Program-made: the position numbers and the translations under genes
From: Candidatus Bathyarchaeota archaeon
GTDB taxonomy: Archaea > Thermoproteota > Bathyarchaeia > Bathyarchaeales > DTEX01
Assembly (NCBI GenBank): GCA_963714275.1
Contig: CAVQNT010000003.1
Span: 160,001-224,000 of the forward strand
Length of the DNA: 64,000 nt
Direction of reading: 5' to 3'
Part shown: positions 1 through 64,000 of the stretch, one piece after another
How positions within the stretch are numbered: position 1 is the first letter of the stretch
Layout: the number at the start of each line of letters is the position of its first letter
The notes under the pieces: model-generated
The model's database searches: none
The model's input: the letters and a program-made list of their open reading frames with translations, nothing else
What the model was told of the DNA's origin: nothing

Positions 1-10
1 TTTGGTGACT

Positions 11-973
11 ATGATGAAAGTTTCCGTTTGGAGCGGTAACCTTTCGGACTCCTACCTTAAATTGGTAACACATCTAGGAGCGGACTGCATTGACTTTAAC
101 CGAGGAACCGATCTTACCAGCGACAAAAAGAAGGGTTACCCAGACCTTGAGAATGTTCTAAAGATAAAGGAGAGAATCCGCTCCTTTGGGTTAGAAGTGA
201 ACCGCGTAACCTTGCCAGACATAACGGAAAAGTTCATGAAGAACCAGAAGGGCGGAGACGACGAGCTCGACAATACGTGCCGAGCTTTGAAGGCTTTTGG
301 CGAAGCTGAGGTTCCACTGGCAAGGCAACGGTTCGCAGGTGAAACCGTCGAATGGGCTTTAACCCATTATAGATCTGTGCATCGAGGTGGATATTTTTCT
401 CGTGGAGAAAGGTTCGATTCAAGCAGGCTTCAACAGGAAGCCTTAACGAAAGAAGAAACAGAAGACTGGTGGCGTCGCTTCCACCTTGTCTACGAACGCC
501 TGGTTCCAATCGCAGAAGAACATAACGTCAAACTTGCCATTCACCCGTCTGACCCGCCTTTGCCGGGTGCACCTTTAGACACTTCAGGATTCAACCGCGT
601 CATTAAGGAGTTTCCTAGCAGAGTCGTAGGCTACATTTATTGTTGTGGAACCAGAGGAGAAGCAGGCGGCTTACCATTGGTTCTGAATGAGATACGCAAC
701 TATGGCCGCGAGGGTCGCATCTTTCAAGTTCACTTCCGTAACATCAAAGGCAACTTACCCTCATCAAGCGGGTTTGAGGAGACGCTTCTCGACGACGGAA
801 ACATGAGCATGTTCAGAATCCTCCAAGCGTTAAAGGAAGCTAATTTTGACGGCTGCCTTAACCCAGACCACATTCCAACAGTTGAAGGAGACGGAAAACA
901 GGTGCACCACGGACTTGCCTACTCAGTCGGATACATCAAAGCCCAAATAGCAGCATTAGAAGCCATGAAATAA
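11..973 (+). CDS. uxuA: Mannonate dehydratase (UxuA) family protein
   Basis: Motifs HPSDPP, HFRNIKG, ETLLDDG, PDHIP and AYSVGYIKA; ATG at 11 or 14. Confidence 0.8.
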   Translation: MMKVSVWSGNLSDSYLKLVTHLGADCIDFNRGTDLTSDKKKGYPDLENVLKIKERIRSFGLEVNRVTLPDITEKFMKNQKGGDDELDNTCRALKAFGEAEVPLARQRFAGETVEWALTHYRSVHRGGYFSRGERFDSSRLQQEALTKEETEDWWRRFHLVYERLVPIAEEHNVKLAIHPSDPPLPGAPLDTSGFNRVIKEFPSRVVGYIYCCGTRGEAGGLPLVLNEIRNYGREGRIFQVHFRNIKGNLPSSSGFEETLLDDGNMSMFRILQALKEANFDGCLNPDHIPTVEGDGKQVHHGLAYSVGYIKAQIAALEAMK

Positions 974-1006
974 ACAATCTTTCCAGAACAAAGAATTGTC
1001 AGTGTT

Positions 1007-1171
1007 TGCGCCCCAAAACAACAGAAATATTGCGCCGCAAATCAGACAGGTCTTCAACATCGACGGCTATTAATATGCAAACGGAAAATCCTATTGTCAC
1101 ACAAAACAGACAGCCTCCCGAAAACAGCAAATGATGTTCAAACAGCAAAAACTGTTGATGAACAAATCAGA
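1007..1171 (+). repeat. Three tandem copies of a 40-bp bipartite dispersed repeat (1007-1046, 1071-1110, 1132-1171)
   Basis: Each unit is two ~13-16 bp halves 24 bp apart, ending CAAA(A/T)CAGA; strong similarity to 41255-41458. Confidence 0.8.
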
Positions 1172-1238
1172 TAGTAGAAACTTGGGTTTTTATCGTATGG
1201 AAAATCCACAAAAAAATGTAATAGGTTTCTGAAGCTTT

Positions 1239-2672
1239 TTATAATGACGTGAAACTGGACACGTTGTCCATGACGGTGCTGATTCTGCTTAGGCTGTCAA
1301 AGACCACGTTAAGCCGATACGTGCTTTTCAGTGTGAGCTGAATCTGCCTCATTACGAAACGGGGAGACCAAAGAAAACTTTGGTAAAAATCACGCACCAT
1401 CTCCCTCATCTCGTTAAGAGACACAGCGTTGGGATAAACGTCTGAAACGCCGACTCCTCTCTCCCAATACTTGTCTTCGTCTATGAGACCCTTCTCCTTG
1501 AACTCCTGCCAAATATTGTCACCAGGAAAAGCGCCCAAAACGTTGATTTGGGGAATGTCGAGATTCAACCCTTTCACGAAATTGAGGGTCTTTTGAATGT
1601 CCGCCTTCGTTTCGTTAGGAGCGCCAATAATGAACGAGCCAACTATGAGGTCCATTCCCGCCTTCCTCGCCTTCTTCACGGCTTCCATGGACTGCTGCAG
1701 AGTCGTCCGCTTATTGTAATAGTCAAGAACCTTCTGGATACCGCTTTCAATCCCGAAATACATCATTCGGCAACCCGCCTTTACCATCCCCCGAAACATG
1801 TCATAAGAAGACTGGTCAACCCTTCCCTCGCATATCCATTCCACGTCGATTTTTTCCTTCCTTATCCTCCGGCAAAGCTCCACCACCCTTTTACGGTTCA
1901 AAGTGAAGTTGTCGTCAACAAACATTATTTGCTTGTAACCCTCGCTGGCTAAAAGGTGAAGCTCCTCCAAAACGTTTTCGACAGACCTTGCCCTCCAGAT
2001 GCTATGGGCGATGCTGGAGCAGCAACAGAAACGGCACTTGAACATGCACCCTCGGGAAGAAAGGAAACTGGTAAACTTCTTTGGCGCCACGTTAATCCCG
2101 ACGGTCGTGTTGTGGTACTCGTTGTCCAAAAGGCTCCGTTCGGGAAAAGGTAACGAATCAACGTCCTTTATCAATGGCCTGTCCGGGTTCGAAACAACAC
2201 GATTGTTGTGTCTAAAGGTGACCCCCCAAACATCTTTGAGATTCCTTTTTTCCTTAAGACGAGTCACAAGTTCAAGGCAGGTTTGCTCGCCCTCGCCCCT
2301 AACGACAACATTCACGAAAGGGTACTTCCTGAGAATCCTTTCAGCATTAAAGGTCGCATGATGGTTCCCGAAAACAACGACGATGTCAGGATTCGCCTTT
2401 TTGGCTTCCTCCGCGATTTTAGGCGCCGTCAAACTGGAACTAACAAGCACGGACAAGCCGAGGACATCAGGATCTTCTTTTTTGACCCAATCAACAACCC
2501 TCTTAACGGAGATTTTTTCAGCCGCATGATCTAACACGGACGCCTCTATTCCCCTGCTTCTCAGCGTCGAGGCTAAATATAAAATCCCAAGGGGAGGACA
2601 CGCAGCAGTCATGGTGTTCTCGCCCTCTAGAAGAGACCCGTTAGGGCCAGGATTTACGAAAGTAACTTTCAT
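1239..2672 (-). CDS. B12-binding domain radical SAM protein (class B methyltransferase-like)
   Basis: PPLGILYLA N-terminus, SRGCMFKCRFC CxxxCxxC motif, FVDDNF, GIESG. Confidence 0.9.
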   Translation of the reverse strand: MKVTFVNPGPNGSLLEGENTMTAACPPLGILYLASTLRSRGIEASVLDHAAEKISVKRVVDWVKKEDPDVLGLSVLVSSSLTAPKIAEEAKKANPDIVVVFGNHHATFNAERILRKYPFVNVVVRGEGEQTCLELVTRLKEKRNLKDVWGVTFRHNNRVVSNPDRPLIKDVDSLPFPERSLLDNEYHNTTVGINVAPKKFTSFLSSRGCMFKCRFCCCSSIAHSIWRARSVENVLEELHLLASEGYKQIMFVDDNFTLNRKRVVELCRRIRKEKIDVEWICEGRVDQSSYDMFRGMVKAGCRMMYFGIESGIQKVLDYYNKRTTLQQSMEAVKKARKAGMDLIVGSFIIGAPNETKADIQKTLNFVKGLNLDIPQINVLGAFPGDNIWQEFKEKGLIDEDKYWERGVGVSDVYPNAVSLNEMREMVRDFYQSFLWSPRFVMRQIQLTLKSTYRLNVVFDSLSRISTVMDNVSSFTSL

Positions 2673-2859
2673 GGCTGTAAGCTCTTAAGAGTTTTTTACG
2701 TATTCTCCTATTTTAGCTAGCTAACTTAGCTAGAGCACGTATAAAATCTTCTTTCAACATATGAGTATTTCATTTTTCGTCAGCAAGGTCCATAGATTGC
2801 AGACTTAAGGTTTTGTGCCATTCTAAAAAGCTTTCAAAAAAACATTTCTCCCATTTTTA

Positions 2860-2899
2860 TGTTAAGCAAAACTGAAAAAGGTTTGTTACACAAATCAGA
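2860..2899 (+). repeat. Single copy of the 40-bp bipartite repeat
   Basis: TGTTAAGCAAAAC-TGAAAAAGGTT-TGTTACACAAATCAGA. Confidence 0.75.
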
Positions 2900-3060
2900 T
2901 AGATTTCTAAATAAACGTGTTTTTTGTTTTAGGATTAGAACATCGACCCGAAACATACCAAAAAAGGGGATTTTATTTGAGTCAAGTCAAAATGGCTTAC
3001 AACAACAATGAAGCGCAATCCTATTCAAGTAAATTTCAATGTATGGTTCAAACATTACGT

Positions 3061-5017
3061 TTAATAGGGCAGCAACCAAGTAGACTTGCTCAGAAGGGTA
3101 ATTATTACAAGAACGGTTGAGACAACACCATCTCCAACCAAGAAGCCGATAGTGATGAACCCTTTATTTGACTCCCAGAACTCGCGACCCACCGTTTTCC
3201 CTATTATGTGCGAAACCAATGAGCCGATGAACATGGCGAGCCAAAAAGAAAATGAGGAAGGAGGTACTGCTGCAAGCATAGCAATTGCGTAATAAGGTCT
3301 ATGGAAAATAAGGTCAGAAATGAGGTAGAGACCCGTGGATATGCTGAATCCTGTCACCATGAAGTACGGTACCTGAAACTTTGCGAAACTAAGATCAAGC
3401 GTAAATTTCGGTCCGAAAAGGTTGCCTGTCCACAGCCAAGATTGCCAACGCCAGAAGTTCATGGCTTCCACCGGCCAGCCTGTAATCGTATATGTGTACG
3501 CGAATCCAGGTATTGGGTTGAGACGCCAAAAGACTGAGACGAAGATTAGGCTTCCAATAAGTCCCAGCACAATCAAAAGGAAATATACTTTAGTGTATTC
3601 TTTCACGTCCTCGTCGACCATTGAAGCCATAAGAAGCTGCTGAGTGACACCTGAACCGCCAAGAAACAGAAACATCTCCTGTGGCAAGAACCATATGTCT
3701 AATCCTCTGTATCCACTGTAATATATCATTGTTTCGCGGAGATAGGGGACGCTTCCACCAAACGTAACACCCGCTGAACGAGTCTGCAGAAGGGTTATCA
3801 CAAAGGAGATACCTAACGTAAAGACAACTGAGAGCCACAGTGGAAAACCGGGAACAAGAAGCATTGTCAAAAGAATGGCAGCTGACGACGTTGCTAAATA
3901 TATAAGAATCAGGTTTCTTCCATTAAGCCACCATTCAGTTGTTCCACCGAAGCTCCGTCCAATGCCTTTAAACGCCCTAATAACTGATTTGTACCTGATG
4001 AGAAGCGGTATCGTGGCAATGGCTAAACCCCATCCTATTGCGAAGCTGTTCCAGAAGTAAAGTGAAGACATGTTAGTTATCCACAGGACTCCTAAGTTTG
4101 GAGCCCATTTGATTTCAGCTGGCCAAAGGTTATTTATTGTAACGTAAGGGTTTCCTCCTAGGTATATTGCTGCTGACATCAATAATTGCGCAGCCGCGAG
4201 GTCCAAGGGGAAAAGGAACCCCCAAAGGTAATTCGTAGCGTCCAACGTAAATGAGAAGGAAGCCTCCTTTAAGCGAGTTTTCGATAATGGCCGTTAAATC
4301 TATTGGGTAACGTGGAACCAACGGAATCCCCAGTATTGAGGTCAACCCGTTTGATGCAAACCCGTAAAGTACTCCTCCAGTAATCGCCAGTGCAATGACC
4401 CGTATTTTGGGCATTTCTCTTTCTCCGAACGCCCTCATCGTTCTAGCATCCCACGTTGCTGCAGGAAAAGCAAGCTTTTCTTCTCGAACATATAGGCTAT
4501 AGGCCAAAAGTCCCAATGTATAATTGGCCACAGCAGACAGTAAAATGGGCACACATACGCTGGCTAAAATAGGTAATCCCCACGCTGGGTCAAAAAATGT
4601 TCGAGACAGCATGACCCTTTGGGCGTCCGCTCCTAGAGGAGAGAAGAAAGACGGAACTGCCGATTGAATCCCATAAATCCTGGCAATCTCGGAATTTGCG
4701 AAGTACTGGTTACGTAATAAATAGGCGAAATAGTAGCCAGTATTCATCAAGCCTACAGACTCAACAATCCTGATTATAAAAATTTCTTTAGAGCTAAGGG
4801 ATGCCCCCCAAAGCCTCGTTATTCCCACCCACAACAGTATAACTGTCCAGCTCATCATTCCTCCCCAAAACGGAAGCCCCCAAAGCCCATTCACAAGCCA
4901 ATTGTACACGATAGCGGGCTGTATAACAAAAATTAAGAAAACGAAGGCTAACATTGTACGCCATGTTAAGCCTTTTTGGGAACTGCCCGTTACTTTTATG
5001 CTGCTTTGCTCCTCCAT
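3061..5017 (-). CDS. OPT/YSL-superfamily-like polytopic membrane protein (~650 aa; frameshift near 4250)
   Basis: ORFs 4130..5017 and 3061..4245 overlap in different frames; many TM helices; GLTWRT N-terminus and EKLAFP motif. Confidence 0.7.
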
Positions 5018-8000
5018 GCTGCCATCGCCTTTTCAATATATTTCTTTTGATCGTCCTGCCGAAGGGCTCTCCAAATCAGGAACTGTTTACGAATTATGTC
5101 AAGTAACGCCTTGTTGGTAGTGGTCCAGATACTCTCCAATCCTTCAATTCTTTTTATTAAAATTTCAAAGCCATACCTGTCAGGCTGCTATTGGTCTACT
5201 AATGACGTTGAAGTCCTGGATCACTCCCGCGTCGAACGGCGACAACTGAAGCCTAGCACTCAGGACTTTTCTTTCGTCCTCTTGGGTCAGTTGCACTGGC
5301 TTCAAAAGCATGAATATTCCTGTTCTTTCAGTCGCAGAGGCTTCGAAAAACTCGCTGAGGAACCCTAGAACACCGATAGACTCGTCTGGTGTAGCGCTGA
5401 ATGGTAAACCTATACTCCAGAGGTCGCCTACAGGTTTGCTGCCAATTCTCCATTTTCTTAAAAGTGACGGCGTCACCATTTTTGAAGCCTTCGAAACAGG
5501 ATAGATCGAGGACAGCACAGTTGCTGCCATCATTATGCCCATCACGATGATGACGACTCCAGACGACACATTGGGTATCAAATCCTTTGGAAAAATGTGC
5601 AAGTTCGACAATAAAGATGTCACGCTAGCCCCAGTGAAGTAACCCAAGAAGCTTCCCAAGAAGGCAAGGGCCACACTTTCTGTTATAAAAATGGCTCCAA
5701 TATGGCGAGGTGACAGCCCAATTGTGCTCAACGTTCGAATCTCACGTGTTCTTTCAAAAACCGCGCTCAACATCATTGACAGCAGAGTAAGAGACGACAG
5801 AAACAAAGGAATAATCATGTTTTCTGCTCCGCTAAGCATATAGATGTCTCTTGTAGTTATTTGCTGTGCATTAGTTTCACCCTTTATTCCGTAAGACACA
5901 TCAAACTGCTGCAACGTAAGAACCATATCGAAGGCACGTTGTCCCAAATCACCCAATGTTAACGTCGTCGAGTTTGAACTGAGAGCGATTACATTGGGTT
6001 GAACATTGAAGTATTCTGTCGCAAAGTCGTAGGGAACTATGATTAATGAAGAAAGTCCTAGTGGAGAATACACACCTCCCAGACCAGATACTTGAGGGTC
6101 TGGAGGCAGAATTGCGTTTCTGTCCAAGTCTTTGGACAGGAGAGCGTTTCCTATATCTTCAAAAATAATACATCTCACGGTAACAGGAACCCCATAAATG
6201 TTAAGCTTAGTTCCATATGTGACGTTAATGCCTAAATCAATGCCCATTCTTTCAGCAAGCGTGTCCGTGATAATGATGGAATTTATCATCCCCGGTTCAA
6301 AGACGTCTCCTTGCCCAGGGACTCTTGCGCCCTCCAAAATTTTTGATTCTTCGAGCTGTCATTGCCAGCATACCTCTTACTGAAGAGGTAGTAGCGTTCC
6401 AAATTATGAACATGTTCTGCCCAGATGGATATATCCAAGCCCTAGGGTTTAATTGAAATTCAGATAATCCTTCCGAAGCAACATCCTTTATGGAAATCAG
6501 ATAGAGTTCTGATGTTGGATTGTATACGTTCGAAGCTGGTGGTATAGGTCTTGTTAGAAGCAGTCCTGTGTAAGTGGCGCTGCCTACTGATGATGTCCGC
6601 GGCTGGACCATAACTCCCATTGTTGTAAACAAAGTCATCGCTGAGACCGTTATAATGATTGTCGTTAAAGTCAATGCTGTCCGCATAGGTCTTTTCTTGA
6701 GGTTCTCAACTCCCATGGATAAAGCCGACATGATTAGACTTCCTCTTTCAATGTCAGATCGGTGAGAACCCAGAACTGATCGGCTTATTGCACTTATTGC
6801 CGTGTTAAACTCATCTAAGACTATGTAAAGCAACAGAAAAGAGAAAAGAATAACGGAGAGCCCGTCAATAAGCATCCAAACGTTTGAAGCGATTACATAA
6901 CCAGGATGAACTTGGCTAAGAGCTACGTTTGTTATAACGAAAAATACTATGATTGCTAACATCCTCTTTATTCCAGTTTCTCTGCCCAAGACCAGCTTTC
7001 CTAAGAAAACCACGAAGGCAGCGGAGAGGAAGAAGAAGAAAGTCGCCGTGTTTACGACATCGTATATTAACGCAAAGGACGAAACATAAGTGTTTGCTGC
7101 ATACAACCAGTAAGCGATGGAATACGAGTATAGTTTTCCGTTTTCACCGTTTTGGCGAGCTTCATCAGCCAACTGTTTTAAGTGATGCATCCCATCAAGA
7201 TACAGAACCATCTTAGCATTAGATGACATCTTTGACTCCAAGAAGCCGCCTCTTTGGTTCGCTAAATAATACATGTTTTCCACAGCATCAAAAATGGTTA
7301 GCACAGTGGTTTTTCTCTGAACTAGACTATACCCTTGTCCATCAGGGAACTTTTCAGAAGCGTTATTCAACACTGCAACCACTGTTCCTGATGATCTAAT
7401 GAGGATCTCCACATTCGTATCTGGTTGAGCGAAAACCATAGCTTCAGGTGTAAATTCCAACACGTCTCTCCAAACAAGGTAACTGTGAGAAACGAAGTTT
7501 AGGATATCAATACTTAGCGTTTGCGGACTTCCCATAGTCCACAGGTTTAGATAATCTATAAGCGCAATAGATGAAACATTAATAATAGGAACATAGCGGA
7601 ATCCATGCGCAGAATTATCAGAAAAACTTCTTGCCATTCTACCAGTACTCATTAGATATCCAACTCCCCCTGTTCCTGGAGTGGCTGTTGGAGGCTGCAG
7701 CTGATGACGCTGCACCAAAAAGAGTCCCTTGCCTTAATAACAGCGTACCAAAGGGGCCTGTGTCAGTGGCACATAAAACGTCCCCAGTTTCCGGGTCGAG
7801 AATATAGCCTTGAGCGTCAATGCCGCAACGAGGTCTAAGTCCTTTTATGACAACTTTGCCTTCTTCGTCTGGCTTTAGGACTACAGTGAACCCGATTCCT
7901 GGACTTAGGGATCCTGATGAAACGATTCCGCCTGAAGTTTGTACTGGTGCAACAGTGAATACTCCCGCAATCACTCCTAAGACAACTGCGCTTCTTGCGG

Positions 8001-9687
8001 ATCCAGTGCCTGCGGATGGGGTGAGTCCTGCGACGACTACGTTACCTGCTGGGTTACTGCTTGGTCCTACTGAAACAAAAAATAGTCCATTTTCGTTGGT
8101 ATACTTGTTGAAATTGTTTGTTGTCTTGTTATATGTTGCTAATTGAATTGTCACATCGACCAATCCATGGTCCGAGACGCCTGACAGGTCTGCTCTTCCA
8201 GGAGACAACTGACCAAAATTCGCAAAAAAACTGGCAGAATTATATAGGACAGGCCACAAGAAAACTACTTGTTTTTGTAAGTTTTGTTGTTGTACGTTAG
8301 CATAGGTGTCAAAAGGAGTGTATTGGTATATTCTGAAAGAATCCGTTGTGACGAAACCTAACCCTCCTCCATAACAAGTCTCAGTGAAAACTTCAGCCTC
8401 GAAATATTTTGGGAACGGTTCAAATGGAACAAATCCCACGATAAAATTTGGATAGGACCATTGTATTCCGTTAATCATGTGGGATTTTTGGTCCAACTGT
8501 TGTTCAAAGTCTGGGTAACCATCCGGTCTTACATTGAATATATCATCAAGCCAAGGAGCATAATATCGTAGGAACTGGGTAGGTCTATCATATTGGTACA
8601 TTGCCCCCGTTGCATATACTACAGTAATGTCGCTGTCACTGGCCAAGTCGAGAGAAAACATCATTTTAATTTTAGAACGCAATTCGCTGAAGTGACTGTC
8701 TATATATTCCCTGGCACCAGCTAGTCCTTGATAATGCCCTGCGAAGGCGACAAGCCAGACGGTTCTCTCGGGTCTAGACTCGGTAAGAAGCCTAGACAGT
8801 TCAAGAAGGAACGCAATACCCATTGAGTCAGTGGCACCAGGAGAAAGCTGTGGCACAATAGACCACGAGTCATAGTAAGCACCAATTATTACCACCTCAT
8901 TCCTTAAAGTCGGGTTGGTTCCTTCAATGACAGCCACAAGGTTTGATACGGTTTTTTCCTTCCAAACCATGCGGGAGTCAACCCAGATTTTCACCTCGCC
9001 TTGTTGATTTACAAGTTCTCTGAGCAGCGAAGCATTCTCTCCTCTGACATATAATCTTGGAAAATTAAGAGGAACACTGAATGTTTTTTGAACAGCTTCA
9101 ACACAACTTGTGCTATCTGGTTCTAGGAAAATCACTCCTTTAGCTCCAAAGGTAGCTGCGTTCTTCCAATACCACCTGTTATTAAAATCCATCAGAACAA
9201 AGGTTCCTTCAGGATTGAGACCGTCAAAATCCTCAGGAAGCCCTTGAGGTACATAAATTAAATTATCGCCCTCTTCGGGACTTTGATAGGGACACGGATT
9301 TATGTGATTTGGCCAAAGAGGATAAACCTGTATCTCAATTTTGCTCCCATTTGGCAACTGAACGGTTACAACTGCTTTCTCAGTGATAGGAGTCACTATG
9401 TCGAAAGATTCAGATCCCACGGTTAACCCGAGTGATTCCCAATAGTTCTTAATATAATCAGCAGCCTCGAAAAAGCCATCATACCCCGTTACACGAGAAC
9501 CAAAGCTTGTAAAAATTTGGATATGCTGAAGTACATTGTTGAAATCAAGTTCAGCGAGCCTGTCTACTCCAGTTTGCTGAATTGAGGCAGTTGACAAAGA
9601 TTGTTCTACTGTCCATGTTTGGGATGCAACAATCAAGATTAAGGTAAGAATCAACGGACATCGGAGAAGAACCTTTCGAACCATCAT
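4996..9687 (-). CDS. Giant fusion (~1560 aa): signal/TM, PA plus M28-peptidase-like domain, TM bundle, FtsX/MacB-like permease; 3 frameshifts (~7700, ~6340, ~5185)
   Basis: Joins ORFs 7639..9699, 6297..7718 and 5180..6337 plus a hand-translated tail (PDRYGFEILIKR...IRKQFLIWRAL...SKAA*). Motifs SRVTGYDG, GAYYDSWS, GATDSMG; FtsX signature FERTREIRTLSTIGLSP. Confidence 0.75.
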
Positions 9688-9786
9688 ATCACCTAACAAT
9701 TTTCCTCTCCGGATAGTTCGGTGTATTATACGACCATCGTGATGTTAATAAGACTTTTGCATTGTTGTGTTATTTTTTATTTAAAT

Positions 9787-9851
9787 GGTTAATCTTATAT
9801 ATATTTATAAATTATTATATATTTATAATTTTAAGCGGTTAATCTTATATA
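9787..9851 (+). promoter_or_regulatory. Duplicated 15-bp element GGTTAATCTTATATA in a divergent promoter region
   Basis: Exact copies at 9787-9801 and 9837-9851; each contains a TATA-like CTTATATA. Confidence 0.55.
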
Positions 9852-9896
9852 CAAAAAGAGAAGAGCTATTAAACACAAAAATAGAAGTGAAAGAAA

Positions 9897-11913
9897 ATGA
9901 CTGAAGAAGCTAAACGCGTTTTGACACCAAAATCGTGGGCAGCACTTATAGCGTTGTCTGTGGTCATGAGCTTCGTAGGTGTTCTAACATCGCCATATGG
10001 ACCTAGTTGGATGTTCTCAATGGTTCTAGGATCGTTTACAGCTCCAATTGTCGCATTGTTCATCGTGATGGTCATAGCCAAAATATCCAGCTCGTTCTCA
10101 AAATCCCTTACACCACAACTACTGGCACTAGTATACACTGTAACAGCAATGTCAGTTGTCTTCTGTTACAGCATGATTCCCTACGGTATAGTACACAACG
10201 CAGTTAATGCGCGACTGAACACGTTCGATTGGCACCCAGCTACATGGCTTGTTAAGGATAACTGGGTATTCGGTCCAACTAATCTCGCTACTGTAAATCC
10301 TATCTTGACTGGCGGAGCAGCAACACCTTGGGCTGACTGGTCACCATTCCTTGGTTGGTGGTTAGCATACACAATTTGCTGGCTAGTATTTTGGCTTGGA
10401 TGGATGGCGCTCTTAGAAGAACGATGGATTGAAGTTGAAAAACTTCCTTATCCAGCAGCTTTGACTGGCACAATGCAGATTACTATGGCAACTCAAAAAG
10501 AGAAAACTGAAGAAAGCCCAAGTTCCAAAATGTTCCTAATCGGCATCTTAATAGGAGTGATATTAGTCGTACCAATAGTCGCTCGTACACTTAGTTCAGC
10601 AGTACCTGACATCTACGGTTGGACTGCGGCTCCATACCTACCTTGGATGTTAGGAACCATCAGCCTCGGACAAATTCCTGCGGCAAGCGTTATTCCAGTA
10701 ATGGCCTTCCTACCAGTAAATCCGATGATCTACGCACTGTTCTACCTCTTCCCATTGAAGATACTGTTTTCAATGTGGGCTTTCTGCTTAGTTGGTGTAT
10801 TGATTCCAAGCCAGATTGCCTATTACGGCGGATACTACACTGCACTTGCGCAGACCGGTGACAGATTCCACGCATTCATGGATGGCGCACCATTCTTTTG
10901 GAATGATATATGGATAGGTTCCATTATAGGAATAGTTATCACATGGTTTGCCCTTAACTACTCGTACGTTGGAGGCTTGTTCAAGAAATCGGCTGAACCA
11001 GAGAAAAAGGCTGTTTCGCCATTATTAGGCTGGGCAATGGTTGGAGGCGCCACTGTAATGCTCATTGCTTTGCTCATTGTTGCAGGAACAAACCCATTAG
11101 GTAGCATTGTGATAGTGTTGACAATGTGGCTGTTATACCTGTCAATTATCAGGGTATACGGCTTCGGTGGTGTAGCTGGTACTGCTTGGGCATTCCCGAA
11201 CGACTGGACTCACTTAGGATTCCTGACAAAGTATATCTATACTCCTCCAGGATATGCTGGAAGTGCTTTGGCCTATACTCGTACTCCAGAGTTCACAACA
11301 ACAATGTGGTTGTCGAATAGATGGACAGGAGAAATAATGGCTGAGAACAACACACAATTTGGACTGGTTTTTGCTATTCCAATGTGTTACAAGGTTGCTT
11401 ATGACACAGGAACCCATCCAAAAGATGTCACAAAACTGATCCTAATATCAGGTATCCTATCAGCAGTCATAGGCTTCCCAACTGCAATATGGTTCAGCTA
11501 TACGGTCGGTGTAAACAACTGGCCAATGGGACAATTTGACGCTTGGTGGCATTGGACTTTCGATGCGCCTTGGGGAAATATTAACAGTGGTCTAGGAATC
11601 ATAGAACCAGCTTATCCTTATATGATTGCAGGTATTGTTCTGGTACTAGTATTAGGAGTCTTGAACTTCCGCTTCATCTGGTGGCCAATTGATCCCGCAG
11701 GTGTCACTCTCGGTTTAGGTGCAGCTGGAACTGGATGGCTTATGCCCGCTATAGTTGCATGGATTGCAAAAACATTGGTTCTAAGAACTGGTGGAACAAA
11801 GACTTAACGACCGAACAGTTTTGCCACTAATCATTGGACTGCTCGTAGGCTATTGGGTCATGATATTCGTCGGCGCTATGGGTGGCTTAATAAATTACTT
11901 CATTCCGAAGTAG
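9897..11913 (+). CDS. DUF6785/DUF6784-like (OPT-related) polytopic membrane protein; frameshift near 11805
   Basis: ERWIEVEKLPYP and FIWWPIDPAG motifs; removing one base extends the ORF to GGTKTYDRTVLPLIIGLLVGYW...IPK*. Confidence 0.7.
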
Positions 11914-11928
11914 TCTCCCACAACCCCC

Positions 11929-11960
11929 TTTCTTTTTTTTCTTTTTCTTTTTTTTATTTA
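11929..11960 (+). terminator. Archaeal oligo-T terminator
   Basis: Long T-tracts directly after the stop codon at 11913. Confidence 0.6.
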
Positions 11961-12120
11961 TTTCAGTGTACAATAGATTATTTTCATTTAAAAAAAAGAG
12001 TCGAAGTTTTTTCTTTCAATAAATTATCTATTTTTACCTTAGATTGTATGATTCTATATTAAAAATGAACCAATTTTTATAGTTCGTTTTTTTGTAGGTT
12101 CAACGAATGAGTTCACTTAA

Positions 12121-12498
12121 TTATTTGTTTTTTCTTCCGTGCAAATGGGACCTATTTAGGTTTTTATTATGTTTCTTTATGACTTCATCTTCAAGGTTTA
12201 TTCCCCAGACTTCACATAAATTAACAAGTCTTATGAAAATGTCGGCAAGCTCCTCAGCGAATCCTTCAACGTCATTGTCTCGGATTGCTTCAGAGGCTTC
12301 GCCTACTTCACTGTGTATCCTTAAAAGCATTGTATCAACGTCCTTTTTAACCCAAGAAAAACCCTTGGAAACTGCCCACTCAGTGACTATTTGTTGCCAG
12401 TCTTTAATGCTTCTTAAAGACCCGTTTGGAACATAGTGCACAATTTTACCTCCTACATACGGTTTGTCTCGTTTAGCAATATTTAAGACATGTCGCAA
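12121..12498 (-). CDS. MazG-like nucleotide pyrophosphohydrolase
   Basis: SEVGEASEA...EELADIF all-alpha NTP-PPase motif; true start uncertain. Confidence 0.8.
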   Translation of the reverse strand: MRHVLNIAKRDKPYVGGKIVHYVPNGSLRSIKDWQQIVTEWAVSKGFSWVKKDVDTMLLRIHSEVGEASEAIRDNDVEGFAEELADIFIRLVNLCEVWGINLEDEVIKKHNKNLNRSHLHGRKNK

Positions 12499-12592
12499 AA
12501 CCGTTTTAAATATACTTAAGCTGAAAACGAAACATCTGCAGAAATCTTAAGAATTAAGGTCAGCATAAACATATCAAAGAAGATGTGTTGGT

Positions 12593-13562
12593 GTGTACAT
12601 GTTAGACATTGTTACCTTAGGCGAAGTTTTGATACAATTAAACGCTGCTTCAAATGGTCCATTAAGGCACGTTACATACTTTGAGAAACACGCGGCGGGA
12701 GCAGAAGCAAATTTCGCGATAGGAATGACGAGACTGGGATTCAAAGCTGGCATTATATCACGGGTAAGGGACGATGAGTTCGGGAAATATATTATCAATC
12801 TTTTAAGAGGAGAGGGATTAGATATTTCAAGAATAAAATATGAAAATGAAGCCCCTAACGGCGTATATTTCATACAACGTAACTATCCAATTCCGGGAAA
12901 AAGCAGCGTATTGTATTACCGAAAAGGCTCAACTGCAAGCAAGATGTCAGTTGGTGACATAGACGCGGAATACATAAAAAATGCCAGACTTTTGCATTTG
13001 ACGGGAATAACTCCAGCCTTAAGCTCCAGCTGTAAAGAAGCATGTTTTGAAGCTCTTAAAATTGCGTCAGAAGTTGGCGTCACAATATCTGTTGACACTA
13101 ATATAAGACTAAGCTTGTGGGGCGACGAAGAAGCCCGAAAGACATTATTGCCAATGATTGAAAAGGCGAACATTGTACTCACAGAACCCCAAGACGCCGA
13201 GATTCTTTTGGGAACAAGGAACTCTGAAGACATCGCCAAGAAAATTTTACGAATGGGACCTGAAACTGTAGCCATTAAGCTGGGCGAGGAAGGAGCAATA
13301 GCATACACAAAAAGGGAGACTGCAAGAAAATCTGCTTTCAAGGTTCCGACAGAAGACGCGATTGGGGCAGGTGACGCGTTTGCAGCAGGATTCATTTCAT
13401 AGCTTGTTACGCGGTTTAAACCTAGAAGATGCATTAGAAATTGGAAACGTGGCCGGAGCCTTAGTTGTTACAGTAAAAGGCGACTTTGAGAACATGCCTT
13501 CAATCGATGACGTGAAAAAGTTTCTGGCTGCTCAAAGAAAGGAAATATCTGATCTGAGGTAA
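12593..13562 (+). CDS. kdgK: PfkB sugar kinase, KDG-kinase-like; frameshift near 13395
   Basis: AGAEANFAIG, HLTGITPALS, DTNIRLSLW and DAIGAGDAF; C-terminus lies in ORF 13362..13562. Confidence 0.75.
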
Positions 13563-13650
13563 ATTATTCAAGGTAACTTCCCTTTTTTAGGCTCACAAGC
13601 TTTTAATTTTAATTATTTATGTGACCTCCCTTTTTTGAAGAGTCAGAACG

Positions 13651-13692
13651 TTTATATATTACTAGATGGTAATAATTATTACCTAATGGTAA
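13651..13692 (+). promoter_or_regulatory. TATA box followed by two palindromic operator boxes TTAC-N6-GTAA
   Basis: TTTATATA at 13651-13658; TTACTAGATGGTAA at 13659-13672; TTACCTAATGGTAA at 13679-13692. Confidence 0.65.
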
Positions 13693-13705
13693 GGATCATT
13701 GGACT

Positions 13706-14410
13706 ATGACAACGAGTCACCAGAATCTAATCAAAAAGGCAAAGACGATTTTAATAAAAAAGGGATTCAAAGAAGATCAAATCTACGAAGAATTCGGGTT
13801 CTTGGATTATCGAATTGACGTTGTAGGGTGGAGTGCAAACAAAAAAATAGCGGTAGAATACAGATATTCTGATTCAAAAAAACTTAAAGACCTCGAAAAA
13901 TTCTTTGACGAAGTCATTTGTTTACCTACAGAGAATCCTACTCTCTCATTAACCTCTGAAACTAAGGCGCCTGAACCCTATGAAAAACCTCATCCAGAAA
14001 AACTTGTTGGAATGAGATTGTTGTTATCTAAAAACGAAAACGTTCTCATCGAAATACCACTGTCCATTAAAGATTGGTCAAGGAAACAACTTGAGGATGA
14101 GATGTCATCTTTTGAGGATCAATCTAACAGATTCTCAAAGCTTTTTGATGCCTTGTCGCATGAAACACGTTTAAGAATGATGAACAACCTCTTAGTTGAC
14201 GAGGACCAAACTGTAACTTTCGCCGAATTTATGCGCGACTTGGACCTAAACCCGAAACTTGTCTGGGAGAACACTCGGAAACTAACTGAAGGCGGATTCC
14301 TAAAGAAGACTGGTAGAGGAGAGTATAGATTCTCAGAGTTCGGAGAAACCGAGTTCATGATGATGAGCCTTGCCTTAAGACGTTTAATGGAAGCTCTTGA
14401 AGAGCTTTAG
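13706..14410 (+). CDS. ArsR-like wHTH regulator with an N-terminal PD-(D/E)XK-like domain
   Basis: RIDVVGW...IAVEY at the N-terminus; FDALSHETRLRMM...LTEGGFL wHTH. Confidence 0.7.
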   Translation: MTTSHQNLIKKAKTILIKKGFKEDQIYEEFGFLDYRIDVVGWSANKKIAVEYRYSDSKKLKDLEKFFDEVICLPTENPTLSLTSETKAPEPYEKPHPEKLVGMRLLLSKNENVLIEIPLSIKDWSRKQLEDEMSSFEDQSNRFSKLFDALSHETRLRMMNNLLVDEDQTVTFAEFMRDLDLNPKLVWENTRKLTEGGFLKKTGRGEYRFSEFGETEFMMMSLALRRLMEALEEL

Positions 14411-14436
14411 AACATATAAAGGAGGTGAATGAAGAA

Positions 14437-15000
14437 ATGGACTCATTCTTTAATTTTGATGAATTATTTGAAGACTTTGGTAAGTTCAACAAACAATTTA
14501 TGGACAGAATTCAGAAAGAAATCGATGAAACTGAGAAAGCCATCAAAAAAAGCGAACTAAAAGGCAACTGGGATATTAAAAAAATTGATGAGCCGGGAGT
14601 AAAAGGATTCATAATTCAAGGAAAATTCTGGACAAACGAGCCGTTCGAAACGTTTGACCCCGTTGAACCACTTAGACCTAGAATCAGAAAACCGTTTCCA
14701 GAAAAACCACTAGAATTAAAAGCAGATGATTCTGGAGAAATCCGCGAGCCACTAACAGACCTATTTGAAGAAGACAATACCATAAGGATTTTTGCTGAAT
14801 TACCAGGGGAAGAAAAAGGCGATATAAAACTGGATTTCAAAAAAGACAAGGTTGAAATTAAGGGTAAGAAATTCAATAAGACTGTTACACTTTCAACAGA
14901 AAACATTGACAAAGAAAAAACGACTACAAAATACAAAAATGGCGTACTCGAAATCACTATACCAAAAAAAGGGCACGAACCTAAAATCCACAGACTGTAA
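14437..15000 (+). CDS. hsp20: Small heat-shock protein Hsp20
   Basis: REPLTDLFE, AELPGEEK and YKNGVLEITIPK; GGAGGTGA Shine-Dalgarno at 14421. Confidence 0.9.
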   Translation: MDSFFNFDELFEDFGKFNKQFMDRIQKEIDETEKAIKKSELKGNWDIKKIDEPGVKGFIIQGKFWTNEPFETFDPVEPLRPRIRKPFPEKPLELKADDSGEIREPLTDLFEEDNTIRIFAELPGEEKGDIKLDFKKDKVEIKGKKFNKTVTLSTENIDKEKTTTKYKNGVLEITIPKKGHEPKIHRL

Positions 15001-15047
15001 TTAACTTAAAAAGTATTGACCAAAAACAACCGAAAATTCTAGTATAA

Positions 15048-15078
15048 ATCACGTTTATATCGTGATGCGTGATATCAC
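15048..15078. repeat. ATCAC/GTGAT motif cluster including the palindrome GTGATATCAC
   Basis: Motifs at 15048, 15062, 15069 and 15074. Confidence 0.5.
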
Positions 15079-15297
15079 TTTAAGTGTTAGAATGGAAATA
15101 TTTTTTATTCAATATTTTTTTATGATATATTTTTTATTTTATATTTTGGACATCTGATTTTTCTATATAAGAGTCCCTAATTTTAATAGTTTATTTTTTT
15201 CATCTGAATGAATATTTTAAGAGAAACTTATTTCATAAAAAAACATCTAAACATGTTTTTAGTTGTTTTACCTAAAATTTTATTGGATTAAACATGT

Positions 15298-18031
15298 TTG
15301 TTATTATTGATGAACAAACAAAAAATAATTATTGTTATTCTTGGGGTGATTTTGTTGACCGTGTTTATTGCGAATACTATGCTGCAAAGTAAACCAGAAC
15401 AGAAGCTTTTTCCGTTTTATCTGCCTTGGGACGATTCTGAAGAGACAATCGTGAGTCTTAGCCATTATCTGAATAAACCAGCAGGAAGGCTTGGAAGGGT
15501 TCAAGCTGGCACAGACGGTCACCTTTACAGTGGCGGAGATAGAATAAAATTTTTGGGAGTAAATATTTGTGCTGGAACTGCTTTTCCCGAAAAAGAAAAA
15601 GCTGAACAAATTGCTGCGAGACTAGCTAAATATGGCATTAATGTTGTTCGGTTCCATCACATGGACGCTGCTTGGGAATCCTTTAACATTTTTGACCGAT
15701 CTTATGGAAATACTAGGCATTTGAGTGAAGAGGCTCTTGATCGTTTAGACTATTTTATAGCTAGCCTTAAAAAAAACGGCGTATACGTGGACCTTAATCT
15801 TCTGGTGTCCCGAGGGCTTTCAAGTGCAGATGGATTGTCATCAGAAATTGATTTAGTAGATTGGAAGGACCAGCAGGTATTAGGGTTCTTTATTGACGAA
15901 GTCCAAGGACTTCAAAAAGAGTATGCCAGACAACTTTTAACTCATTACAATTCCTACACTGGATTAACTAATGCTGAAGATCCAGCTGTAGCGTTTGTGG
16001 AAATAGTCAATGAGCAAGGCCTGATACAAGGCTGGCTTAGCGGAGTAATCGACAGGCTTCCACAAATTTATAAGGACCGATTATCAAAACAATGGAACCT
16101 TTTTCTAAAACAAAAATATGGATCAACAGAGAACCTAACAGCGTCCTGGAACGAAGGGCAAGGACTCCCGCAGGTGGAAATGCTGACAAACGGTTATTTT
16201 ACACTAGGCTTAGAAGGGTGGGTTGTAGAAACGCATGAACCAGCAAGCACATCCTATGAAGTTACATCTGGATCTGATGAAAATAATGTTCTTAGAATAA
16301 CAGTCACTAACCCTGGAATGGCAGGATGGCACGTTCAATTCAATTACCCAACTTTGGCAATAGAGGCTGAAGAAAGTTATTTTGTTCGGTTCAAGGCCAG
16401 AGCTGACCAGCCTGTAACGTTAAGTGTTGGAATAGGGCAAGCGTATGAGCCTTGGTCATCTCTATCTAACACGGTATCAATTGATTTGACGACTGAATGG
16501 AAAGATTATGAGATACCTCTCATAGCCTCAGAGTCTGACGATAACGCTAGACTGAGCATATCAAACTTGGGAACAACGACTACCACGTACCAATTCTCCT
16601 GTTTCTCTATGAAGCCATTCAAAGGCTATTCTCTGAAAGAAGACGAAACTCTTGAGCTTTCTTCAGTCAGAATCTTCACGCTTGATGTATTTGGGAGTAG
16701 GACTCTGAATGCTAAAAGGGATTGGGTAGAGTTTCTTTATGGGCTAGAGGAAGAGTATTTTTCTGGGATGCGAAGATACCTGAAAGAGGACCTTGGAGTA
16801 CAATCCCTCATCATAGGAACAATAGTGGGTTGCAGCACACCTAACATAATGGCTCAGCTTGACGTTGTCGATACACATTCTTACTGGCAACACCCCTCGT
16901 TTCCCGGCGTGTCATGGGACTCAAACAACTGGTATGTCATAAACGAACCGATGGTCAATTATTTGAATACCAGCACAATTCCCGGACTGGCTTTAAAAAG
17001 AGTCTATGGTAAACCTCTTTTTGTGACTGAATACAACCATCCATCGCCTAACATGTATGACGCTGAAACCGTAGTTACCTTGGCAACATATGCCGCGCTT
17101 CAAGATTGGGATGGAATCTTTTTGTTTGATTATGGCAGCCGAGATAACTGGGACTCAAGAATGATTAGAAGTTACTTCGACAATGACCAGCATCCACTTA
17201 AAATGGCGTCATTGATACCTGCGTACATGATTTTCGTAAGGGGAGACGTCAAACCGCTAACAATTTAGTAGCTGAAAAGTTGAATGAACATGAAGAAATT
17301 GACTTTATTGCGAAAGGAAGAGCGAACGCCTGGACCCTTATCGATGGTAAGACCCTTGGAATACAATCATATATGCCGCTCTTTTATAAAACTGCCATTT
17401 TAGTTGAGGGAATCACTGAACCCGAAAGGTTTCTAACACCACAAGAAGTAGAGACACTGGTTCAGTCCACGATTCAGATACCGGTGAAATAGTTTGGGAC
17501 ATTTCAAACGGGGAACATGGCGTATTACTTGTTAACACCTCTAAAAGCGTAGCAGTCATAGGGTTTGGATGTGGAAAAAAGTTAAATTTTGAAAACGTCG
17601 CCATTGAACCAGGAAAGACGTTACTTGACACTTGGAGCATTATGACTCTTTCAGTGATTGATGGAGAAAGTTTCGACAATTGGAACTCTTTGCTTCTCGT
17701 AACAGCTGGCTTTTCTACAAATAATGGCTCGACCATACGTGAATACCAAACTGGAAACATTTTAGTAACAGGATCCATGAATACATCACAGATCACACAA
17801 TACAATGGAGAGATCACGTGCGCTAACACTTGGGGACAGGCACCCACACTTGTCGAAGGAATCCCTGGCGTAGTCTGGGTTCGAACCTCAAAAGACATCG
17901 AAGTTTGGGCTTTGAATAATAAAGGCGAAAGAGTACAAGAAGTGCCTGTCTCAACAGAAGGCGAATACAAATTGTTTACAATAAGGTCAGAGTACAAAAC
18001 CATATGGTATGAAGTTACAGTTAAAAGCTAG
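15298..18031 (+). CDS. Membrane-anchored/secreted clan GH-A (GH5-like) glycoside hydrolase with an inserted CBM4/9 module; frameshifts ~17255 and ~17455
   Basis: N-terminal TM; VVRFHHMD, EIVNE acid/base, HSYWQHP, VTEYNH nucleophile; WHVQ-type CBM; SDTGEIVWD found in the shifted frame. Confidence 0.8.
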
Positions 18032-18122
18032 ATACTTACGCCACTCGATTTTTACACACACGAATATTTTTATTTATTTTATAATTCAGAAACAGCAAAG
18101 GTTTTATCTTTACTTTTTTTAA

Positions 18123-19037
18123 ATGTCATTCCGTCTTGGAGGAATGTCTTTGAAGATAATAGGATGCCCCGGTTCATTTGAATTGGCGGGCAAAATTAGT
18201 ATTTTAACAACTTGGCCGAGGTTTTTAATCGATACGAAAAGGTTTCCTGATGGAGAATTCTATTTTAGGTTCGAAGAAAATATTTCTGGGGAAGAACTGC
18301 TTGTTGTTCAGAGCTTGTTTCCGTCGCAAGATACTCATTTAGTTGAACTTTTTTTGATTCTTCAAACGGCAAGATACCTCAAAGCTAAATCAATCAATGT
18401 CTTCATTCCTTACTTGGCTTATAGTCGACAAGATGAACGATATCTGGACGGAGAATGCTTAAGCGCAGGTCTGATAGCTGAACTGCTGCAACACCTGGGG
18501 GCTGACTCCCTTTATACAATTGACGTGCACAACCAAAATGTTTTAAACATGTATAAAATTCCTGCTTATACCTTATCAGCGTCAGCGGAACTGGCAAAAT
18601 ACTTTGTTTCAAAAAACCTCAAGGATCCGTTTGTTGTTGCTCCTGACGATGAAGAGATGGCTTTGAAACGGGCTGAAACTGCTGCAAAAAGTATTGGCGC
18701 TGAATATGATTTTTTCGAAAAAAGCAGAGACCGTCACACCGGTGATATCATAACGCATTCAAAGAAGGTTAACGTAAAAGGTAGAGACGTAATAATAATC
18801 GACGACATCATAAGCACTGGTAAAACTTCGGCTAATGTAGCAAAAATACTTAAAAAGCAAGGAGCACGAAGAGTGTTCATCGGAGTCTCGCATGCGCTAC
18901 TTTTGGGGAACGCTTTGAAACTCTTAACTTCTTCAGGAGTAGATGAAATTGTTGGAACAGATAGCGTGGCCAATAGTTTTGCAAAGGTCTCCGTCGCACC
19001 AATATTAACTAAAGCTCTAAAAACATGTAATAAATAA
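18123..19037 (+). CDS. prs: Ribose-phosphate pyrophosphokinase
   Basis: RFPDGE, PYLAYSRQD and IIDDIISTGKT. Confidence 0.95.
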   Translation: MSFRLGGMSLKIIGCPGSFELAGKISILTTWPRFLIDTKRFPDGEFYFRFEENISGEELLVVQSLFPSQDTHLVELFLILQTARYLKAKSINVFIPYLAYSRQDERYLDGECLSAGLIAELLQHLGADSLYTIDVHNQNVLNMYKIPAYTLSASAELAKYFVSKNLKDPFVVAPDDEEMALKRAETAAKSIGAEYDFFEKSRDRHTGDIITHSKKVNVKGRDVIIIDDIISTGKTSANVAKILKKQGARRVFIGVSHALLLGNALKLLTSSGVDEIVGTDSVANSFAKVSVAPILTKALKTCNK

Positions 19038-19177
19038 AATTTTATATGTAAATATCTATAATCTTTTTTGTGAGATTAAGGATAGCTCACTAATTTTTAA
19101 CATTTTTTTAAAAAAATGTTAACTAAAGTTATATGGTTTGGTTGTGGAATAATATTTTCTTTTCAATTATACAATAT

Positions 19178-19453
19178 TTATATTTCTATTAACTTTTTTT
19201 GACCTATGCCAGTTAATACCCAAATATATGGTTTTTTACTGTTTCTTTTAATAATATTTTCGTTTTCCAATAAATGTAAATGATGCAGAATTGAGGAGTA
19301 GTGAATCCCAGTTTTTTCGTTAATTGCCTTTGCGGTACATTGGAGTATATCTAGGGTTGAGACTATTTTTGTTCTTGTCACAAGCCCCTTTTTTACATTC
19401 TTTGTTTTTATCAAAAAGGCTTTTGGATGATAATAATCTCTAATCATTTCCAT
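19178..19453 (-). CDS. Small winged-helix DNA-binding protein
   Basis: TAKAINEKTGIHYSSILHHLHLLENENII...PYIW. Confidence 0.7.
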   Translation of the reverse strand: MEMIRDYYHPKAFLIKTKNVKKGLVTRTKIVSTLDILQCTAKAINEKTGIHYSSILHHLHLLENENIIKRNSKKPYIWVLTGIGQKKLIEI

Positions 19454-19486
19454 TAGAATTATGTAGGGAAGTTGAATAAAAAATTT

Positions 19487-19798
19487 TTATTCTGTATGGA
19501 TTCTACAAAGAATGGTTGTGGACCATTTTTCTATCGTTCGCCCCATCGTCCTTTTGTAAGTATTTTGGGCGATCTCTTTTCTTTTATCTGCACAGTTTCG
19601 GCATCTTTCGTGTCTCATGTCAGATGGTCCATCACATTTTCCACAGTTGAGAAGTAACGTTTCCCCTAGCCCCTTCAAATCAGTCCAAGCATATTCTCTT
19701 TCGTCGAATTCGGGTTCAAAGTCTGGCCATAGATCATAAATATTGTTTTGTTTCATGGCTTCCTTTAAAGATGTAAAATAATGCTCAAATGAAGTCAT
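19487..19798 (-). CDS. Hypothetical protein with two CxxC pairs
   Basis: CGKC...CRNC; co-oriented in the GGGPS gene string. Confidence 0.6.
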   Translation of the reverse strand: MTSFEHYFTSLKEAMKQNNIYDLWPDFEPEFDEREYAWTDLKGLGETLLLNCGKCDGPSDMRHERCRNCADKRKEIAQNTYKRTMGRTIEKWSTTILCRIHTE

Positions 19799-19821
19799 GG
19801 TGTTTTGCCTCCTTTTTATTA

Positions 19822-20592
19822 TTATTTTCTATTGTTGACTCCTTCTTTTATACCTTCCATTATTTCAGTAATTTTATTTTTGATAGATTCTTTTGCTGTT
19901 TTTTCGAAAATGGTGCTAGTCACAATAATGTCTGCACCGGCCGAAACGATATCTCTAGTTTGTTCGCCTGTTCTAATTCCACCTCCTACAATTAACGGGA
20001 TACCGACAACTGTTTTTACCATACGTACCATTTCAGTTGGAACAGGCTTGCCTACACCTGACCCCGCTTCTAAATAAATGAAGCGCATACCAAGATATTT
20101 TGCTGCTAAAGAATGAGCGACTGAAAGTTCAGGTTTATTGTTTGGAATTGAAATGGCTTTTCCGATTACTGCAGCAGCTCCGCCTTCTCCAATTATGAGA
20201 TAGCCTAGCGGAATTACTTCTATCCCATATTTCATGACTAAAGGGGCAGCGAGTACTTGAACGCCCATTATAAAATATGGATCTAAAGAATTGAGAAGAG
20301 ACATAAACCATATAGCGTCCGCATGTTTGCTTATGCCTGTTAAATTGTTAGGAAAAAGAATGATTGGAATCTTTACACACTTTTTTATTGCTTTGACTGT
20401 TGAATCCAAATGACATGACGATGTTATTGTAGAGCCACCTATCATTATAGATGAGCTTCCACATGCTTCGCACTCTTCTGCTAAAAAGGATGCTTCATCT
20501 TGACCAATCTTTTCCGGATCTATAAGGGTCATGTGTATAGCACCATTTTGCTTAATTTTTTCTAAAATATACTTCTCGGTTTTTCCAATCAT
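19822..20592 (-). CDS. Geranylgeranylglyceryl phosphate synthase
   Basis: TLIDPEK, IMIGGS, YLEAGSG and VGGGIR. Confidence 0.92.
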   Translation of the reverse strand: MIGKTEKYILEKIKQNGAIHMTLIDPEKIGQDEASFLAEECEACGSSSIMIGGSTITSSCHLDSTVKAIKKCVKIPIILFPNNLTGISKHADAIWFMSLLNSLDPYFIMGVQVLAAPLVMKYGIEVIPLGYLIIGEGGAAAVIGKAISIPNNKPELSVAHSLAAKYLGMRFIYLEAGSGVGKPVPTEMVRMVKTVVGIPLIVGGGIRTGEQTRDIVSAGADIIVTSTIFEKTAKESIKNKITEIMEGIKEGVNNRK

Positions 20593-20615
20593 TCAATGTA
20601 CCCCTTGGACCTCGG

Positions 20616-20843
20616 TTATTTATAAAATTCGTCAATAAACTTACAATAGACATCAACTTCTTCAGATGAAGGCTTAACTGATATTTCTTTAATGAGACCA
20701 CATCCTCCACATTTTAATATGCCCTTTTCTTCTTTAGCGTTTATCTCAACTCTTAATGCTTCTCTTCCACATTTTGGGCATAGAAAAATTTTTGGTAGTC
20801 TTTTCTTAGGAATTCTGACGACCTTTCTTCTGCGTCTTCCCAT
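20616..20843 (-). CDS. elf1: Transcription elongation factor Elf1
   Basis: MGRRRRK...FLCPKCG...CGGCGL...VDVYCKFID. Confidence 0.88.
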
Positions 20844-20926
20844 GGTAATTCGCCGTAATAGTATGACTTTGTTTGACACTTAAAGATTTGTGATTTGAAC
20901 ATTTTATAAAATTTTGTTAATTTAAT

Positions 20927-21002
20927 ATCATAAGCAAATCACATTGCAGATCATATGTAACATCACGACTGTTATCACAAATTATATCACGCTAAGCATC
21001 AC
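20927..21002 (+). repeat. Phased ATCA(C/T) direct-repeat array with a 12-bp period
   Basis: ATCAY at 20938, 20950, 20962, 20974, 20986 and 20998, plus one at 20927. Confidence 0.8.
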
Positions 21003-21257
21003 AGTCGGGGTTGAAATCAAAAGTATTCAATACATAATTAAGTGTATATTAAATTCAATGCTCTTTTAATAAAAAATCAAAGACGTCCTTTAAGTAGAGT
21101 GGTATTATTAATTCATTATAATTATAATGTATAATTAAATATAATCCTTTATAAGATATTAAAAAATGTTTTGCCTAAAAAAAGTTAATGAAAATATTTA
21201 TATTATGCAAAAAAAGATGTGTATACAAAGTTGTATTCTTCTTAAGGGTCGGTTAAG

Positions 21258-21749
21258 ATGGTTAATCCCAATACAAAAGAAAGTATTAGAAAATGGTTAA
21301 TAGGCATCTCTACAGATCCAATTGCTAAATCACTTTTAGAAAATAGTCATTTAACCAAAATACAATTAGAAACATTCTTAATTGATGTTTTAGCTGGAAA
21401 AACAACTCGTAAATTTTTGACATATGAAAAAAAGGCTAATATGAGGTTAATAAAAACAGGTGTAAGTCGCGGAGCATTTAATCGAACTCTCTCTCAAGCC
21501 AGAAAAAACATCATAAAATCAATATATACTTTAATTTTGTTAGGGTATCTTGGTTTATTTGAAACTACTAATCTTGAGCCTTACGTAGAAATTGCTAACA
21601 GAATACAGACTTATACCGAAGCTTACAGGGAACTTCTAACATCAAAAAAAGCTTCAGATGAACATCTCCGTATCATAAATATGCTTCAAAACGAGATAGA
21701 GAAAACTTTACAGCAATTATCACGACCTAAAGAAATGTCAAGAAAGTGA
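21258..21749 (+). CDS. Tfx-like HTH DNA-binding protein
   Basis: SHLTKIQLE...GVSRGAFNRTLSQARKNIIKSIYTL resembles the Tfx HTH region. Confidence 0.6.
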   Translation: MVNPNTKESIRKWLIGISTDPIAKSLLENSHLTKIQLETFLIDVLAGKTTRKFLTYEKKANMRLIKTGVSRGAFNRTLSQARKNIIKSIYTLILLGYLGLFETTNLEPYVEIANRIQTYTEAYRELLTSKKASDEHLRIINMLQNEIEKTLQQLSRPKEMSRK

Positions 21750-21945
21750 CATCACATATCACAATTTTAATGTTACATAAAATTTTGTATGATGTGTTTT
21801 TTATGAAAATTATGACGTGATAATCACGCTTGTGAGTAATATTTGTTATATTGTGAGATGATTTTGTTTTTTTGTGATACGAAAACTTTATTAAAAATAT
21901 GTGATTTCTTTTAATACTAATGTGATATGTGATTTATGATGTCAC
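21746..21945. repeat. Dense GTGAY/RTCAC array in an intergenic region
   Basis: About 15 motif copies; pseudo-palindromes GTGACATCAC (21746) and ATGATGTCAC (21936); 7-bp tandem spacing at 21751/21758 and 21922/21929/21936. Confidence 0.75.
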
Positions 21946-21964
21946 AATGAATGGAGAAAAATGA

Positions 21965-22657
21965 ATGATTGATATCTTTGCAGCAATATACGTTTTTCTT
22001 TTCCTTTTCACATCATGCATGACCCTCTCTTATTATCTAAAAATTAAACAGGCTTCTAAAGAATACATGAAAGCAAAAAAAGCATTGGATGAGATAATAA
22101 TCAGTTTTAATAAGGAACTTCGAACTGAGGATGAAAAAATTCGAGACCTTGAACAAAAAAATAACTCAAAAATTGTGGAAGCGCTTGACGCTGTGACCCG
22201 TATTGAACCGAAAATAACAAATTTAGAAGATAGACTAAAGAAAATTGAAGAATCTGCAACAATAGTCAATAATCATAAAAAAAACACCAAAAAAATGATT
22301 AATAATACATTAAGCCAACAAACTGAACCTATAAAAGAAACTATCATGACTTCTGTGGCTACAAACGGTTATGAAACCAATGAAAAATTAGACGTTTCCC
22401 CAATTCCTTTAAGAAGAGAAAGCGCCCTTGCCTCGCTTACAGAAACTGAATTAAAAATATTAGAGCTATTAGCTCAGCAAGGCGAGAAAACAGCTGTTCA
22501 GATACGTAATGAAATAAAATTAACTAGAGAACATACGGCACGACTTATGAAAAAGCTGTATGTCAGTGATTATGTGGAACGACGAACGGATCGAACACCG
22601 TACGTTTATCGTCTGAAAAAGGAGATGGAGACCCTTTTGAACGCGAATGACTCTTAA
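21965..22657 (+). CDS. Membrane-anchored coiled-coil protein with a C-terminal winged-helix domain
   Basis: N-terminal TM helix (IFAAIYVFLFLFTSCMTLSYY), heptad-rich middle, LTETELKILELL...LTREHTARLMKKLYVSDYVER...PYVYRL. Confidence 0.8.
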   Translation: MIDIFAAIYVFLFLFTSCMTLSYYLKIKQASKEYMKAKKALDEIIISFNKELRTEDEKIRDLEQKNNSKIVEALDAVTRIEPKITNLEDRLKKIEESATIVNNHKKNTKKMINNTLSQQTEPIKETIMTSVATNGYETNEKLDVSPIPLRRESALASLTETELKILELLAQQGEKTAVQIRNEIKLTREHTARLMKKLYVSDYVERRTDRTPYVYRLKKEMETLLNANDS

Positions 22658-22666
22658 TTTAGGGAT

Positions 22667-23077
22667 TTAACGATTTTTTATGAAATTTCTTAATTCTTCA
22701 GATACAAGCCTGAAAAGAACTTTGTTTGAATTCTTTTCTTTTATTAGTATTCCCTTGTCAGATAATCTGGATAAGTATGTTGAAATAGTGCTTAAATCGA
22801 TTTGTTCTCCCGTTTCCTGATTATACGTTAATTGTGCTTCACTGGCAGAAAATTTTGTTAAAAGAAAATGTTTTTCGATTATGAATCTGACTTTATCAAT
22901 TTTTGAAAATCCTTCAGTTTTTTGAGGATTGTTCTCGAATGCCGGTATTCCTCCAAGTAGCTCAATCATGTCTAAAATTCGTAGAGCGCTTTTTCTAGTT
23001 ACATTTCCTTCAACGCTAACTTTATACCTATTTCCTGTTTCATCGAAAACTTCGACTCTCATTTTCTTAAGGGGCAT
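22667..23077 (-). CDS. Uncharacterised winged-helix protein beside the origin
   Basis: IDLSTISTYLSRLSDKGILIKEK...VLFRL wHTH; small beta-rich N-terminal domain. Confidence 0.75.
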   Translation of the reverse strand: MPLKKMRVEVFDETGNRYKVSVEGNVTRKSALRILDMIELLGGIPAFENNPQKTEGFSKIDKVRFIIEKHFLLTKFSASEAQLTYNQETGEQIDLSTISTYLSRLSDKGILIKEKNSNKVLFRLVSEELRNFIKNR

Positions 23078-23278
23078 AATTGATACTGCCTATTATTTTG
23101 TATTAGCGTTAAGTATTTACATTTTACAACCTATAAAGAATTCGGTTAATAAAAAAAGATAAAAAGCAAAAAAATGAAACGATTTTAAAATAAAGGGATT
23201 TTTAAGCATATTTGATTTAACACCATTAACAATAGATTCGTTTTTTAAAAAAGTGATTAAATAAAACTTAGTCTTATT

Positions 23279-23662
23279 TTCCACAGGAAAGGGAGGGGTA
23301 ACAAATTAACTTTCTAAAAGAAGAAAAAAATGACAGATTAATTAAAATTGGGCTAAAAAAAGAGAGTTTGATGCCCTAAAACATATTTTAACAGAATAGT
23401 AAATAAGAAAAAAAAATTATATTTTATTAATAAAACTGATTTTAATTCAATATAATATATTGTATTTTTAGTAATCCCTCACCCCTATGTTTCCTTTAGA
23501 ATGTTATAAAATTAAAATTTTAAAAAATATATTTATTATTTATTATTCATTTTTTGAAGAATATAAAATAATTTCTGTAGTGGAAATATAGGGGGCTGGA
23601 TTCTCTAAAAAATATATTAAGACTAGTTTATTTTTTTGTATAGTTCCCCTTATTTTCAGTTT
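23279..23662. other. Chromosomal replication origin (oriC) with ORB elements and an AT-rich unwinding element
   Basis: ORB+ TTCCACAGGAAAGGGAGGGGT at 23279-23299; ORB- TTCTAAAGGAAACATAGGGGT at 23481-23501; ORB+ TGTAGTGGAAATATAGGGGG at 23576-23595; degenerate ORB- at ~23645-23662; directly upstream of cdc6. Confidence 0.88.
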
Positions 23663-23693
23663 TACGAATTTTAGATTTCACTAAAAATTCCTA

Positions 23694-24953
23694 ATGAGGA
23701 TTGATATGATTCTTCAACAAAACGTGCTAGACGATGTATTCAATAAATTTTTAAAGGGTTCAGTCATTTTTAAAAAGAGAGAGGCACTTTGTCATGATTA
23801 TATTCCTGATTCTCTTCCACATAGAGAAGATCAAATACGATATTTGGGTGAAATGTTAGCTCCTGCACTCAAAGGTTCAATATGTTCTAACATTTTGATT
23901 TATGGAAAAACGGGAACAGGAAAAACAGCGGTTGTTAATTATGTTCTTAATAAGCTTAGAATAAAAGCTGATGAATTATGTTCAAACGTTAAAGTTAGTT
24001 TTATTAATTGTCGTTTGGTTGGCACAGAATATAGGATTTTTTCATATTTATGTTCCAAACTTGATACAGAAATTCCCTTTACCGGACTCGCTTTAGGCGA
24101 AGTATTTGATCGTTTCAAAAAATCATTAGATTCAAAAAAAGTTCTTCTTATCGTGGCCTTAGATGAAATTGATGCAATTATAAAGAATCGGGGGGACATA
24201 CTCCTTTATGAATTAACTCGAATAAATGAAGGACTAACAAATAGTAAAGTAACAATTCTCGGTATTTCTAATGATTTAAAATTCAAGGAATTATTGGATC
24301 CTAGAGTACTTAGTACATTAAGAGAAGAGGAATTAATTTTCCGACCTTACAATGCAGAAGAACTTCATGATATACTATTCGAACGTGCAAAGGTTGCTTT
24401 TCAGGAAACAGTGCTAGACAAAGGGGTAATTGATTTATGTTCCGCCCTTGCTGCTGCTGAGCATGGTGATGCTCGTCGAGCATTGGACCTTTTAAGAGTC
24501 GCAGGTGAGGTAGCTGAGAGAAGAGGAGACAAGTTCGTTAATGAAGGGCACGTTCGTGAAGCGCAAACAAGAATTGAGCATGATAGAATATTAGAAACCA
24601 TAAAAAGTTTACCTATACACTCACGAATTGTGCTTCTAAGCGTATTTCTTCTAAAAAATTCAAATGTTGACCACTCAATTACTGGAGATATTTATAACAT
24701 ATACTGTGAGATGTGTGACGAAACAGGGTATACGCCACTCACGCAAAGAAGGGTAAGTGGTTTAATCAGCGAACTTGACATTATGGGACTTTTGAATTCT
24801 AGAGTAATCAGTCTAGGTCGTTATGGAAGGACAAAGAAAATTAGCCTAGGGATTCCAAGCCGAATCATTAGGCAATGCTTCTTAGGAGATGACAGATTCA
24901 AAAAAATGATTGATTACTGTCCAAAATATTTAGTGAACCTTAAGAATAATTGA
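23694..24953 (+). CDS. cdc6: Orc1/Cdc6 replication initiator
   Basis: LPHREDQI, Walker A GKTGTGKT, LDEID, HGDARRALDLLR and C-terminal GRYGRTKKI. Confidence 0.97.
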   Translation: MRIDMILQQNVLDDVFNKFLKGSVIFKKREALCHDYIPDSLPHREDQIRYLGEMLAPALKGSICSNILIYGKTGTGKTAVVNYVLNKLRIKADELCSNVKVSFINCRLVGTEYRIFSYLCSKLDTEIPFTGLALGEVFDRFKKSLDSKKVLLIVALDEIDAIIKNRGDILLYELTRINEGLTNSKVTILGISNDLKFKELLDPRVLSTLREEELIFRPYNAEELHDILFERAKVAFQETVLDKGVIDLCSALAAAEHGDARRALDLLRVAGEVAERRGDKFVNEGHVREAQTRIEHDRILETIKSLPIHSRIVLLSVFLLKNSNVDHSITGDIYNIYCEMCDETGYTPLTQRRVSGLISELDIMGLLNSRVISLGRYGRTKKISLGIPSRIIRQCFLGDDRFKKMIDYCPKYLVNLKNN

Positions 24954-25085
24954 TTATTATAGACCGCTTTAAATATTTTATAAAAAAATGGTCATAATTA
25001 ATCAAATAATAAGTTGGTCATACAACTTTATATTTTCCATTGAACTATTATTCTATTTATAATATACCGTTTTTGAGGGAATCAT

Positions 25086-26066
25086 ATGGAGCTTCGTAAA
25101 ATTCAGAAAACAAGGGGTGGCACATTTTTCGTCACCCTTCCCAAAGAATGGGCTGTGAAAAACGGAATTAACAAAGGAACTGTTGTATCAACTTCTATAA
25201 CGTCTGATGGCCATCTGATCATTGATCCGCAATATAATTTGGAACCTGTCCCTCAAATTATTGTTTTGAAGCCCACTCCTTATCTAAGCCGTGAAATCAT
25301 TGGAAAATACCTGCTTGGATATGACATAATACGGGTTGAAGCCAAAGACAGGATCACAACGGAACAAAGAGAAGCCATCAAAGAAACGTCAAGCCGGTTA
25401 ATCGGTCTAGAGATTATTGAGGAAGACTACACTAAAATGGTGATGCAATGTCTTTTGGAACCATCAGCTCTTCCTCCTGAAAAGGTCCTTCGTCGTGAAC
25501 ACTTAATTACGTCCGGCATGTTTAACGATGCTTTAACTGCCCTAGTTGAAGGTGATGTACAACTTGCGAAAAACGTGATAGCTAGGGACAATGAAGTTGA
25601 CCGCCTTTACTTTTTATTAGTACGAATACTTCGAACAGTTATTCAAAATCCTGGATTAAGCGAAAAACTAGAAATTCCTCCTATAGATTGTCTGGACTAC
25701 CGTTTAACTGCAAGTTTAGTAGAGTCTGTAGGAGACCTTTCTTCGCAAATTGCTGATTATGCGACTCATTTTAGTGGAAAAAGATTAGACATAGAATATT
25801 CAAAACCTTTTACAAAACTCTACAAAATTATACACGAATCTTATAATGATGCGTTAACAGCATTTCTTTCTCGTAATATTTCAACGGCTGCATCAGTTCG
25901 GAATAGAAAGACTGACATCACAGAAATGCATCACCAAGCTGATTCCATATGTAATGCTTTACCGATGGACGTTGCACAAAACATAATCTCAGTGACTTCT
26001 CTCATCAATCAAATATATGATTACAGTGTAGACATATCCGATCTTACGACACCAAAGGGGTCGTAA
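25086..26066 (+). CDS. phoU: AbrB-PhoU phosphate uptake regulator
   Basis: RKIQKTRGGTFFVTLPKEW AbrB domain; RDNEVDRLY PhoU repeat. Confidence 0.9.
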   Translation: MELRKIQKTRGGTFFVTLPKEWAVKNGINKGTVVSTSITSDGHLIIDPQYNLEPVPQIIVLKPTPYLSREIIGKYLLGYDIIRVEAKDRITTEQREAIKETSSRLIGLEIIEEDYTKMVMQCLLEPSALPPEKVLRREHLITSGMFNDALTALVEGDVQLAKNVIARDNEVDRLYFLLVRILRTVIQNPGLSEKLEIPPIDCLDYRLTASLVESVGDLSSQIADYATHFSGKRLDIEYSKPFTKLYKIIHESYNDALTAFLSRNISTAASVRNRKTDITEMHHQADSICNALPMDVAQNIISVTSLINQIYDYSVDISDLTTPKGS

Positions 26067-26178
26067 CTTTGATTTGAAGAATTAAAGGCGTTTAATGTAT
26101 ATCACATGACCTCACAGTCATCTGTATCGATATGACGCTGTTAGGGTTTCTTGATCAAAAAGGACCATGAATCTTAAC

Positions 26179-26475
26179 CTAGAAGATTTCCTTTTCACCA
26201 ATTTTTCTGTATGTTTTTCCTCTGACTTTTACTGATTGAACGGTGTCTTCTTCGGGTTCTTTCTCAACCGTTTTGCGTTTTACGGTTTCTCCGCACTTGC
26301 CGTTGGATAGCAAGCGTCTTGTCAAGCATATTGGATAGTTGCAGTTTGTTGGATCGCATTGTTCTTCGCTCCATATGCACCACGCTGCCCTTCCTCTGAA
26401 TTGTAGAGCATTTTTTCCGCATCGAAATTTCGGGCAGTTTGGAGAACATAAATTAGGGGTTTGCATGTTCAGCAC
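26179..26475 (-). CDS. Small Cys-rich (8 Cys) hypothetical metal-binding protein
   Basis: CSPNCPKFRC...WCIWSEEQCDPTNCNYPIC...KCG. Confidence 0.65.
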   Translation of the reverse strand: MLNMQTPNLCSPNCPKFRCGKNALQFRGRAAWCIWSEEQCDPTNCNYPICLTRRLLSNGKCGETVKRKTVEKEPEEDTVQSVKVRGKTYRKIGEKEIF

Positions 26476-26681
26476 AACCTTGGTGGATAAAACAGTTTAC
26501 GAGGTTGCATTTTTCAACCATTGAGTTTGAATATTTATAGGTGGTTATAAACTTTTCTTGTGGTTCTTCCCTAAAACATTTGTGAACTCTTCAATCATAA
26601 AACGTTATTAAAAAAAAGAAAATATGTTATAATATTTTATAATAGTAACATGACATCGTTTTAACATATAAACGGTTCATA

Positions 26682-27716
26682 GTGAGTATCTTGGGAGTCA
26701 ACCTAACACCCATAATGTTAAAAAACGATATCCAATTACGGGACCTTACAGGAAAAAAACTTGCGATCGACGCAAACAATTTCATCTACCAATTCCTTTC
26801 CGTCATCAGAACGCGTGATACGACTCCATTAACTGGTCCGGATGGAACCGTGACATCACATTTAGCAGGTATTCTTTACCGCGTCACGCACTTAATTTCC
26901 GAATATAGCATGAGTTTCGTTTTCGTTTTTGACGGTCCCCCTCCAAAGCTCAAGCAAGAGGAAATTGAGAAGAGGCGTCAGCTTCGAGAAAAGGCAACCA
27001 GGGAATGGAAGGAAGCCTTGAGGATGGGAGATTATGATAAAGCTTTTTCTAAAGCAGTAATGATGAGCCGTTTAACTGGTCCTATGGTTCAGGACGCAAA
27101 GAAGCTCTTGACATTACTTGGTATTCCCCATGTTCAGGCGCCGTCCGAGGCAGAGTCACAGGCAGCCTACATGGCGATGAAAGGCGATGTCTGGGCGTCA
27201 AGCAGCAAGGATTATGATTCGCTGCTTTTTGGTACCCCTAGGCTTGTGAGGTATCTTACGATTTACGGTAAGGAGTATCTTCCTTCCAAGGGGGTTTCGA
27301 GACCCTTAAACCCCGAATTAATTGTTTTAGACGAATTTTTAACGAAACACGGCATATCACGTAACCAATTAGTCGACATGTCAATCCTAATCGGGACAGA
27401 TTTTAACAAGGGAGTAAAGGGTATCGGTCCGAAGATAGCGTTAAAGCTCATTAAGGAATACAACAGACTCGAAAATTTTCCTAACGACATTCGATCTAGG
27501 ATTGCTGACCATTATGAGGAAGTTAGGGCGATTTTCCTGAAGCCCGAAGTAACTTCCAATTATGATACAACGACTACTTCATTGAAAGAGAACGACATCT
27601 ATACGTTCCTGTGTGACGAGAAAGGGTTTTCGAGAATACGAGTTGAAAACGCCATCAACAGAATTAAAGAATCATTTGAAAATGTGGAACAGCTCAATTT
27701 AGGTAAATGGCTGTAA
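26682..27716 (+). CDS. fen: Flap endonuclease 1
   Basis: IDANNFIYQFL, APSEAESQA, DYDSLLFG, GTDFN and the C-terminal PIP box QLNLGKWL. Confidence 0.96.
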   Translation: MSILGVNLTPIMLKNDIQLRDLTGKKLAIDANNFIYQFLSVIRTRDTTPLTGPDGTVTSHLAGILYRVTHLISEYSMSFVFVFDGPPPKLKQEEIEKRRQLREKATREWKEALRMGDYDKAFSKAVMMSRLTGPMVQDAKKLLTLLGIPHVQAPSEAESQAAYMAMKGDVWASSSKDYDSLLFGTPRLVRYLTIYGKEYLPSKGVSRPLNPELIVLDEFLTKHGISRNQLVDMSILIGTDFNKGVKGIGPKIALKLIKEYNRLENFPNDIRSRIADHYEEVRAIFLKPEVTSNYDTTTTSLKENDIYTFLCDEKGFSRIRVENAINRIKESFENVEQLNLGKWL

Positions 27717-27757
27717 AATTCGTATTGAAATTTTGTATAAGTCTTAGCTTATCAGTA

Positions 27758-28048
27758 TTAAACAATGGTTAGTTTGCCGTATCTTCCCACGTTAAGTTGG
27801 ATTTCGCCTCGGAACGATTTTATGTAGCCATTTTCGATTTTGACAGTGTCACTTACGTTTACTTGCCCGATCTGTTCGTTCCATAGTACGAGCTTTATTG
27901 TTCCGCTGTCATCCTTAATGGTTGCTTCAGCCACTTTGTAGGTTTCACCGGTAAACTTGGAACTTACTTCTCGAGGTTCAGAAACTTCTATTACCTGTGC
28001 TTCTACATCTATCCTTCTTAAGCCGTCTCTTAACTCAGCGATTTTCAC
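27758..28048 (-). CDS. ssb: Single OB-fold ssDNA-binding protein
   Basis: DDSGTIKLVLW and ENGYIKSFRGEIQLNVGRYG. Confidence 0.88.
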   Translation of the reverse strand: MKIAELRDGLRRIDVEAQVIEVSEPREVSSKFTGETYKVAEATIKDDSGTIKLVLWNEQIGQVNVSDTVKIENGYIKSFRGEIQLNVGRYGKLTIV

Positions 28049-28267
28049 GTTTTTTCCTCCTGTTTGTTTTTTAGTTACAAAATTCTTTCAGAACACACAA
28101 TTAAAGCCATGATATTATTTTTGTTTGTTTTGGACATTAGTAATGCTTGGAAGTCGAATGTTTGATATAAGTTTTATCATTGAGTTAAAAAAAACAGTAA
28201 AAAGATATAGATTAAGGAACGAGATAAAGACTGAGTTGAGTGTGGAATTGTTACGTGTGACGAATAG

Positions 28268-29689
28268 GTGAATGTAATGGAACATGTTAGAATTCTTGTT
28301 GTTTCATATGGCTCTAGAGCTGCTTCCATGGTAGACGCCCTATGTCGAAGCCAAGAGTACATCACTGAACTGTATATTGTTGACAAACAAAAAAATCCAT
28401 TCAACCTAAAAAGGGCTAAAGAACATGTTGTCGCCCCTTCGCTTTCTCCAAATGAGATATGCAAGTTTGCTAAGAAATTTCGTGAAAAAATTGATTTCGG
28501 AATCGTAGGTCCAGAAAAACCCATCATTGCGGGTGTTAGAGATATCGTTGAAAAAGAAGCAGGCATACCGTTGATTTGTCCAACCCAGAAATATGCCATT
28601 GAAGGAAGTAAGGTTACACAGAGAAGACTGTTTCAAGACATCATCCCGGAAGTTAATCCCCAGTTCAAGGTCTTCGATCCAAAGGATTACCACAACCTAG
28701 ACGAGGTGAAAAAGCCGCTTTTCAAATGGATAGATGAACTAGAGAACCAAGTTGCCATAAAACCAGATACGCCAGTGGCTGGTAAAGGGGTTGGAGTTTG
28801 GGGTGACCACTTCAATACCCGTGACCAATTATGGGAACATTTCATGTTAAATTTTAGCCAAGGCTCAGTTATTGTTGAAGAAAAAATAGAAGGGGAAGAG
28901 TCAAGTTTTCAAGCCTTCTGCGACGGAAAACATCTTATTCCTCTGCCTGAAACTCGAGACCACAAACGCGCATTCGATGGTGATGCTGGACCGAATACGG
29001 GCGGGATGGGATCATACAAAGGCCAAAGTAACTTCTTACCGTTTATGAGTCACGGCGACTGGGATAAAGAAGTCAAGATTGTCAATAAAATCTTTAACAA
29101 GTTAAGGGGTAACAGTAACAATCCCGGTTTACGTGGCATACCGTTCTATGTGGCTTTCATACACACACGGAAAGGACCCATGATTCTTGAAAATAATAGC
29201 AGAGCCGGAGATCCCGAAATTATGAACATTCTGCCTATTCTGAAGGATGATTTTGTCGAAGTTTGTTTTAAGATGATTGAAGGGTCCTTAATAAAAGTCG
29301 AAGTCGAGAAAAAAGCGACAGTGACAACATACAAGGTTCCTCCAGAGTATGGCGGATATGCGGATGTGTTCCCCGATAAAGTCAACAAAACCGACATCGG
29401 GACGCCTGTTGTCCTAGGCGATGCGGAAAAATTAGTGTCAAAGCAAGGCGACATAATGCGAATTTATCCTGGATCATTGGAGATCAGGGACGATGGACAA
29501 TGTTATGCGTTAGGGTCACGAACGGTCTGCTGCGTCGGTGTCGGAGAAAATATTCAATCAGCACGCGAAATTTCTCTCAAAGGAATAGCAGCCATCAAAG
29601 GGGGAGCTCTTTGGAACCGAACAGACATAGCTTCTCCGCAGCATATAGGCAAGAGCATAAAACACATGCAAAATTTGAGGAAGCCTTAA
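28268..29689 (+). CDS. purD: Phosphoribosylamine-glycine ligase
   Basis: IVGPEKP, AGKGV and DHKRAFDGDAGPNTGGMGSY. Confidence 0.9.
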   Translation: MNVMEHVRILVVSYGSRAASMVDALCRSQEYITELYIVDKQKNPFNLKRAKEHVVAPSLSPNEICKFAKKFREKIDFGIVGPEKPIIAGVRDIVEKEAGIPLICPTQKYAIEGSKVTQRRLFQDIIPEVNPQFKVFDPKDYHNLDEVKKPLFKWIDELENQVAIKPDTPVAGKGVGVWGDHFNTRDQLWEHFMLNFSQGSVIVEEKIEGEESSFQAFCDGKHLIPLPETRDHKRAFDGDAGPNTGGMGSYKGQSNFLPFMSHGDWDKEVKIVNKIFNKLRGNSNNPGLRGIPFYVAFIHTRKGPMILENNSRAGDPEIMNILPILKDDFVEVCFKMIEGSLIKVEVEKKATVTTYKVPPEYGGYADVFPDKVNKTDIGTPVVLGDAEKLVSKQGDIMRIYPGSLEIRDDGQCYALGSRTVCCVGVGENIQSAREISLKGIAAIKGGALWNRTDIASPQHIGKSIKHMQNLRKP

Positions 29690-30777
29690 TGAAAAAAGGG
29701 CCAAGAGTTTTTGTTACTGATTGCGAAGGCCCTATTTCAAAAAATGACAACGCGTTCGAGCTGATGAGCCGCATCGTTCCAAACGGCAATCGCCTTTTTC
29801 CGCTGATCAGCCGTTACGACGACGTTCTCGCTGACATTGTAAAGAAACCTGGTTACAAGGCTGGAGACACGTTAAAGCTTATTCTTCCATTTCTGAAGGC
29901 TTATGGAGCCACAAACAAATTGTTTAAGGATTACTCTTCGCAGAATGTTTTGCTGGTTCCGGGAGCCGGCGAAACCTTAAGATTCGTTAATAGCTTCATG
30001 CCCTCATACATTGTAAGCACTAGCTACGAGCATTACCTTTTTTCGTTGTGTGACATCATTGGGTTTCCTAAAGAAAACGTGTATTGCACCAAGCTAGACA
30101 TTGACAAATACCAACTTCCTGAAGGCGAAATCACAAAGATAAAAACAATTACCGAAGAACTCTCAACGATGCCCATGATTGAGATGCCTAACAGCGCTGT
30201 TTCTTTAGGTAGTTTTCCTAAAGAATCTCAAGATTCTATCGCAAGACTTGACGAATTATTTTGGCAGGAACTAATCGGCACGCAAGCAGGAAAAATGATT
30301 AAAGAGGTTAATCCAGTAGGTGGCTACGAGAAAGCAAATGCGATTAAAAACATTACCAAGAAAACCAATGCTGACCTTTCGGACGTAATCTATGTAGGTG
30401 ACAGCATAACCGATGTTGACCCTTTCCGACTTGTTAGAAACGCTGGTGGCTTAACTGTTTCTTTTAATGGCAACCGCTACGCTGTTAGAGAGGCTGAAAT
30501 CGCTGTGATGTCGCATCACACTTACATCACAACTATTCTGGCTGAGGTCTTCAATCGGTTCGGAAAACAGAAAGTGTTCGACTTAACCGAGAACTGGTCA
30601 CTGGATTATATAAAATCGTTCTGTAGCCTTTCCCTATTCAGTATGCTTAAGAGGGTTGTTTTAGAAAAGCCCGTTAGAATCGAAAAAATAACGTCAAGCA
30701 ATATGGAGAAGCTCGCATCAGAGAGCAGCGACTTCAGAAAGATGGTCAGAGGGAAAGCCACGGGAAAACTTGGTTAA
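29689..30777 (+). CDS. HAD-superfamily hydrolase (EhaR-like)
   Basis: TDCEGPISKNDNA and YVGDSITD; ATG overlaps the purD stop codon. Confidence 0.75.
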   Translation: MKKGPRVFVTDCEGPISKNDNAFELMSRIVPNGNRLFPLISRYDDVLADIVKKPGYKAGDTLKLILPFLKAYGATNKLFKDYSSQNVLLVPGAGETLRFVNSFMPSYIVSTSYEHYLFSLCDIIGFPKENVYCTKLDIDKYQLPEGEITKIKTITEELSTMPMIEMPNSAVSLGSFPKESQDSIARLDELFWQELIGTQAGKMIKEVNPVGGYEKANAIKNITKKTNADLSDVIYVGDSITDVDPFRLVRNAGGLTVSFNGNRYAVREAEIAVMSHHTYITTILAEVFNRFGKQKVFDLTENWSLDYIKSFCSLSLFSMLKRVVLEKPVRIEKITSSNMEKLASESSDFRKMVRGKATGKLG

Positions 30778-30902
30778 AGACTAATGTGACCAAATCAGAA
30801 CGCTTCATCATTGTGGAATTTCGGGTTCTTTTTTAAAATAATAATCCATTAATCATCATGCATTTATCCACTGTAACTTAATATGATTGTATGTTGCGGT
30901 AG

Positions 30903-31817
30903 GTGGGATTTGTGATGGTAGAGGTTGAGGACACTTATGCTGAGGCTTTTGAAGGTTTGTATTTCAGAATTCTCGTTACTGCTGACGATAAGGCTACGGT
31001 TAGGAGAGCTGCAGAAGACGCTACTGCAACACCCTCAATAGTTATTGGAAGAGTCGAAGGCGGAATCGAGAAAAACGTCGACAAGGAAAACACACCTGAT
31101 AAACGTTGGGGCGCAATCCTGCAGTTCTGGAGCGCCATTGACGAGAAAAAACCGTTAAATGAGGTAATTGAAAAGTTCTACAAGGAATTCTCATATCGGA
31201 TACGTCAAGACATACTTGTCAAGCCCTTTACGTCAGTCTTCGACGCTTGTCAAGACCAAATTGGCAAAATAGACGCGATGGACCGTATAGGACACTGTGG
31301 AGATGGCTACGAATGGACAGAAAAGTTCCTTGACAAAGAAATGATAACGGTGCCTATCATGGTTCCAGACTTTCGCATTGAACGTTACCTTGGCTACGGA
31401 AGGGGGGTTATAGGTGGCAACTTCTGGTACATGTGTTCAACCAAAAAGGCTGTAATGAAAGCAGGAAATAGGGCTCTTAGAGCAATCAGTACGGTTGAAG
31501 GCGCTATCGCACCATTCGGAATATGCTCTGCTGGGTCAAAAGCTGAAACCATTTTTCCTAAAATTGGACCAACCACAAATCATCCCTATTGTCCCTCGCT
31601 TAAGAGGAATCTCGGAACATTGTCGAAGGTTCCAAAGGAGGTAGGGTTCATCCCAGAAATCGTCATCAATGGTATAACTTTGTCTGTGGTAAAAAAGGCA
31701 ATGAAAGTCGGAATAGAGGCTGCGTCAAGTGTTGAAGGGGTAATGAATATTTCCGCAGGCAATTATGGGGAAAAACTTGGTAAATACAGGATCAACTTAA
31801 AGGAGTTGCTCCGTTGA
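30903..31817 (+). CDS. ftr: Formylmethanofuran:tetrahydromethanopterin formyltransferase (divergent)
   Basis: EDTYAEAF, GVIGGNF, SAGSK, EIVING and ISAGNYGEKLG. Confidence 0.88.
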   Translation: MGFVMVEVEDTYAEAFEGLYFRILVTADDKATVRRAAEDATATPSIVIGRVEGGIEKNVDKENTPDKRWGAILQFWSAIDEKKPLNEVIEKFYKEFSYRIRQDILVKPFTSVFDACQDQIGKIDAMDRIGHCGDGYEWTEKFLDKEMITVPIMVPDFRIERYLGYGRGVIGGNFWYMCSTKKAVMKAGNRALRAISTVEGAIAPFGICSAGSKAETIFPKIGPTTNHPYCPSLKRNLGTLSKVPKEVGFIPEIVINGITLSVVKKAMKVGIEAASSVEGVMNISAGNYGEKLGKYRINLKELLR

Positions 31818-32713
31818 CGTTTGATGTTGTCTGCTTTGGCGCCCTAAATGTTGATAAGCTTTACAAGGTCAACCGTATAGCCAAAGCTGAAGAAGAAAGC
31901 GAAATTCAGGAATTCGTTGAGTCGCCAGGCGGCTCTGCTGCAAACACCGCTGTTGGATTGGCAAGGCTTGGCGTAAGAACCGGTTACATCGGGAAGGTTG
32001 CTGCTGGAAGGGACGGCGAGTATCTTTTAGGGGCTTTCCGAAAGGAAGGCGTGAACACAGACGGAATTGTAGTCTCAAAAGACGGACGATGCGGCTCAGT
32101 CACTGGGTTTGTGGATCAAGAAGGTCAAAGGGCGTTATACTTAGACCCAGGAGTAAACAGCACCTTAAGATTCGATGAGATCAACCTCGAATATGTTACT
32201 GGAGTAAAATTCCTGCACTTAACATCTTTTGCATCCAACGATCCTCTTAGGGCACAGATTAAGCTGATTAACATGCTTCCAGAAATCGCCGTGGTTCTTG
32301 ATCCGGGAATGATATATGCCCGTAAAGGGCTTGACCGTTTAAGACCCTTAGTGAAAAAATGTTATGCTGCACTTCCTAACGAAGGCGAATTATGGCTATT
32401 GACTGGAAAGGGGTGTCCGGAAGGTGCAGAGGTGTTGCTGGATGAAGGGGTAAAAGTGGTTGCAGTTAAACTTGGAGACAGAGGATGTTACGTCACTAAC
32501 GGTAAAGAAAGGCACTTCGTAGAACCATACAAGGTGAATGTTGTGGACACCACGGGTGCTGGTGACGCCTTCTGCGCAGGATTCATCTATGGCTTACTAA
32601 ATGGAAAACCACTCAAAGAATGCGGAGTAATAGGAAACTTTGTTGCCTCAAGGGTCCTGACCGAGATGGGAGCAAGGAACGGTCTACCAAGAAGAAGTGA
32701 ACTTCCAATCTAA
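31814..32713 (+). CDS. PfkB carbohydrate/nucleoside kinase
   Basis: GGSAANTAVGLARLG and DTTGAGDAF. Confidence 0.9.
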   Translation: MTFDVVCFGALNVDKLYKVNRIAKAEEESEIQEFVESPGGSAANTAVGLARLGVRTGYIGKVAAGRDGEYLLGAFRKEGVNTDGIVVSKDGRCGSVTGFVDQEGQRALYLDPGVNSTLRFDEINLEYVTGVKFLHLTSFASNDPLRAQIKLINMLPEIAVVLDPGMIYARKGLDRLRPLVKKCYAALPNEGELWLLTGKGCPEGAEVLLDEGVKVVAVKLGDRGCYVTNGKERHFVEPYKVNVVDTTGAGDAFCAGFIYGLLNGKPLKECGVIGNFVASRVLTEMGARNGLPRRSELPI

Positions 32714-32820
32714 TCTTAGTCATAATCGAATTTTTTTTGTCAAAAAATTAAGTTTCAATTTGGAATGAAAGTTTGAACAACCTTAAATCCTTCCACATAT
32801 ACTATCGAAGGGTCAAGCGT

Positions 32821-33442
32821 ATGATACAAAGGATCTCCTTAACGCTAGACAGAAGGCTTTTCTCGTTATTAGCTGAGGAGATTATAGGCTATCTACCACA
32901 GTTTGAACCCTACTCGTCGGATTACCAAATGGTGCTCTACGCTTGTAAAGATCTTAAGGAATGGGTTAAATGGAAGTTTGCCTTAAGATCCCTTCGAGAA
33001 GTTGACGCAGCAATCCAAGAACATTTGGAAAGTGATCATGAATCCTTTAGATGTTTTTTGAGATGTTGGACAAGCCTTTGGGTAGTTAAATGGAGGGAAC
33101 GGGTTGAGGTGCTCACAACCATGCCAAAGCCTCCTAAAGAAGTCTTAAAGCAGATTAAGGACACAAGAACCTTCCTTCAAAAAATGAAATATAGAAAGGA
33201 ACTGAAACAAATGCTAATGCGGAAACTTCTGGTTCAAGGCGAAATCTGCATGGTAGGTTTTATTGCAGAACAATTAATGACGGAGGAGACAACTAGACGT
33301 AATTTAGGCATCAATCCAGACTCATGAGTTCCCACAAACGTTTTCCCTAGACGTCCTAAATGCAATTTCTTATAGGATATCCAAGATATCATTGGAAAAG
33401 GGTCCTCTTGTCTACCTAAACATCAAACCCAATCCGATGTAA
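32821..33442 (+). CDS. Hypothetical protein; probable frameshift near 33310
   Basis: ORF 32773..33327; an open alternative frame continues to TAA at 33442. Confidence 0.5.
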
Positions 33443-33577
33443 TGTATTGGGTTATAAAGATGTTTAAAAAAGGATGTAAACTATTGTTTAGAGACTCCCC
33501 TAAAAACATGTTTGATAAAGCCGTCATGATTGTGGTTAAATGTAAACGTTTTGATGATATGAAGGTAGGTTGATTGA

Positions 33578-34000
33578 ATGTTATGCTCAGTTCCAAAAAG
33601 ACTGCTTAAGGAAGCTGCAAAGTTTCATGGTCATTTAGGAGTTTATCTAGTTTTAGGTTTGAAGGCTGGTTTGTATGCTAACGAAATTTTGGGAAAAAAC
33701 ATTTTTGATATGCATGCCTGTGTCGAGACTGAGCCTACTCCGCCACGTTCCTGTTTTGTGGACGGTGTACAGGTAGCAACAGGTTGCACCATGGGAAAAC
33801 GTAACATTGATCTTAGAGACGGAGATTCGCTTTCCGTAAGGTTTACGCGTGATGACCAGCAGCTGACACTTTATGTTAAGCCAGATTTTCTTAAAGAGTT
33901 AACGAGAATTACTTCAATGGAAAAAAGTGAAAAAGCAGCACTAAGTCTGGTTGACAAGCCAATTGAAGACCTTTTTGATATAGCATGTTCCAAGCGATAA
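33578..34000 (+). CDS. FmdE-family protein
   Basis: FHGHLG and SCFVDGVQVATGCTMGK. Confidence 0.88.
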   Translation: MLCSVPKRLLKEAAKFHGHLGVYLVLGLKAGLYANEILGKNIFDMHACVETEPTPPRSCFVDGVQVATGCTMGKRNIDLRDGDSLSVRFTRDDQQLTLYVKPDFLKELTRITSMEKSEKAALSLVDKPIEDLFDIACSKR

Positions 34001-34133
34001 TTTGTCCATACCTTTCAAAATTAAATACAAACGTAACATGAATTTTTCTGTGGTAAAGTAACAAGCATAGTCATGTTTGCGAAGACCTTATTAGGAGAAC
34101 TTAAATTAACAATTCTCAGACAAAGGTGAATAA

Positions 34134-35148
<1,015 letters not shown>

Positions 35149-35212
35149 AAAACCACACAAGCAATATAGCCATTTCTTCTTCCATGTTTCTTAAAATTAA
35201 GGTGAAGAGGGT

Positions 35213-36436
35213 TTGACGGAGTTTCGAACTTTAGACGACGTTAAGGTGAAAGGAAAAGTAGTGCTGGTGAGAGTTGACTTTAACTCGCCCGTGGACCCTC
35301 AAAGCCTGAAATTATTAGATGATACGAGAATAAAGGCTCACGGCGAAACAACAATAAAGGAATTGGTTGAAAAGGGAGCTAAAGTCGTAATTCTAGCCCA
35401 CCAAGGACGACCTGGAGACCCAGACTTCATTCCTTTAAAACAACATACTATGATTCTTGCTAAAGTCTTAGGTAAGCCTGTGAAATACGTGGATGACCTT
35501 TACGGGGAAGAGGCTAAGGCAGCTATTAAGAACCTTAAATCCGGCGAAGTCATCGTTCTAAAAAATACCAGAACTTACCCTGACGAACAGAAATCAAAAA
35601 CTCCCGAGGAGCACGCTAAATCAGAGTTCATTAAGGCTTTGGCTCCTTTGGCTGATGTGTTTGTTAACGACGCCTTCTCTGCAGCTCACAGGGCACACGC
35701 CTCCGTCGTAGGTTTCTCCGCGGTTCTTCCGACGGTTGCTGGGAGAATTATGGAACGCGAACTTAAGGCCCTCAACAAGGTTTTGGAGTCTCCGCAGAAA
35801 CCTTGCATTTTCATTCTCGGTGGAGCAAAAGCTGATGATTCGCTCGAAATTTCCAAGTACGTCCTTAAGAACGACATTGCGGATTTCGTGCTGACCGGAG
35901 GAATCACAGGGCACCTTTTCATGCTGGCAAGCGGAGTGAACCTTGGGAAACCGAACATGGAGCTGCTGGAAAAACAGGGGATTTTGGGTTTGGTTCCGGG
36001 CATAAAAGAGTTGATGGCTGTGTATCCAGGCAAGGTGAAGACTCCAGTTGATGTTGCTGTTGAAGAGAACGGAAAAAGAAAAGAGTTGCCTGTGGTTTCC
36101 CTTCCAACCGAATTTTCGATCTTCGACATTGGGACACAAACAATCAAGCAGTATAGTCAGATAATAATGAAGGCTAAATCCATTGTTATAAGTGGTCCTC
36201 CGGGAGTGTACGAAAAAAGGGAGTTCCTGAAGGGCACAAAAACAATACTTGAAGCCATAGCTGCATCTGAAGCCTTCTCGTTGGTTGGTGGTGGTCACAC
36301 GGTTGCAGCTGTTCAGGAGTTTGGGCTTGCGGGCAAGATGTCCTATATCAGCACAGCTGGCGGCGCGTTGATAGAGTTTCTAATGGGTAAAACCTTGCCT
36401 GCTGTGGTTGCTCTTGAGGAAGCTGCCAAGAAGTAA
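35213..36436 (+). CDS. pgk: Phosphoglycerate kinase
   Basis: RVDFNSP, AHQGRPG, NDAFSAAHRAH and STAGGA. Confidence 0.96.
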   Translation: MTEFRTLDDVKVKGKVVLVRVDFNSPVDPQSLKLLDDTRIKAHGETTIKELVEKGAKVVILAHQGRPGDPDFIPLKQHTMILAKVLGKPVKYVDDLYGEEAKAAIKNLKSGEVIVLKNTRTYPDEQKSKTPEEHAKSEFIKALAPLADVFVNDAFSAAHRAHASVVGFSAVLPTVAGRIMERELKALNKVLESPQKPCIFILGGAKADDSLEISKYVLKNDIADFVLTGGITGHLFMLASGVNLGKPNMELLEKQGILGLVPGIKELMAVYPGKVKTPVDVAVEENGKRKELPVVSLPTEFSIFDIGTQTIKQYSQIIMKAKSIVISGPPGVYEKREFLKGTKTILEAIAASEAFSLVGGGHTVAAVQEFGLAGKMSYISTAGGALIEFLMGKTLPAVVALEEAAKK

Positions 36437-36464
36437 CTGTGGATTCCAAATTTCGCGCTGTTGT

Positions 36465-37154
36465 TTATTTGAACTCCACGGTTAGGATACGAATATAGTC
36501 TCCTGTGTCAGCGCAACTGTCAGCTGCTTCCTCCATAGCGTCTAACAGGTCTTTCAGGATCAAAAGACTCCACGGATTTATTTCGGTGCCATATTTTAAG
36601 AGAAGACTCTTAATTTCCAGTTGCTTTTTGTCAACCTTGTTCTCTTCATCTTCAACCTTTTCTGACATTACTCTTGCCTGAACAGGATCTTCGCCTAAAC
36701 ATCGCAGGCTTTCCCTCAAAACTGCTGCGGTTCGAACTATGCCAGTCGACATTTCGTAAAAGGCTTTCCATACTTCTTTTGGAATGTTTGCATTTAGTAG
36801 GACGAGGACGTTTCTTGCTGAGTTTTTGATATAGTCCGCCATCATGTCTAGACGTTTGACAAGATGCATGATGTCTTCGCGTTCTTGGAATCCAAGGTTG
36901 CCTTTTGTTAGCTCCTCGAACACCATTCTTCTAAGGTTGTCTATCTCCTCTTCCACCCGGAAGAGTCTTTCAATCGTTGTCTTCGCTTCCTCTACGTCAT
37001 CAGCTGACGCAGCTTTAATTGCTCTTTCAAGATCGTTGACTGTGTCAAGAGCCACCGTCATTTGCCTATAGGCTATGTCCAAAACCTTATTTTTCCGCCG
37101 TTTCTCGAACCAACTTTCCATCACAGGAAAACTCCTAACTTGTTCTTTTTTCAT
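36465..37154 (-). CDS. DUF47/PhoU-like phosphate transport regulator
   Basis: EEEIDNLRR...LDMMAD...EEAADSCAD repeats. Confidence 0.85.
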   Translation of the reverse strand: MKKEQVRSFPVMESWFEKRRKNKVLDIAYRQMTVALDTVNDLERAIKAASADDVEEAKTTIERLFRVEEEIDNLRRMVFEELTKGNLGFQEREDIMHLVKRLDMMADYIKNSARNVLVLLNANIPKEVWKAFYEMSTGIVRTAAVLRESLRCLGEDPVQARVMSEKVEDEENKVDKKQLEIKSLLLKYGTEINPWSLLILKDLLDAMEEAADSCADTGDYIRILTVEFK

Positions 37155-37215
37155 CTTTCACACCAGTGATTTTAAAGTTTACTCTTTTTGAATATACAAA
37201 ATCCTCATTTTTTAG

Positions 37216-38318
37216 TCATTCCACCGAAATCTCCTTCTCCAACCCCGACTGTGGGTACTGGTAAAGCAAGACAGACTCGGGAGGAAATTTTAAGTTAACC
37301 CGAGTTCCTGTTCTCAGTTCCTGTGAAGCTGAAGAGAATGGAGTTTTTACAACAACGACTTTACCATTTTTTGTTTTGACTTCGTACCGTACCATGCTTC
37401 CCATGAAGGTCACCGCCTCGACTGATCCCTTCCAAAGCGGTTCAATTTTACGTTTTTTTTCTATGACTACGAATTCGGGTCTGATTGCTGCAACGACTTT
37501 GGCGTCTTTAGAGGACGCTTTTTCCAAACTGTAAAGAAAAGAATCATCCACATTTACTCTAGTCCCTTTATCCGTCTCCTCGGTAATATAACCTTCGAAA
37601 AAATTTGCTTCGCCAACAAAATTTGCTGTGAAAAGTTCTTTTGGATGAAGGTACAGTCTGTAAAGGTGTATCGACTTCGACTATTTTGCCCGTTTTCATA
37701 ACGACAATCTTGTCCGCGACTGCCATAGCTTCCTCTTGGTCGTGAGTGACGTGGATTGCTGTGAGGTCAAGGTCCTTAATCATCTTCTTGATTTCATGTC
37801 TTAACAATTTTCTGACCTTGATGTCTAACGAACCGAGGGGTTCGTCAAGTAGCAACAGGAGGGAACCTGACGCAAGGGCTCGTGCGATCGCTGTTTTTTG
37901 TTGTGCGCCTCCGCTTAGCACGTTTGGGTGGTCGTTGACTCTGTCTCCGAGAACCATCATGTTTAACATTTCTTTGACAAGGATCCTAATTTTGGACGGG
38001 CTCCACCCTTTAACAAAAGGTCCGTATGAAACGTTTTCATAGACGTTCATGTGGGGGAAAAGAGCGATGTCTTGGAAGACATATCCGATTCCTCGGTCTT
38101 GAATTGGAACATCGTTCATAAGTTTGCTGTCGATGTAGATTTCTCCCTCGGTTGGCTGTATAATGCCTGAAATGCACTTTATCAGTGTGGTCTTGCCGCA
38201 TCCGCTTGGACCAATTATGCACACATATTCTTTGTCTTCGATTGCCAGATTCACGTTTTCCACTGCTGTTATGTCTCTATACTTTTTTGTTATGTTCACC
38301 AGTCTGAACCGAGGGCAT
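37216..38318 (-). CDS. ABC transporter ATPase with a TOBE domain; indels near 38305 and 37660
   Basis: GPSGCGKT, LSGGAQQ, LDEP and HVTHDQEEA; TOBE domain in ORF 37216..37551. Confidence 0.85.
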
Positions 38319-39431
38319 CTATATAGCCTCCAGCTCCCTGAAAAGACCCGCCTGAGGATATGGGTATGTCTTTATGTTCTCTGGTTGAAGCCTAATGTAG
38401 ACTTTTTCGTTGTCTGAAAACGTCTTTCTCTGTTGGTTTACTGGAATTTTCGAGTTAACTACATCACCATTTTTTAGCAAAATTTCGAACACTGTTGAGT
38501 TTCCTAAGAAACTAGCAGATTGAATAGTTCCTGGAAAGAAATTGATTTCCTGTTCCTCGCCAATCCGCTTAACTATTTTCGTTAGTTCCTCCCTTACTGC
38601 CAGAACCACTTTTTCTCCGGGTGAGTAATCAATTTCTCTGACACGTACGATGAAACGGTTGCGGAGTGTATCCGAGCTCCCTGTTGGTCTCTCTCTACGA
38701 CGAATCCTTCTAGAAAGTTTGCGCCGCCGACGAAGTTGGCTACAAAAATGCTTTGGGGTTCATTGTAAACTTTGGAGGGGACGTTTACTTGCTGGATTTT
38801 GCCTTGTCGTAGAACCGCGATTCTGTCTCCTACAATCATGGCTTCTTCTTGGTCATGTGTCACATGGATGGCAGTGAACCCTCTTTCCTTTACAAGGTCC
38901 CTAATTTTGTATCGAAGTTCAACCCTGATGCGGGCGTCCAAGGCTCCTAAAGGTTCGTCCAGTAAAAGCAGGTTGGCGTTTGAGGCAAGTCCTCTTGCCA
39001 GCGCGAGACGTTGCTGCATGCCGCCACTTAGCTCATTTGGTTGTGAATTTGCCCTTCCAGCCAACCTCGTCATCTCCAACATTTTCATCGAAATTCTGTA
39101 GGCTTCTTCTTTGTTAAGACCTTTTGAGGTTGGTCCGAAAGCAACATTTTGGAGGGCACTTAGATGCGGGAAAAGGGCATAGTTCTGTGGAACAAAAGCG
39201 GTGTTTCGCTCTTGAGGTGGAACATTATTGGCAAGTTCATTGTCGATGAATATTTCGCCTTCGTCGGGTTTAATTATTCCGGCAATAAGCTTAAGTAAAG
39301 TCGTTTTTCCACTGCCAGTTGGACCTAAAACGCAAAGGTATTCGCCGTCTTCCACTTCTAGGTTTAGACTTGTTAATTGCAGAAATTTTCCCGAACCTCT
39401 TTGTAACGTTGATTAGACGAACCGACGGCAT
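38319..39431 (-). CDS. Second ABC transporter ATPase with a TOBE domain; indels near 39365 and ~38660
   Basis: GPTGSGKT, LSGGMQQR and HVTHDQEEA. Confidence 0.85.
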
Positions 39432-39438
39432 TCCCCTT

Positions 39439-41095
39439 TCACCCTTTACCTCTGACGATAATTCTTATCAAAAGGAGAACCATGAAAGAAGCCAAGATGA
39501 GAAAACCAATCCCTAACGCGCTCTCAGACGGCGAGGCATACCCCTTTACAATCCAATCCACCAGCAAAACGGGAACAGTTTTCAAGGCGCCTCCAGCTGC
39601 CTTAGCTGCTCCTGTCTCGCCGATGCATCGAGTAAAAACAAGAACAGCGCCTGAAAAGACCGAATACTTCGTTAAGGGTAAAGTTATTCTTTTAAAGATA
39701 GTGAAAGGCTTAGCCCCAAGTGTGCTGGCGACCTCTTCCATCTCTGGCGACACGCTTTCGATGGCTGCAGACATGGATAAAACGAAATAAGTATAGGTTA
39801 TTGTTATGTGCGAAAGGACGAGAACCCAAAACTCAGGCGCCTGAAGGCTTCCCCAAAAGAATTTTAGTGAAATGCCGAGAGCAATCGAAGGAACGATGAT
39901 AGGAATGTTAACAAGTGAATCCAGAACCGGAGTTAGGCGACCGAGCTTCTTACGAGCAATAATTATCGCCACAGGCAATCCAGCTGCAACGTTTGTGATT
40001 GTGGATATGAAACCAATAACGTAAGACAAGAGCATACTGCTCCAGAAGGCGTTCCACGGTTCAGCTCCGCCTAAAGCCTGCAGCCCAAAGTTCCGTTAGT
40101 AAAGCGTTAGTTAGGGGCAATGCGATGAAAAGTGAAGGGCAAATTACGAACACAAAAAACGCTGCAATTGCTACGAGATCCCTGCTTTTAACGGATGTAT
40201 TACTGCTTAATTTTCTTTCAAGATTTGGCCACGCCCGTCTAATTGGAAGCTTCAATCGTGGAGCAAGTAGCCTTATGGCGAGGAACACTGCGACCGAGCT
40301 CAGAATAAGAAGCGAGCTTACATAGACAAGGGCGCCCTTCATTTCGGTGTTGTAATATATGAACACGGGACCATTCTCGAATGATCCAGCCACCATTACG
40401 GTGGCTCCTGTTTCGGAAAGCGATCTGGCGAAGGCTAGAAGGAAAGATGCGATTAACGCTGGCTTCAACAGGGGCAAGGTTACGGTTCTCACCGACGTAA
40501 AGGGTGGGGCGCCAAGAGTTTTGGCTGCTACTTCGTAAACTTGCTTGTAGCCTAGTAGTTCGCCTACCATGACCCTTACGATCACGGGGTAAGAGAAGGC
40601 GAAGTGAAGCAGAAGTACAAGCACGAAGCCTGGTGGAACAAGCGTCTCAACTCCGAACAGGCTGGAGATTCCTCCTTTTTGGCTCCAGAACAGGCTTGCG
40701 GAGTATCCTAGGGCAGTTGTTGGAATAAGGAAAGGAACATCGGCTAAAGTATCTATCACGTTAATCAGTCTGGATTTGCTTCGAACGATGAACCATGCAA
40801 GCGGCAAAGCTGCGACAAGGTCTAAAACAGAAACAGCGAAAGCAGTTAAAAATGACCATGCGATGGCTGAGTTCGCTCTCGCAAGCAGCTCTGGCATCTC
40901 ATAAATCTGCGTTATGCTGCCGATGTTTTGGAGTATGCCGATTACTGGGGGGACAAGAATCAAGGCGAAAAAGAAGGCAATGGCGGAAATATAGACGAGA
41001 TGTTTCGCCCATGGTTTGGAGGAGAGAGCGTCAAGACTCTTAACAAACCTAGACATAGGTCCACGTTGCTTAGTTGCTTTTTGTTGGCTCTCCAT
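39439..41095 (-). CDS. Fused two-domain ABC permease (Fe3+/thiamine/anion type); frameshift ~40060-40110
   Basis: Two EAA-like loops (EVAAKTLGA and EEVASTLGA). Confidence 0.8.
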
Positions 41096-41254
41096 TTCTT
41101 TTGTAGAGAAATACGTAAGTGGATATATAGTTTATCTGTGCAACGGTTTATGGTAATTATATGCCTCATATAACTTGATAAAAATAATAACGAAAATGTC
41201 ACAATAAATTATTTTTTAACCTGAAACCGTTGAAAACACAAAAAAACAGCTATT

Positions 41255-41490
41255 TGTTATGCATAATTGAAAGTCGTATGTCACACACATCAGAACAATC
41301 TATTCTGGACCTTTGCCTTTCATATTCAATAACTTCATGTCCTATAGAACAGCCTTTTGCGCCCAAAACAACAGAATAGATGCGTTACAAAACAGAACAA
41401 GTCTAAGCCAATGCAGAATGTTGTTTAAACAGCAAAACCTGATGATGAACAAATCAGACCAGACTGAAACGCCTAAAATCAATTATTAAA
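41255..41490 (+). repeat. Three copies of the 40-bp bipartite repeat (41255-41294, 41358-41396, 41419-41458) plus a conserved tail
   Basis: Near-identical to the units at 1007-1171; tail CAGACCAGACTGAAACGC is shared with the inverted copy near 53970. Confidence 0.8.
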
Positions 41491-41559
41491 AGAAAAATCA
41501 GCACTTTGGAAAAGCAGCTTTGGCATGTCGAGTTGTAGCTCAGCTAGATTTCCTTAGTC

Positions 41560-42603
41560 TTAAGTAGTAAACGCCGCTTTCACGGCTTCCTTGTAAGCAT
41601 AGTAAGCCAGCTTAGGCTTAGCTTTTACGTCGAGGAGTCCCCAGCCACATTCCGATGGACACTCAGGCTGACCACACTGCCAACACGTCGGAGGGTCACG
41701 CCAACGGAAAAAGAAGTTACCCAAAAGGTAAGGGATCTCTGCGAACATCCCCAGCGCAACCTTCACAAATTCAGCCTGTTCAACCTCTGAATGCTCTTTT
41801 TTCCAAACGTTGTACCACGCCTTCTCGTAGCAGTTCCAACCGTTCCAGCCTTCCGGCGGAGAACCCTTAGGACTTTCCTTCACGCGCCCTATGGAGGAGT
41901 ACCCCCACTCGTGAATGACGACGGGAACATTGGTGATTCGGTGAATCTTTTCCAGAAGCGGAGGCCAACTCTCAGGACTGCCGGGTGCCCAAGAACCGAA
42001 ATACCCGTCTATCCCAGCGTAATCAAGGGGTTTCTCGCCCCTTGCATACAGGTTTTCGAAGAGCCATCTACCATCGGCACCTAGCCCCGCGGGATTGATG
42101 CTTGTCTCGGCTTCTGGGTTGCCTTCTTTGACGCCCAAACTTCCCTCTTTCAGGAAACGAACAGCCTGCTCAACGGTCATGGGTCCTCGGAAGATGCGTA
42201 TGTCCATCTCGTTTGAAACCTGCCACAACTGCACAAGCCCAGCGGTTTGTTCACCCATCTCTTTGCATCCTTCGCGGTAGGCTTCATAATACCTGTTCGA
42301 GTCATAGGTTCCCGCCCATTTAGGCAATTCAGGCTGCCAAACTGTTTTACCTAGTTTTTTATTGAACCGATAGGAACCTGTAAGCGGAGTGACCCCCATT
42401 ATTTTAAAGCCTTTCTTTCTTAACGTTTTCACGTGCTCTACCGTTTCCAGAAACCGGGGGTTAGACTCGCCATGCAACCGGTCTTTGAATGGATAAGTAA
42501 AGCCTATTCTGATCCATTCGATTCCCGCCTGTTTCATCAGAACATAATCGGGGTCTGAATAGGTGTATGCGCATATTCCCATAATGTGTTTTCCGTTCTT
42601 CAT
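41560..42603 (-). CDS. Clan GH-A TIM-barrel glycoside hydrolase
   Basis: WQVSNEMD acid/base, VVIHEWGYS nucleophile and WGLLD...KPKLAY. Confidence 0.75.
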   Translation of the reverse strand: MKNGKHIMGICAYTYSDPDYVLMKQAGIEWIRIGFTYPFKDRLHGESNPRFLETVEHVKTLRKKGFKIMGVTPLTGSYRFNKKLGKTVWQPELPKWAGTYDSNRYYEAYREGCKEMGEQTAGLVQLWQVSNEMDIRIFRGPMTVEQAVRFLKEGSLGVKEGNPEAETSINPAGLGADGRWLFENLYARGEKPLDYAGIDGYFGSWAPGSPESWPPLLEKIHRITNVPVVIHEWGYSSIGRVKESPKGSPPEGWNGWNCYEKAWYNVWKKEHSEVEQAEFVKVALGMFAEIPYLLGNFFFRWRDPPTCWQCGQPECPSECGWGLLDVKAKPKLAYYAYKEAVKAAFTT

Positions 42604-42677
42604 CTTGCATCTGTAATCTTCTTTAACTTTCGTTCATAAAAGATTTCCCGAGGATCGATAAATTAGATAAAATAGAT

Positions 42678-43769
42678 ATGCGTAGAAAAAGTAGTGATGT
42701 TGGAATGAATGCTCGCGAAAGAATCAAACTGGCTTTGAATCACCGTGAAGCTGACCGAATTCCGATTCACGACAGTCCCTGGGCAGCGACGGTTGACCGG
42801 TGGCGAAACGAAGGATTACCTTCAGGGATATCGACTGCTGACTACTTCGGTTACGAGATGGGAAGCGTTGGACCTGATACTTCGCCGATGTTTCCCGTTG
42901 AGGTTCTTTCTGAAGACGATGAATACATTGTCGAAAAGAACAGTTATGGCGGAGTTAGGAAAAACCACAGGGACTATTCAACCACGCCCATGATTATCGA
43001 CTACCCGTGCAAGAACAGGGAAGACTGGGAAAAAATCAAGCCCAAATTGAAGCCAAGCGATTACAGGGTTGATTGGGTATCAGGTTTGCAGTCTTTTCAT
43101 CGCGAACACAGTCGAGGACGCTTCATCACCTACAATGCGGTTGTTGGATACGACAAGATAATGCTCTACGTAGCATTACCTCGCCTTTTAAGGGCAGTCA
43201 TCCAAGAGCCAGAATGGGTCAAAGACATGTACTGGACGGACGCAAAGCTAGCCATAGATATGTGCGACCTAATGATGAAAGGAGGGTTCAAGTTTGACGG
43301 TGCCTTCCTCTACTGCGACTTGGGTTATAGAGGAGGACTCTTTTTTTCCCCCAAGTATTATGAGGAGCAGATGCATCCTGTGTTCAAGGAACTGTGCCGA
43401 TACTTCCATAGTCACGAGATGCCGGTGTTCCTTCATTGCTGTGGTAAAGTCAAGGACCTCATTCCGTTCTTTATCGAGGAGGGGATTGACTGTCTTCAAC
43501 CGCTGGAAGTTAAATCCGGCATGGACCTCATAGAGCTCAAAGAAAAATACGGAGACAAAATCTCCTACATGGGAGGCATCGACGTGAGACTCATGGCCCT
43601 CGACGACCCGAAACCTATAGAGAAAGAAATCAAAGAGAAGATTACAGCAGCAAAGGAAGACGGTGGCTACATCTACCACTCCGACCATTCTGTGCCTAAG
43701 GACGTCAGCTTTGAACAATACAAGAGAATAATTAAATTAGTCCACAAGTACGGAAAATACAAATCTTAA
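42678..43769 (+). CDS. Uroporphyrinogen decarboxylase / MtaA-CmuA family protein
   Basis: RERIKLALNHREADRIP, LHCCG, QPLEVKSGMD and GGYIYHSDHSVP. Confidence 0.85.
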   Translation: MRRKSSDVGMNARERIKLALNHREADRIPIHDSPWAATVDRWRNEGLPSGISTADYFGYEMGSVGPDTSPMFPVEVLSEDDEYIVEKNSYGGVRKNHRDYSTTPMIIDYPCKNREDWEKIKPKLKPSDYRVDWVSGLQSFHREHSRGRFITYNAVVGYDKIMLYVALPRLLRAVIQEPEWVKDMYWTDAKLAIDMCDLMMKGGFKFDGAFLYCDLGYRGGLFFSPKYYEEQMHPVFKELCRYFHSHEMPVFLHCCGKVKDLIPFFIEEGIDCLQPLEVKSGMDLIELKEKYGDKISYMGGIDVRLMALDDPKPIEKEIKEKITAAKEDGGYIYHSDHSVPKDVSFEQYKRIIKLVHKYGKYKS

Positions 43770-43855
43770 ACCTTCAGATAGAAAAACGAGTAATACCATC
43801 TGAGAAAAAGTAATATACTATTTTCAAATATATTTCCGCAAAAGGAGGACCTTAA

Positions 43856-45162
43856 TTGATAAAAATTACCTATCTTGGAGCGGGAAGCGGCTTTGCGCCG
43901 GTTCTGAGTAAAGACATTTTCCAGATTCCGGGGCTTGACAAAGGCGAACTGTGCTTAGTGGACATAGACCCGGAGAGGTTGAAGCTTTCTCAAAGAGCAA
44001 CCGAGATTGTCAACGAGAAGCTGAAGACAAAATGGAAGATTACAGCCTCAACTGACCGCGAAGAGGTCATGAGCGACTCCGACTTCATAATTAACACGAT
44101 CGAAGTCAACGGAGTCCATACAGTCAAGTACGACTACGAGATCCCATTAAAGTATGGAGTTGACCAATGCATCGGCGACACCGTTGGTCCAGGAGGCGTA
44201 ATGAAGGCCTTAAGGACCGTTCCGCCTTGGCTGGAGATACTTAAGGACGTCGAGAGACTTTGCCCAAACGCTTACGTGCTTAACTATACGAACCCGATGT
44301 CCATGATGATGCTTGCGACCTTTCGCACCTCAAAAATGAAGGCTGTGGGGCTATGCCATTCCGTCCAGGGAACCTCCGTTGATTTGTCAAAGTATCTGGG
44401 ACTGCCGTATGAGGAGTTAGAGTGGAAGTGCGCAGGAATCAACCACATGGCATGGTTTACCGAATTAAAATACAAAGGCGAAGACATGTATCCGAACCTA
44501 AAGAAGAAAGTGAAACATGATAAGGCTCTCTACGAAAGGGACCCAGTTAAGTTTGAGACTTCTGCTTCACCTCGGTTACTTCGTGACAGAGTCAAGTGGT
44601 CACATGTCCGAGTACTTGCCGTATTTCCGAAAAAGGTCGGATCTCATCGATAAGTATTGCCGCGAAGGCTACCTTGGCGGCAGAGGATTCTACGCCAAAA
44701 ACTGGCCAAAGTGGAGGCAGGATCTTGACGAGCGAAGGAAACGGATAATTGCGGGACAGGAGGAGCCGCAGTTGAATAAAAGCGTCGAGTACGCGTCCGA
44801 AATTATTGAGAGCATAGTGTTCAACAGGTTCAAGGTCATTTTCGGCAACGTGCTTAACACGGGCTTGATAACGAACCTTCCCCAGAACGAGGTTGTTGAA
44901 GTCGCCTGCTTGATCGACCGCAACGGCGTGAACCCCACGTACTTTGGCGAACTACCCCCACAGTTAGCCGCGCTCAACAAGGCGAACATGGCGGTTTACG
45001 ACTTGGCGATGAGAGCCTATAATGAACGGCAGCTACGAAATGGCGGAGCAGGCAATAATGCTTGACCCGTTGACAGCCGCGGTTTGCTCGCTTGAAGAAA
45101 TAAGAAACATGTTCGCAGAGCTCTACAAAGCAGAGAAGGACTACATACCCAAATTAGATTAA
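43856..45162 (+). CDS. melA: GH4 alpha-galactosidase (MelA-like); frameshifts ~44558 and ~45025
   Basis: GAGS, QCIGDTVGPGG, LNYTNPM, GLCHSVQ, GINHMAW and TESSGH. Confidence 0.85.
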
Positions 45163-45192
45163 GAATGTTGAAGTGAAAGCCACTATTTCCTT

Positions 45193-47525
45193 TTATATAT
45201 CAACATGGATTCTGCCGCCATTTGGATACAGCCGTGAATAGTTTTTTAGCAATTGGACAGTGACCGGTATTCCCTTGGGTCCTTCCACATCTATTTCTAT
45301 TTTTTTACCAACCTTTTTCCAGTCTACTTTGACCATACCTTGAACCGTAGGCATCTGCCCCTTGGCGTATTCGTAAATGAATTGTGGCTTAACAAGAATC
45401 ACCTCGAACCCAGGTTTCAAGGGTTTAATCCCCAAGACTGCGGTCAGAAAATCCACTGCTGGCCAAGACGACCACGCGTGACAGTCGCTTCTTCCGGGTT
45501 CGTCCCCCTCCTGCCAGGTGGTTAGGTGCCGCACCATCATCTGTCGGTAATCCTCAAGCTGATGTTTGCTGAATTCTTCGTAATGGCCAGTCTGTTCCAG
45601 TGCACGGGCAAGGTAGTAACCATATGGTTTCAGCATAAATCCGCTAACTGCGTCAGTGAAAAGTTTACTCGTGATTTGACTGATTTGGTCCTGCGTGGCG
45701 GCTCCAGCAAGGATCGGTTGCACCTGACTATGCTGGCTGACTGGTTTTTCTATCAGTTCAGGAGACTCCGCGAACAGGCGTTGTTTCTTGTCCCAGCATA
45801 AGTCGTGAACGGCAATCCTTACTCGGTTTGCCAATGGTCGCCAGCGGTCAGCGTCCTCTTTGAATCCAGCTTCCTCGTGCAAACGAATGGCGGCTGTTAA
45901 GGCAGCAAGGTATAGACTGGAAATGTAGGTTGATCCACCGTCCGCAACTGCCTTCGTCAGCATCGAGCCTCCTTCGCCATTGCCTCCGATCGGATTCCAA
46001 TACGGAAGCTTGCCCACAAGATTGTCCTCTCGCAGGTAGCTTCGGAACCACGTTAACACACCGTCAACCGCGAACAGATTGGACCGAACGAAGTCAGCGT
46101 CCTTTTTGCCTACCCACTCCCAATAGTCTTGAACCATCAGGACCCACGCCAAAGCAAAGTATGGCAGCCTGTGTGTACGTCTCGAGGGTACGCGGCAATG
46201 GATAAGGCCGTCAGGACGCATCGAGTTCCGGAACAGGAGGATTGAACGTCGCGGCAGTCTGGTTTCTCCAGCCAAGGCAAGGCTGCAGAGCGCCTCGTTT
46301 CGGGCGTCAAAAATGTAATGCAGCTGCTCGTAGTACGGGCAGTCTTCATAGGTTTCGTGGCTGCACAACTGAAGCGTGCGCCAGCTTATTTCCATCATTC
46401 TTTTCGAGTCTGGGTCTGAAGATTCGTAGTTGGCTTTTAGTTCCTGAGACCATGTTGTGAACCTGTAAGTTGCATCTTTGAGAACAAAGGGTTCATTTCC
46501 AGCGGAGACTTTTATGCGGATGAACCAGAAGGTGCGCCAATGGAAAGACTCGTAATAGAAAAATCCGCCGGGAAGAACGACCGTATCGTAGTAGCCAACG
46601 ATTACGCCCCTTTCAAGTTCATCCCGAACTGCCTTTTTCGTTGGGAAAGTACGGTTGCCCCTAGTAACATTTTCATTGACTTGTTCTCCATAGATTATTT
46701 CGACGGTACGTCCTTTTCCCCCTTCAAATTGAAGCTCAAGAAACCCCGTTGTCAACACGCCTGCATCAAGAATTATTTCGCCAGCCTCACCTGCCACTAG
46801 CCTCCACCCTTTTGGCGCGTCGCCGAACAGGTGTTCCGTCTCTTTCATGTCGCAAATGGTGCGAACGAAGCTTCTCGGTTCCTCAACCAACATCGGCACA
46901 TCGCGCGGCGTCAAGTGCCAAACGGCGTGTAATTCGCCCCACGTGGGATCCACGTCTGCGGCGACAACAAAACAGGCATCTTCCCAGTCGGAATCGTCAA
47001 AACCTGGGTACCACCAGCCGACGGGATATTTGGTTCCGTCAACCAGTTCCATATGGTCCAGAAAGTTCATTGCGTTGGAAAAATGTGTAACGTTCGGTTT
47101 GACGGCGCGGTCAACTTGTACCTTCCAGTTCTTCGGCGTGTCGATGCCTGTGGTCCTTGGTCCTTGCAGAAGAAACCCAGAGTAACCACTGTGGATTTCG
47201 TTGTTTGGGCTGTTGAGACCAAACCACACAACTTCAGCCGCGATAACATTACGACCTTTCTTTAACAGTTTACCAATGTCATAGTTTTCATAGTAGTAAC
47301 AATCCAGTTCGCCTTTCAGTGGTCCTCTACCCGCCCTTTGCCCGTTCACGAACAAACGGTAACGGCTATCCGCCGAGACACTAACAATGAAACTGTCAGG
47401 CTTTTCGTCAAGATGAAAGGTACGCCTGAAACGGCGAATGCACAGTCCAGGTCCACCGCGCTCCGACTCCAAGCAAACGCGGCTTGCCATCGTCCCTTAA
47501 CCTCGTAACCCTCGATGAGGCTCAA
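45193..47525 (-). CDS. GH78 alpha-L-rhamnosidase; N-terminal frameshift likely
   Basis: SADSRYRLFVNG, EDCPYYEQL and RSDCHAWS. Confidence 0.85.
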
Positions 47526-47689
47526 CAGTCGTCCTCCTCCATCATAACCCGATACGTCACAGTCATTATTTCAGCTTTCCCAAACAACCCCTTCCTGATT
47601 GATTGGGAAAAAAGAATAATAACCAAAGTCCGCATCTATCTAAACGCTGGGCAACAAGCCACTGCACAACAGCAAGCAGAATCGTCGAA

Positions 47690-47776
47690 GCCGGGTTACC
47701 CTAGCCTGGTATGGGGCAGGCCTGCTAAGTCTGTGACCGTTTGGTCGCGTGGGTTCGAATCCCACACCCGGCGCCA
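47690..47776 (+). tRNA. tRNA-Ser(GCT), intronless, CCA encoded
   Basis: Acceptor stem GCCGGGT/ACCCGGC with G73; anticodon arm CAGGC-CTGCTAA-GTCTG; long variable arm; GGTTCGAATCC T-loop. Confidence 0.95.
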
Positions 47777-47810
47777 TTTTACAAAAACAATTTTTTTTGT
47801 TGGATTGTTG

Positions 47811-48335
47811 CTAGGTTGGTACAATTTGTTGTTGGGCTAAATGAACGATTTTTTCTATGAATGCTGTTTTTGCGTCCGTGTAGCCGACGCGGTTTATACC
47901 GAACTTTTTTGAGAGCCTCCTTTTTAGTTTGTAGTATTTTTCAGCCACGTCCGAATGGTTTCTTAGGTAGTCTCGAAAAACCAGATGTCTGTTCCAGTGA
48001 CCACTTTGGAATTTCATGAGGTGCAGGTGGTATCCTACACTGTGGGGCGCTTTTCCTAGGCAGTAAAACCATTCTGAGTTGTCGGGTTCAGGCGTAACAT
48101 CAGTATAGCCGATTTTCTGTAATGGAAAAAGGCATTCATCGGCGTTGGTCTTATTATGGACTCCAACCATTATGTCTATGATCGGCTTCGCCCCCAAACC
48201 GGGCACTGCGGTGCTGCCTACGTGTTCGATGGCCAAGATTCTGTCTCCGACTGCCTCTAGAATTTGTTGTTTCTCTTTTTCATACAGAATTGGCCAATCG
48301 GGATCGTAGTCTACGATTATTACAGGACCCGGCAT
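47811..48335 (-). CDS. GrpB family (UPF0157) nucleotidyltransferase-fold protein
   Basis: IEHVGSTAVPGLGAKPIIDI and FRDYLR. Confidence 0.9.
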   Translation of the reverse strand: MPGPVIIVDYDPDWPILYEKEKQQILEAVGDRILAIEHVGSTAVPGLGAKPIIDIMVGVHNKTNADECLFPLQKIGYTDVTPEPDNSEWFYCLGKAPHSVGYHLHLMKFQSGHWNRHLVFRDYLRNHSDVAEKYYKLKRRLSKKFGINRVGYTDAKTAFIEKIVHLAQQQIVPT

Positions 48336-48452
48336 GGTAAGCCCAATTTATTCGGTCTCGTTTTCGGTATATAAACATGCATATTCGAAACAGGCAATGG
48401 CATGTTAGAATTAAATGCGTCTAAGGTTCTTCTATTATGCGTGGTGTTAGCT

Positions 48453-49886
48453 ATGTCAGCCGAAAAAGAGTCTTCCAGCTCATGGATTGAGGAAAACAGG
48501 ACAAGAATAATCAAAATCAGCGACGAAATTTGGGAGCTTGCTGAGCTCGGGCTGATCGAGTTTAAGTCTTCGAAGATTCTTGCAGACGAGCTTGAAAGAA
48601 ACGGCTTCAAGGTTGAACGTGGAGTCGCGGGGATGCCTACAGCTTTCGTTGCATCGTGGGGCAGTTCCAAACCCGTCATAAGCATATTGGGCGAATTTGA
48701 CGCTTTACCTGGACTTTCACAAAAGAAGGCTCCCTCAAAAGAACCATTACATCTTGGAAAACCTGGACACGGTTGCGGACACAACATTCATGGCACAAGC
48801 GGCATGGCAGCGGCTGTAGCCATCAAAAACGCAATGCAGAAACACCGAATTGGGGGCACGATAAAGTTTTTTGGTTGCCCAGCTGAGGAAAACTTCAACG
48901 GTAAAGTCTTCATGGTCAGAGACGGATGCTTTAGCGGCGTTGACGCCGTGTTAAGCCATCATCCAGGCGACATGAACTGTGCTACCTTGAAGAGCTGCTT
49001 GTCCCTCGACAACGTTAAGTTCAGTTTTTTTGGCAAGTCCGCTCACGCTGGAGGCTCGCCTCATCAGGGCAGAAGCGCTTTAGACGCTGTTGAGCTGATG
49101 AACGTTGGGGTCAACTATCTGAGGGAACATGTGATTCAGGATGCTAGAATTCACTATGTTATTGAGAAAGGCGGCGAACAGCCTAACATTGTTCCAGACT
49201 ATGCGCGAAGCTGGTATTACGTGAGGGCGCCTGAAAGAAACCAGGTTGAATACCTGTATAACTGGGTTCTTGATATTGCTGAAGGTGCTGCCAAAATGAC
49301 CAGAACGGAAATGAAATATGAGTCCATGGGCGGACTTTACAACTTGATTCCTAACAAGACCATATGTGAAAAGATCACAAGCAATATGCGGGAAATCGGA
49401 GTCCCCAAATATGATGAAGAAGATTTAGAGTTCGCACAGAAAATTTCGGAATCGATCCCGCCTGAAATGAAGTATGAAGAAATGAAAGAGTCTAAACGAC
49501 CAAATTGGGAAAGTCTTCTTGACAAGTTGTTGGACGACGAGGTTCCTGATCCTTGGGGAGAAGGCTTGGTCAGCCACGGAAGCACAGACGTTGCGGACGT
49601 AAGTTGGCAGATACCTGCCGTGGAGTTCAGCACAGCAACATGGGTTCTCGGCACACCAGGACACTCGTGGCAGAACGTTGCTCAAAGCGGCGTCGGAATT
49701 GGACACAAATCCCTAATCTTCGCAGCGAGGGTTATGGCTGCAACAAGCATCGACCTTTTGACTGACACAGAGCTTCTGAAAAGAGCGAATAAAGAACACA
49801 AACAAAGACTTGTAGGTAAAGAGTATAAGAGCCCTTTACCCCTTGGGATTCAACCGCTCTTGGACATATGGAACAAATCAGTATAG
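48453..49886 (+). CDS. M20 amidohydrolase (AbgB-like)
   Basis: GEFDALPG, GHGCGHN, PAEE and GSTDVADVSW. Confidence 0.9.
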   Translation: MSAEKESSSSWIEENRTRIIKISDEIWELAELGLIEFKSSKILADELERNGFKVERGVAGMPTAFVASWGSSKPVISILGEFDALPGLSQKKAPSKEPLHLGKPGHGCGHNIHGTSGMAAAVAIKNAMQKHRIGGTIKFFGCPAEENFNGKVFMVRDGCFSGVDAVLSHHPGDMNCATLKSCLSLDNVKFSFFGKSAHAGGSPHQGRSALDAVELMNVGVNYLREHVIQDARIHYVIEKGGEQPNIVPDYARSWYYVRAPERNQVEYLYNWVLDIAEGAAKMTRTEMKYESMGGLYNLIPNKTICEKITSNMREIGVPKYDEEDLEFAQKISESIPPEMKYEEMKESKRPNWESLLDKLLDDEVPDPWGEGLVSHGSTDVADVSWQIPAVEFSTATWVLGTPGHSWQNVAQSGVGIGHKSLIFAARVMAATSIDLLTDTELLKRANKEHKQRLVGKEYKSPLPLGIQPLLDIWNKSV

Positions 49887-50228
49887 CGGTATCAAAGAAA
49901 AAAAATATATTATATGAGGAAAAGTTTTCACAACTTGTCTTGTGATCCAGCTTACGTGCTAAGGATTATGACCTTGTCTTTCTTATTTGATACAAAAAAG
50001 ACCAGAGCAATGTCGAGTATAACCAAAACCATGATTATGAAGAGTACCTCTAAAAAAATAGGTCGTGAAGAAGGTAAACAGCTAGTCCACTAACCTGCTT
50101 AAGGAATTCTACATGTTAAAACGGTGCTGTCAAATTCATAAATCCCTTATGAACAACCTATATAGAGCCTTAACAAATATCAGAAACGAATGCAACTGTC
50201 TCAATCTATCTAAATACAGCCTTTTTGT

Positions 50229-50426
50229 CTATTTGTGCAGCGAAACAAAGCGTCTAGTGGACCTGTCATAAGATTTTTCCACTTGAGACGGGAAAAAGCA
50301 AGCTGGCAATTCACCATGTGACCTGTGAGTTCTTATGCATTCGCAGCACTTGCCTTTTAGGTCGCAGGAATATGTACAGTTACAGTCTTCAAGGTTAATC
50401 TCAACATTTGGACAAGCTTCTCTCAA
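50229..50426 (-). CDS. Small Cys-rich protein (DUF6485-like)
   Basis: CNCTYSCDLKGKCCECI...PACFF...YDRS. Confidence 0.7.
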   Translation of the reverse strand: MREACPNVEINLEDCNCTYSCDLKGKCCECIRTHRSHGELPACFFPSQVEKSYDRSTRRFVSLHK

Positions 50427-50510
50427 AACCTAGCTCACCTTTTCACATGCACCATTATAAATAAAGATAAAATCTTTCCCTATAAAAGTGAAACCATCGA
50501 GCGAGAAAGT

Positions 50511-51475
50511 TTAGGCGCTTCTTACGGTAATGCCTGTCTTTTTGTACATCAGATACTTTTCAAATTTCTGTCTTGTCGGGCTACCTCGAGTCTCAGGCTT
50601 CGTTGCCTTCAACGCGCCAGCCAAGTTCGCTCGTTCCAAACATTCCTCGTCGTTCAAGCCCCGCGATTTCGAAGCCACGAACATTCCCAGAAAAGCATCT
50701 CCGCAACCAACGGTATTCACAACTTTCAAGCCGAGCTCTTCTAAGTTGACACCTGGCACCGTGACCATCCACTCTGAAGTCATTAGTGAACAGCCCCTTT
50801 CCCCAAGCTTCACAATAAGTCTCAACCGATCGTTAAATGATATTAGTTTCTTCCACGCTTTTGTGGGTTCTTTTTCTCCAGTCAGGTTCTTTACCTCAAC
50901 TTGGTTGACCACAAGGTAGTCAAGGTTCTCGAGAACCTCACCCAGCTTTTCCATACCGAGTACGCTTCTGACACCTGCGTCCCAAACAACAAATTTTGCG
51001 TTTTTCTTTGCCAAAGTAGCTGCTGCTTTAATAGTTTCAAGAGGCGGATCAATCAAAGCGACGATGGATGATTCCTTGATTAAACCATAAATCTCGTTAA
51101 CCTGTAAATCCTTCGGCATAAGTTTGAGGTTCGCTCCGAAAAGGGTGTTAATGACGTTTCTTCCGTTCTTGTCGATTAGTATGTAGGCTTGCCCTGATTC
51201 CGCGTCCTCAATGACCTTTATTCCAGAAACTACGACACCTTCATCCTTCAGTATCTTCATTTGTTGGTCTGCAAAGGAGTCTCTTCCCAAGCAACCGATA
51301 AGAGCCACCTGGTCTGGACCCAAGATTCTGGCTGAGGCGACTGCCACGTTCGCAGCTTTCCTCCGGGAACACGCGATATTTTTTCAACAGGAACCTCTTC
51401 GCCGATTTCGGGAAACCTTTCTACAAACAGGTTTATGTCCCAGTTAATTGCGCCTACGACGCATATTTTGACCAA
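50511..51475 (-). CDS. Ribokinase-like PfkB kinase; frameshift near 51355
   Basis: VVGAINWD, PGGK and NTVGCGDAF. Confidence 0.8.
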
Positions 51476-51513
51476 AAATTCCGCCTTCCACTTATTTATT
51501 GTTCTGGAATTGT

Positions 51514-52571
51514 TCACATCCAAGGATCCACTATGACCTTTATGGCATCCACGTTTCGGTTCTCAAGCGCGTTAATTGCTTCCTCTATTTTTTCAAGCGG
51601 AAACTTGTGGGTAATGAACTTTTTCACGTCGACCTTACCAGACGCCACGAGGCTTAAGGCTTCTAGGTATTGGCTTCTGTTAGAGGCGTTTGCCCCATGC
51701 ACGTGCAACTCGTTGTAATGAATCAAATTCGCGTCAATGTTGGCATAAGAGTCTTCTTTCGGAACTCCAGCAAAAAGCTCACATCCGCGTCAACCGCAGC
51801 CATCTCGAGAGCTTCCCTTTGAATTTCCTTTGAAGAAGCCGCACATATTACGACGTCTACACCTAACCCGTCCGTTAGTTCCTTGACTTTGTCAACAAGA
51901 CTACAAGTGCTGGCATCAACGTAGGTGTCCACGGGTAAACCTATTTTTTGTGCAAGAACAAGCCGCGGAGAAGAACGGTTAATCAGAATCACCTTAGCGC
52001 CTTTCTGTTTAGCGTACTCTGTGTGAAGCATGCCGATTATGCCAGCGCCTATTACGACAGCTGTGAAACCTTGAGGACGGAGTTTGAAGGGGTGCCACCC
52101 GTTAATCACGCACGAAAGGGGTTCGACGACGCTGGCTTCCTCAAAAGATAACGATTTAGGTATCTTGATAACGTTTCCCTGCTTTACAGCGGGTTTCGGC
52201 ATGAGGAGAAACTGCGCGTACCCTCCGTTGAACTGGTAGCCTATAGCTTTGTACTTTCTTCGGCAACGGTTTTCTTCGCCTTTTTTGCACGCGTCGCATC
52301 TGCCGCATCCGACAACTGTTTCTGGGATAACTTTGTCGCCAACAGAGTAACCTTCGACGCCTTCGCTTATTTCTTCAATTATGCCTGAAATTTCGTGCCC
52401 CGTGATTTGAACGTCGATTTTCTTTTGTCCACGGAAAATCCGTAAGTCAGTGCCGCAGACAGCGCAGGCTTTCACTTTGATTAGGATTTCGCCTTGTCCG
52501 CATTTGGGTTTATCAACCTCTGACACTACGAATTGTCCGGGTTTAGTTAGAATTGCTGCTTTCATCTTCAT
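51514..52571 (-). CDS. Zn-dependent polyol/alcohol dehydrogenase; frameshift near 51775
   Basis: CGTD, GHE, structural Zn cysteines and GAGIIG. Confidence 0.85.
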
Positions 52572-52735
52572 TTGTTAGCCACAATGTTACTTTAGGTTTA
52601 AGCAGAGAAAAAGGTTTTCGAGTGTTGGTTTTTAGCAGTTACAACGGAATCAAAAAGTTCATTGTTCAAACACTTTTTTGTACCTAAAAGATAATATATC
52701 TAGGAAATAATGAACATTTTAAGAGTGGTGCTAGC

Positions 52736-53935
52736 ATGGTTACTGAGGTCATAATGCCGAAGATGGGGCAGACGATGGAAAAGGGGAAGATCATAAGGTG
52801 GCTTAAAAAAGAAGGCGAAGAGGTCCAAAAAGAAGAGCCACTGCTTGAGATTGAAACTGACAAGACGACCATTGAGGTTGAGTCCAGAGGCACAGGCATC
52901 CTAAAAAAGATTCTAGTCCAAGAAGGAGAAGAAGCCCCCATATCTGCCGTAATCGGCTATATTGCCAAAGAAGACGAAATTCTCCCCGTAGAAATAAGTC
53001 AGAAAACAGAATTGTTAGCTGAAAAAATCCTCAGCTGAAAACGCTGTGAAACCGTTAAAAATTGTTACAAATGTCGAAAACATTGAAAGAATTAAAGCTT
53101 CGCCGTTAGCTGAAAAGCTCGCAGATGAATTAGGCGTCGATGTAAGCCAAGTTAAAGGCACAGGACCAGGAGGAAGAATCACTAGGGAAGACGTTCTCGC
53201 ATTTGCATCTAAGAAGCCATCACTAGTTGTTGAGGAAACAGTTCCAGCGTTTCAGGCAGTCCCCATGACGAGCATGCGGAAAGCCATCGCTGCGATGATG
53301 GTTCAAAGCAAAACCAGCGTCCCACATTTCTATGTCAGCGCACAGGTCGACATGACGGAGGTAGTTAAATTGCGGGAGAAGATACTTCCTGCTTACGAGA
53401 CTGAGTTTGGAGTCCGATTGTCCTTTACTCACATACTGGTCAAAGCTGTTGCTACAGCGCTTAAGGAGTTTCCTCAGTTGAACTCGACTTTTGAGTATGA
53501 AGCCATCAGACAGTGGAAAGACATCAACGTCGGAGTCGCTGTCAGCTTGGACGACGGACTGATCGTTCCGGTTCTCAGAAAAGCCAACGAGTTAAGCCTT
53601 AAGGAAATCGCTGTGAGGATGACTGAGACTCATGGTAAAGGCGAGGGACCGGAAACTCCGCGAGGAAGAGTTTTCGGGTGGGACTTTCACGATTTCTAAC
53701 ATGGGCGCTTTTGGCGTTGACTCCTTTATTGCCATCATCAACGTTCCCGAGGCAGCTATTCTTGCATCAGGCGCCATAAATGACAGAGTGGCTGTCGTAA
53801 ACAGCGAATTTGTCTTGAGAAAGATGATGAATGTTACGTTGTCAGACTGATCACCGTGTCGTCGACGGAGTCTACGCTGCAAAGTTCCTCCAGAAAGTCA
53901 AGAACCTACTGGAAACGCCCCAGAATTTAGTCTAA
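52736..53935 (+). CDS. Dihydrolipoamide acyltransferase (E2); 3 frameshifts
   Basis: Lipoyl motif [19 protein letters not shown]...[16 protein letters not shown] and DHRVVDG in the final frame. Confidence 0.85.
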
Positions 53936-53956
53936 CTAAAATATTTACTTACAGCA

Positions 53957-54024
53957 ATAATCGTTTTATTGCGTTTTAGTCTGGTCTGTTTTGTGTAACA
54001 TCCGATTTTCAGTTTTGTGTAACA
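53957..54024 (-). repeat. Inverted copy of the 40-bp bipartite repeat (53985-54024) with tail
   Basis: Minus strand reads TGTTACACAAAAC-TGAAAATCGGA-TGTTACACAAAACAGA-CCAGACTAAAACGC. Confidence 0.8.
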
Positions 54025-54081
54025 AATTGCCATTTATGAAAATATTTTTTTTACCGAAATCAGCGGTTATCCCAAGGATTA

Positions 54082-54705
54082 TCAAAGAATGTTTTTGACA
54101 ATTTTTGCGACTGCTTCACCTCACTGTTTGTGCGCTTCTTTTTCGAGGTGTATTCCGTCGATGTCGCTTGATTTGATTACGGTTGAGGTGTCGAAGAGTT
54201 CGCATCCGTACATCTTTGCTACGTTTCTAAAATGTTCAGTGAACCTTTGGGACTTCTCGCGTCCTCCCTCAAACATCTCGTTAAGGCATGTGAGCTTCCC
54301 CAAAGGCGGAGGAACAAGCAACAGAACCTTCGGCGCCTTCCAGTTTCTGCCGCTTCCGCTTTTGTTAACGGTGTCGACGAGGACTCCAGATCCGAAGGCA
54401 ATGTCTTGAGCTGAGACTGAGAACCATTTCTTGAGCTCGTTCGTTCCCAACAAAATGATGACAAGGTCAAGAGGCGAGTGGGTTGCGAGGCACGGAATCA
54501 AATATTCCTTGCCATTTTTGTGCCCTTCAATGGGGTCTTCCCAGACGGTGGTTCTGCCCCCTAACCCCTCCTCAATCACATGATATTCGTCGCCGAGGGC
54601 TTTCTGAAGGACGCCGGGCCACCTGTCGTCCCTGCTGAACCTTCCGCCCGTTGTTGGGTCTGCCCCCCAAGTGTTCGAATCGCCGTAACATAATACTTTA
54701 AACAT
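54082..54705 (-). CDS. SGNH/GDSL hydrolase (arylesterase-like); in-frame TGA at 54121-54123 removes the last 12 aa
   Basis: GDSNTWG, GLGGRT, LGTNE and DGIH; the frame continues GEAVAKIVKNIL* after the TGA. Confidence 0.85.
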
Positions 54706-54908
54706 AGCCAGCGTCCCTTCCTTGCGTTTAAGACCGAAACAATCTTCACTTACGCTTTCTCAAGCTTTCTGAGCTATCGTATATAAAATTTGGCTCACCG
54801 AGGTTTAAAAAAAAACAACTGCGACTTCACGTTAAAACAACTAATCCTTATGCGTCACGAAAGCCACGTGAATTAAGGAACTAAGTTTCAGGAAAATTAA
54901 TGATCTAA

Positions 54909-55295
54909 TCAACAGTGCGTTATTTCTTCGTTATCAGACAGCAATTCAATAATTTCCTGTTCTTTTTTGAGCCAAAACTCGCCATACTCGACTGTTCTTC
55001 CCATCTTGGATTCAACGAGCCTAAGAAACTCTTTGGAACCAACCTTTTTGATGCATTAGACGAAGCCTCTGCAGAGTCCTTTCCACGCTTCGTTAGACGG
55101 GTTAAAGTATCCGTTTTCGCACGGGGCTTTGTCACACTGCCAGCATCCTTCAAACCCTTTTCCAGTACAGCAGATGCGCTAAAAACAGTCAGGGTCGCCG
55201 CCTTCGCTTCCGCATCCCCTGCATGGGTTGGGTGGCTTAACAGTGTTCTTGCGCACCTTACAGACTAATCCGCAATATCCTAAGGGTTCAACCAA
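54909..55295 (-). pseudogene. DUF3795-like Cys-rich protein with two in-frame stops (not in the ORF track)
   Basis: Hand translation VEPLGYCGLVCKVRKN...PCRGC...DCF*RICCTGKGFEGCWQCDKAPC...GFV*CIKK...; stops at 55179-55181 and 55056-55058. Confidence 0.75.
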
Positions 55296-56389
55296 AGTTT
55301 GGTTCTCCTTTTTTGTTCTGGTTGCCTTCCAAAAAAGGTTCTGAGCTTAAAAGCATATCATTAATCAGCGTCTTAGCGGTCTTGTTATCTTTGTATAGCA
55401 CGAGGTAAACTCTCCAGTAGTCTGGCTTTTCTCTTAGCAGTGGCTGGTCAACGGTTAACCCTAACATCCAATCCTCCAGTCCAGCCTCTTCGTATAACTC
55501 TTTTTCGACTTGTGCAAGATTCGATGGATGCGTCAGCCTCAAGGCGTCTCCTCTGAGTTCAACGAATTTTTTGTCCATGAAAATTTTGTACTTACCTTTG
55601 CTTAACCCATCTGCCCAACGTGGAAGTTTAATTTTCATAAAATTGTATGCTTCACGGTTAGTCAGCCTAAAGAAGGTGAGGAGTCAGCTCCTCCTTCAGC
55701 ATCCTTAAGGCTCTTCCAAGCATCGTCCAGCAGATCATGTTGTACCCGTCGTTCCAGACGTAGGAATAGACCTTCTCGAAATCTCCTGCCCACCTCCTCT
55801 TTAGACCATCCGGCATGTTTTGGCTATCTAAATCCAACGACATTGAAGAAGCAACCTCTGAGGGAACATATGATGCTTTGCCTAAGGGTTTTCCTGGAAC
55901 AGTCGTCATAAACCTGTATATGTTATCCGCATTGTCGAGGTCAGGAAAACCATAAAGCAACGGCGAAAGGTCATGTTGTCCTTCAAGAACCGCGTAAAAC
56001 TCGTCCAAATCCAACCCATACTTTTCCAAAATTTTGTGGTCCTCAACGGGGCTGTGTTCGAACGCGAAACGCACTGCGCCTTCATGCGTAAATCCTAATA
56101 TTTCTTTCATTGTTTGGTCCGAAATGTGCGGGAACGGACCATCGCCCGCATCGTGCAAGGTTGCAGCTGCCGTTAAAAGAAGCCTGTCATGATTGTTTCC
56201 GCCAGAAACGAGGAGAGAAAGCTTTCCCACAGCAATTGAGTGTTGAAATCTGGATGCTGTGGCGACATGAGGTCCCAGCCAGCTTGGAACAGCGGAGAGG
56301 GTAATGTGCTTCAGTCTTTGAATTATGGATGTCTCAGAAAGGTCCTCTGGTAGGGAGGTTTGTGAACTGTTTGTTCCCAACACAATCAC
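55288..56389 (-). CDS. HD-domain phosphohydrolase; frameshift near 55670
   Basis: IQRLKHI, SRFQHS, LHDAGDGPFPH and DLDNAD; C-terminus lies in ORF 55288..55638. Confidence 0.75.
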
Positions 56390-56833
56390 TTTTTAGGCAC
56401 GAAATCGGATTAGCTGTAAAGTCGATAGGCGCATTGGGTGACTGAACATTATGAGTCTCGTTCAATCAACCTTAAAAGACTAACGAAAAGACATACACTA
56501 ATATGGAAGTGCAGGTTGCTAGCTGGCTATTCATCTACAAAAATACTAACGAAATGCTTAAGGGAAAAGAACCGTATCAGGAAATTACCTCAATTCTAAG
56601 AAAGATCACAAAAGTTGATCATGTAGAAATTTAAAAAAAATTAGAATAGAAATTTGTTATTTGAACGAAAAATTTTCCTTCAGCTTCATTGACTTGGGAC
56701 GTATACAAAAAACAATGTGGCAGTAAATTTGATTTTTTCAGGAATCACCAATAATTATTATTTTAAACGATTAATGAAAGTAGTCGCATTAACATATAAG
56801 CTGGCTGAAAGGAGTCCATATATGACTTGAAGG

Positions 56834-57821
56834 ATGAGTAAGATGAAAAATATTCCAGAGGATAGTGAAAAAGGTCAGATTGAGAAAGTAAAAATGGCTC
56901 TTTTGGGGATGCAGAGGTACAATTGGGAGCAGGGAGTGGCTGCGCAGGCTATGCTAGAGTTGGGTGATGACCAATGGGTTGTATCTCTGGCAAGGGCTGC
57001 TGTGATGCGGCAACAGAACGGAAGGTTCTCAGTTATCGGCAACCATGACCCATTGACAGATTCAGCAAGCGTTGGTGAAGCAGTTTTACACGCAGGAAAG
57101 GTCACCGGTGATCCATTATATTCTAAGGCAGCGGAGGAAATGCTTCACCTGTTGCTCACAACCGATCACAGAAGCGTGAACGGAGCGCTTTACCACGTGA
57201 ATTTACGTAAGGAGATTTGGGTGGACGCATACTACATGGCTCCTCCGTTTATGGCGGTTGCAGGACACCCCAAAGAGGCAGTAACACAGATAGAGGGATA
57301 CCGGGAATACCTCTGGAACAATGAAGACAAGATGTATTCTCACATATGGGATGACGAGAAGAAGGAGTTCATCAGAAGAGACTATTGGGGAGTCGGAAAC
57401 GGGTGGGCTGCAGGCTGGAATAACGAGGGTCATCCGAGCCCTCCCAGAAAACATGAAACAAGATAGGAACAGGCTCATCACCTACGTAAAGGAAGTTATA
57501 GATGGCTGCATTGCTCACCTACGAGATGACGGCCTTTTCCACAATGTCGTCAACGACCCGACAACCTTTATTGAGACCAACCTTGGACAAATGATCAGTT
57601 ACTCAATCTTCAGAGGAGTCGAAGGAGGTTGGTTGAACAATTCGTACATAAAGCCTGCTGAAAAAATGAGAAAAGCAGCAAGATCCAAGGTTGACCGTTA
57701 CGGTCTTGTACAAGGCGTTTGCGGCGTCCCAGAATTCAACCATTCCTACATAGCCCCAGAAGGACAAGCCTTCTTCCTTCTCATGGAAGCCGCTGCTAGA
57801 GACTTGGAATCTCACGCCTAA
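56834..57821 (+). CDS. GH105/GH88 unsaturated glycuronyl hydrolase; frameshift near 57415
   Basis: WVDAYYMAPPF, WGVGNGW and GLFHNV...FIET. Confidence 0.85.
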
Positions 57822-57895
57822 AGACGCACGATACGAGAGATACATTATTTCCGCAATTGTATCCTGAAAAGAATAGCTGAAATTAGGAAAAATCC

Positions 57896-59031
57896 TCAGA
57901 TGGTCGGTTTGTATTCAAGCCCAGCTTCTTTTCCAGCTGTTTCTTTGAGGAAACTGACTAGTTCGTCTTCTTTGGGAAATATTTTCGTCGCGTACCACTC
58001 GAAGAACGGACTGGGTTCAAACGGATAAAACACGTAAACAAATTTCGCTAGCCCCTTGGCTTGAACCATTTCGCACAAGACTCCGGCTGACAGCCTGTTC
58101 TCTGGGGTGATAGGCGACTACGTATGAGCCGCTTTCGATGATTTTGTAGTCAATGTCGATGACCTGAGCGCGAAGATTGTTGATCGCAGCCTCAATGTCC
58201 CAAGAATCCACCTCATACTTCTTTACACCATCAAAGTATCGTATTGTGACATTGATTTTTTCAGGCAGACCTTTACCCTTCGCCATTGCCTCGTTACACA
58301 CGGTTCGCCAAGTCTCGACTAACTCCCAATCCTTAATCATGTAAGGGTCAAAAATCGTATAGTACGGTTGAAGGGCAGCTGCGAACCGTCTGACCTTATT
58401 AAAGAAATCTGAATTCTCTCCCGTGATTGGGTGGCTTAGGTAAACCTTCTTTTTATGACTGTTGTAGATTAGGTCTTCCAGCAGGTCTATTCCGTGTTCC
58501 TTGGCAACGACGTAGAACTCTTTATGTGGCGTGAAGTCTCGAGAAAAGTTGTAGATTCCCGTGATCTCCTCCCTTCTCCACTGCGAAAGCTCGATAAGCG
58601 TGAAGCCGTGTTCCCTCCATTGCGGATCATCTTTTAATCGTTCTCTAACTCTGACTAAGTCATCTGCGACAACGAGGAAAAAGTCAGGATTCAAGGCTTT
58701 TACTTCACGTTCCTCCAATCCCTTGTAGGATTTTCCTTTCCACTCAAAATGGTAAGGCGTGCTTATGACGTGAACGCCGTCCTTGTTTCCGATCTCCTTG
58801 ATGATTCTTTCTAACGCTGCAGCTCGAAAACTTTCCAGTTGCATGGGTTTGCTGTCGTAAAAATCCAGAACGTTCAACTTGTTTAGGGTGTACCCTTGTT
58901 TCTTCAGCTTCTTCAACAAGGTATTCGAACAGGTGATAATAGAAGAAATCACGTTTGCCCCTTAGTTCCTGAAGATACTCGTCTCTTCCAGAACCAGGCT
59001 GTCCCGCGCAGATTACCACGGTCTTCTTCAT
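57896..59031 (-). CDS. P-loop nucleoside monophosphate kinase-like domain fused to a nucleoside deoxyribosyltransferase-like domain; 2 frameshifts
   Basis: GQPGSGRD P-loop; WRREE adenylate-kinase-like motif; VYLSHPI...DYKII...SAGVLCEM NDT-like motifs. Confidence 0.6.
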
Positions 59032-59079
59032 GTTCAACCACCTACAACATAAAATGAACTATAATCTTATTATCTTAGT

Positions 59080-59211
59080 GTCTTCCCGTCTAAAGGTAAG
59101 GGAGACTTTTTCTTTCTCGTCGAAAATTTGGGCGTGTCGTGGGTTATAACTGTCACCGTTAATTGTGATACCCCACGGAGTCTCAGCCTCGTATCTGAGT
59201 GAGCTGACTCC
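59080..59211 (+). ncRNA. Candidate structured RNA with three hairpins
   Basis: Stems at 59080-59106, 59138-59177 and 59177-59211 in a GC-richer intergenic patch. Confidence 0.35.
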
Positions 59212-59278
59212 AGCAAAGCTTAATTAAGTTATTGGCACCATTGTAACGTAATTCGATTTATTATACACGGGGTTAACT

Positions 59279-59974
59279 GTGTTGATTGAGGATTTTACGG
59301 TGAACTTAAGCAAGTTCGAGGAGCTGCTGCAGGAAATATCTGCGAGCACCACAAGCGGAGTAATATCTGAAAGGATGTCTCCATCGGACATTTGGAAGAA
59401 ATCTGAGGCAGACGTGACTACTTTACGGAACCTCACTGAACAAATTAAAAAATCGATGCTAATCCTAAAGCCCGAGAAAGCTTCAACGATAGAAAAACTT
59501 TCAGCAACAATGCTGCAGTCTCTAAGTAAATTCAAAGAATTCCTTTTCAAAAAGGGAGAGCAAGCCCTCAACTCTAAATTGGCTCTTGATGAGCTTAGGA
59601 GGGCGATGATTGAGAGTTCCAGTCTCCTCGATTTGGCGAAGGAAATCAAGAACAACCCGTCTGAAGGAATCGCGGCGATTCTTAAACTGAAGGAAGTTTA
59701 CGACTCGAAAGAGTACCTTTCAGCAATCCCTGTGCCTGAGGTTACCTATGTGAGGTTCGCGAGCTTAAAGAACGACATAGAAAGCCTCAAACTCGCAGTG
59801 ACAAATCTTGAACGCCAATTAAGCGAACTCAGAACGAACTTGGACAGCGTCGTCGAAGAAATCTCCAAGTTCAGGGTTCTGCCTGCTGAAAAAACGAGAG
59901 GGAAACCAAAGGAAGCTGAAGAAGCCAGCGACGAAGATTTCGATCCTGAACCTTCCTTAATCACAAAAGAATAG
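59279..59974 (+). CDS. Hypothetical coiled-coil protein
   Basis: All-helical, heptad-rich ORF with an acidic tail. Confidence 0.65.
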   Translation: MLIEDFTVNLSKFEELLQEISASTTSGVISERMSPSDIWKKSEADVTTLRNLTEQIKKSMLILKPEKASTIEKLSATMLQSLSKFKEFLFKKGEQALNSKLALDELRRAMIESSSLLDLAKEIKNNPSEGIAAILKLKEVYDSKEYLSAIPVPEVTYVRFASLKNDIESLKLAVTNLERQLSELRTNLDSVVEEISKFRVLPAEKTRGKPKEAEEASDEDFDPEPSLITKE

Positions 59975-60011
59975 AGACAATTTTAACCCACCTTTTTGGT
60001 GCTAGAAAAGG

Positions 60012-60452
60012 ATGTCGATGGTTGACATTACCGCAAAACCTGCGGTTCACAGAGAAGCAACAGCGAAAGGGCAATTGAAACTTAGAAAAGAAACCGTAGC
60101 CCTCATCAAGCAAGGCAAAATCGAAAAGGGAGACCCTTTCCAAGTCGCGAAAGTAGCAGGCGTACTGGCAGCCAAGAAAACGAGTTCTATTGTGCCTTTG
60201 TGTCACCCGATTCCTTTAACAAGCATAAAAATTAACCTGCGAATTGTGGACGACGCTGTTGAGGTAGAATCAACCGTAAAGACCAAGGCTCAAACAGGCG
60301 TGGAGATGGAAGCCCTCACTGCGACTGCGGTGGCTCTCTTGACAGTTTGGGACATGACCAAACAGTACGAAAAAGACGCTGAAGGACAATACCCTTACAC
60401 AGCAATCCGCGACATACGAGTCACGAGTAAGCTGAAGGAAAAGCAGCAATGA
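60012..60452 (+). CDS. moaC: Cyclic pyranopterin monophosphate synthase
   Basis: MVDIT, PLCHPI and TGVEMEALT. Confidence 0.95.
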   Translation: MSMVDITAKPAVHREATAKGQLKLRKETVALIKQGKIEKGDPFQVAKVAGVLAAKKTSSIVPLCHPIPLTSIKINLRIVDDAVEVESTVKTKAQTGVEMEALTATAVALLTVWDMTKQYEKDAEGQYPYTAIRDIRVTSKLKEKQQ

Positions 60453-60982
60453 GCGAAACATCAACGATACACAAGGCTGAAGCTCCTAAGACTCTCAATT
60501 ATGCAGTAATCACCTGTAGTACGTCGCGGTACAGAGAGTTCGCTGAAACAGGAAAAATCGATGATCCGTCTGGAGACCTGATCGCCCAGATTCTTAGGAG
60601 CAACGGGCAACGGGTTACGTTGCGGAGACTGGTTTCAGACGACAAGTCGACGATACAGCAGGCAGTAACAAAGGCTTTGAAGTCGAGGAAGACTGACGCG
60701 ATAGTCACGACAGGTGGGACAGGAATAAGCCACACTGACGTAACAATTGAGGCTGTTCAACTGCTTCTTGACAAGGAAATTCCGGGATTCGGGCAGCTCT
60801 TCCGAACAATCAGCTACCAAAAAATCGGCTCACCCGCAGTTTTAACACGGGCACTGGCTGGCGTAGCAAGAGGAAAACCCATTTTCTGTCTGCCCGGTTC
60901 TCCACAAAGCGTGTCTCTAGCGCTTGAAACTCTTATTCTGCCTGAGGCAGGCCACATTTTTAAGCATGCACGCGAGACATAG
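60449..60982 (+). CDS. moaB: Molybdopterin adenylyltransferase MoaB/MogA
   Basis: TTGGTG, DVTIEA, PGFG and CLPGSP. Confidence 0.92.
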   Translation: MSETSTIHKAEAPKTLNYAVITCSTSRYREFAETGKIDDPSGDLIAQILRSNGQRVTLRRLVSDDKSTIQQAVTKALKSRKTDAIVTTGGTGISHTDVTIEAVQLLLDKEIPGFGQLFRTISYQKIGSPAVLTRALAGVARGKPIFCLPGSPQSVSLALETLILPEAGHIFKHARET

Positions 60983-61004
60983 GTTCAAAAAATTTTTATG
61001 CAGG

Positions 61005-62229
61005 TCATTTTTTGGTTGAAAGATAGTTCACCATGTCCTCGTCAAAGTCGAACCATCTGGATAATCCGTTCTTCATCGTTTCGTTGGTTTGGAAAATTAT
61101 GCGTAGGTACGGAACAACGTCTTTTGCAGCTTGGTTCGATGATATGTGGCACCGTTTCCCTATTTTCAGACCGATGACTGTCATCATTTCCCGTTGCGCC
61201 CTCGAATGAGACATAGTCATGATGCGGGTGGGGAACCTGAAGGGCACCCAACCTGAGGTTCTATGATTCCAAGAAACCGCGACGCCTGCTGTCATGAAAT
61301 CTATAAAGTACCTCATCAGGATCCAGTTTTGGGTGGCTCTGATTCGTCCGCGGTACATGTCGGCGGACGCAAGCATCTCCATGGTGGCAGCCGAGCTCTT
61401 TTGGGTCTTTGACTTGGTGAGGCACGTTTTCGTAAATCCATTCCAAAAGCATGTCTGGGTCGATGTCCGCAGCGTCAACCGCTCTTCTCGCGTCCCAAAC
61501 GTTTCCCGCATAAAAAATGTCACTGAGTACCTTGAAGATTGCTTCTTTCCTGTCTCGGGTCGAAAGCCACGACACATCGTCGTAGGCTAATTGTTTCTTG
61601 CCTTGGGCTAACGCTTGAAGGTCGTTGACTGCTGATCTGAGGTCGCCGCTGGCTCTTTCAGCTACGAGTCTCAAAGCGTCAGCTTCGGCTTCGACGCCTT
61701 CTCGGCTGCAGATTTTTTTGAGATAGGCTTCTATGTCTGTCCTCGCAAGTTTCTTGAACTCTACTAGCTGACAATGTTCCCGCAAAGTCGAAAATCGGGG
61801 CTCATACACATTGTTCGCCGTTAGAATGATGGGCGAACCTGTGGTTTTCACGATGTCAGTTATGACGCGAAGTCCCCCTCGGTCCGCTGTGCCTGTTATG
61901 CCGTCGAGCTCGTCGAAAAGGATAAGACGTTTTTTTCCAAACAAGGTGCCGTAATGGCTGGCGGTGCCTGCGAATTTCTGGACAGCCTCAGCGGTTCTGT
62001 AGTTGCTGGCGTTGCTTTGTACGAGCTCCATACCGAGGTCGTTGGCTAAAACCTCGGCGACGACGGTTTTTCCTATTCCAGGCGACCCGTAAATGAAGAG
62101 GGCTCTTTTTTTAGGCGGTTTCCTGTCCCACTCGTGAACCCATTTCAGAATCTTGTCTTTCGCTATTTGGTTTCCGACAACCTCAGCTAAGGTTTTTGGT
62201 TTGTACTTTATGGTCCACGGGACGAACAA
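61005..62229 (-). CDS. rfcL: Replication factor C large subunit; frameshift near 61390
   Basis: PWTIKYKPK, GSPGIGKT, NASN, DELDG and GDLRSAVNDLQ. Confidence 0.92.
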
Positions 62230-62235
62230 TTCTTA

Positions 62236-63203
62236 TTATCCTCTTTTTATTTCGGCTCCTGCCTCAACCAGTTTTGCCAGCAACGCGCTAAGCTGGATTT
62301 CCTCGTTTGAGCCCTGCAGCAGGCGGAAGTCCGCTTCGCCAATGACTTCGGCGAGCTTTACTTTCCACTTATCAGGGATGCTGAGCCTGAAGGTTTCGCT
62401 GTGAATTTGACCGATTATGTCGGTTCCAGCCAGTCCATACTTTAGAAGCATGTCTCTGAGCTTTTTCGGGCTTCAACGAAATCTCCGCTCAACGCCGTTA
62501 ACAGCATTTCCTGCACGTCCACCGGGTTTGCCCTACCGACGACTGAGTAAACGGTTTCTTCGTCTATGGGTTTACCGATTGACGCTGCCGTCTGAAGAAT
62601 GTTCGTGACTCTTCTCAGGTCTCCGCCGCTTATTTCCAGAATCGCTTCAAGCCCGTCATCCTTGATTGTTAAGCCTTCGTTATCGGTGATGCGTTTAATC
62701 CAGTTAACTGCGTGTTCCCGAGGCAAGTAGGTGAACCTGAAAGGCGCACATCTTGACTGGATGGGTTCAATAATTTTTCCGCTGTAGTTCGCGATGAGGA
62801 TGAACCGTGCGGTTTCCGTATATCGCTCCATAGTTCGCCTTAAGGCTTGTTGAGCGTCACCGGTCATGTTGTCGGCTTCGTCGAGGATGAGAACCTTGAA
62901 GCTAACCTCACCGATGAACTTGGTCCTCGCAAAGGTCTTCACGGTTTCCCGCACAACGTTTATGCCTCTTTCGTCGCTGGCGTTCAGTTCCATCACGTAA
63001 TCACGGTAGCTCGGTCCGTAGAGGTCGCGGGCTAGGCACAGGGCAGCCGTGGTTTTTCCTGTTCCTGGCGGTCCAGCGAAGATGCAGTGGGGGACGTTTT
63101 GGGCTTTGACAAAGCTTTTGAGTCTGTTGACGATTTGTTCTTGGTCTACTATGTCGATAAGCGAGTGAGGACGGTACTTTTCTGTCCACATTTCATAACT
63201 CAA
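62236..63203 (-). CDS. rfcS: Replication factor C small subunit; frameshift near 62462
   Basis: WTEKYRP, GPPGTGKT, ELNASDERG and IQSRC; no intein. Confidence 0.95.
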
Positions 63204-63359
63204 CGTAGGGCACCTTGACCTTAAGAGTCAATATTCGTTTTGAAATATGCCGTAGGACGCTATTAAGTCTTAGATTTTCTGGGTTGCGTTCTGTCCGTTC
63301 TTAAGTAATATTTATAACGTGGTTATAGTATTTTGTGTTTGAAGAGAGGAGGTTGCATC

Positions 63360-63902
63360 ATGAGCGAGTATGCAGTTATTTTGGTCGACATGTTGAACGA
63401 TTTTGTTTCGGGAAGCCTGAAGTGCGACAGAGCCCAGCACATAATTCCCAATTTGAGGAGGCTGGTTGAAGCTGCACGGCGGAACGGCGTAGATGTGGTT
63501 TACAGTAACGACTCTCATTACCCTCAGGACCACGAGGTTGTTGCACGGTGGGGCAGCCATGCGATTAAGGGCACGGAGGGAGCTGAGGTGATTTCGGAGC
63601 TGAAGCCGGAGGCGAAGGACTACGTTGTTGACAAGAGGACTTATAGCGGTTTCTACGAAACTGGTTTAGACCCTTTGTTGAGAAGTTTAGGCGTGAAAAC
63701 CGTCGTTCTGACTGGTTTACATACGAACATGTGTGTTAGGCACACTGCTGCGGACGCCTTTTTCCGGGGCTACAAAATCATTGTAGCGATAGACGGCGTG
63801 GAAGCCTTCACTCAGGAAGATCAAGAAAGCGGGATAAAGTATCTAGAATATGTCTACAATGCTGAGCTAAAGACAACAAATGAGATCATAAAAAAATTCT
63901 AA
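63360..63902 (+). CDS. Isochorismatase/cysteine hydrolase family protein
   Basis: VDMLNDF, KRTYSGF and TNMCVRHT. Confidence 0.9.
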   Translation: MSEYAVILVDMLNDFVSGSLKCDRAQHIIPNLRRLVEAARRNGVDVVYSNDSHYPQDHEVVARWGSHAIKGTEGAEVISELKPEAKDYVVDKRTYSGFYETGLDPLLRSLGVKTVVLTGLHTNMCVRHTAADAFFRGYKIIVAIDGVEAFTQEDQESGIKYLEYVYNAELKTTNEIIKKF

Positions 63903-64000
63903 AAAGTTTCGTTTGTCTTGTCGAAGCCATTCTTCTGAGTCTGTCAGCTTATTTAAGAAAAATATTTTTTTCATTTAGTGAGGATGCGGGTTCTACTGTC

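Follow-up and report, generated by a model that had tools for sequence, protein, structure and literature searches.

The window, a 64,000-nt stretch of an archaeal genome (G000), carries eight copies of a short bipartite unit at four loci. The first is an array of three units on the forward strand: type A (1002..1053, +; half-sites TTTGCGCCCCAAAAC and TTGCGCCGCAAATC, followed by CAGACAGGTCT; nhmmer E 2.8e-7), type B1 (1066..1114, +; with GCAAACGGAAAATCC and TGTCACACAAAACAGAC; E 1.5e-8) and, as the last of the array, type C (1131..1174, +; TGATGTTCAAAC and TGATGAACAAATCAGA; E 2.2e-7). A spacer/tail (1175..1238, +) leads from there to the stop codon of a B12-binding radical SAM gene (1239..2672, −; assigned by Pfam and synteny), beyond which lies a single type B2 unit (2858..2903, +; TGTTAAGCAAAAC and TGTTACACAAATCAGA; E 4.5e-7). 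The array at 41.3 kb comprises a B2-like unit (41252..41300, +; E 2e-5), which is the left breakpoint zone of an inversion, a type A unit (41353..41398, +; E 1.3e-3) and a terminal type C unit (41416..41465, +; ending in CAGACCAGAC; E 2.7e-9), closed by a class-1 tail (CCAGACTGAAACGCCTAAAATCAATTATT; 41459..41490, +). The same tail, recovered at both places as repeat I1, follows a single inverted B2 unit at the right inversion breakpoint (53978..54027, −; E 2.8e-11), where it faces the end of a frameshifted E2 gene (tail at 53950..53984, −). A fifth array, absent from the preliminary description, begins in the final 5 bases of the window (63996..64000, −) and runs past its end as C3:223996-224105, with B1 and C units.

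The preliminary description had listed eight 40-bp bipartite units at four loci, and the positions of all eight were verified, far above chance expectation. A profile search of the window (nhmmer, profile built from the genome copies) returned exactly these eight at E <= 1.3e-3, with the next, weaker match at E = 0.55. The pattern TGNNNNNCAAAWCAGA at <=1 mismatch gives 12 matches in the window, 10 of them within the four loci, against 4.19 +/- 2.09 in 100 shuffles, none of which (0/100) reached 12. A repeat search of the window likewise ranked the unit family first (repeats D1, D11, I1 and I2).

Architecture, distribution and gene context

The full unit spans ~61 bp, with two TTTG-N5-CAAA mini-palindromes placed 24 bp apart and then CAGAC. 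The 24-bp direct-repeat period described earlier recurs in 75 of the 83 units that could be parsed among the 105 genome copies, and the unit at 1132 has the 23-bp period that had been claimed for one copy. The palindromic core is TG-N5-CA, its inner complementarity being partial (0.73 and 0.43 in the second half-site); the palindromes measure 9-13 bp. Four unit types (A, B1, B2 and C) follow each other, mostly in that order, in multi-unit arrays with a 61-64 bp period, the exceptions being units that drop out and a few permutations, e.g. C-A-B. A conserved ~45-nt tail closes the array after the last unit, which is why repeat I1 reaches 54 nt. These are not CRISPR arrays, which consist of identical repeats around unique spacers: each unit is followed by one of another type, the same set of types is found at every locus, and unique spacers are absent.

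About 105 units occur genome-wide at at least 64 intergenic loci on both strands, with 61 of 64 loci lying outside ORFs. The element is carried by three of the seven genomes of the genus: exact motif matches number 80 in G000 (vs 0+1 in a reversed control), 198 in G002 and 149 in G004, against a background of 1-2 in the other four, and 0-7 in most other relatives. Several G002 contigs begin or stop within arrays. A search of about 185,000 species genomes with the B-type motif gave 41 stretches, 36 of them in three Bathyarchaeia MAG records; the relatives bearing the element are titled Bathyarchaeia, and the host of the window is an archaeon. A literature search of article full texts found no description of a modular, non-palindromic, ordered repeat of this sort in archaea. 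The family is a previously undescribed, short, ordered, intergenic repeat present in a few Bathyarchaeia, a group of abundant and mostly uncultured sediment archaea in which genome reshaping is little understood.

Unit content turns over rapidly at orthologous loci. In G002 the counterpart of the A unit at 1002..1053 is 95% conserved, the B1 unit at 1066..1114 is strongly diverged, TGTTGAAC stands at the place corresponding to the C unit at 1131..1174, and the B2 unit at 2858..2903 retains one half-site only (20-nt indel). The second half-site of type C is TGATGAAC or TGTTGAAC in a ratio of 13:10 among 80 G000 matches and 1:41 among the 100 G002 matches listed, orthologous loci included, and two G002 arrays have an identical 52-nt C unit in common. 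Dispersed copies therefore swap sequence, giving species-specific unit variants at orthologous loci.

The preliminary description had the CAGA end always facing the stop codon of a convergent accessory gene. This rule is true only in the window, where the distances to the stop are 68, 162 and 102 bp, and, in the E2 case, ~48 bp provided that the frameshifted E2 is followed on to about 53937 (the unbroken ORF stops at 53699); over the whole genome, 28 of the 64 loci have a convergent gene on the tail side. Orientation relative to the flanking genes is random (19/17/17/11 over four classes, 64 loci). Nor does the accessory label hold, as three of the four named genes (OPT-like, GH-A-like and E2) are conserved in congeners, and no protein family was found enriched beside the arrays. 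Median distances to the next gene are 125 nt from the tail and 355 nt from the head, so that the tail lies nearer (p = 0.009).

Across three genera the unit architecture is kept and the palindrome cores are altered, as in the B2 units of G013 and the family of G010, the latter having perfect 8+3+8 and 6+1+6 palindromes; this pattern points to a function under selection, or to a binding protein that co-evolves, rather than to junk. A host-functional element under selection could accordingly be envisaged, either a platform for a DNA-binding protein (a regulator, chromatin or chromosome-organising factor) or a modular G-poor ncRNA gene, with the rearrangements described below being incidental. 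In its favour, the two half-sites of one unit have the same core, G000 and G010 have a conserved linker (ACAGGTCT / ACAAGGGTCT), the 95% conservation of unit A in G002 compares with 86% in the surrounding alignment, and some G002/G004 arrays have TATA-like modules embedded just upstream of further units. We nevertheless consider this explanation unlikely, if worth some weight: the element was not found in four of seven congeners, including a 98%-complete genome, the arrays follow no rule of orientation or position relative to genes, and their unit content changes quickly at orthologous loci. Analyses bearing on the RNA version gave no Rfam family for the arrays, no significant whole-array folding (z = +0.54 on the + strand, -1.37 on the - strand), no excess of downstream T5 runs (29/64 vs 39% of random intergenic windows) and few variants in the type C stem, which are uncompensated. 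C/D box sRNAs have terminal C (RUGAUGA) and D (CUGA) boxes, internal C'/D' boxes and 12-nt guides. This identity was rejected, as UGAUGA is confined to the TGATGAAC variant of type C (13/80 G000 matches, 1/100 of the G002 matches listed) and the Rfam C/D matches (E = 0.34-2.4) are far below gathering.

Gene-order change at the arrays

The segment between the 41.3-kb array and the inverted unit (~12.6 kb, 41300..53985) has in G000 the orientation opposite to that in G001, G002 and G004. The 41.3-kb and 54.0-kb arrays contain the two breakpoints, and each product takes its head flank from one array and its tail, with the adjoining flank, from the other. The alternative arrangement is present in contigs of four metagenome runs, as 'opposite strands' joints that fall at unit boundaries: 41246 to 54027, 41362/41364 to 53978/53985, and 41417 to 53984. 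The inversion in the window was thus produced by inverted arrays. The exchanges seen are crossovers inside arrays, which are explicable by ordinary homologous recombination, so that a dedicated att-site function is unproven.

The association with change in gene order and gene content proposed earlier extends beyond this case. By manual reading against G001, synteny breaks occur at 12/14 array junctions and 8/75 other junctions; an automated test, which took in 35 loci of sister MAGs, found 19/26 array junctions discontinuous vs 40/161 others (p = 3e-6). The enrichment is weaker when controls are restricted to junctions of >=150 bp (19/26 vs 17/45; OR 4.5, p = 0.006), and hence part of the signal may reflect operon boundaries. 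The repeat family is a sequence-defined marker of gene-order change between close species, including a fully resolved inversion, and its arrays are a practical cause of contig breaks in MAGs.

Further differences concern single genes or blocks. The bracketing of the radical SAM gene by direct units, seen at the outset, is upheld by comparison: in G000 the gene is inserted between UxuA-like and OPT-like genes with units on both sides, whereas in G001, G003 and G005 these two are adjacent, 95-127 bp apart, and the radical SAM gene lies elsewhere, next to the 23S rRNA region. The genes between which it formerly lay are now side by side in G000 (C4:49.4-51.0k). An indel of an SDR gene lies against the head of an array, and G002/G004 have a two-gene block with an array that G000 lacks. 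Elsewhere arrays alone differ: at one colinear site about 300 bp directly follows the stop codon in G002/G004, where the spacers of G003/G001 are 29-60 bp, and another gap is 365 bp in G000 vs 103 bp in G001. The family has thus expanded in one subclade of a genus, entering intergenic spacers that include sites colinear with array-free relatives. In G002, array L098 connects the tail flank known from C2:519.8k of G000 with the head flank known from C7:93.8k of G000, and both of these sites bear arrays in G000. Dispersed copies, then, also cross over: arrays have exchanged flanks, and they border gene-block indels and a relocated gene.

The relocated gene, the two-gene block, the SDR indel and the flank exchanges are what would be expected of dispersed att-like sites, at which a site-specific recombinase would cut out 'gene + array' as a circle and put it back at another array, much like a scattered integron or an IS26-like translocatable unit; the mini-palindromes also resemble dimer-binding sites, with cores that covary between half-sites and genera. 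Integron attC sites consist of a single imperfect inverted repeat (R''-L''...L'-R') forming a hairpin from one strand and, as in the Vibrio VCRs, share a single orientation within a tandem array of cassettes that adjoins intI and attI. The archaeal repeat is similar in that it is found 3' of genes and bordering insertions of gene size, the radical SAM case being cassette-like, but its units are direct repeats with no significant fold and only mini-palindromes of 4-5 bp, dispersed over 64 loci on both strands in random orientation with no linked integrase. Moreover, no unit was found at the site vacated by the radical SAM gene, the G000 site that lacks the two-gene block also lacks the array, with outgroups indicating a G000 deletion and not an insertion, and many insertions are of arrays only. 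As previously noted, there is no recombinase among the 16 window ORFs scanned with Pfam. The suggested tie to a recombinase or transposase is not supported, since no such family tracks the element among the genomes compared: tyrosine-recombinase counts do not follow the arrays (integrase matches 18 in G000, 13 in G001, 4 in G002 and 1 in G004, the last having 149 motif matches), and only 2 of the 18 G000 integrase genes are no more than about 1.2 kb away from an array, vs about 1 expected. We therefore regard dispersed att-like sites as rather improbable. The same doubt applies to the bolder proposal of a new archaeal gene-shuffling system, whereby a putative dimeric recombinase acting on TTTG-N5-CAAA would exchange DNA between any two arrays, inverting the genes between or beside them or excising these as circles and re-inserting them elsewhere; the cores would co-evolve with the enzyme, differing by genus and being homogenised within species, and the outcome would be an integron-like traffic in cassettes that is dispersed and has no cassette array.

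Termini and candidate transposases

A ~24-bp site that is directly repeated inside a single end is reminiscent of multi-site transposon ends, and MITEs are defined by TIRs and target-site duplications. The internal ~24-bp repeats of the units, the strongly lineage-specific copy number and two tail-outward configurations (C5:120670-120881, and C6:22827/23928 around a 244-aa gene) could thus point to solo transposon ends with multiple transposase-binding sites (Tn7/Mu-like or other) or to a MITE mobilised in trans by an IS, a very improbable origin given that terminal inverted repeats and sharp termini were not found, similarity fading gradually in the tails, that these two are the only tail-outward pairs noted among 64 arrays, that no recurrent neighbouring gene family was found, that the units bear no relation to Cas1-solo copies or to the conserved 3' modules of these, and that the clean G002/G004 vs G001/G003 insertion has no evident target-site duplication, although its diverged spacer could mask one. 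There is also no terminal complementarity within arrays (repeat search, whole-array folding), no inverted copy within them, inverted matches in the window repeat search being solely between separate loci, and no match was found with the ends of any known IS or MITE. Y1_Tnp (PF01797) has 0 matches in five element-bearing genomes, G000, G002, G004, G010 and G013 (91, 89, 95, 99 and 90% complete, respectively), its only matches being in G005 and G033, both of which lack the element. The Neisseria Correia elements and other MITEs, as summarised in passages of PMC3049150, are comparable to the arrays in being non-coding, AT-rich, intergenic and multi-copy, with a capacity to bring in promoter-like modules and to upset the order of genes; the arrays differ from MITEs in that no TIRs were found.

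A proposed role as portable homology

A recombination-prone interspersed repeat is a better description of the family than a docking site dedicated to gene cassettes. On balance we favour, with moderate confidence, a lineage-specific BOX/REP-like modular repeat of Bathyarchaeia that acts as portable homology for recombination. The full element consists of ordered ~61-bp units (A, B1, B2, C) with the ~45-nt tail, from which copies have lost, swapped or duplicated units. Crossovers would be effected by host homologous recombination on the 45-60-bp shared units, and the mini-palindromes may be recognition sites for a putative dimeric protein, DNA-binding or mobilising, by which the element was spread in the past. 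The 'cassette' appearance would then be a by-product of portable homology and not the sign of a dedicated integron-like system. Against the BOX/REP-like reading, a transposition mechanism, a target-site duplication and a sharp element boundary were all not found, and it leaves the fixed order of unit types and the proximity of the tail to genes unexplained. Homologous recombination is also inefficient when the shared stretch is 45-60 bp long and 78-90% identical, so a site-specific enzyme may be at work instead. If a dedicated enzyme does underlie the arrays, they represent a new recombination system; if not, they offer a clean natural case of an archaeon in which short dispersed repeats drive both concerted evolution and rearrangement.

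Precedents for such repeats are found in bacteria. REP/BIME elements (REPINs) are 20-40-nt imperfect palindromes in alternating orientation, frequently paired as inverted doublets and linked to a Y1 (IS200/IS605-type) RAYT gene, and are known join-points of rearrangements. The archaeal arrays are comparable as short, palindrome-containing extragenic repeats in about 100-200 copies, forming composite arrays with a patchy distribution across related species; they differ in their smaller palindromes of 9-13 bp, their all-direct units and the lack of Y1_Tnp matches in the five element-bearing genomes searched. The BOX elements of Streptococcus pneumoniae and S. suis are described in passages of PMC3049150 as modular boxA-boxB(n)-boxC intergenic repeats, with a predicted stem-loop and terminal modules whose inverted repeats resemble those of an IS. 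Measured against those passages, the arrays at 64 loci show the same plan of distinct modules in fixed order and variable number, intergenic and multi-copy, and are similarly lineage-specific, with an apparent burst of spread, no demonstrated mobilising enzyme and positions beside all kinds of genes (PMC3049150). They differ from BOX in having only direct units, with no TIR or significant fold found, in being made of four types of unit that are each duplicated internally at 24 bp, and in their archaeal host.

Architecture and distribution of the repeat

The preliminary description had recorded eight copies of a 40-bp bipartite element at four loci of the window. All four (1002-1174, 2858-2903, 41252-41465 and, on the reverse strand, 53978-54027) were re-read in the window sequence in exact agreement, and the element is the top-ranked family in a repeat search of the window, where D1 comprises four 42-nt copies, D11 matches 1012-1046 to 41362-41396, and in inverted orientation I1 and I2 tie 41434-41487 and 2860-2899 to 53956-54024. 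With at most one mismatch, TGNNNNNCAAAWCAGA gives 12 matches in the window against 4.19 +/- 2.09 in shuffled sequence (0/100 shuffles reach 12), 10 of them within the four loci. Likewise, a profile built from the copies across the genome recovers the eight originally recorded copies (E <= 1.3e-3) and nothing else in the window below E = 0.55.

Across G000, the genome holding the window (2.64 Mb in 10 contigs, 42-44% GC, with an archaeal 16S rRNA), the exact motif occurs 80 times, against 0+1 for a reversed control. nhmmer finds 105 units with E < 0.01, falling into 64 loci with one (33), two (21) or three (10) units each; these counts are lower bounds, since the profile detects type A units poorly and passed over at least one degenerate array. 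The loci lie outside ORFs in 61 of 64 cases, ORF-based counts being approximate: the crude ORF set covers about 78% of the G000 DNA, and this, together with the split frame of the E2 gene described below, indicates that the assembly may carry indel errors.

The unit spans ~61 bp: an A-rich spacer separates half-site TTTG-N5-CAAAAC from a second one, TG-N5-CAAA(A/T)CAGAC, after which comes a linker such as AGGTCTAAG; among 83 parsed units of the 105, the second half-site starts 24 bp past the first in 75. The half-sites are weak palindromes with a fixed TG...CA; complementarity of the inner pairs is seen in 0.73 and 0.43 of the second half-sites. The N5 core, related between the two half-sites of a unit, sets four types: A (cores CGCCC/CGCCA), B1 (TCATG/TCACA, spacer ACGGAAAA), B2 (TTACA, spacer AATTGAAAA) and C (TTGTT/ATGAA or TTGAA). 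Multi-unit arrays mostly run A, B1, B2, C at a period of 61-64 bp, some units being absent and a few arrays permuted, e.g. C-A-B. The final unit of an array ends CAGACCAGAC and is followed by a ~45-nt tail of one of two classes; in G000 the tail lies nearer to genes than the head, the opposite end of the array.

The family has a narrow distribution. Within the genus, motif matches number 80 in G000, 198 in G002 and 149 in G004, whereas the array-free congeners remain at control level (two in G001, which is 98% complete, one each in G003 and G005, and two in G006). A search for the B-type motif in ~185,000 species genomes returned 41 stretches, of which 36 belong to three uncultured Candidatus Bathyarchaeia archaeon records and five are single matches in unrelated bacteria. 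Among more distant relatives, G013 has about nine B2-type units, and G010, of another genus, carries a sister family built alike but from perfect palindromes (TTTGTCAG-TGA-CTGACAAA, then TTTGTC-A-GACAAA) and two more types obeying the same rule. G038, from another family of the same order, shows four identical TGTTAGACAAATCAGA matches among its six, which may represent a further sister repeat family. Contig C1 of G000 (162 kb), noted together with C8-C10, has no unit against about four expected at the genome-wide density; it could be a region of unusual conservation, a separate replicon or the result of a binning problem.

Gene-order breaks and exchange between arrays

Arrays coincide with discontinuities in gene order. 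In a manual reading of match tables for seven G000 stretches against G001 (four 20-kb pieces picked for array density and three window pieces), 12/14 array-bearing gene junctions were discontinuous against 8/75 others. An automated comparison of 35 eight-kb loci of two sister MAGs, chosen for holding a B-type unit, with G000 gave 19/26 against 40/161 (odds ratio 8.2, p = 3e-6). With controls limited to junctions of at least 150 bp, 17/45 were discontinuous (odds ratio 4.5, p = 0.006). Thus, the proposed tie between the element and synteny breaks holds in both comparisons; the excess is real, and it is partly due to arrays sitting in long spacers between transcription units. All the genomes set against each other are related and do not count as independent samples. 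We also inspected 17 G002 arrays by hand against G000, the relatives being MAGs whose contigs often end at such repeats: three were colinear with an array in both genomes, two colinear with different content, three had flanks mapping to two G000 places, each array-bearing, seven had a G000 match on one side only (one at a contig end), and two had no match on either side. The variable side showed no significant head/tail polarity among the G002 loci (6 versus 2).

The clearest rearrangement lies in the window itself, where the ~12.6-kb segment between the 41.3-kb and 54.0-kb arrays is inverted in G000 relative to G001, G002 and G004. In these three genomes the E2 side (51.5-53.9 kb) joins the ABC-permease side in inverted orientation (41.1 to 38.5 kb), and the GDSL side (54.8 to 54.0 kb) joins the 41.4-45.0 kb side in G002; the G002 junctions are themselves arrays, and one G004 junction is masked with N. 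Both G000 arrays are recombinants: at 41.3 kb the head flank of one array is joined to the tail and flank of its counterpart, and the 54.0-kb unit shows the opposite combination. Most simply, this would reflect a reciprocal crossover between two inverted B2-type units. Contigs of four metagenome runs carry the alternative arrangement, with opposite-strand joints 41246/54027, 41362-41364/53978-53985 and 41417/53984, all at unit boundaries; since these contigs, at 90-99% similarity, could derive from sister species, the joints do not demonstrate polymorphism within one population. A 597-nt metagenome contig with two differences spans 41022-41620 in the G000 arrangement. The 2-oxoacid dehydrogenase E2 gene (52688-53937) is split over at least three frames, with a lipoyl domain at 52688-53038, further pieces at 53019-53699 and 53623-53850 and a last, short one at the C terminus; either the gene is a pseudogene or assembly indels affect it.

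The radical SAM gene has also moved. In G005, G001 and G003 it lies between two other genes near the 23S rRNA gene. In G000 these two are neighbors (C4:49.4-51.0k); no unit separates them, and an A-B2-C array lies shortly past the pair. The G000 23S gene is on a different contig from C4, with an array before it. The G000 radical SAM gene itself lies between UxuA-like and OPT-like genes, with units on both sides, and the latter two are adjacent in G001 and G005. The new position is common to G002 and G004.

Arrays can also be the sole difference at otherwise colinear sites. At one, an A/C-rich stretch of ~300 bp containing B and A units comes immediately after a stop codon in G002 and G004, where the spacers of G001 and G003 measure 60 and 29 bp; at another, a G000 spacer of 365 bp holds two units and a tail versus 103 bp in G001. 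Between G000 and G002 (84-93% identity) most arrays occupy the same loci with different unit content. Among the 80 G000 matches, the second half-site of C-type units reads TGATGAAC 13 times and TGTTGAAC 10 times, as against one and 41 among 100 listed G002 matches, orthologous positions included, and an identical 52-nt C unit occurs in two G002 arrays 12 kb apart. Array copies thus evolve in concert.

A tRNA-like gene in G000 (C2:876.5k; 11466-11543 of the compared stretch L035) is followed by a site with 3.6-5 kb in each of G001, G002 and G004 that is absent from G000; G000 may have lost an element integrated beside the tRNA. In the array-free G001 a promoter-like motif of its own, ..TTCCACAGAGCCTAT(A/G)TAA.., recurs at C48:47.8k and C24:4.3k (stretches L021 and L032), sites that together correspond to one G002 array; similar TATA-palindrome modules sit inside G002 and G004 arrays.

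Interpretation and alternatives

The evidence best supports a modular interspersed repeat whose copies spread through a single Bathyarchaeia subclade and now act as dispersed homology. Under the proposed mechanism array copies would convert one another, and occasional crossovers between copies would produce inversions, flank exchanges and deletions, leaving arrays bordering moved or lost genes. REP/BIME clusters work in a comparable manner. Streptococcal BOX does so too, sharing the fixed module order, the variable number and the want of a proven mobiliser (PMC3049150). The element displays the defining features of neither.

Were the repeat purely selfish, one would hardly expect an architecture kept across genera while palindrome cores change and covary, a fixed unit order, or a tail closer to genes than the head. 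As these same features leave room for a putative binding protein, we retain two further readings. That the arrays serve a host function is doubtful. They could hardly be terminators: T5 runs occur within 120 nt downstream at 29/64 loci versus 39% of 5000 random intergenic windows, and the tail-side gene is convergent at just 28/64 loci. The last count also shows that the CAGA end faces the stop codon of a convergent gene as a rule in the window and not genome-wide; the four orientation classes of array and flanking genes number 19, 17, 17 and 11. An RNA-structure reading was rejected as the 1000-1240 array folds no better than shuffles; at gathering level Rfam reports tRNA-Ser alone in the window, and a sensitive scan of two arrays gives sub-threshold snoRNA, miRNA and CRISPR-DR noise (E = 0.03-2.4).

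Site-specific recombination, which underlay one of the initial interpretations of the copies, that of cassette attachment sites, is improbable. That idea captured the phenomenon of arrays beside variable gene order; its mechanism is hypothetical: no enzyme is linked, and donor and "empty" sites lack a unit. One apparent gene insertion proved to be a deletion in G000, and three of the four supposedly accessory neighbors (the OPT-like gene, a 347-aa gene at 41560-42603 and E2) have orthologs in congeners. The suggested association with a recombinase or transposase fails as well: the Y1 transposase expected of a RAYT/IS200 partner is absent from all five element-bearing genomes, and tyrosine recombinase counts vary independently of the element (G000 18, G001 13, G002 4, G004 1). 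The window repeats show no terminal inverted repeats and the tails no sharp terminus, and no target duplication was evident at the compared insertion, whose spacer is strongly diverged. The defining features of MITEs, attC sites, CRISPR or C/D box RNAs are likewise not those of the element.

Other partners fared no better. Cas1 has seven matches in G000, two full-length (C7:144376-145197 and C4:100381-101202) and five fragments; a casposon-like Cas1-solo link was discarded, the module common to these copies being the cas1 3' end, repeated elsewhere and unrelated to the units. HTH_45 paralogs (18 matches in G000) were dismissed as candidate binders as array-free genomes carry them too. Protein-family enrichment beside arrays gave nothing convincing in 2985 crude ORFs (best p = 0.004, uncorrected). 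A viral origin was set aside, the one IMG/VR match lying within a coding region and being taken as chance. Searches of the main texts of articles brought up no description of the element.

Other features of the genome and window

The HTH_45 family includes a small winged-helix gene (C10:2564-2920) with about eight near-identical copies at sites including C2:255.6k, 300.0k and 334.1k, C5:85.4k, C6:363.1k and C7:140.7k. The copies are 72-92% identical, several with in-frame stops, and lie on a ~400-bp repeat adjoining the Cas1 element; the gene probably belongs to a different family of mobile elements. The 23S rRNA gene of G000 (C2:815015-818083; 6015-9083 of stretch L036) and the 16S gene (C6:491752-493254, stretch L001) are on different contigs, which suggests that the two rRNA genes are unlinked; identity to congeners is 88-94% in the 23S region and about 72% for their protein genes. 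In the window, metagenome contig depth rises about 5-10-fold at 47339-48005 over the tRNA-Ser gene (47690-47776), as expected because contigs of other organisms pile up on such a conserved gene. Finally, an Orc1/Cdc6 gene (23694-24953; NF001625, 513 bits) lies in a stretch of 29-36% GC (18000-26000) with AT-rich inverted repeats (I3 at 23225-23543), which is probably a replication origin.

Follow-up and report, generated by a model that had tools for sequence, protein, structure and literature searches.

A conserved three-gene membrane module of Bathyarchaeia joining a giant MacB-type protein to two OPT-fold proteins, with a possible role in glycan uptake

The 64,000-nucleotide stretch of bathyarchaeal DNA analysed here (referred to as the window) carries, at positions 3061-11913, a conserved module of three genes: one for a giant protein with a MacB-type base, an overlapping OPT-fold gene, and a divergent DUF6785/DUF6784 gene. 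A role of this module in glycan uptake is the likeliest reading of our data, and we give a chance approaching, yet short of, even to the view that it serves this function with the base of the giant being driven, possibly in trans, by a small FtsX protein (mini-FtsX) and a LolD-type ATPase. The module is conserved but unstudied. Our literature search returned nothing on the module, nothing on DUF6785 or DUF6784, and nothing relevant on the combination of FtsX, M28 and OPT; PMC9123169 counts M28F as one of the extracellular peptidases in a different archaeal group, in a passage that leaves the module unmentioned.

In source annotations the giant appears as 'M28 family peptidase' or 'antimicrobial peptide ABC permease'. 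Given the degenerate peptidase site and a genomic context of glycan metabolism, metabolic reconstructions that rely on either label are likely to go astray. Bathyarchaeia are among the most abundant sediment archaea. A type VII ABC base that is wired to OPT-fold secondary transporters would, if true, represent a new way of joining two transporter classes, and since the module is also carried by Chthonomonas calidirosea, a cultured species, it is open to experimental testing.

Layout of the locus and origin of the frame breaks

The initial annotation had proposed that repair of the frameshifts would yield a protein of ~1560 residues with RKQFLIWR in its cytoplasmic tail, an overlapping OPT-like gene of ~650 codons, and a second, divergent DUF6785-like gene. 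Each of these was recovered (Table 1). When the intact giant of the relative G002 (1563 aa) was used as a tblastn query, its residues 1-1562 were covered by four HSPs with 86-92% identity. The motif was located at the C-terminus of the giant, the start of the OPT-fold gene overlaps the end of the giant gene by 22 nt, and the divergent gene was delimited by Pfam and tblastn. The giant is composed of an N-terminal signal anchor, a PA/M28-like pseudo-peptidase ectodomain, a further ectodomain, three TM helices, a MacB-type unit (TM1, periplasmic core domain, FtsX TM2-4) and a cytosolic alpha/beta tail of ~165 residues, in that order. In relatives it is encoded by one open frame of 1470-1600 aa.

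Table 1. Positions of the module's genes, gene pieces and extra bases in the window.
Feature	Position	Strand	Remarks
Giant gene	4996..9699	-	~1560 aa when read through; four frame pieces; stop included
Giant piece 1	7639..9699	-	686-aa ORF; signal anchor and PA/M28-like region
Giant piece 2	6297..7718	-	Distal ectodomain, 3-TM bundle with invariant HPG motif, elbow helix, MacB TM1
Giant piece 3	5180..6337	-	MacB-like periplasmic core domain, FtsX TM2-4 with coupling-helix motif, start of cytosolic tail
Giant piece 4	4996..5187	-	63 C-terminal residues including IRKQFLIWR; stop codon 4996-4998
OPT-fold permease gene	3061..5017	-	~650 aa; two frame pieces, 4130-5017 and 3061-4293
DUF6785/DUF6784 gene	9897..11913	+	~671 aa; two frame pieces; last 38 residues in other frame
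Divergent intergenic region (giant vs DUF6785 gene)	9700..9896		One extra base near 9718
Frameshift 1 of giant	7694 (approximate)		One extra base vs G002, G004
Frameshift 2 of giant	6353 (approximate)		One extra base vs G002, G004
Frameshift 3 of giant	5185 (approximate)		One extra base vs G002, G004
Frameshift in OPT-fold gene	4264 (approximate)		One extra base vs G002, G004
Frameshift in DUF6785 gene	11802 (approximate)		One extra base vs G002, G004

DNA alignment with G002 and G004 placed a single extra base at each of the five gene breaks and a sixth in the intergenic region, and all six odd-length indel differences from these two intact orthologues (86% identical at the DNA level) were single extra bases in the window. 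The flanking genes (CbiZ, MFS, PfkB and a CBM4_9 protein) contain five more frame breaks in about 10 kb, and splits also occur in several ABC ATPase genes at other places in the genome. Since the insertions are missing from the intact orthologues and breaks are equally frequent in the flanking genes, the alignments indicate that the five insertions are most likely assembly errors. It is highly improbable that the three genes are real pseudogenes in a decaying locus, with frameshifts of biological origin. Five frame breaks within 8.7 kb of coding sequence might suggest this, but all of them are single-base insertions, unaccompanied by in-frame stops or deletions; their density is matched in flanking housekeeping-type genes and in ATPase genes genome-wide, and an amino-acid identity of 84-92% to the orthologues is kept on either side of each break. 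Programmed frameshifting and a non-standard code were rejected, as the extra bases are absent in the orthologues and unrelated neighbours are broken too. Part of the stretch was found in 20 sequencing runs, the largest share being 0.47.

Domains of the giant protein and its two partners

The extracytoplasmic region of the giant had been described as PA/M28-like. The M28 part of this description holds, with a Pfam Peptidase_M28 match (3.2e-17; 63.3 bits, cut-off 21.3) that is confined to profile positions 1-116 of 193. By phmmer, residues 52-358 aligned with residues 14-308 of the aminopeptidase 2ek8 (E 1.6e-10), and 6hc6, 3iib and 1amp were matched as well; weak matches were obtained to a NAALADase-like protein and to the transferrin receptor, an inactive relative of the M28 fold. 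The PA part derives from the 2ek8 alignment, the span of which includes what we assume to be a PA domain in that enzyme, but the Pfam PA model had no match in the giant at E 0.01; a weak match to ZNRF_3_ecto (E 0.004) was obtained. At the metal and catalytic positions of 2ek8, the window's giant has Tyr for His and His-Tyr for Glu-Glu. None of 75 relatives has the Glu-Glu pair (His stands at that place in 68 of them), only nine retain the first His ligand, and no alignment could be made for the second half of the giant's M28 domain, where the last two ligands lie. Judged from these residues, the head is probably non-catalytic, which fits a binding rather than a hydrolytic role and thereby the surface capture function that the initial annotation had assigned to it. 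For ectodomain residues 380-870, the ESM Atlas returned only one Latescibacterota cluster (0.91).

The FtsX/MacB-like permease that had been predicted in the C-terminal part was corroborated both by sequence and by fold. Pfam FtsX matched the giant with 7.2e-18, MacB_PCD matched orthologues and paralogues, and Foldseek related the base to 5xu1, MacB and LolCE (E 1e-10 to 1e-7); the Foldseek and VIA matches also include YtrF and FtsX. With VIA, the base as a whole (341 residues) reached Z 14.3 with an rmsd of 17.7, and the periplasmic domain aligned with that of MacB over 188 residues (Z 13.1, rmsd 3.5). The giant also has the type VII layout of TM1, an extracytoplasmic domain between TM1 and TM2, and TM2-4. 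In the cytoplasmic coupling helix between TM2 and TM3, E1312, R1313, G1324 and P1327 are invariant among 26 sequences of about 25% identity, and in a 62-sequence set E453, R454, E457 and I458 reach at least 90% conservation. The relatives were found in the collection with a 10-sequence alignment, since the 26-sequence alignment had no stretch that was conserved enough. Residues W1521, R1533, W1539 and R1540 of the tail are invariant in the giant alignments. The tail folds as a small helix-grip/KA1-like domain, not as an ATPase, with best VIA rows (Z 8.6, rmsd 2.9, 112 residues) in a Z range that is common for VIA.

The downstream partner was examined through its G002 orthologue, for which an AF2 model was obtained with a pLDDT of 87 and a pTM of 0.88. 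Barley HvYS1 (7wst/7wsr) provided the only Foldseek matches of this model with E <= 0.001 (E 1e-10, TM 0.62-0.70). In Pfam, the window's downstream gene has a sub-threshold DUF6784 match only (21.1 bits); the divergent gene matches DUF6785 (PF20581; 1.6e-17, 63.7 bits, cut-off 25) and DUF6784 (PF20580; 6e-9, 36.4 bits, cut-off 26.4). Alignment of the downstream family with the DUF6785 family by hhalign gave a probability of 99.9 (E 1e-30, 595 columns). On these comparisons both partners are members of one OPT-fold superfamily and the divergent gene is a paralogue of the OPT-fold gene, so that the two OPT-like proteins of the initial annotation stand. Pfam OPT (PF03169) matched neither window protein. 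It did match one paralogue of the downstream family (35.3 bits, cut-off 25.8, E 7e-9) over the C-terminal 85 residues and one DUF6785 paralogue (24.6 bits, E 1.2e-5) over its full length. PDB profile searches with both OPT-like families gave chance-level matches only. A search for longer forms of the downstream protein found no giant-OPT fusion, which is weak evidence; among the best 150 of 1186 family representatives the longest was 1083 aa.

Conservation, neighbourhood and the question of an ATPase

The three families co-occur strongly in archaea and bacteria, as their earlier grouping into one system would imply. An OPT-like gene lies directly downstream of the giant gene in 28/28 archaeal and 31/34 bacterial loci (flank at least 2.2 kb), and DUF6785 is found at 12/13 archaeal loci for which at least 7 kb of flank was available on each side. 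The source genome has exactly two giant, two OPT-like and two DUF6785 genes, arranged in two cassettes, and among 41 relatives DUF6785 was found in 22/23 genomes with a giant versus 2/18 without. The genes moreover diverge as a unit, as the pairwise identities of all three co-vary across loci (r 0.93-0.95). Numbers of paralogous cassettes per genome range from two to sixteen-plus, and several of the relatives searched are rich in copies, with giant or DUF6785 matches numbering up to about 10 per genome. Relatives of the giant are encoded in no fewer than 575 stretches of species-representative genomes, and the OPT-like partner family comprises 1186 clusters at 50% identity (E <= 0.001).

Glycan-related surroundings, which had been pointed out before, recur across the cassettes. 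Their neighbours include GH38, GH4, GH130, GH9, GHL6, UxuA, PfkB, PMM, fucose isomerase, CBM4_9 and TrmB sugar regulators, with a glycoside hydrolase or phosphorylase at 6 of the 17 archaeal loci scanned and none at the other 11. No peptidase family was represented among 112 flanking proteins (of 185 flanking ORFs listed). Surface-anchored proteins of ~480 aa flank the cassettes in 9/27 archaeal loci. The glycan link is evidence from neighbourhood; characterised OPT relatives carry peptides or metal chelates, not sugars, which counts against a glycan substrate.

The nearest ABC ATPase domains in the window (37835-38260 and 38948-39376) are about 26 kb away. The initial claim that the system has no ATPase holds in cis for archaea, where none was found within 10 kb at 21 loci with a downstream flank of at least 7 kb, and none was seen in the flanks of Latescibacterota and Gemmatimonadaceae loci. 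It fails in Armatimonadota, where a mini-FtsX, that is, an FtsX protein without an ectodomain, and a LolD-type ATPase lie 4-5 kb downstream of the module in 23/28 loci (flank at least 7 kb), and in the source genome, where a different contig encodes close homologues of this pair in adjacent genes (identity 65% for the ATPase and 50% for mini-FtsX). For all five small FtsX genes of the source genome an ATPase domain lies no more than about 3 kb away, and in four cases it is the immediate neighbour; in relatives, an ATPase flanks mini-FtsX in 6/6 loci. In one archaeal locus (L026), mini-FtsX is located 1.7 kb from the cassette. One strong mini-FtsX match was obtained in each of 19/23 giant-bearing relatives versus 3/18 others; the four giant-bearing genomes with no match (G008, G013, G016 and G023) are 90-96% complete. 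A single-copy gene that looks unrelated (p335), the homologue of a Chthonomonas gene between module and ATPase, has nearly the same phyletic pattern, matching the whole clade, and phyletic co-occurrence in this sample is therefore confounded by ancestry. Co-occurrence follows three related families, a pattern that phylogeny alone could produce. Complex prediction for the C-terminal half of the giant with mini-FtsX scored 0.43 versus 0.00 for the best control, a weak result in which the solved LolC-LolE pair may be remembered and, by the tool's own statement, a kind of pass that is more often wrong than right when a strong prior is lacking. The mark in question is reached by 116/157 solved complexes and 2/215 mismatches, and at scores of 0.60 or below by 18/157 and by both passing mismatches. 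The runs agreed in at least 93% of contacts, with a partner pLDDT of at least 66.

These data bear on an alternative in which the system is an ATPase-independent, proton-driven import complex, with the MacB-like base as a passive scaffold or anchor, the cytosolic tail in place of a nucleotide-binding domain, and the OPT pair performing all transport. The missing cis ATPase in archaeal, Latescibacterota and Gemmatimonadaceae loci, the four relatives unmatched for mini-FtsX, the strongly conserved tail with its non-ATPase fold, and the fact that OPT proteins are secondary transporters all agree with this idea. It is nevertheless doubtful, because the invariant coupling-helix motif has a known role in ATPase docking, every solved relative of the base works with an ATPase, the ATPase pair is linked in most bacterial loci and present in this genome, and the Z values of the tail are of a common size.

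A further alternative is an envelope or export machine, in which the type VII unit would work mechanically at the outer face, for example to pull out or display a lipid-linked or peptide product or to mature surface glycoproteins. The OPT-fold proteins would then serve for export or as flippases, and in Armatimonadota the machine would be connected with a PqqD-dependent modified peptide. The type VII ABC systems known so far (MacB, LolCDE, FtsEX, HrtBA, BceAB) work towards the outside or at the outer leaflet and are not importers, and such outward-acting structures are the top fold matches of the base. In Chthonomonas and other Armatimonadota, three genes, encoding a PqqD-like peptide chaperone and two other proteins, separate the module from the ATPase pair; in the source genome, homologues of the PqqD-like protein and of one of the two others occur together with a GT2 glycosyltransferase. 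The surface-anchored proteins at archaeal loci would also suit such a machine. We regard it as unlikely, however, since the multiple cassettes with co-diverging partners look more like sets for the uptake of particular substrates than like an envelope function of the housekeeping kind, the neighbours are catabolic glycan enzymes and sugar regulators, and the OPT proteins known so far are importers. The Armatimonadota ATPase pair could itself belong to a separate peptide-export operon.

Proposed mechanism and comparison with known systems

For the glycan-uptake reading, we infer a physical complex in which the giant would be the outward-facing subunit, carrying its PA/M28-like head and further ectodomain on a mechanotransmission base of the type VII ABC (MacB/LolCE-like) kind, and in which the membrane pathway would be formed by the OPT-fold protein, translationally coupled to the giant, together with its DUF6785 paralogue. 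The head would capture an extracellular oligomer, for which mannose-rich glycans or glycopeptides are the most likely source, after which a conformational shift of the base would pass the oligomer to the OPT-fold permeases for import. The base might be driven in trans by the single-copy, unlinked mini-FtsX and LolD-type ATPase, in a LolCDE-like asymmetric assembly that would be common to the several giant paralogues of a genome. A bolder version of this, which we consider speculative and improbable, is a hybrid primary/secondary uptake machine of an undescribed kind: a shared mini-FtsX/LolD motor would mechanically drive many substrate-specific giant capture subunits with pseudo-peptidase heads, each with its own OPT-fold pair, as the archaeal and Armatimonadota counterpart of receptor-plus-shared-motor nutrient capture and as a main route of glycan-fragment uptake in sediment Bathyarchaeia.

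Among known systems, PA-domain M28 aminopeptidases (2ek8; YwaD, 6hc6) resemble the PA-like region and the first half of the M28 domain in sequence. In the giant, however, Glu-Glu is replaced by His and an aromatic residue, the first His ligand is mostly Tyr, the M28 match ends well before the end of the profile, and a polytopic membrane base anchors the domain. The OPT/Yellow-Stripe-like transporters (TC 2.A.67, PF03169; HvYS1, 7wsr/7wst) share the fold of the downstream protein over its full length, but the identity is only 15-16% and the window's own proteins miss the Pfam OPT model. The partners also differ from this family in forming a pair of diverged paralogues that is tied to a giant FtsX protein, in a neighbourhood of glycan rather than peptide or metal metabolism.

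The last ~580 residues of the giant follow the plan of type VII ABC transporters (MacB, LolCDE, FtsEX, YtrEF, HrtBA, YbbAP, BceAB), with an elbow helix, TM1, a Porter/Sabre-like periplasmic core, and TM2-4 with an ER..EIG coupling helix. As in that class, a LolD-type ATPase and a second FtsX-type protein are encoded in the source genome, and the suggested asymmetric pair would resemble LolC/LolE. The differences are that archaeal giants have no fused or adjacent ATPase, that ~850 extra ectodomain residues and three extra TM helices precede the type VII unit and a cytosolic tail follows it, that the putative partner FtsX is devoid of any ectodomain, and that the giant is always encoded together with relatives of OPT-fold secondary transporters. 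Shared motors are known from MsiK, which serves several sugar ABC importers, and from TonB-ExbBD, which serves many outer-membrane receptors. The present module is similar to such uptake systems in that each genome has a single-copy candidate motor alongside 2 to more than 10 paralogues that face the substrate, and differs from them in that its components come from other families and the contact between motor and giant is putative.

Reading frames and gene plan

The 9-kb region was aligned with G002 and G004, two related genomes with intact orthologues (DNA identity to the congeneric G002, 86.4%). All five gene breaks were found to be single extra bases in the window, near positions 7694, 6353, 5185, 4264 and 11802; intergenic sequence near 9718 has one more, and in this alignment none of the six falls within a long homopolymer. 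The same comparison of flanking genes gave one split each in the genes for CbiZ, an MFS transporter and a PfkB kinase and two in that for a 915-aa CBM4_9 protein (in total 5 breaks in ~10 kb), so indel errors extend beyond the module. Splits were also seen in several ABC ATPase genes in other parts of the source genome (G000). The large PA/M28-FtsX protein, hereafter the giant, is a single open frame of 1470-1600 aa in relatives, and all G000 copies are fragmented. Given the intact relatives and the similarly broken flanking genes, gene decay or recoding is an unlikely cause of the breaks; on these alignments, the five breaks are very probably assembly errors.

The coordinates and gene plan of the initial annotation proved correct when matched to intact G002 proteins. 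Four pieces in the window cover residues 1-1562 of the G002 giant at 86-92% identity, the OPT-like gene, from its ATG, shares 22 nt with the end of the giant, as in G002, and the final 38 residues of the divergent DUF6785/DUF6784 gene sit in a different frame. Immediately downstream of the OPT-like gene lies a B12-binding radical SAM gene (window 1239-2672, minus strand), in a position kept in G002 and G004.

Coordinates of the features discussed. G000 is the source genome (2.64 Mb, 10 contigs; C numbers denote contigs), the window being G000:C3:160001-224000; L numbers are locus handles.
Feature	Position	Strand or arrangement	Remark
Giant	window 7639-9699, 6297-7718, 5180-6337, 4996-5187	minus	frame pieces; match to intact 1563-aa G002 protein
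OPT-like gene	window 5017 to 3061	minus	two pieces; match to 651-aa G002 protein
DUF6785/DUF6784 gene	window 9897-11913	plus, divergent	match to 671-aa protein
PfkB kinase	window 12593-13562
CBM4_9 protein, 915 aa	window 15298-18025
CbiZ and MFS transporter	G000:C3:157787-159827
Second cassette (DUF6785, giant, OPT-like)	G000:C3:145216-153875 (L019 about 5200-13900)	all one strand
ABC ATPase domains nearest module	window 37835-38260, 38948-39376	minus
Mini-FtsX and LolD-type ATPase	G000:C4:51577-53065 (L090 2581-4000)	convergent
FtsX class of ~1000-1130 aa	G000 C2:593327-596729, C4:107318-109918, C5:44643-47697, C1:20500-23196
Same class, other loci	L024 16557-19751, L018 13699-16722
~480-aa family, examples	L023 2711-7273, L025 7681-12128, L015 3715-8177; G000 C3:109711-111201
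Signal anchor, N-terminal	giant 7-25
Ectodomain	giant, up to ~870
Three TM helices	giant ~878-958		invariant His-Pro-Gly at outer face
Elbow helix	giant, between three-TM bundle and TM1
TM1	giant 1006-1024
Extracytoplasmic domain	giant, after TM1		~265 residues
Second set of three TM helices	giant 1292-1395
Cytosolic tail	giant, C-terminal		~165 residues

Conservation and setting of the module

In G000 the giant, downstream-type and DUF6785 genes each occur exactly twice. They make up two cassettes on contig C3 with 10 kb between them; the second lies immediately upstream of the window, is likewise split between several frames, and has GH38 alpha-mannosidase and sulfatase-like genes on its flanks. 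When one genome per species was scanned, relatives of the giant turned up in at least 575 stretches, of which the 70 best loci were analyzed: 30 archaeal (by record titles Bathyarchaeia, Thermofilaceae and Thermoproteales) and 40 bacterial (mostly Armatimonadota, plus Latescibacterota and Gemmatimonadaceae). An OPT-like gene lies immediately downstream of the giant in all 28 archaeal loci with enough flank, and downstream of it in 31 of 34 bacterial loci. DUF6785 was present in 12 of the 13 archaeal loci with both flanks at least 7 kb, and in only two bacterial loci, both without the OPT-like partner. Among 41 related genomes it occurred in 22/23 with a giant versus 2/18 without (these two being 80% and 82% complete). 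We consider it almost certain that the three genes form a real, co-conserved module, and likely that its proteins act together. With paralogous cassettes counted, the three genes show correlated pairwise identities from locus to locus (r 0.93-0.95). As linked genes have a common ancestry, this correlation shows duplication and divergence of whole cassettes; it is silent on protein contact.

Our literature search found no paper on the giant/OPT/DUF6785 combination, nor on DUF6785/DUF6784. Existing labels of the giant are 'M28 family peptidase', 'FtsX-like permease' and 'antimicrobial peptide ABC permease'. No physical giant-OPT fusion was found, the longest of the best 150 of 1186 representatives of the OPT-like family being 1083 aa. 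The module is real, widespread and uncharacterised, and is built from known kinds of transporter.

Other elements accompany some cassettes. In one Bathyarchaeota genome, an IS200-type transposase and a Cas12f/TnpB-like gene (L031 4637-6188) adjoin the cassette. Beside cassettes in 9/27 archaeal loci there are 1-5 copies of a ~480-aa protein family marked by a signal peptide, the motif YTYYGVVP, a C-terminal TM anchor and weak IgGFc_binding matches; none is beside the window's cassette, and G000 has at least 14 copies.

With regard to substrate, the two G000 cassettes are adjoined by two GH38 alpha-mannosidase genes and by UxuA-like, PfkB kinase, CBM4_9 and sulfatase-like genes. At 17 other archaeal loci, 112 proteins out of the 185 flanking ORFs listed were scanned. 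Glycoside hydrolases or phosphorylases were present in six of these loci (GH4 twice, GH130 three times, GH38, GH9, GHL6 and a GxGYxYP protein) and lacking in 11; other scanned loci had isomerases, kinases or mutases acting on sugars, and TrmB sugar regulators were seen twice. No peptidase families were found among the 112 proteins. Neighboring glycan genes and the lack of peptidase families therefore favor glycan-derived substrates, often mannose-containing, on neighborhood evidence only and in line with the initial annotation. That the module imports glycan fragments is possible, at somewhat less than even odds.

A candidate motor in cis or in trans

The initial annotation had described the module as lacking an ATPase, which holds in cis for archaea but not for most bacterial loci. 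In 21 archaeal loci whose downstream flanks are long, no ABC ATPase was detected within 10 kb of the cassette; the nearest one in the window is ~26 kb from the module. G000 has five small FtsX genes, all with an ATPase domain within ~3 kb, which for four of them is directly adjacent. No such nearby domain was found for this genome's two giants and four FtsX proteins of ~1000 aa. The latter belong to a second ATPase-less FtsX class (~1000-1130 aa; CarboxypepD_reg, MacB_PCD and FtsX domains), members of which adjoin the cassette in 6/30 archaeal loci. In bacteria, 28 loci have a downstream flank of 7 kb or more, and in 23 of these the same strand encodes an ATPase 4-5 kb downstream. The order in the cultured species Chthonomonas calidirosea (L088) is giant, OPT-like, two unknown genes, PqqD-like, mini-FtsX and a LolD/MacB-type ATPase, where mini-FtsX is an FtsX protein of 211 aa whose TM1-TM2 loop is only some 10-30 residues long.

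Close homologues of this pair are encoded convergently on contig C4 of G000 (ATPase 65% identical, mini-FtsX 50%), the mini-FtsX being itself frameshifted close to its end. An ATPase flanks mini-FtsX in 6/6 relatives; at the archaeal locus L026, mini-FtsX is 1.7 kb from the cassette and no ATPase was detected there. Since mini-FtsX has no ectodomain that it could move by itself, it is attractive to suppose that it would partner ATPase-less FtsX proteins with an ectodomain, such as the giant. Mini-FtsX gave a single strong match per genome in 19/23 giant-bearing relatives versus 3/18 others; DUF6785 fragments were seen in two of the latter three, and the remaining one has only ~1000-aa FtsX proteins. 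However, the association may be a product of ancestry, and the pair in Armatimonadota may belong to a PqqD-linked peptide operon. Four of the 23 giant-bearing genomes gave no mini-FtsX match, and the distribution follows three related families. It is confounded by ancestry, because p335, a homologue of a gene between module and ATPase in Chthonomonas (single-copy in 25/41 relatives), has almost the same pattern. In G000, p335 (335 aa) is clustered with a GT2 glycosyltransferase and a PqqD-like protein (G000:C7:67347-69858; L097 4348-6858).

When the C-terminal half of the giant was modeled in complex with mini-FtsX, the prediction scored 0.43 versus 0.00 for the best control (contact agreement at least 93%, partner pLDDT at least 66), which lends the pairing no more than weak support. 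The mark applied was passed by 116/157 solved complexes and 2/215 mismatches, but passes at a score of 0.60 or less came from only 18 of the 157 solved complexes and from both passing mismatches; solved LolC-LolE-type complexes may explain the pass. Altogether, we hold it an evenly balanced matter whether a trans ATPase drives the module.

Protein architecture and known systems

The layout of the giant was derived from hydropathy and AF2 secondary structure of the G002 orthologue. By Pfam, the giant matches FtsX and, over profile positions 1-116 of 193 only, Peptidase_M28; orthologues also match MacB_PCD. The AF2 model of residues 860-1563 (pLDDT 81.6, pTM 0.56) resembles type VII ABC permeases, with Foldseek E 1e-10 to 1e-7 for 5xu1, MacB and LolCDE, and VIA matches to YtrF (Z 14.3, 341 residues, rmsd 17.7) and the MacB periplasmic domain (Z 13.1, 188 residues, rmsd 3.5). 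The giant's coupling-helix motif does not vary between archaeal and bacterial sequences. The cytosolic tail is modeled as a small alpha/beta domain and is not an ATPase; its best VIA matches are helix-grip or KA1-like folds (Z 7-8.6, a range the tool rates common; for 1vjh, Z 8.6, rmsd 2.9, 112 residues). It ends in IRKQFLIWR, the most conserved peptide of the family, which is found in the window.

The downstream family is homologous over its full length to DUF6785/DUF6784 (hhalign probability 99.9, E 1e-30, 595 columns). The AF2 model of the downstream protein (pLDDT 87, pTM 0.88) had only two significant PDB matches in Foldseek, both barley Yellow Stripe 1 (E 1e-10, TM 0.62-0.70, identity 15-16%), and paralogues touch the Pfam OPT model. 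'OPT-like' is therefore right for the fold, and membership of the curated family is borderline.

Compared with known systems, the partner proteins share the fold of OPT proteins at an identity of 15-16%. The giant's head resembles M28 peptidases, aligning to the PA-domain aminopeptidase 2ek8 (E 1.6e-10), but departs from them in its catalytic residues: the first zinc-ligand His is replaced by Tyr and Glu-Glu by His-Tyr, while the bridging Asp is retained. Among 75 full-length relatives, Glu-Glu occurs in none, its place is His in 68 (followed by Tyr, Trp or Phe in 63 of these), and the first His ligand is retained in only nine. The M28 site is remodeled yet conserved, which makes canonical aminopeptidase activity of the head unlikely. 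The giant is in part a type VII ABC permease and would work alike, but it lacks a cognate ATPase in cis.

Follow-up and report, generated by a model that had tools for sequence, protein, structure and literature searches.

Three small genes, here called P1, P2 and P3, lie between elf1 and a predicted replication origin with its cdc6 gene in the analysed stretch of Candidatus Bathyarchaeota DNA, which is 64,000 nucleotides long and is referred to below as the window (C3:160001-224000). A sequence-only reading had proposed this arrangement, which was borne out by open reading frames and Pfam matches; the observation as a whole is real and was confirmed. The features are, with coordinates in the window:

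20616..20843, minus strand: elf1, homologue of transcription elongation factor Elf1 (Pfam PF05129 Zn_ribbon_Elf1, E 9.6e-19)
20927..21002: array 1, five ATCAC and two ATCAT in a register of ~12 bp
21221..21238: GTATACA-AAGT-TGTATTC, a palindrome of the P1 promoter region and proposed P1 operator
21258..21749, plus strand: P1, 163 aa, conserved family without a Pfam model, putative HTH around VSRGAFNRTLSQARKN
21746..21945: array 2, the P1-P2 spacer, a cluster of ATCAC/GTGAT
21965..22657, plus strand: P2, 230 aa, with predicted transmembrane helix, coiled coil, variable linker and MarR/TrmB-type winged helix
22667..23077, minus strand: P3, 136 aa, conserved N-terminal domain of ~45 aa and putative C-terminal winged helix of BlaI/ArsR type
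23078..23693: predicted oriC with three ORB-like elements around AT-rich DNA
23694..24953, plus strand: orc1/cdc6 initiator, Orc1-1 type orthologue (Pfam Cdc6_lid 2.3e-26, Cdc6_C 2.1e-25)
15048..15078: third, smaller cluster, ATCAC-N11-GTGAT-GC-GTGATATCAC, with the only GTGATATCAC of the genome

The left neighbour elf1 is kept along with the surrounding block and adjoins P1 in most related loci, but is no member of a module with P1-P3. Our comparisons draw on 151 genomes of the class, 26 order-level loci and Nitrosopumilaceae loci of at least 12 kb.

P1 is present in 126 of the 151 class genomes, with a single match in all but one, and 25 aligned sequences have a mean column identity of 64%. 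Altogether 4733 proteins match P1, and among the 120 listed the source name is always 'hypothetical'. Searches with P1 returned no Pfam family at E 0.1 and no PDB match, and no Pfam family was common to more than two of 25 homologues (DUF134 matched 2/25). The protein had been labelled Tfx-like, a label that could not be confirmed, as no profile of that HTH class matched. PF04545 (Sigma70_r4), searched against the whole genome at E 10, hit ten places, none of them in P1, and the sole lead towards Sigma70_r4 was an Atlas feature hit (0.80) to a cluster with 14% Sigma70_r4 members. P1 is probably a small protein with an HTH, and the HTH segment differs between Bathyarchaeia and Nitrosopumilaceae (RTLxQAR to RQVxQSR). 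The palindrome sits 20 bp ahead of the P1 start codon. A search for ATACA-N3-6-TGTAT with at most one mismatch placed it ahead of P1 in 41 of 50 loci, among them loci that lack P2 and others that lack P3. A k-mer analysis of the GGGPS-P1 spacer in 51 Nitrosopumilaceae loci puts GTATAC and TATACA at the top. This 18-bp palindrome, GTATACA-N4-TGTATnC, is found with P1 in all lineages, and the simplest view makes it a candidate P1 operator.

For P2, the proposed succession of membrane helix, coiled coil and winged helix agrees with hydrophobicity, coiled-coil matches in the PDB and the MarR score. All 26 homologues examined carry a hydrophobic 19-mer at the N-terminus (Kyte-Doolittle at least 1.85) and none has a second hydrophobic segment (next best at most 1.21), while K/R around the helix number 0.04 before and 3.4 after it. 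Hydrophobicity and charge thus predict a single-pass protein with its N-terminus out and its C-terminus in, and with just 0-5 residues ahead of the helix there is no ectodomain. Profile searching of the PDB matches the central region to coiled-coil chains, and the winged helix makes up the last ~75 residues, after helix, coiled coil and linker. Residues 158-209 match PF01047 MarR with 26.6 bits (gathering score 24.6), and PF01978 TrmB falls just under its cut-off (25.5 versus 25.6 bits). Invariant REH..RL.K.L residues are found in the winged helix (alignment A2), and the recognition helix, REHTxRLxKxL, is the same in Bathyarchaeia and Nitrosopumilaceae, as is the DNA motif described below. P2 occurs in 107 of the 151 class genomes, as one gene per genome barring split matches and three genomes with two. 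By its predicted topology P2 has the cytoplasmic DNA-binding domain and membrane anchor of bitopic one-component regulators such as the ToxR/CadC type and, in archaea, ArnR, but sequence analysis detected no extracytoplasmic or membrane-embedded sensor domain.

The regions 20927-21002 and 21746-21945 had been described as densely packed with ATCAC/GTGAT, and they are indeed the top clusters of the 2.64-Mb genome, where the background density is 1.33 per kb. Array 1 ranks first with five in 80 bp and array 2 first with eight in 200 bp (all eight within 21751-21933); six in 200 bp rank second. The span of both arrays holds 16 motifs in 1.1 kb, as compared to 8 for the next best in the genome. 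Array 1, 255-330 bp upstream of P1, has ATCAC at 20938, 20962, 20974, 20986 and 20998, with ATCAT at 20950 completing the 12-bp register, and relatives also have an array upstream of P1. Array 2 contains the exact inverted pair ATCACATATCAC / GTGATATGTGAT, the palindrome GTGATAATCAC at 21817, GTGACATCAC-AT-ATCAC spanning the P1 stop codon, and four GTGAT plus one GTCAC 21-91 bp ahead of the P2 start. Outside the interval, the small cluster at 15048..15078 has a counterpart in a second genome of the same genus (G002, L013 1052-1082) and may be an extra site for the same binder.

The same motif dominates the P1-P2 spacers of relatives. ATCAC/GTGAT is the top 5-mer (190 observed versus 12.3 expected, 15-fold, in 25/25 loci; 24.9 versus 1.64 per kb) and TGTGAT the top 6-mer (29-fold). 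In 51 Nitrosopumilaceae loci the spacer reaches 32.7 versus 1.9 per kb, with TGTGA and GTGAT among the top k-mers. Counted within 900 bp of P1, the maximum number of GTGAY per 100 bp is 6 at the median and never below 3 in the 37 loci that have P2, versus a median of 1 in the 13 loci that lack it, a contrast that rests on few independent losses since the latter come from only about six families. The sites on the P2 side lie a median of 67 bp ahead of its start, over the core promoter, and polarity is oppositely biased in the two clusters (62 versus 31 on the P1 side, 58 versus 104 on the P2 side). One complete genome (G040) has 24 closely spaced GTGAT pairs, of which 9 crowd into 1.4 kb around P1 and P2 and the others are scattered. 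The arrays had been said to abut oriC; they are near it, but gaps of 1.3 kb and 2.3 kb separate them from the first ORB. Motif density at the locus is far above that of other DNA, with 31 sites in its 10-kb bin (rank 1 of 259; mean 13.3, sd 4.3), but does not grade with distance from oriC, since the neighbouring bins rank 25 and 113.

P3 appears to be a winged-helix protein, an assignment that draws on sub-threshold matches: 18 bits to Penicillinase_R (cut-off 22.6), weak matches to the same family at E <=1 in 25 of 26 homologues (best E 1.5e-5), and a best E of 0.018 in a PDB profile search. Its Atlas structure neighbours are BlaI/MecI/CopY clusters (query model pLDDT 0.64); the winged helix of BlaI is presumably N-terminal, that of P3 C-terminal instead. 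The gene is transcribed away from oriC and cdc6, and P3 and Orc1-1 genes are usually divergent across the ORBs. These ORB-like elements, named for their likeness to the ORB consensus, lie directly upstream of cdc6 at 23278-23301 (+), 23479-23502 (-) and 23574-23598 (+). The region 23286-23600 is the only one in the genome with three GGAAA-N1-5-RGGG within 400 bp (258 hits genome-wide), and TTTCCAnnGGAAAnnnnGGGGT elements recur in the P3-cdc6 spacers of relatives. With ORBs in both orientations around AT-rich DNA (GC 0.26) next to orc1/cdc6, the region has the layout of an archaeal oriC. Cumulative GC skew over the 286-kb contig is weak, with a local minimum ~13 kb from the candidate origin.

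Orc1-1 orthologues (E 1e-120 or better) occur in 99 of the 151 class genomes, and P3 follows them closely: all 87 genomes with P3 have one, and P3 occurs in none of the 52 genomes without. Of the P3-Orc1-1 pairs on the same contig, 68/80 lie within 2.2 kb. P1 and the Orc1-1 orthologue are both present in 91 class genomes, on the same contig in 80, and synteny with cdc6, a check set beforehand, came out strongly positive, as 78 of these 80 pairs lie within 7 kb. The order P1-P2-(P3)-cdc6 is found in 26/26 order-level loci, with cdc6 in 23 and contig ends truncating the other three, and GGGPS-P1-P2-P3-cdc6 in all 51 Nitrosopumilaceae loci of at least 12 kb, where the TGTGAT motif is kept too. 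In the genomes of family f34, cdc6 is on the other side of P1, yet within ~5 kb of P3, and in seven order-level loci a NurA/HerA-like gene pair shifts P2 to 4-5 kb from oriC. Family f24 has kept P1, P2 and the arrays, but 32 of its 33 genomes lack the Orc1-1 ortholog, and in G167, a complete genome of the family, a distance of 345 kb separates P1, P2 and the arrays from the sole cdc6. In families f14, f23, f26 and f27, P2 and the arrays were not found, but P1, P3, ORBs and cdc6 are retained. In genome G086, P1 and GTGAY clusters (5 per 100 bp) are followed by a different HTH-CBS gene, and neither P2 nor P3 was found there. The wider block is syntenic as well (PRPP synthase, GGGPS, elf1 ... PhoU-like, FEN1), with GGGPS remaining adjacent even in Nitrosopumilaceae, so that neighbourhood alone is weak evidence of function. 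P3 is tied to Orc1-1, and P1 and P2 to two cis-elements. The reading as a single machine does not fit the phyletic patterns.

Tentatively, and with somewhat less than even confidence, we interpret the interval as two ancient units neighbouring oriC, namely P1 and P2 with their cis-elements and P3 with oriC and Orc1-1, rather than as one segregation machine. The anatomy, its conservation and the co-occurrence of its parts are observed. Unit A would consist of P1, P2, the palindrome and the GTGAY arrays, with the 18-bp palindrome just ahead of the P1 start acting as P1's own operator. The first ~20 residues of P2 would span the membrane with nothing outside, leaving coiled coil, flexible linker and winged helix in the cytoplasm. 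Since the GTGAY arrays accompany P2, the simplest reading makes them candidate P2 sites; these would be the (T)GTGAY sites over the P1 stop codon, over the P2 core promoter and ~0.3 kb upstream of P1. Oligomers formed through the coiled coil, their winged helices on loose tethers, could bind at sites that differ in spacing and face opposite ways, link the clusters to one another and act as repressors of P1 and P2. As P2 is predicted to be embedded in the membrane, its occupancy would hold the stretch 1.3-2.3 kb from the ORBs there, and P2 might be described as a membrane-anchored autoregulator with operator arrays near oriC. We infer the pairing of binder and sites, the repression and the membrane location. 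In unit B, P3 most likely either regulates cdc6 expression or serves this origin as an accessory factor.

The candidate role of P2 can be compared to known regulators. Its C-terminal domain at the MarR gathering score resembles MarR-type autoregulators, and the sites of MarR-type repressors usually overlap their own promoter, as the candidate P2 sites do. Classical MarR/TrmB members, however, are soluble and sit as dimers on one or two palindromes. P2 has in addition a predicted membrane helix, ~100 residues of coiled coil and a variable linker, does not have the form of a soluble homodimer built by helices at both ends of the winged helix, and has as candidate sites 8-13 pentamers that vary in spacing and show both polarities. 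In archaea, ArnR and ArnR1 of Sulfolobus acidocaldarius, one-component transcription factors bound to the membrane, are winged-helix integral membrane proteins, as P2 is predicted to be; they are oligomeric and bind promoter boxes at the membrane (PMC12107092). The winged helix of ArnR is N-terminal and accompanied by a sensing domain, a HAMP-like domain and, at the C-terminus, two transmembrane helices, whereas P2 begins with its one helix, continues with the coiled coil, ends with the winged helix and has neither sensing domain nor ectodomain. The targets of ArnR are archaellum and pili promoters; the candidate P2 targets are at its own locus, and P2 is not linked to motility genes.

It had been proposed that the trio and its arrays form a ParA-independent system for origin tethering or segregation, in which P2 anchors centromere-like repeats and thereby positions or separates sister origins. 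This proposal was borne out in part, the conditions set for refuting it giving a mixed outcome, but as an account of the trio we consider it unlikely. In plasmid partition cassettes the array is located upstream of the gene of its binder, a layout that counts for tethering, as do the deep linkage to cdc6, arrays without equal in the genome that lie 1.3-2.3 kb from the ORBs, and a P2 without an ectodomain for sensing, so that anchoring itself seems the purpose. RacA/ram of Bacillus subtilis is a sporulation system in which a coiled-coil DNA-binding protein fastens origin-proximal DNA to the cell envelope; RacA is soluble, anchored via DivIVA, and its sites are dispersed over the origin-proximal region, those at the P2 locus are not. 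A membrane anchor, coiled coil and DNA-binding domain in one protein also mirror RicO/ricS of Staphylococcus aureus, whose function was shown by ChIP-seq and genetics and which binds a specific origin-near motif and bridges DNA and membrane without a dedicated ParA (bioRxiv 10.64898/2026.03.06.710092). RicO is built in the reverse order, with its DNA-binding domain first and, at the C-terminus, an amphipathic helix in place of a transmembrane one, and its nine sites spread over ~700 kb around oriC as compared to ~1.1 kb at P2's own gene. The role of RicO is experimental, that of P2 is a candidate role, and the two are compared here by architecture. The candidate sites are limited to ~1.1 kb without an origin-proximal gradient, and the locus bin is the sole outlier, with no RacA/ram- or RicO/ricS-like dispersal over the origin-proximal hundreds of kb. 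ParA is absent from the window, as had been claimed; PF13614 and PF01656 match only C6:306835-307434 and C2:446085-446309 in this genome, on other contigs. This absence agrees with a ParA-independent system and sets the locus apart from AspA-ParBA of pNOB8, which needs a ParA-type ATPase encoded alongside. The same need is described for SegAB (PMC7617429). Both systems have a site-specific DNA-binding adaptor encoded beside its sites, as P2 would be, but no ParA-type Walker ATPase is encoded beside this candidate adaptor in the window. A force-generating partner was not identified either. Tethering is not the conserved, origin-dependent function of the trio: f24 keeps P1, P2 and the arrays without the Orc1-1 ortholog, in G167 far from the sole cdc6; f14, f23, f26 and f27 keep ORB origin, cdc6 and P3 where P2 and arrays were not found; and the NurA/HerA-like pair moves P2 away from oriC. 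In this genome P2 may nevertheless act as a tether, as a membrane-anchored winged-helix protein on origin-flanking sites would place that DNA at the membrane.

A slightly better but still low probability is given to hitch-hiking, by which three ordinary transcription factors without an origin role would have been kept by a slowly rearranging origin-flanking block. The block reaches from PRPP synthase as far as FEN1, the lipid-synthesis gene GGGPS is linked as tightly as P1, and the P1-P2 function evidently persists far from any cdc6. A precedent is found in the haloarchaeal oapABC genes (now arvABC), also a small conserved set adjoining the main origin and orc1, of which OapA was tied to replication by location and later shown to drive vesicle formation (PMC10927574). 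The oapABC proteins (a small GTPase, DUF2073 and DUF2072) are unrelated to P1-P3, but their role in vesicle formation calls for caution when function is inferred from origin adjacency. Inertia alone, however, hardly accounts for the co-occurrence of P3 and Orc1-1 (87/87 versus 0/52) across the ORBs in 68/80 pairs, and the linkage outlasts local rearrangement, as in f34. It also seems doubtful that P1, and not P2, binds the GTGAY arrays and regulates the downstream gene, normally P2, with P2 having other targets or none. Every array-bearing locus has P1, the first GTGAY palindrome spans the P1 stop codon in most loci, and G086, with P1 and arrays ahead of the unrelated HTH-CBS gene, fits P1 as the binder better. 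But 11 of 13 loci without P2 have P1 and no array, even upstream of P1, although arrays could vanish with P2 as elements of its promoter, whichever protein binds. Moreover, the two classes differ in the HTH segment of P1 but share the motif TGTGAT, and the separate conserved palindrome already explains a P1 operator. Very improbable is an origin of the arrays as iterons of a second replication origin or as a relic of an integrated plasmid replication/partition cassette. The direct repeats of array 1 in a 12-bp register, the AT-rich spacer (GC 0.23 over 200 bases from window position 21751) and the ~760-bp P1-P2 spacer of f24, with a very AT-rich core of ~280 bp between GTGAY clusters, would be in line with it; however, the register is confined to this genus, the spacer is not AT-rich in GC-rich relatives, P1 and P2 are near single-copy per genome and both span two classes, and neither open reading frames nor Pfam gave a replication or integrase gene in the interval.

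Beyond the two-unit interpretation, there is a small chance that Bathyarchaeia and Nitrosopumilaceae share a common origin-organising module, in which P3 would be a dedicated partner of Orc1-1 at the ORB origin and P2, embedded in the membrane, would clamp the compact, centromere-like GTGAY array beside oriC to it. No module of this kind is known from archaea; if it exists, archaea without ParA would gain a means to position or separate newly replicated origins. Lineages without P2, or with a relocated array, would then have changed their mode of segregation.

The interval under study lies on contig C3 (window G000:C3:160001-224000) of a 2.64-Mb genome in 10 contigs; close homologues of the proteins carry the source name Candidatus Bathyarchaeia. 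The three genes P1, P2 and P3 and the origin spacer are arranged between elf1 and orc1/cdc6 as follows.

Features between elf1 and orc1/cdc6 (window coordinates)
20616-20843, minus strand: elf1 (Pfam E 9.6e-19)
21258-21749, plus strand: P1, 163 aa
21965-22657, plus strand: P2, 230 aa
22667-23077, minus strand: P3, 136 aa
616 bp between P3 and cdc6: AT-rich spacer that holds ORB-like elements
23694-24953, plus strand: orc1/cdc6

The P3-cdc6 spacer is the sole place in the genome where three ORB-like elements fall within 400 bp, out of 258 matches to the pattern GGAAA-N1-5-RGGG, which was used instead of a strict ORB pattern that matched one of the three. The elements are oriented +, -, +, and TTTCCAnnGGAAAnnnnGGGGT elements of this spacer recur in the P3-cdc6 spacers of relatives. 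GC skew was too weak for confirming or locating an origin, and Rfam gave no match at E 1 across window positions 20500-24000. In five related loci (L015-L019) a conserved TTTCAC(A) extends the ORB elements about 6 nt after GGGGT, and the spacer has conserved TTCACAAGTTATAA on its P3 side and TTTTTTGTA on its cdc6 side, both likely promoters. In the origin spacers of Nitrosopumilaceae (L061-L140), GTTAAC accompanies the ORB elements at 102-fold enrichment (244 copies in 51 spacers) and may be another origin motif; the origin spacers of Bathyarchaeia show enrichment of TTAACA and GTTAAC as well.

Our analysis bore out the observation, made from the sequence alone, that the trio and clustered ATCAC/GTGAT sites lie between elf1 and the ORB-bearing origin. 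In the array upstream of P1, ATCAC occurs at 20938, 20962, 20974, 20986 and 20998, in a 12-bp register whose gap is filled by ATCAT at 20950; Tandem Repeats Finder did not report this array, the units of which are alike in the core only. Eight ATCAC/GTGAT sites follow between P1 and P2 (21751-21933), including ATCACATATCAC, its exact inverted copy GTGATATGTGAT and the palindrome GTGATAATCAC. Distances between array sites vary (5, 7, 12 bp and more). A second palindrome, ATACA-N4-TGTAT, is located directly upstream of P1 at 21221-21238. Against a background density of 1.33 sites per kb, the window arrays are the top clusters of the genome at 80 bp, 200 bp and 1.1 kb, the latter with 16 sites versus 8 in the next best cluster genome-wide. 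A rise in motif density towards oriC was not found: the 10-kb bin with the locus ranks first of 259 (31 sites; mean 13.3, sd 4.3), its neighbours rank 25 and 113, and no broader enrichment around the locus was seen in 10-kb bins of the whole genome. Over the whole window TGTGAT is not elevated (39 copies versus 32.7 expected, a count reached by 17 of 100 shuffles), and the signal is therefore one of clustering, not of abundance.

Two further small clusters were seen in the same genome. One, ATCAC-N11-GTGAT-GC-GTGATATCAC at window 15048-15078, holds the genome's sole GTGATATCAC; it follows an ORF at 14425-15000 that is Hsp20-like by eye, lies 220 bp ahead of a 656-aa ORF and has a counterpart in the same-genus genome G002 (L013 1052-1082). 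The other, with four GTGAT in 50 bp (G000:C6:74010-74060, L165 ~2011-2060), is flanked by a 176-aa ORF and by one whose C-terminus resembles a tyrosine recombinase by eye. It may be an integrated element and, adjoining an integrase-like gene, was set aside as probably unrelated to the module.

The gene order is deeply conserved. Of 41 relatives in the same order, 26 gave a P2 homologue, and none of these 26 loci departs from the arrangement elf1/P1/P2/P3/oriC/cdc6 in the genes that it has; cdc6 is visible in 23, the remaining three being cut by contig ends. Among 151 genomes sampled from the class, P1 occurs in 126, P2 in 107, P3 in 87 and the ortholog of the window cdc6, Orc1-1 (E 1e-120 or better, weaker Cdc6 matches being treated as paralogues), in 99. 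The synteny with cdc6 expected by the sequence-only reading was recovered, since P1 and Orc1-1 co-occur in 91 genomes, in 80 of them on a single contig, where 78 of the 80 pairs are no more than 7 kb apart (median 3.5 kb); this and all other distance and co-occurrence counts for P1, P3 and Orc1-1 use hand-transcribed coordinates in which single slips are possible. It is not confined to the class: 111 of 251 phylum genomes have P1 relatives, those of Nitrosopumilaceae among them, and in that family each of the 51 loci that reach 12 kb (29 of 80 loci are shorter and were left out of gene-order and k-mer counts) reads cdc6(-) P3(+) P2(-) P1(-) GGGPS(+), which is the window order. The class-wide spread of the proteins and the single match per genome of P1 and of P3, in all but one genome each, led us to reject a plasmid or virus origin of the block. 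In G090, contigs C1 and C11 carry P1, P3 and the Orc1-1 ortholog twice each, with P2 not found; this bin is 82% complete with 3% contamination and likely contains two strains.

The surroundings of the trio are also shared. Window 18123-28048 is a syntenic block with PRPP synthase, a 91-aa winged-helix gene, a 103-aa ORF, GGGPS and elf1 on one side and a PhoU-like gene, a 98-aa ORF, FEN1 and a 96-aa OB-fold gene on the other, in the same order in many relatives. In L035 (6518-9095, G040) P3 and P2 are separated by two genes that run in the same direction as P3, one NurA-like (PF09376, E 9.4e-4, short of the cut-off) and one HerA-like (DUF87, E 9.8e-13). The pair is likewise found in L022, L023, L024, L029, L031 and L036; neither gene had a tblastn match in the window genome at E 1e-3.

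The motifs are conserved together with the genes. When all k-mers of the P1-P2 spacer were ranked, without a preset motif, against the remaining sequence of 25 loci, ATCAC/GTGAT was the first 5-mer (190 observed, 12.3 expected, in 25 of 25 loci; 24.9 per kb versus 1.64 elsewhere) and TGTGAT the first 6-mer (29-fold). The 130-bp P1-P2 spacer of Nitrosopumilaceae holds 32.7 versus 1.9 sites per kb (51 loci). Between GGGPS and P1 of Nitrosopumilaceae the palindrome upstream of P1 heads the ranking, and 41 of 50 P1 loci overall have it.

By sequence comparison, P1, P2 and P3 are three unnamed protein families defined by the present analysis. P2 reaches the MarR gathering score in Pfam over residues 158-209, and its middle part matches coiled-coil chains. 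Each of the 26 homologues begins its single hydrophobic stretch, a 19-mer, at residue 1-6, with a mean of 0.04 K/R before the 19-mer and 3.4 in the next 12 residues. P2 is therefore predicted to be an N-out, C-in signal anchor without ectodomain. The Nitrosopumilaceae protein retains the membrane helix, a short coiled coil, the linker and the winged helix with an identical REHTxRLMK helix. P3 opens with a conserved domain of some 45 residues and ends in a putative winged helix with sub-threshold support (Penicillinase_R in 25 of 26 members, best E 1.5e-5; PDB profiles, E 0.018); its Atlas neighbours are named BlaI/MecI/CopY, with a model pLDDT of 0.64. P1 had been labelled Tfx-like, which found no backing, as the window protein and 25 members gave nothing usable in Pfam, nor did NCBIfam or PDB profiles. 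An exhaustive profile search with P1 returned 324 clusters at E 0.001, and nine of ten distant or longer members had no Pfam family. P0370 (362 aa) joins a P1 N-terminus to an unrelated transmembrane and coiled-coil tail and was rejected as a P1-P2 fusion (hhalign versus P2, probability 1.9%). Database matches numbered 4733 for P1, at least 5234 for P3 and 244 for P2; where named, those among the 120 listed for P1 and P3 were called hypothetical protein, ArsR-type regulator or once an unrelated enzyme, and those of P2 hypothetical or ArsR/MarR-type regulators.

Several families (f numbers) carry the trio in part.

Lineages that split the trio
f14, f23, f26 and f27: P1 and P3 (convergent), ORBs and cdc6; P2 not found; no arrays
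f24 (33 genomes): P1 in 28, P2 in 30, P3 in 0, Orc1-1 ortholog in 1; arrays present
f20: P3 and cdc6 only; no arrays

Near P1, the 100 bp richest in GTGAY hold a median of 6 sites (minimum 3) at the 37 loci with P2 and of 1 at the 13 loci without P2, in a 50-locus comparison of GTGAY and palindrome that leaves out L052 and L055; P2-less outliers are G086 (5) and L156 (4), the latter with a diverged P2-like gene. Orc1-1 was present in 87 of 87 P3 genomes and P3 in 0 of 52 genomes without Orc1-1, while 12 genomes have Orc1-1 without P3; 68 of 80 same-contig P3-Orc1-1 pairs lie within 2.2 kb. These patterns of co-occurrence, which reflect a handful of independent losses among related and thus non-independent genomes, make it most economical to pair P1 with the palindrome, P2 with the GTGAY arrays, and P3 with Orc1-1 and oriC. 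The P3/Orc1-1 and P2/array couplings are clean and the trio is deeply conserved; function we infer from sequence.

In the single-contig genome G086 (86% complete; no Cdc6_C match at E 1e-5; P2 and P3 not found), P1, palindrome and GTGAY clusters are followed by an HTH gene apparently with a CBS domain, by eye (L058 7700-9400). The P1-P2 spacer of the f24 genome G167 (L056 8660-9416, ~760 bp) has a very AT-rich core of ~280 bp between GTGAY clusters that looks origin-like, with no ORB-like element by eye.

The sequence-only reading had taken trio and arrays for a ParA-independent origin-tethering or segregation module, or a regulator of Cdc6 firing. It stands as far as the conserved trio, the coupling of P2 to the arrays and the ParA-less window are concerned, and falls short on dispersed sites and on dependence on the origin, given f24 and the P2-less families. 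We consider the full tether or segregation reading improbable. Anchoring looks like the purpose of P2 because the protein has no sensor domain, and its architecture parallels that of the bacterial origin anchor RicO; however, its putative sites are not dispersed around the origin, and several families keep the origin without P2. The lack of a ParA in the window would fit such a module, but that of f24 lies away from any cdc6, and in the complete genome G167 P1-P2 is 345 kb from the sole cdc6. The position beside the origin carries less weight than it seems, with a NurA-like and HerA-like pair between P2 and P3 in seven order-level loci, a wider block including GGGPS that is equally syntenic, and the haloarchaeal oapA case as an example of how origin adjacency can mislead.

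Compared with MarR/TrmB, P2 is by score a member of the winged-helix class but not a classical MarR. It differs from ToxR- or ArnR-type membrane regulators in having no defining sensor, and from RacA- or RicO-type anchors in the clustering of its putative sites, while the trio departs from partition systems in having no ParA encoded in the window. P2 is best read as a candidate transcription factor that sits in the membrane and regulates its own genes through an array of operators, and P3 as a new origin-coupled winged-helix protein. The P2 start follows the P2-side sites at a median distance of 67 bp, and the two site clusters of the P1-P2 spacer have opposite polarity bias. A coiled-coil oligomer of P2, with winged helices on a variable linker, might occupy sites of varying spacing, bridge the clusters and repress P1-P2. 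Embedded in the membrane, P2 on its sites would also hold DNA there, in G000 a stretch 1.3-2.3 kb away from the ORBs. P3 and cdc6 are transcribed divergently from either side of the ORBs, and P3 may regulate cdc6 or assist at the origin.

No description of the trio genes was found in the literature searched, subscription journals and supplements being outside reach. A 2024 review names SegAB alone and describes its mechanism as not understood (PMC7617429). Control of origin firing and chromosome separation is largely unknown in archaea outside Sulfolobus. The present analysis defines two conserved DNA motifs that are retained beside oriC in two classes, cultivable ammonia oxidisers included; Nitrosopumilus and Nitrosarchaeum have the same gene cluster. 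Should P2 truly keep the DNA beside the origin at the membrane, archaea would have a first counterpart of the origin anchors of bacteria; otherwise P2 would still represent a new architecture of membrane-bound transcription factor.
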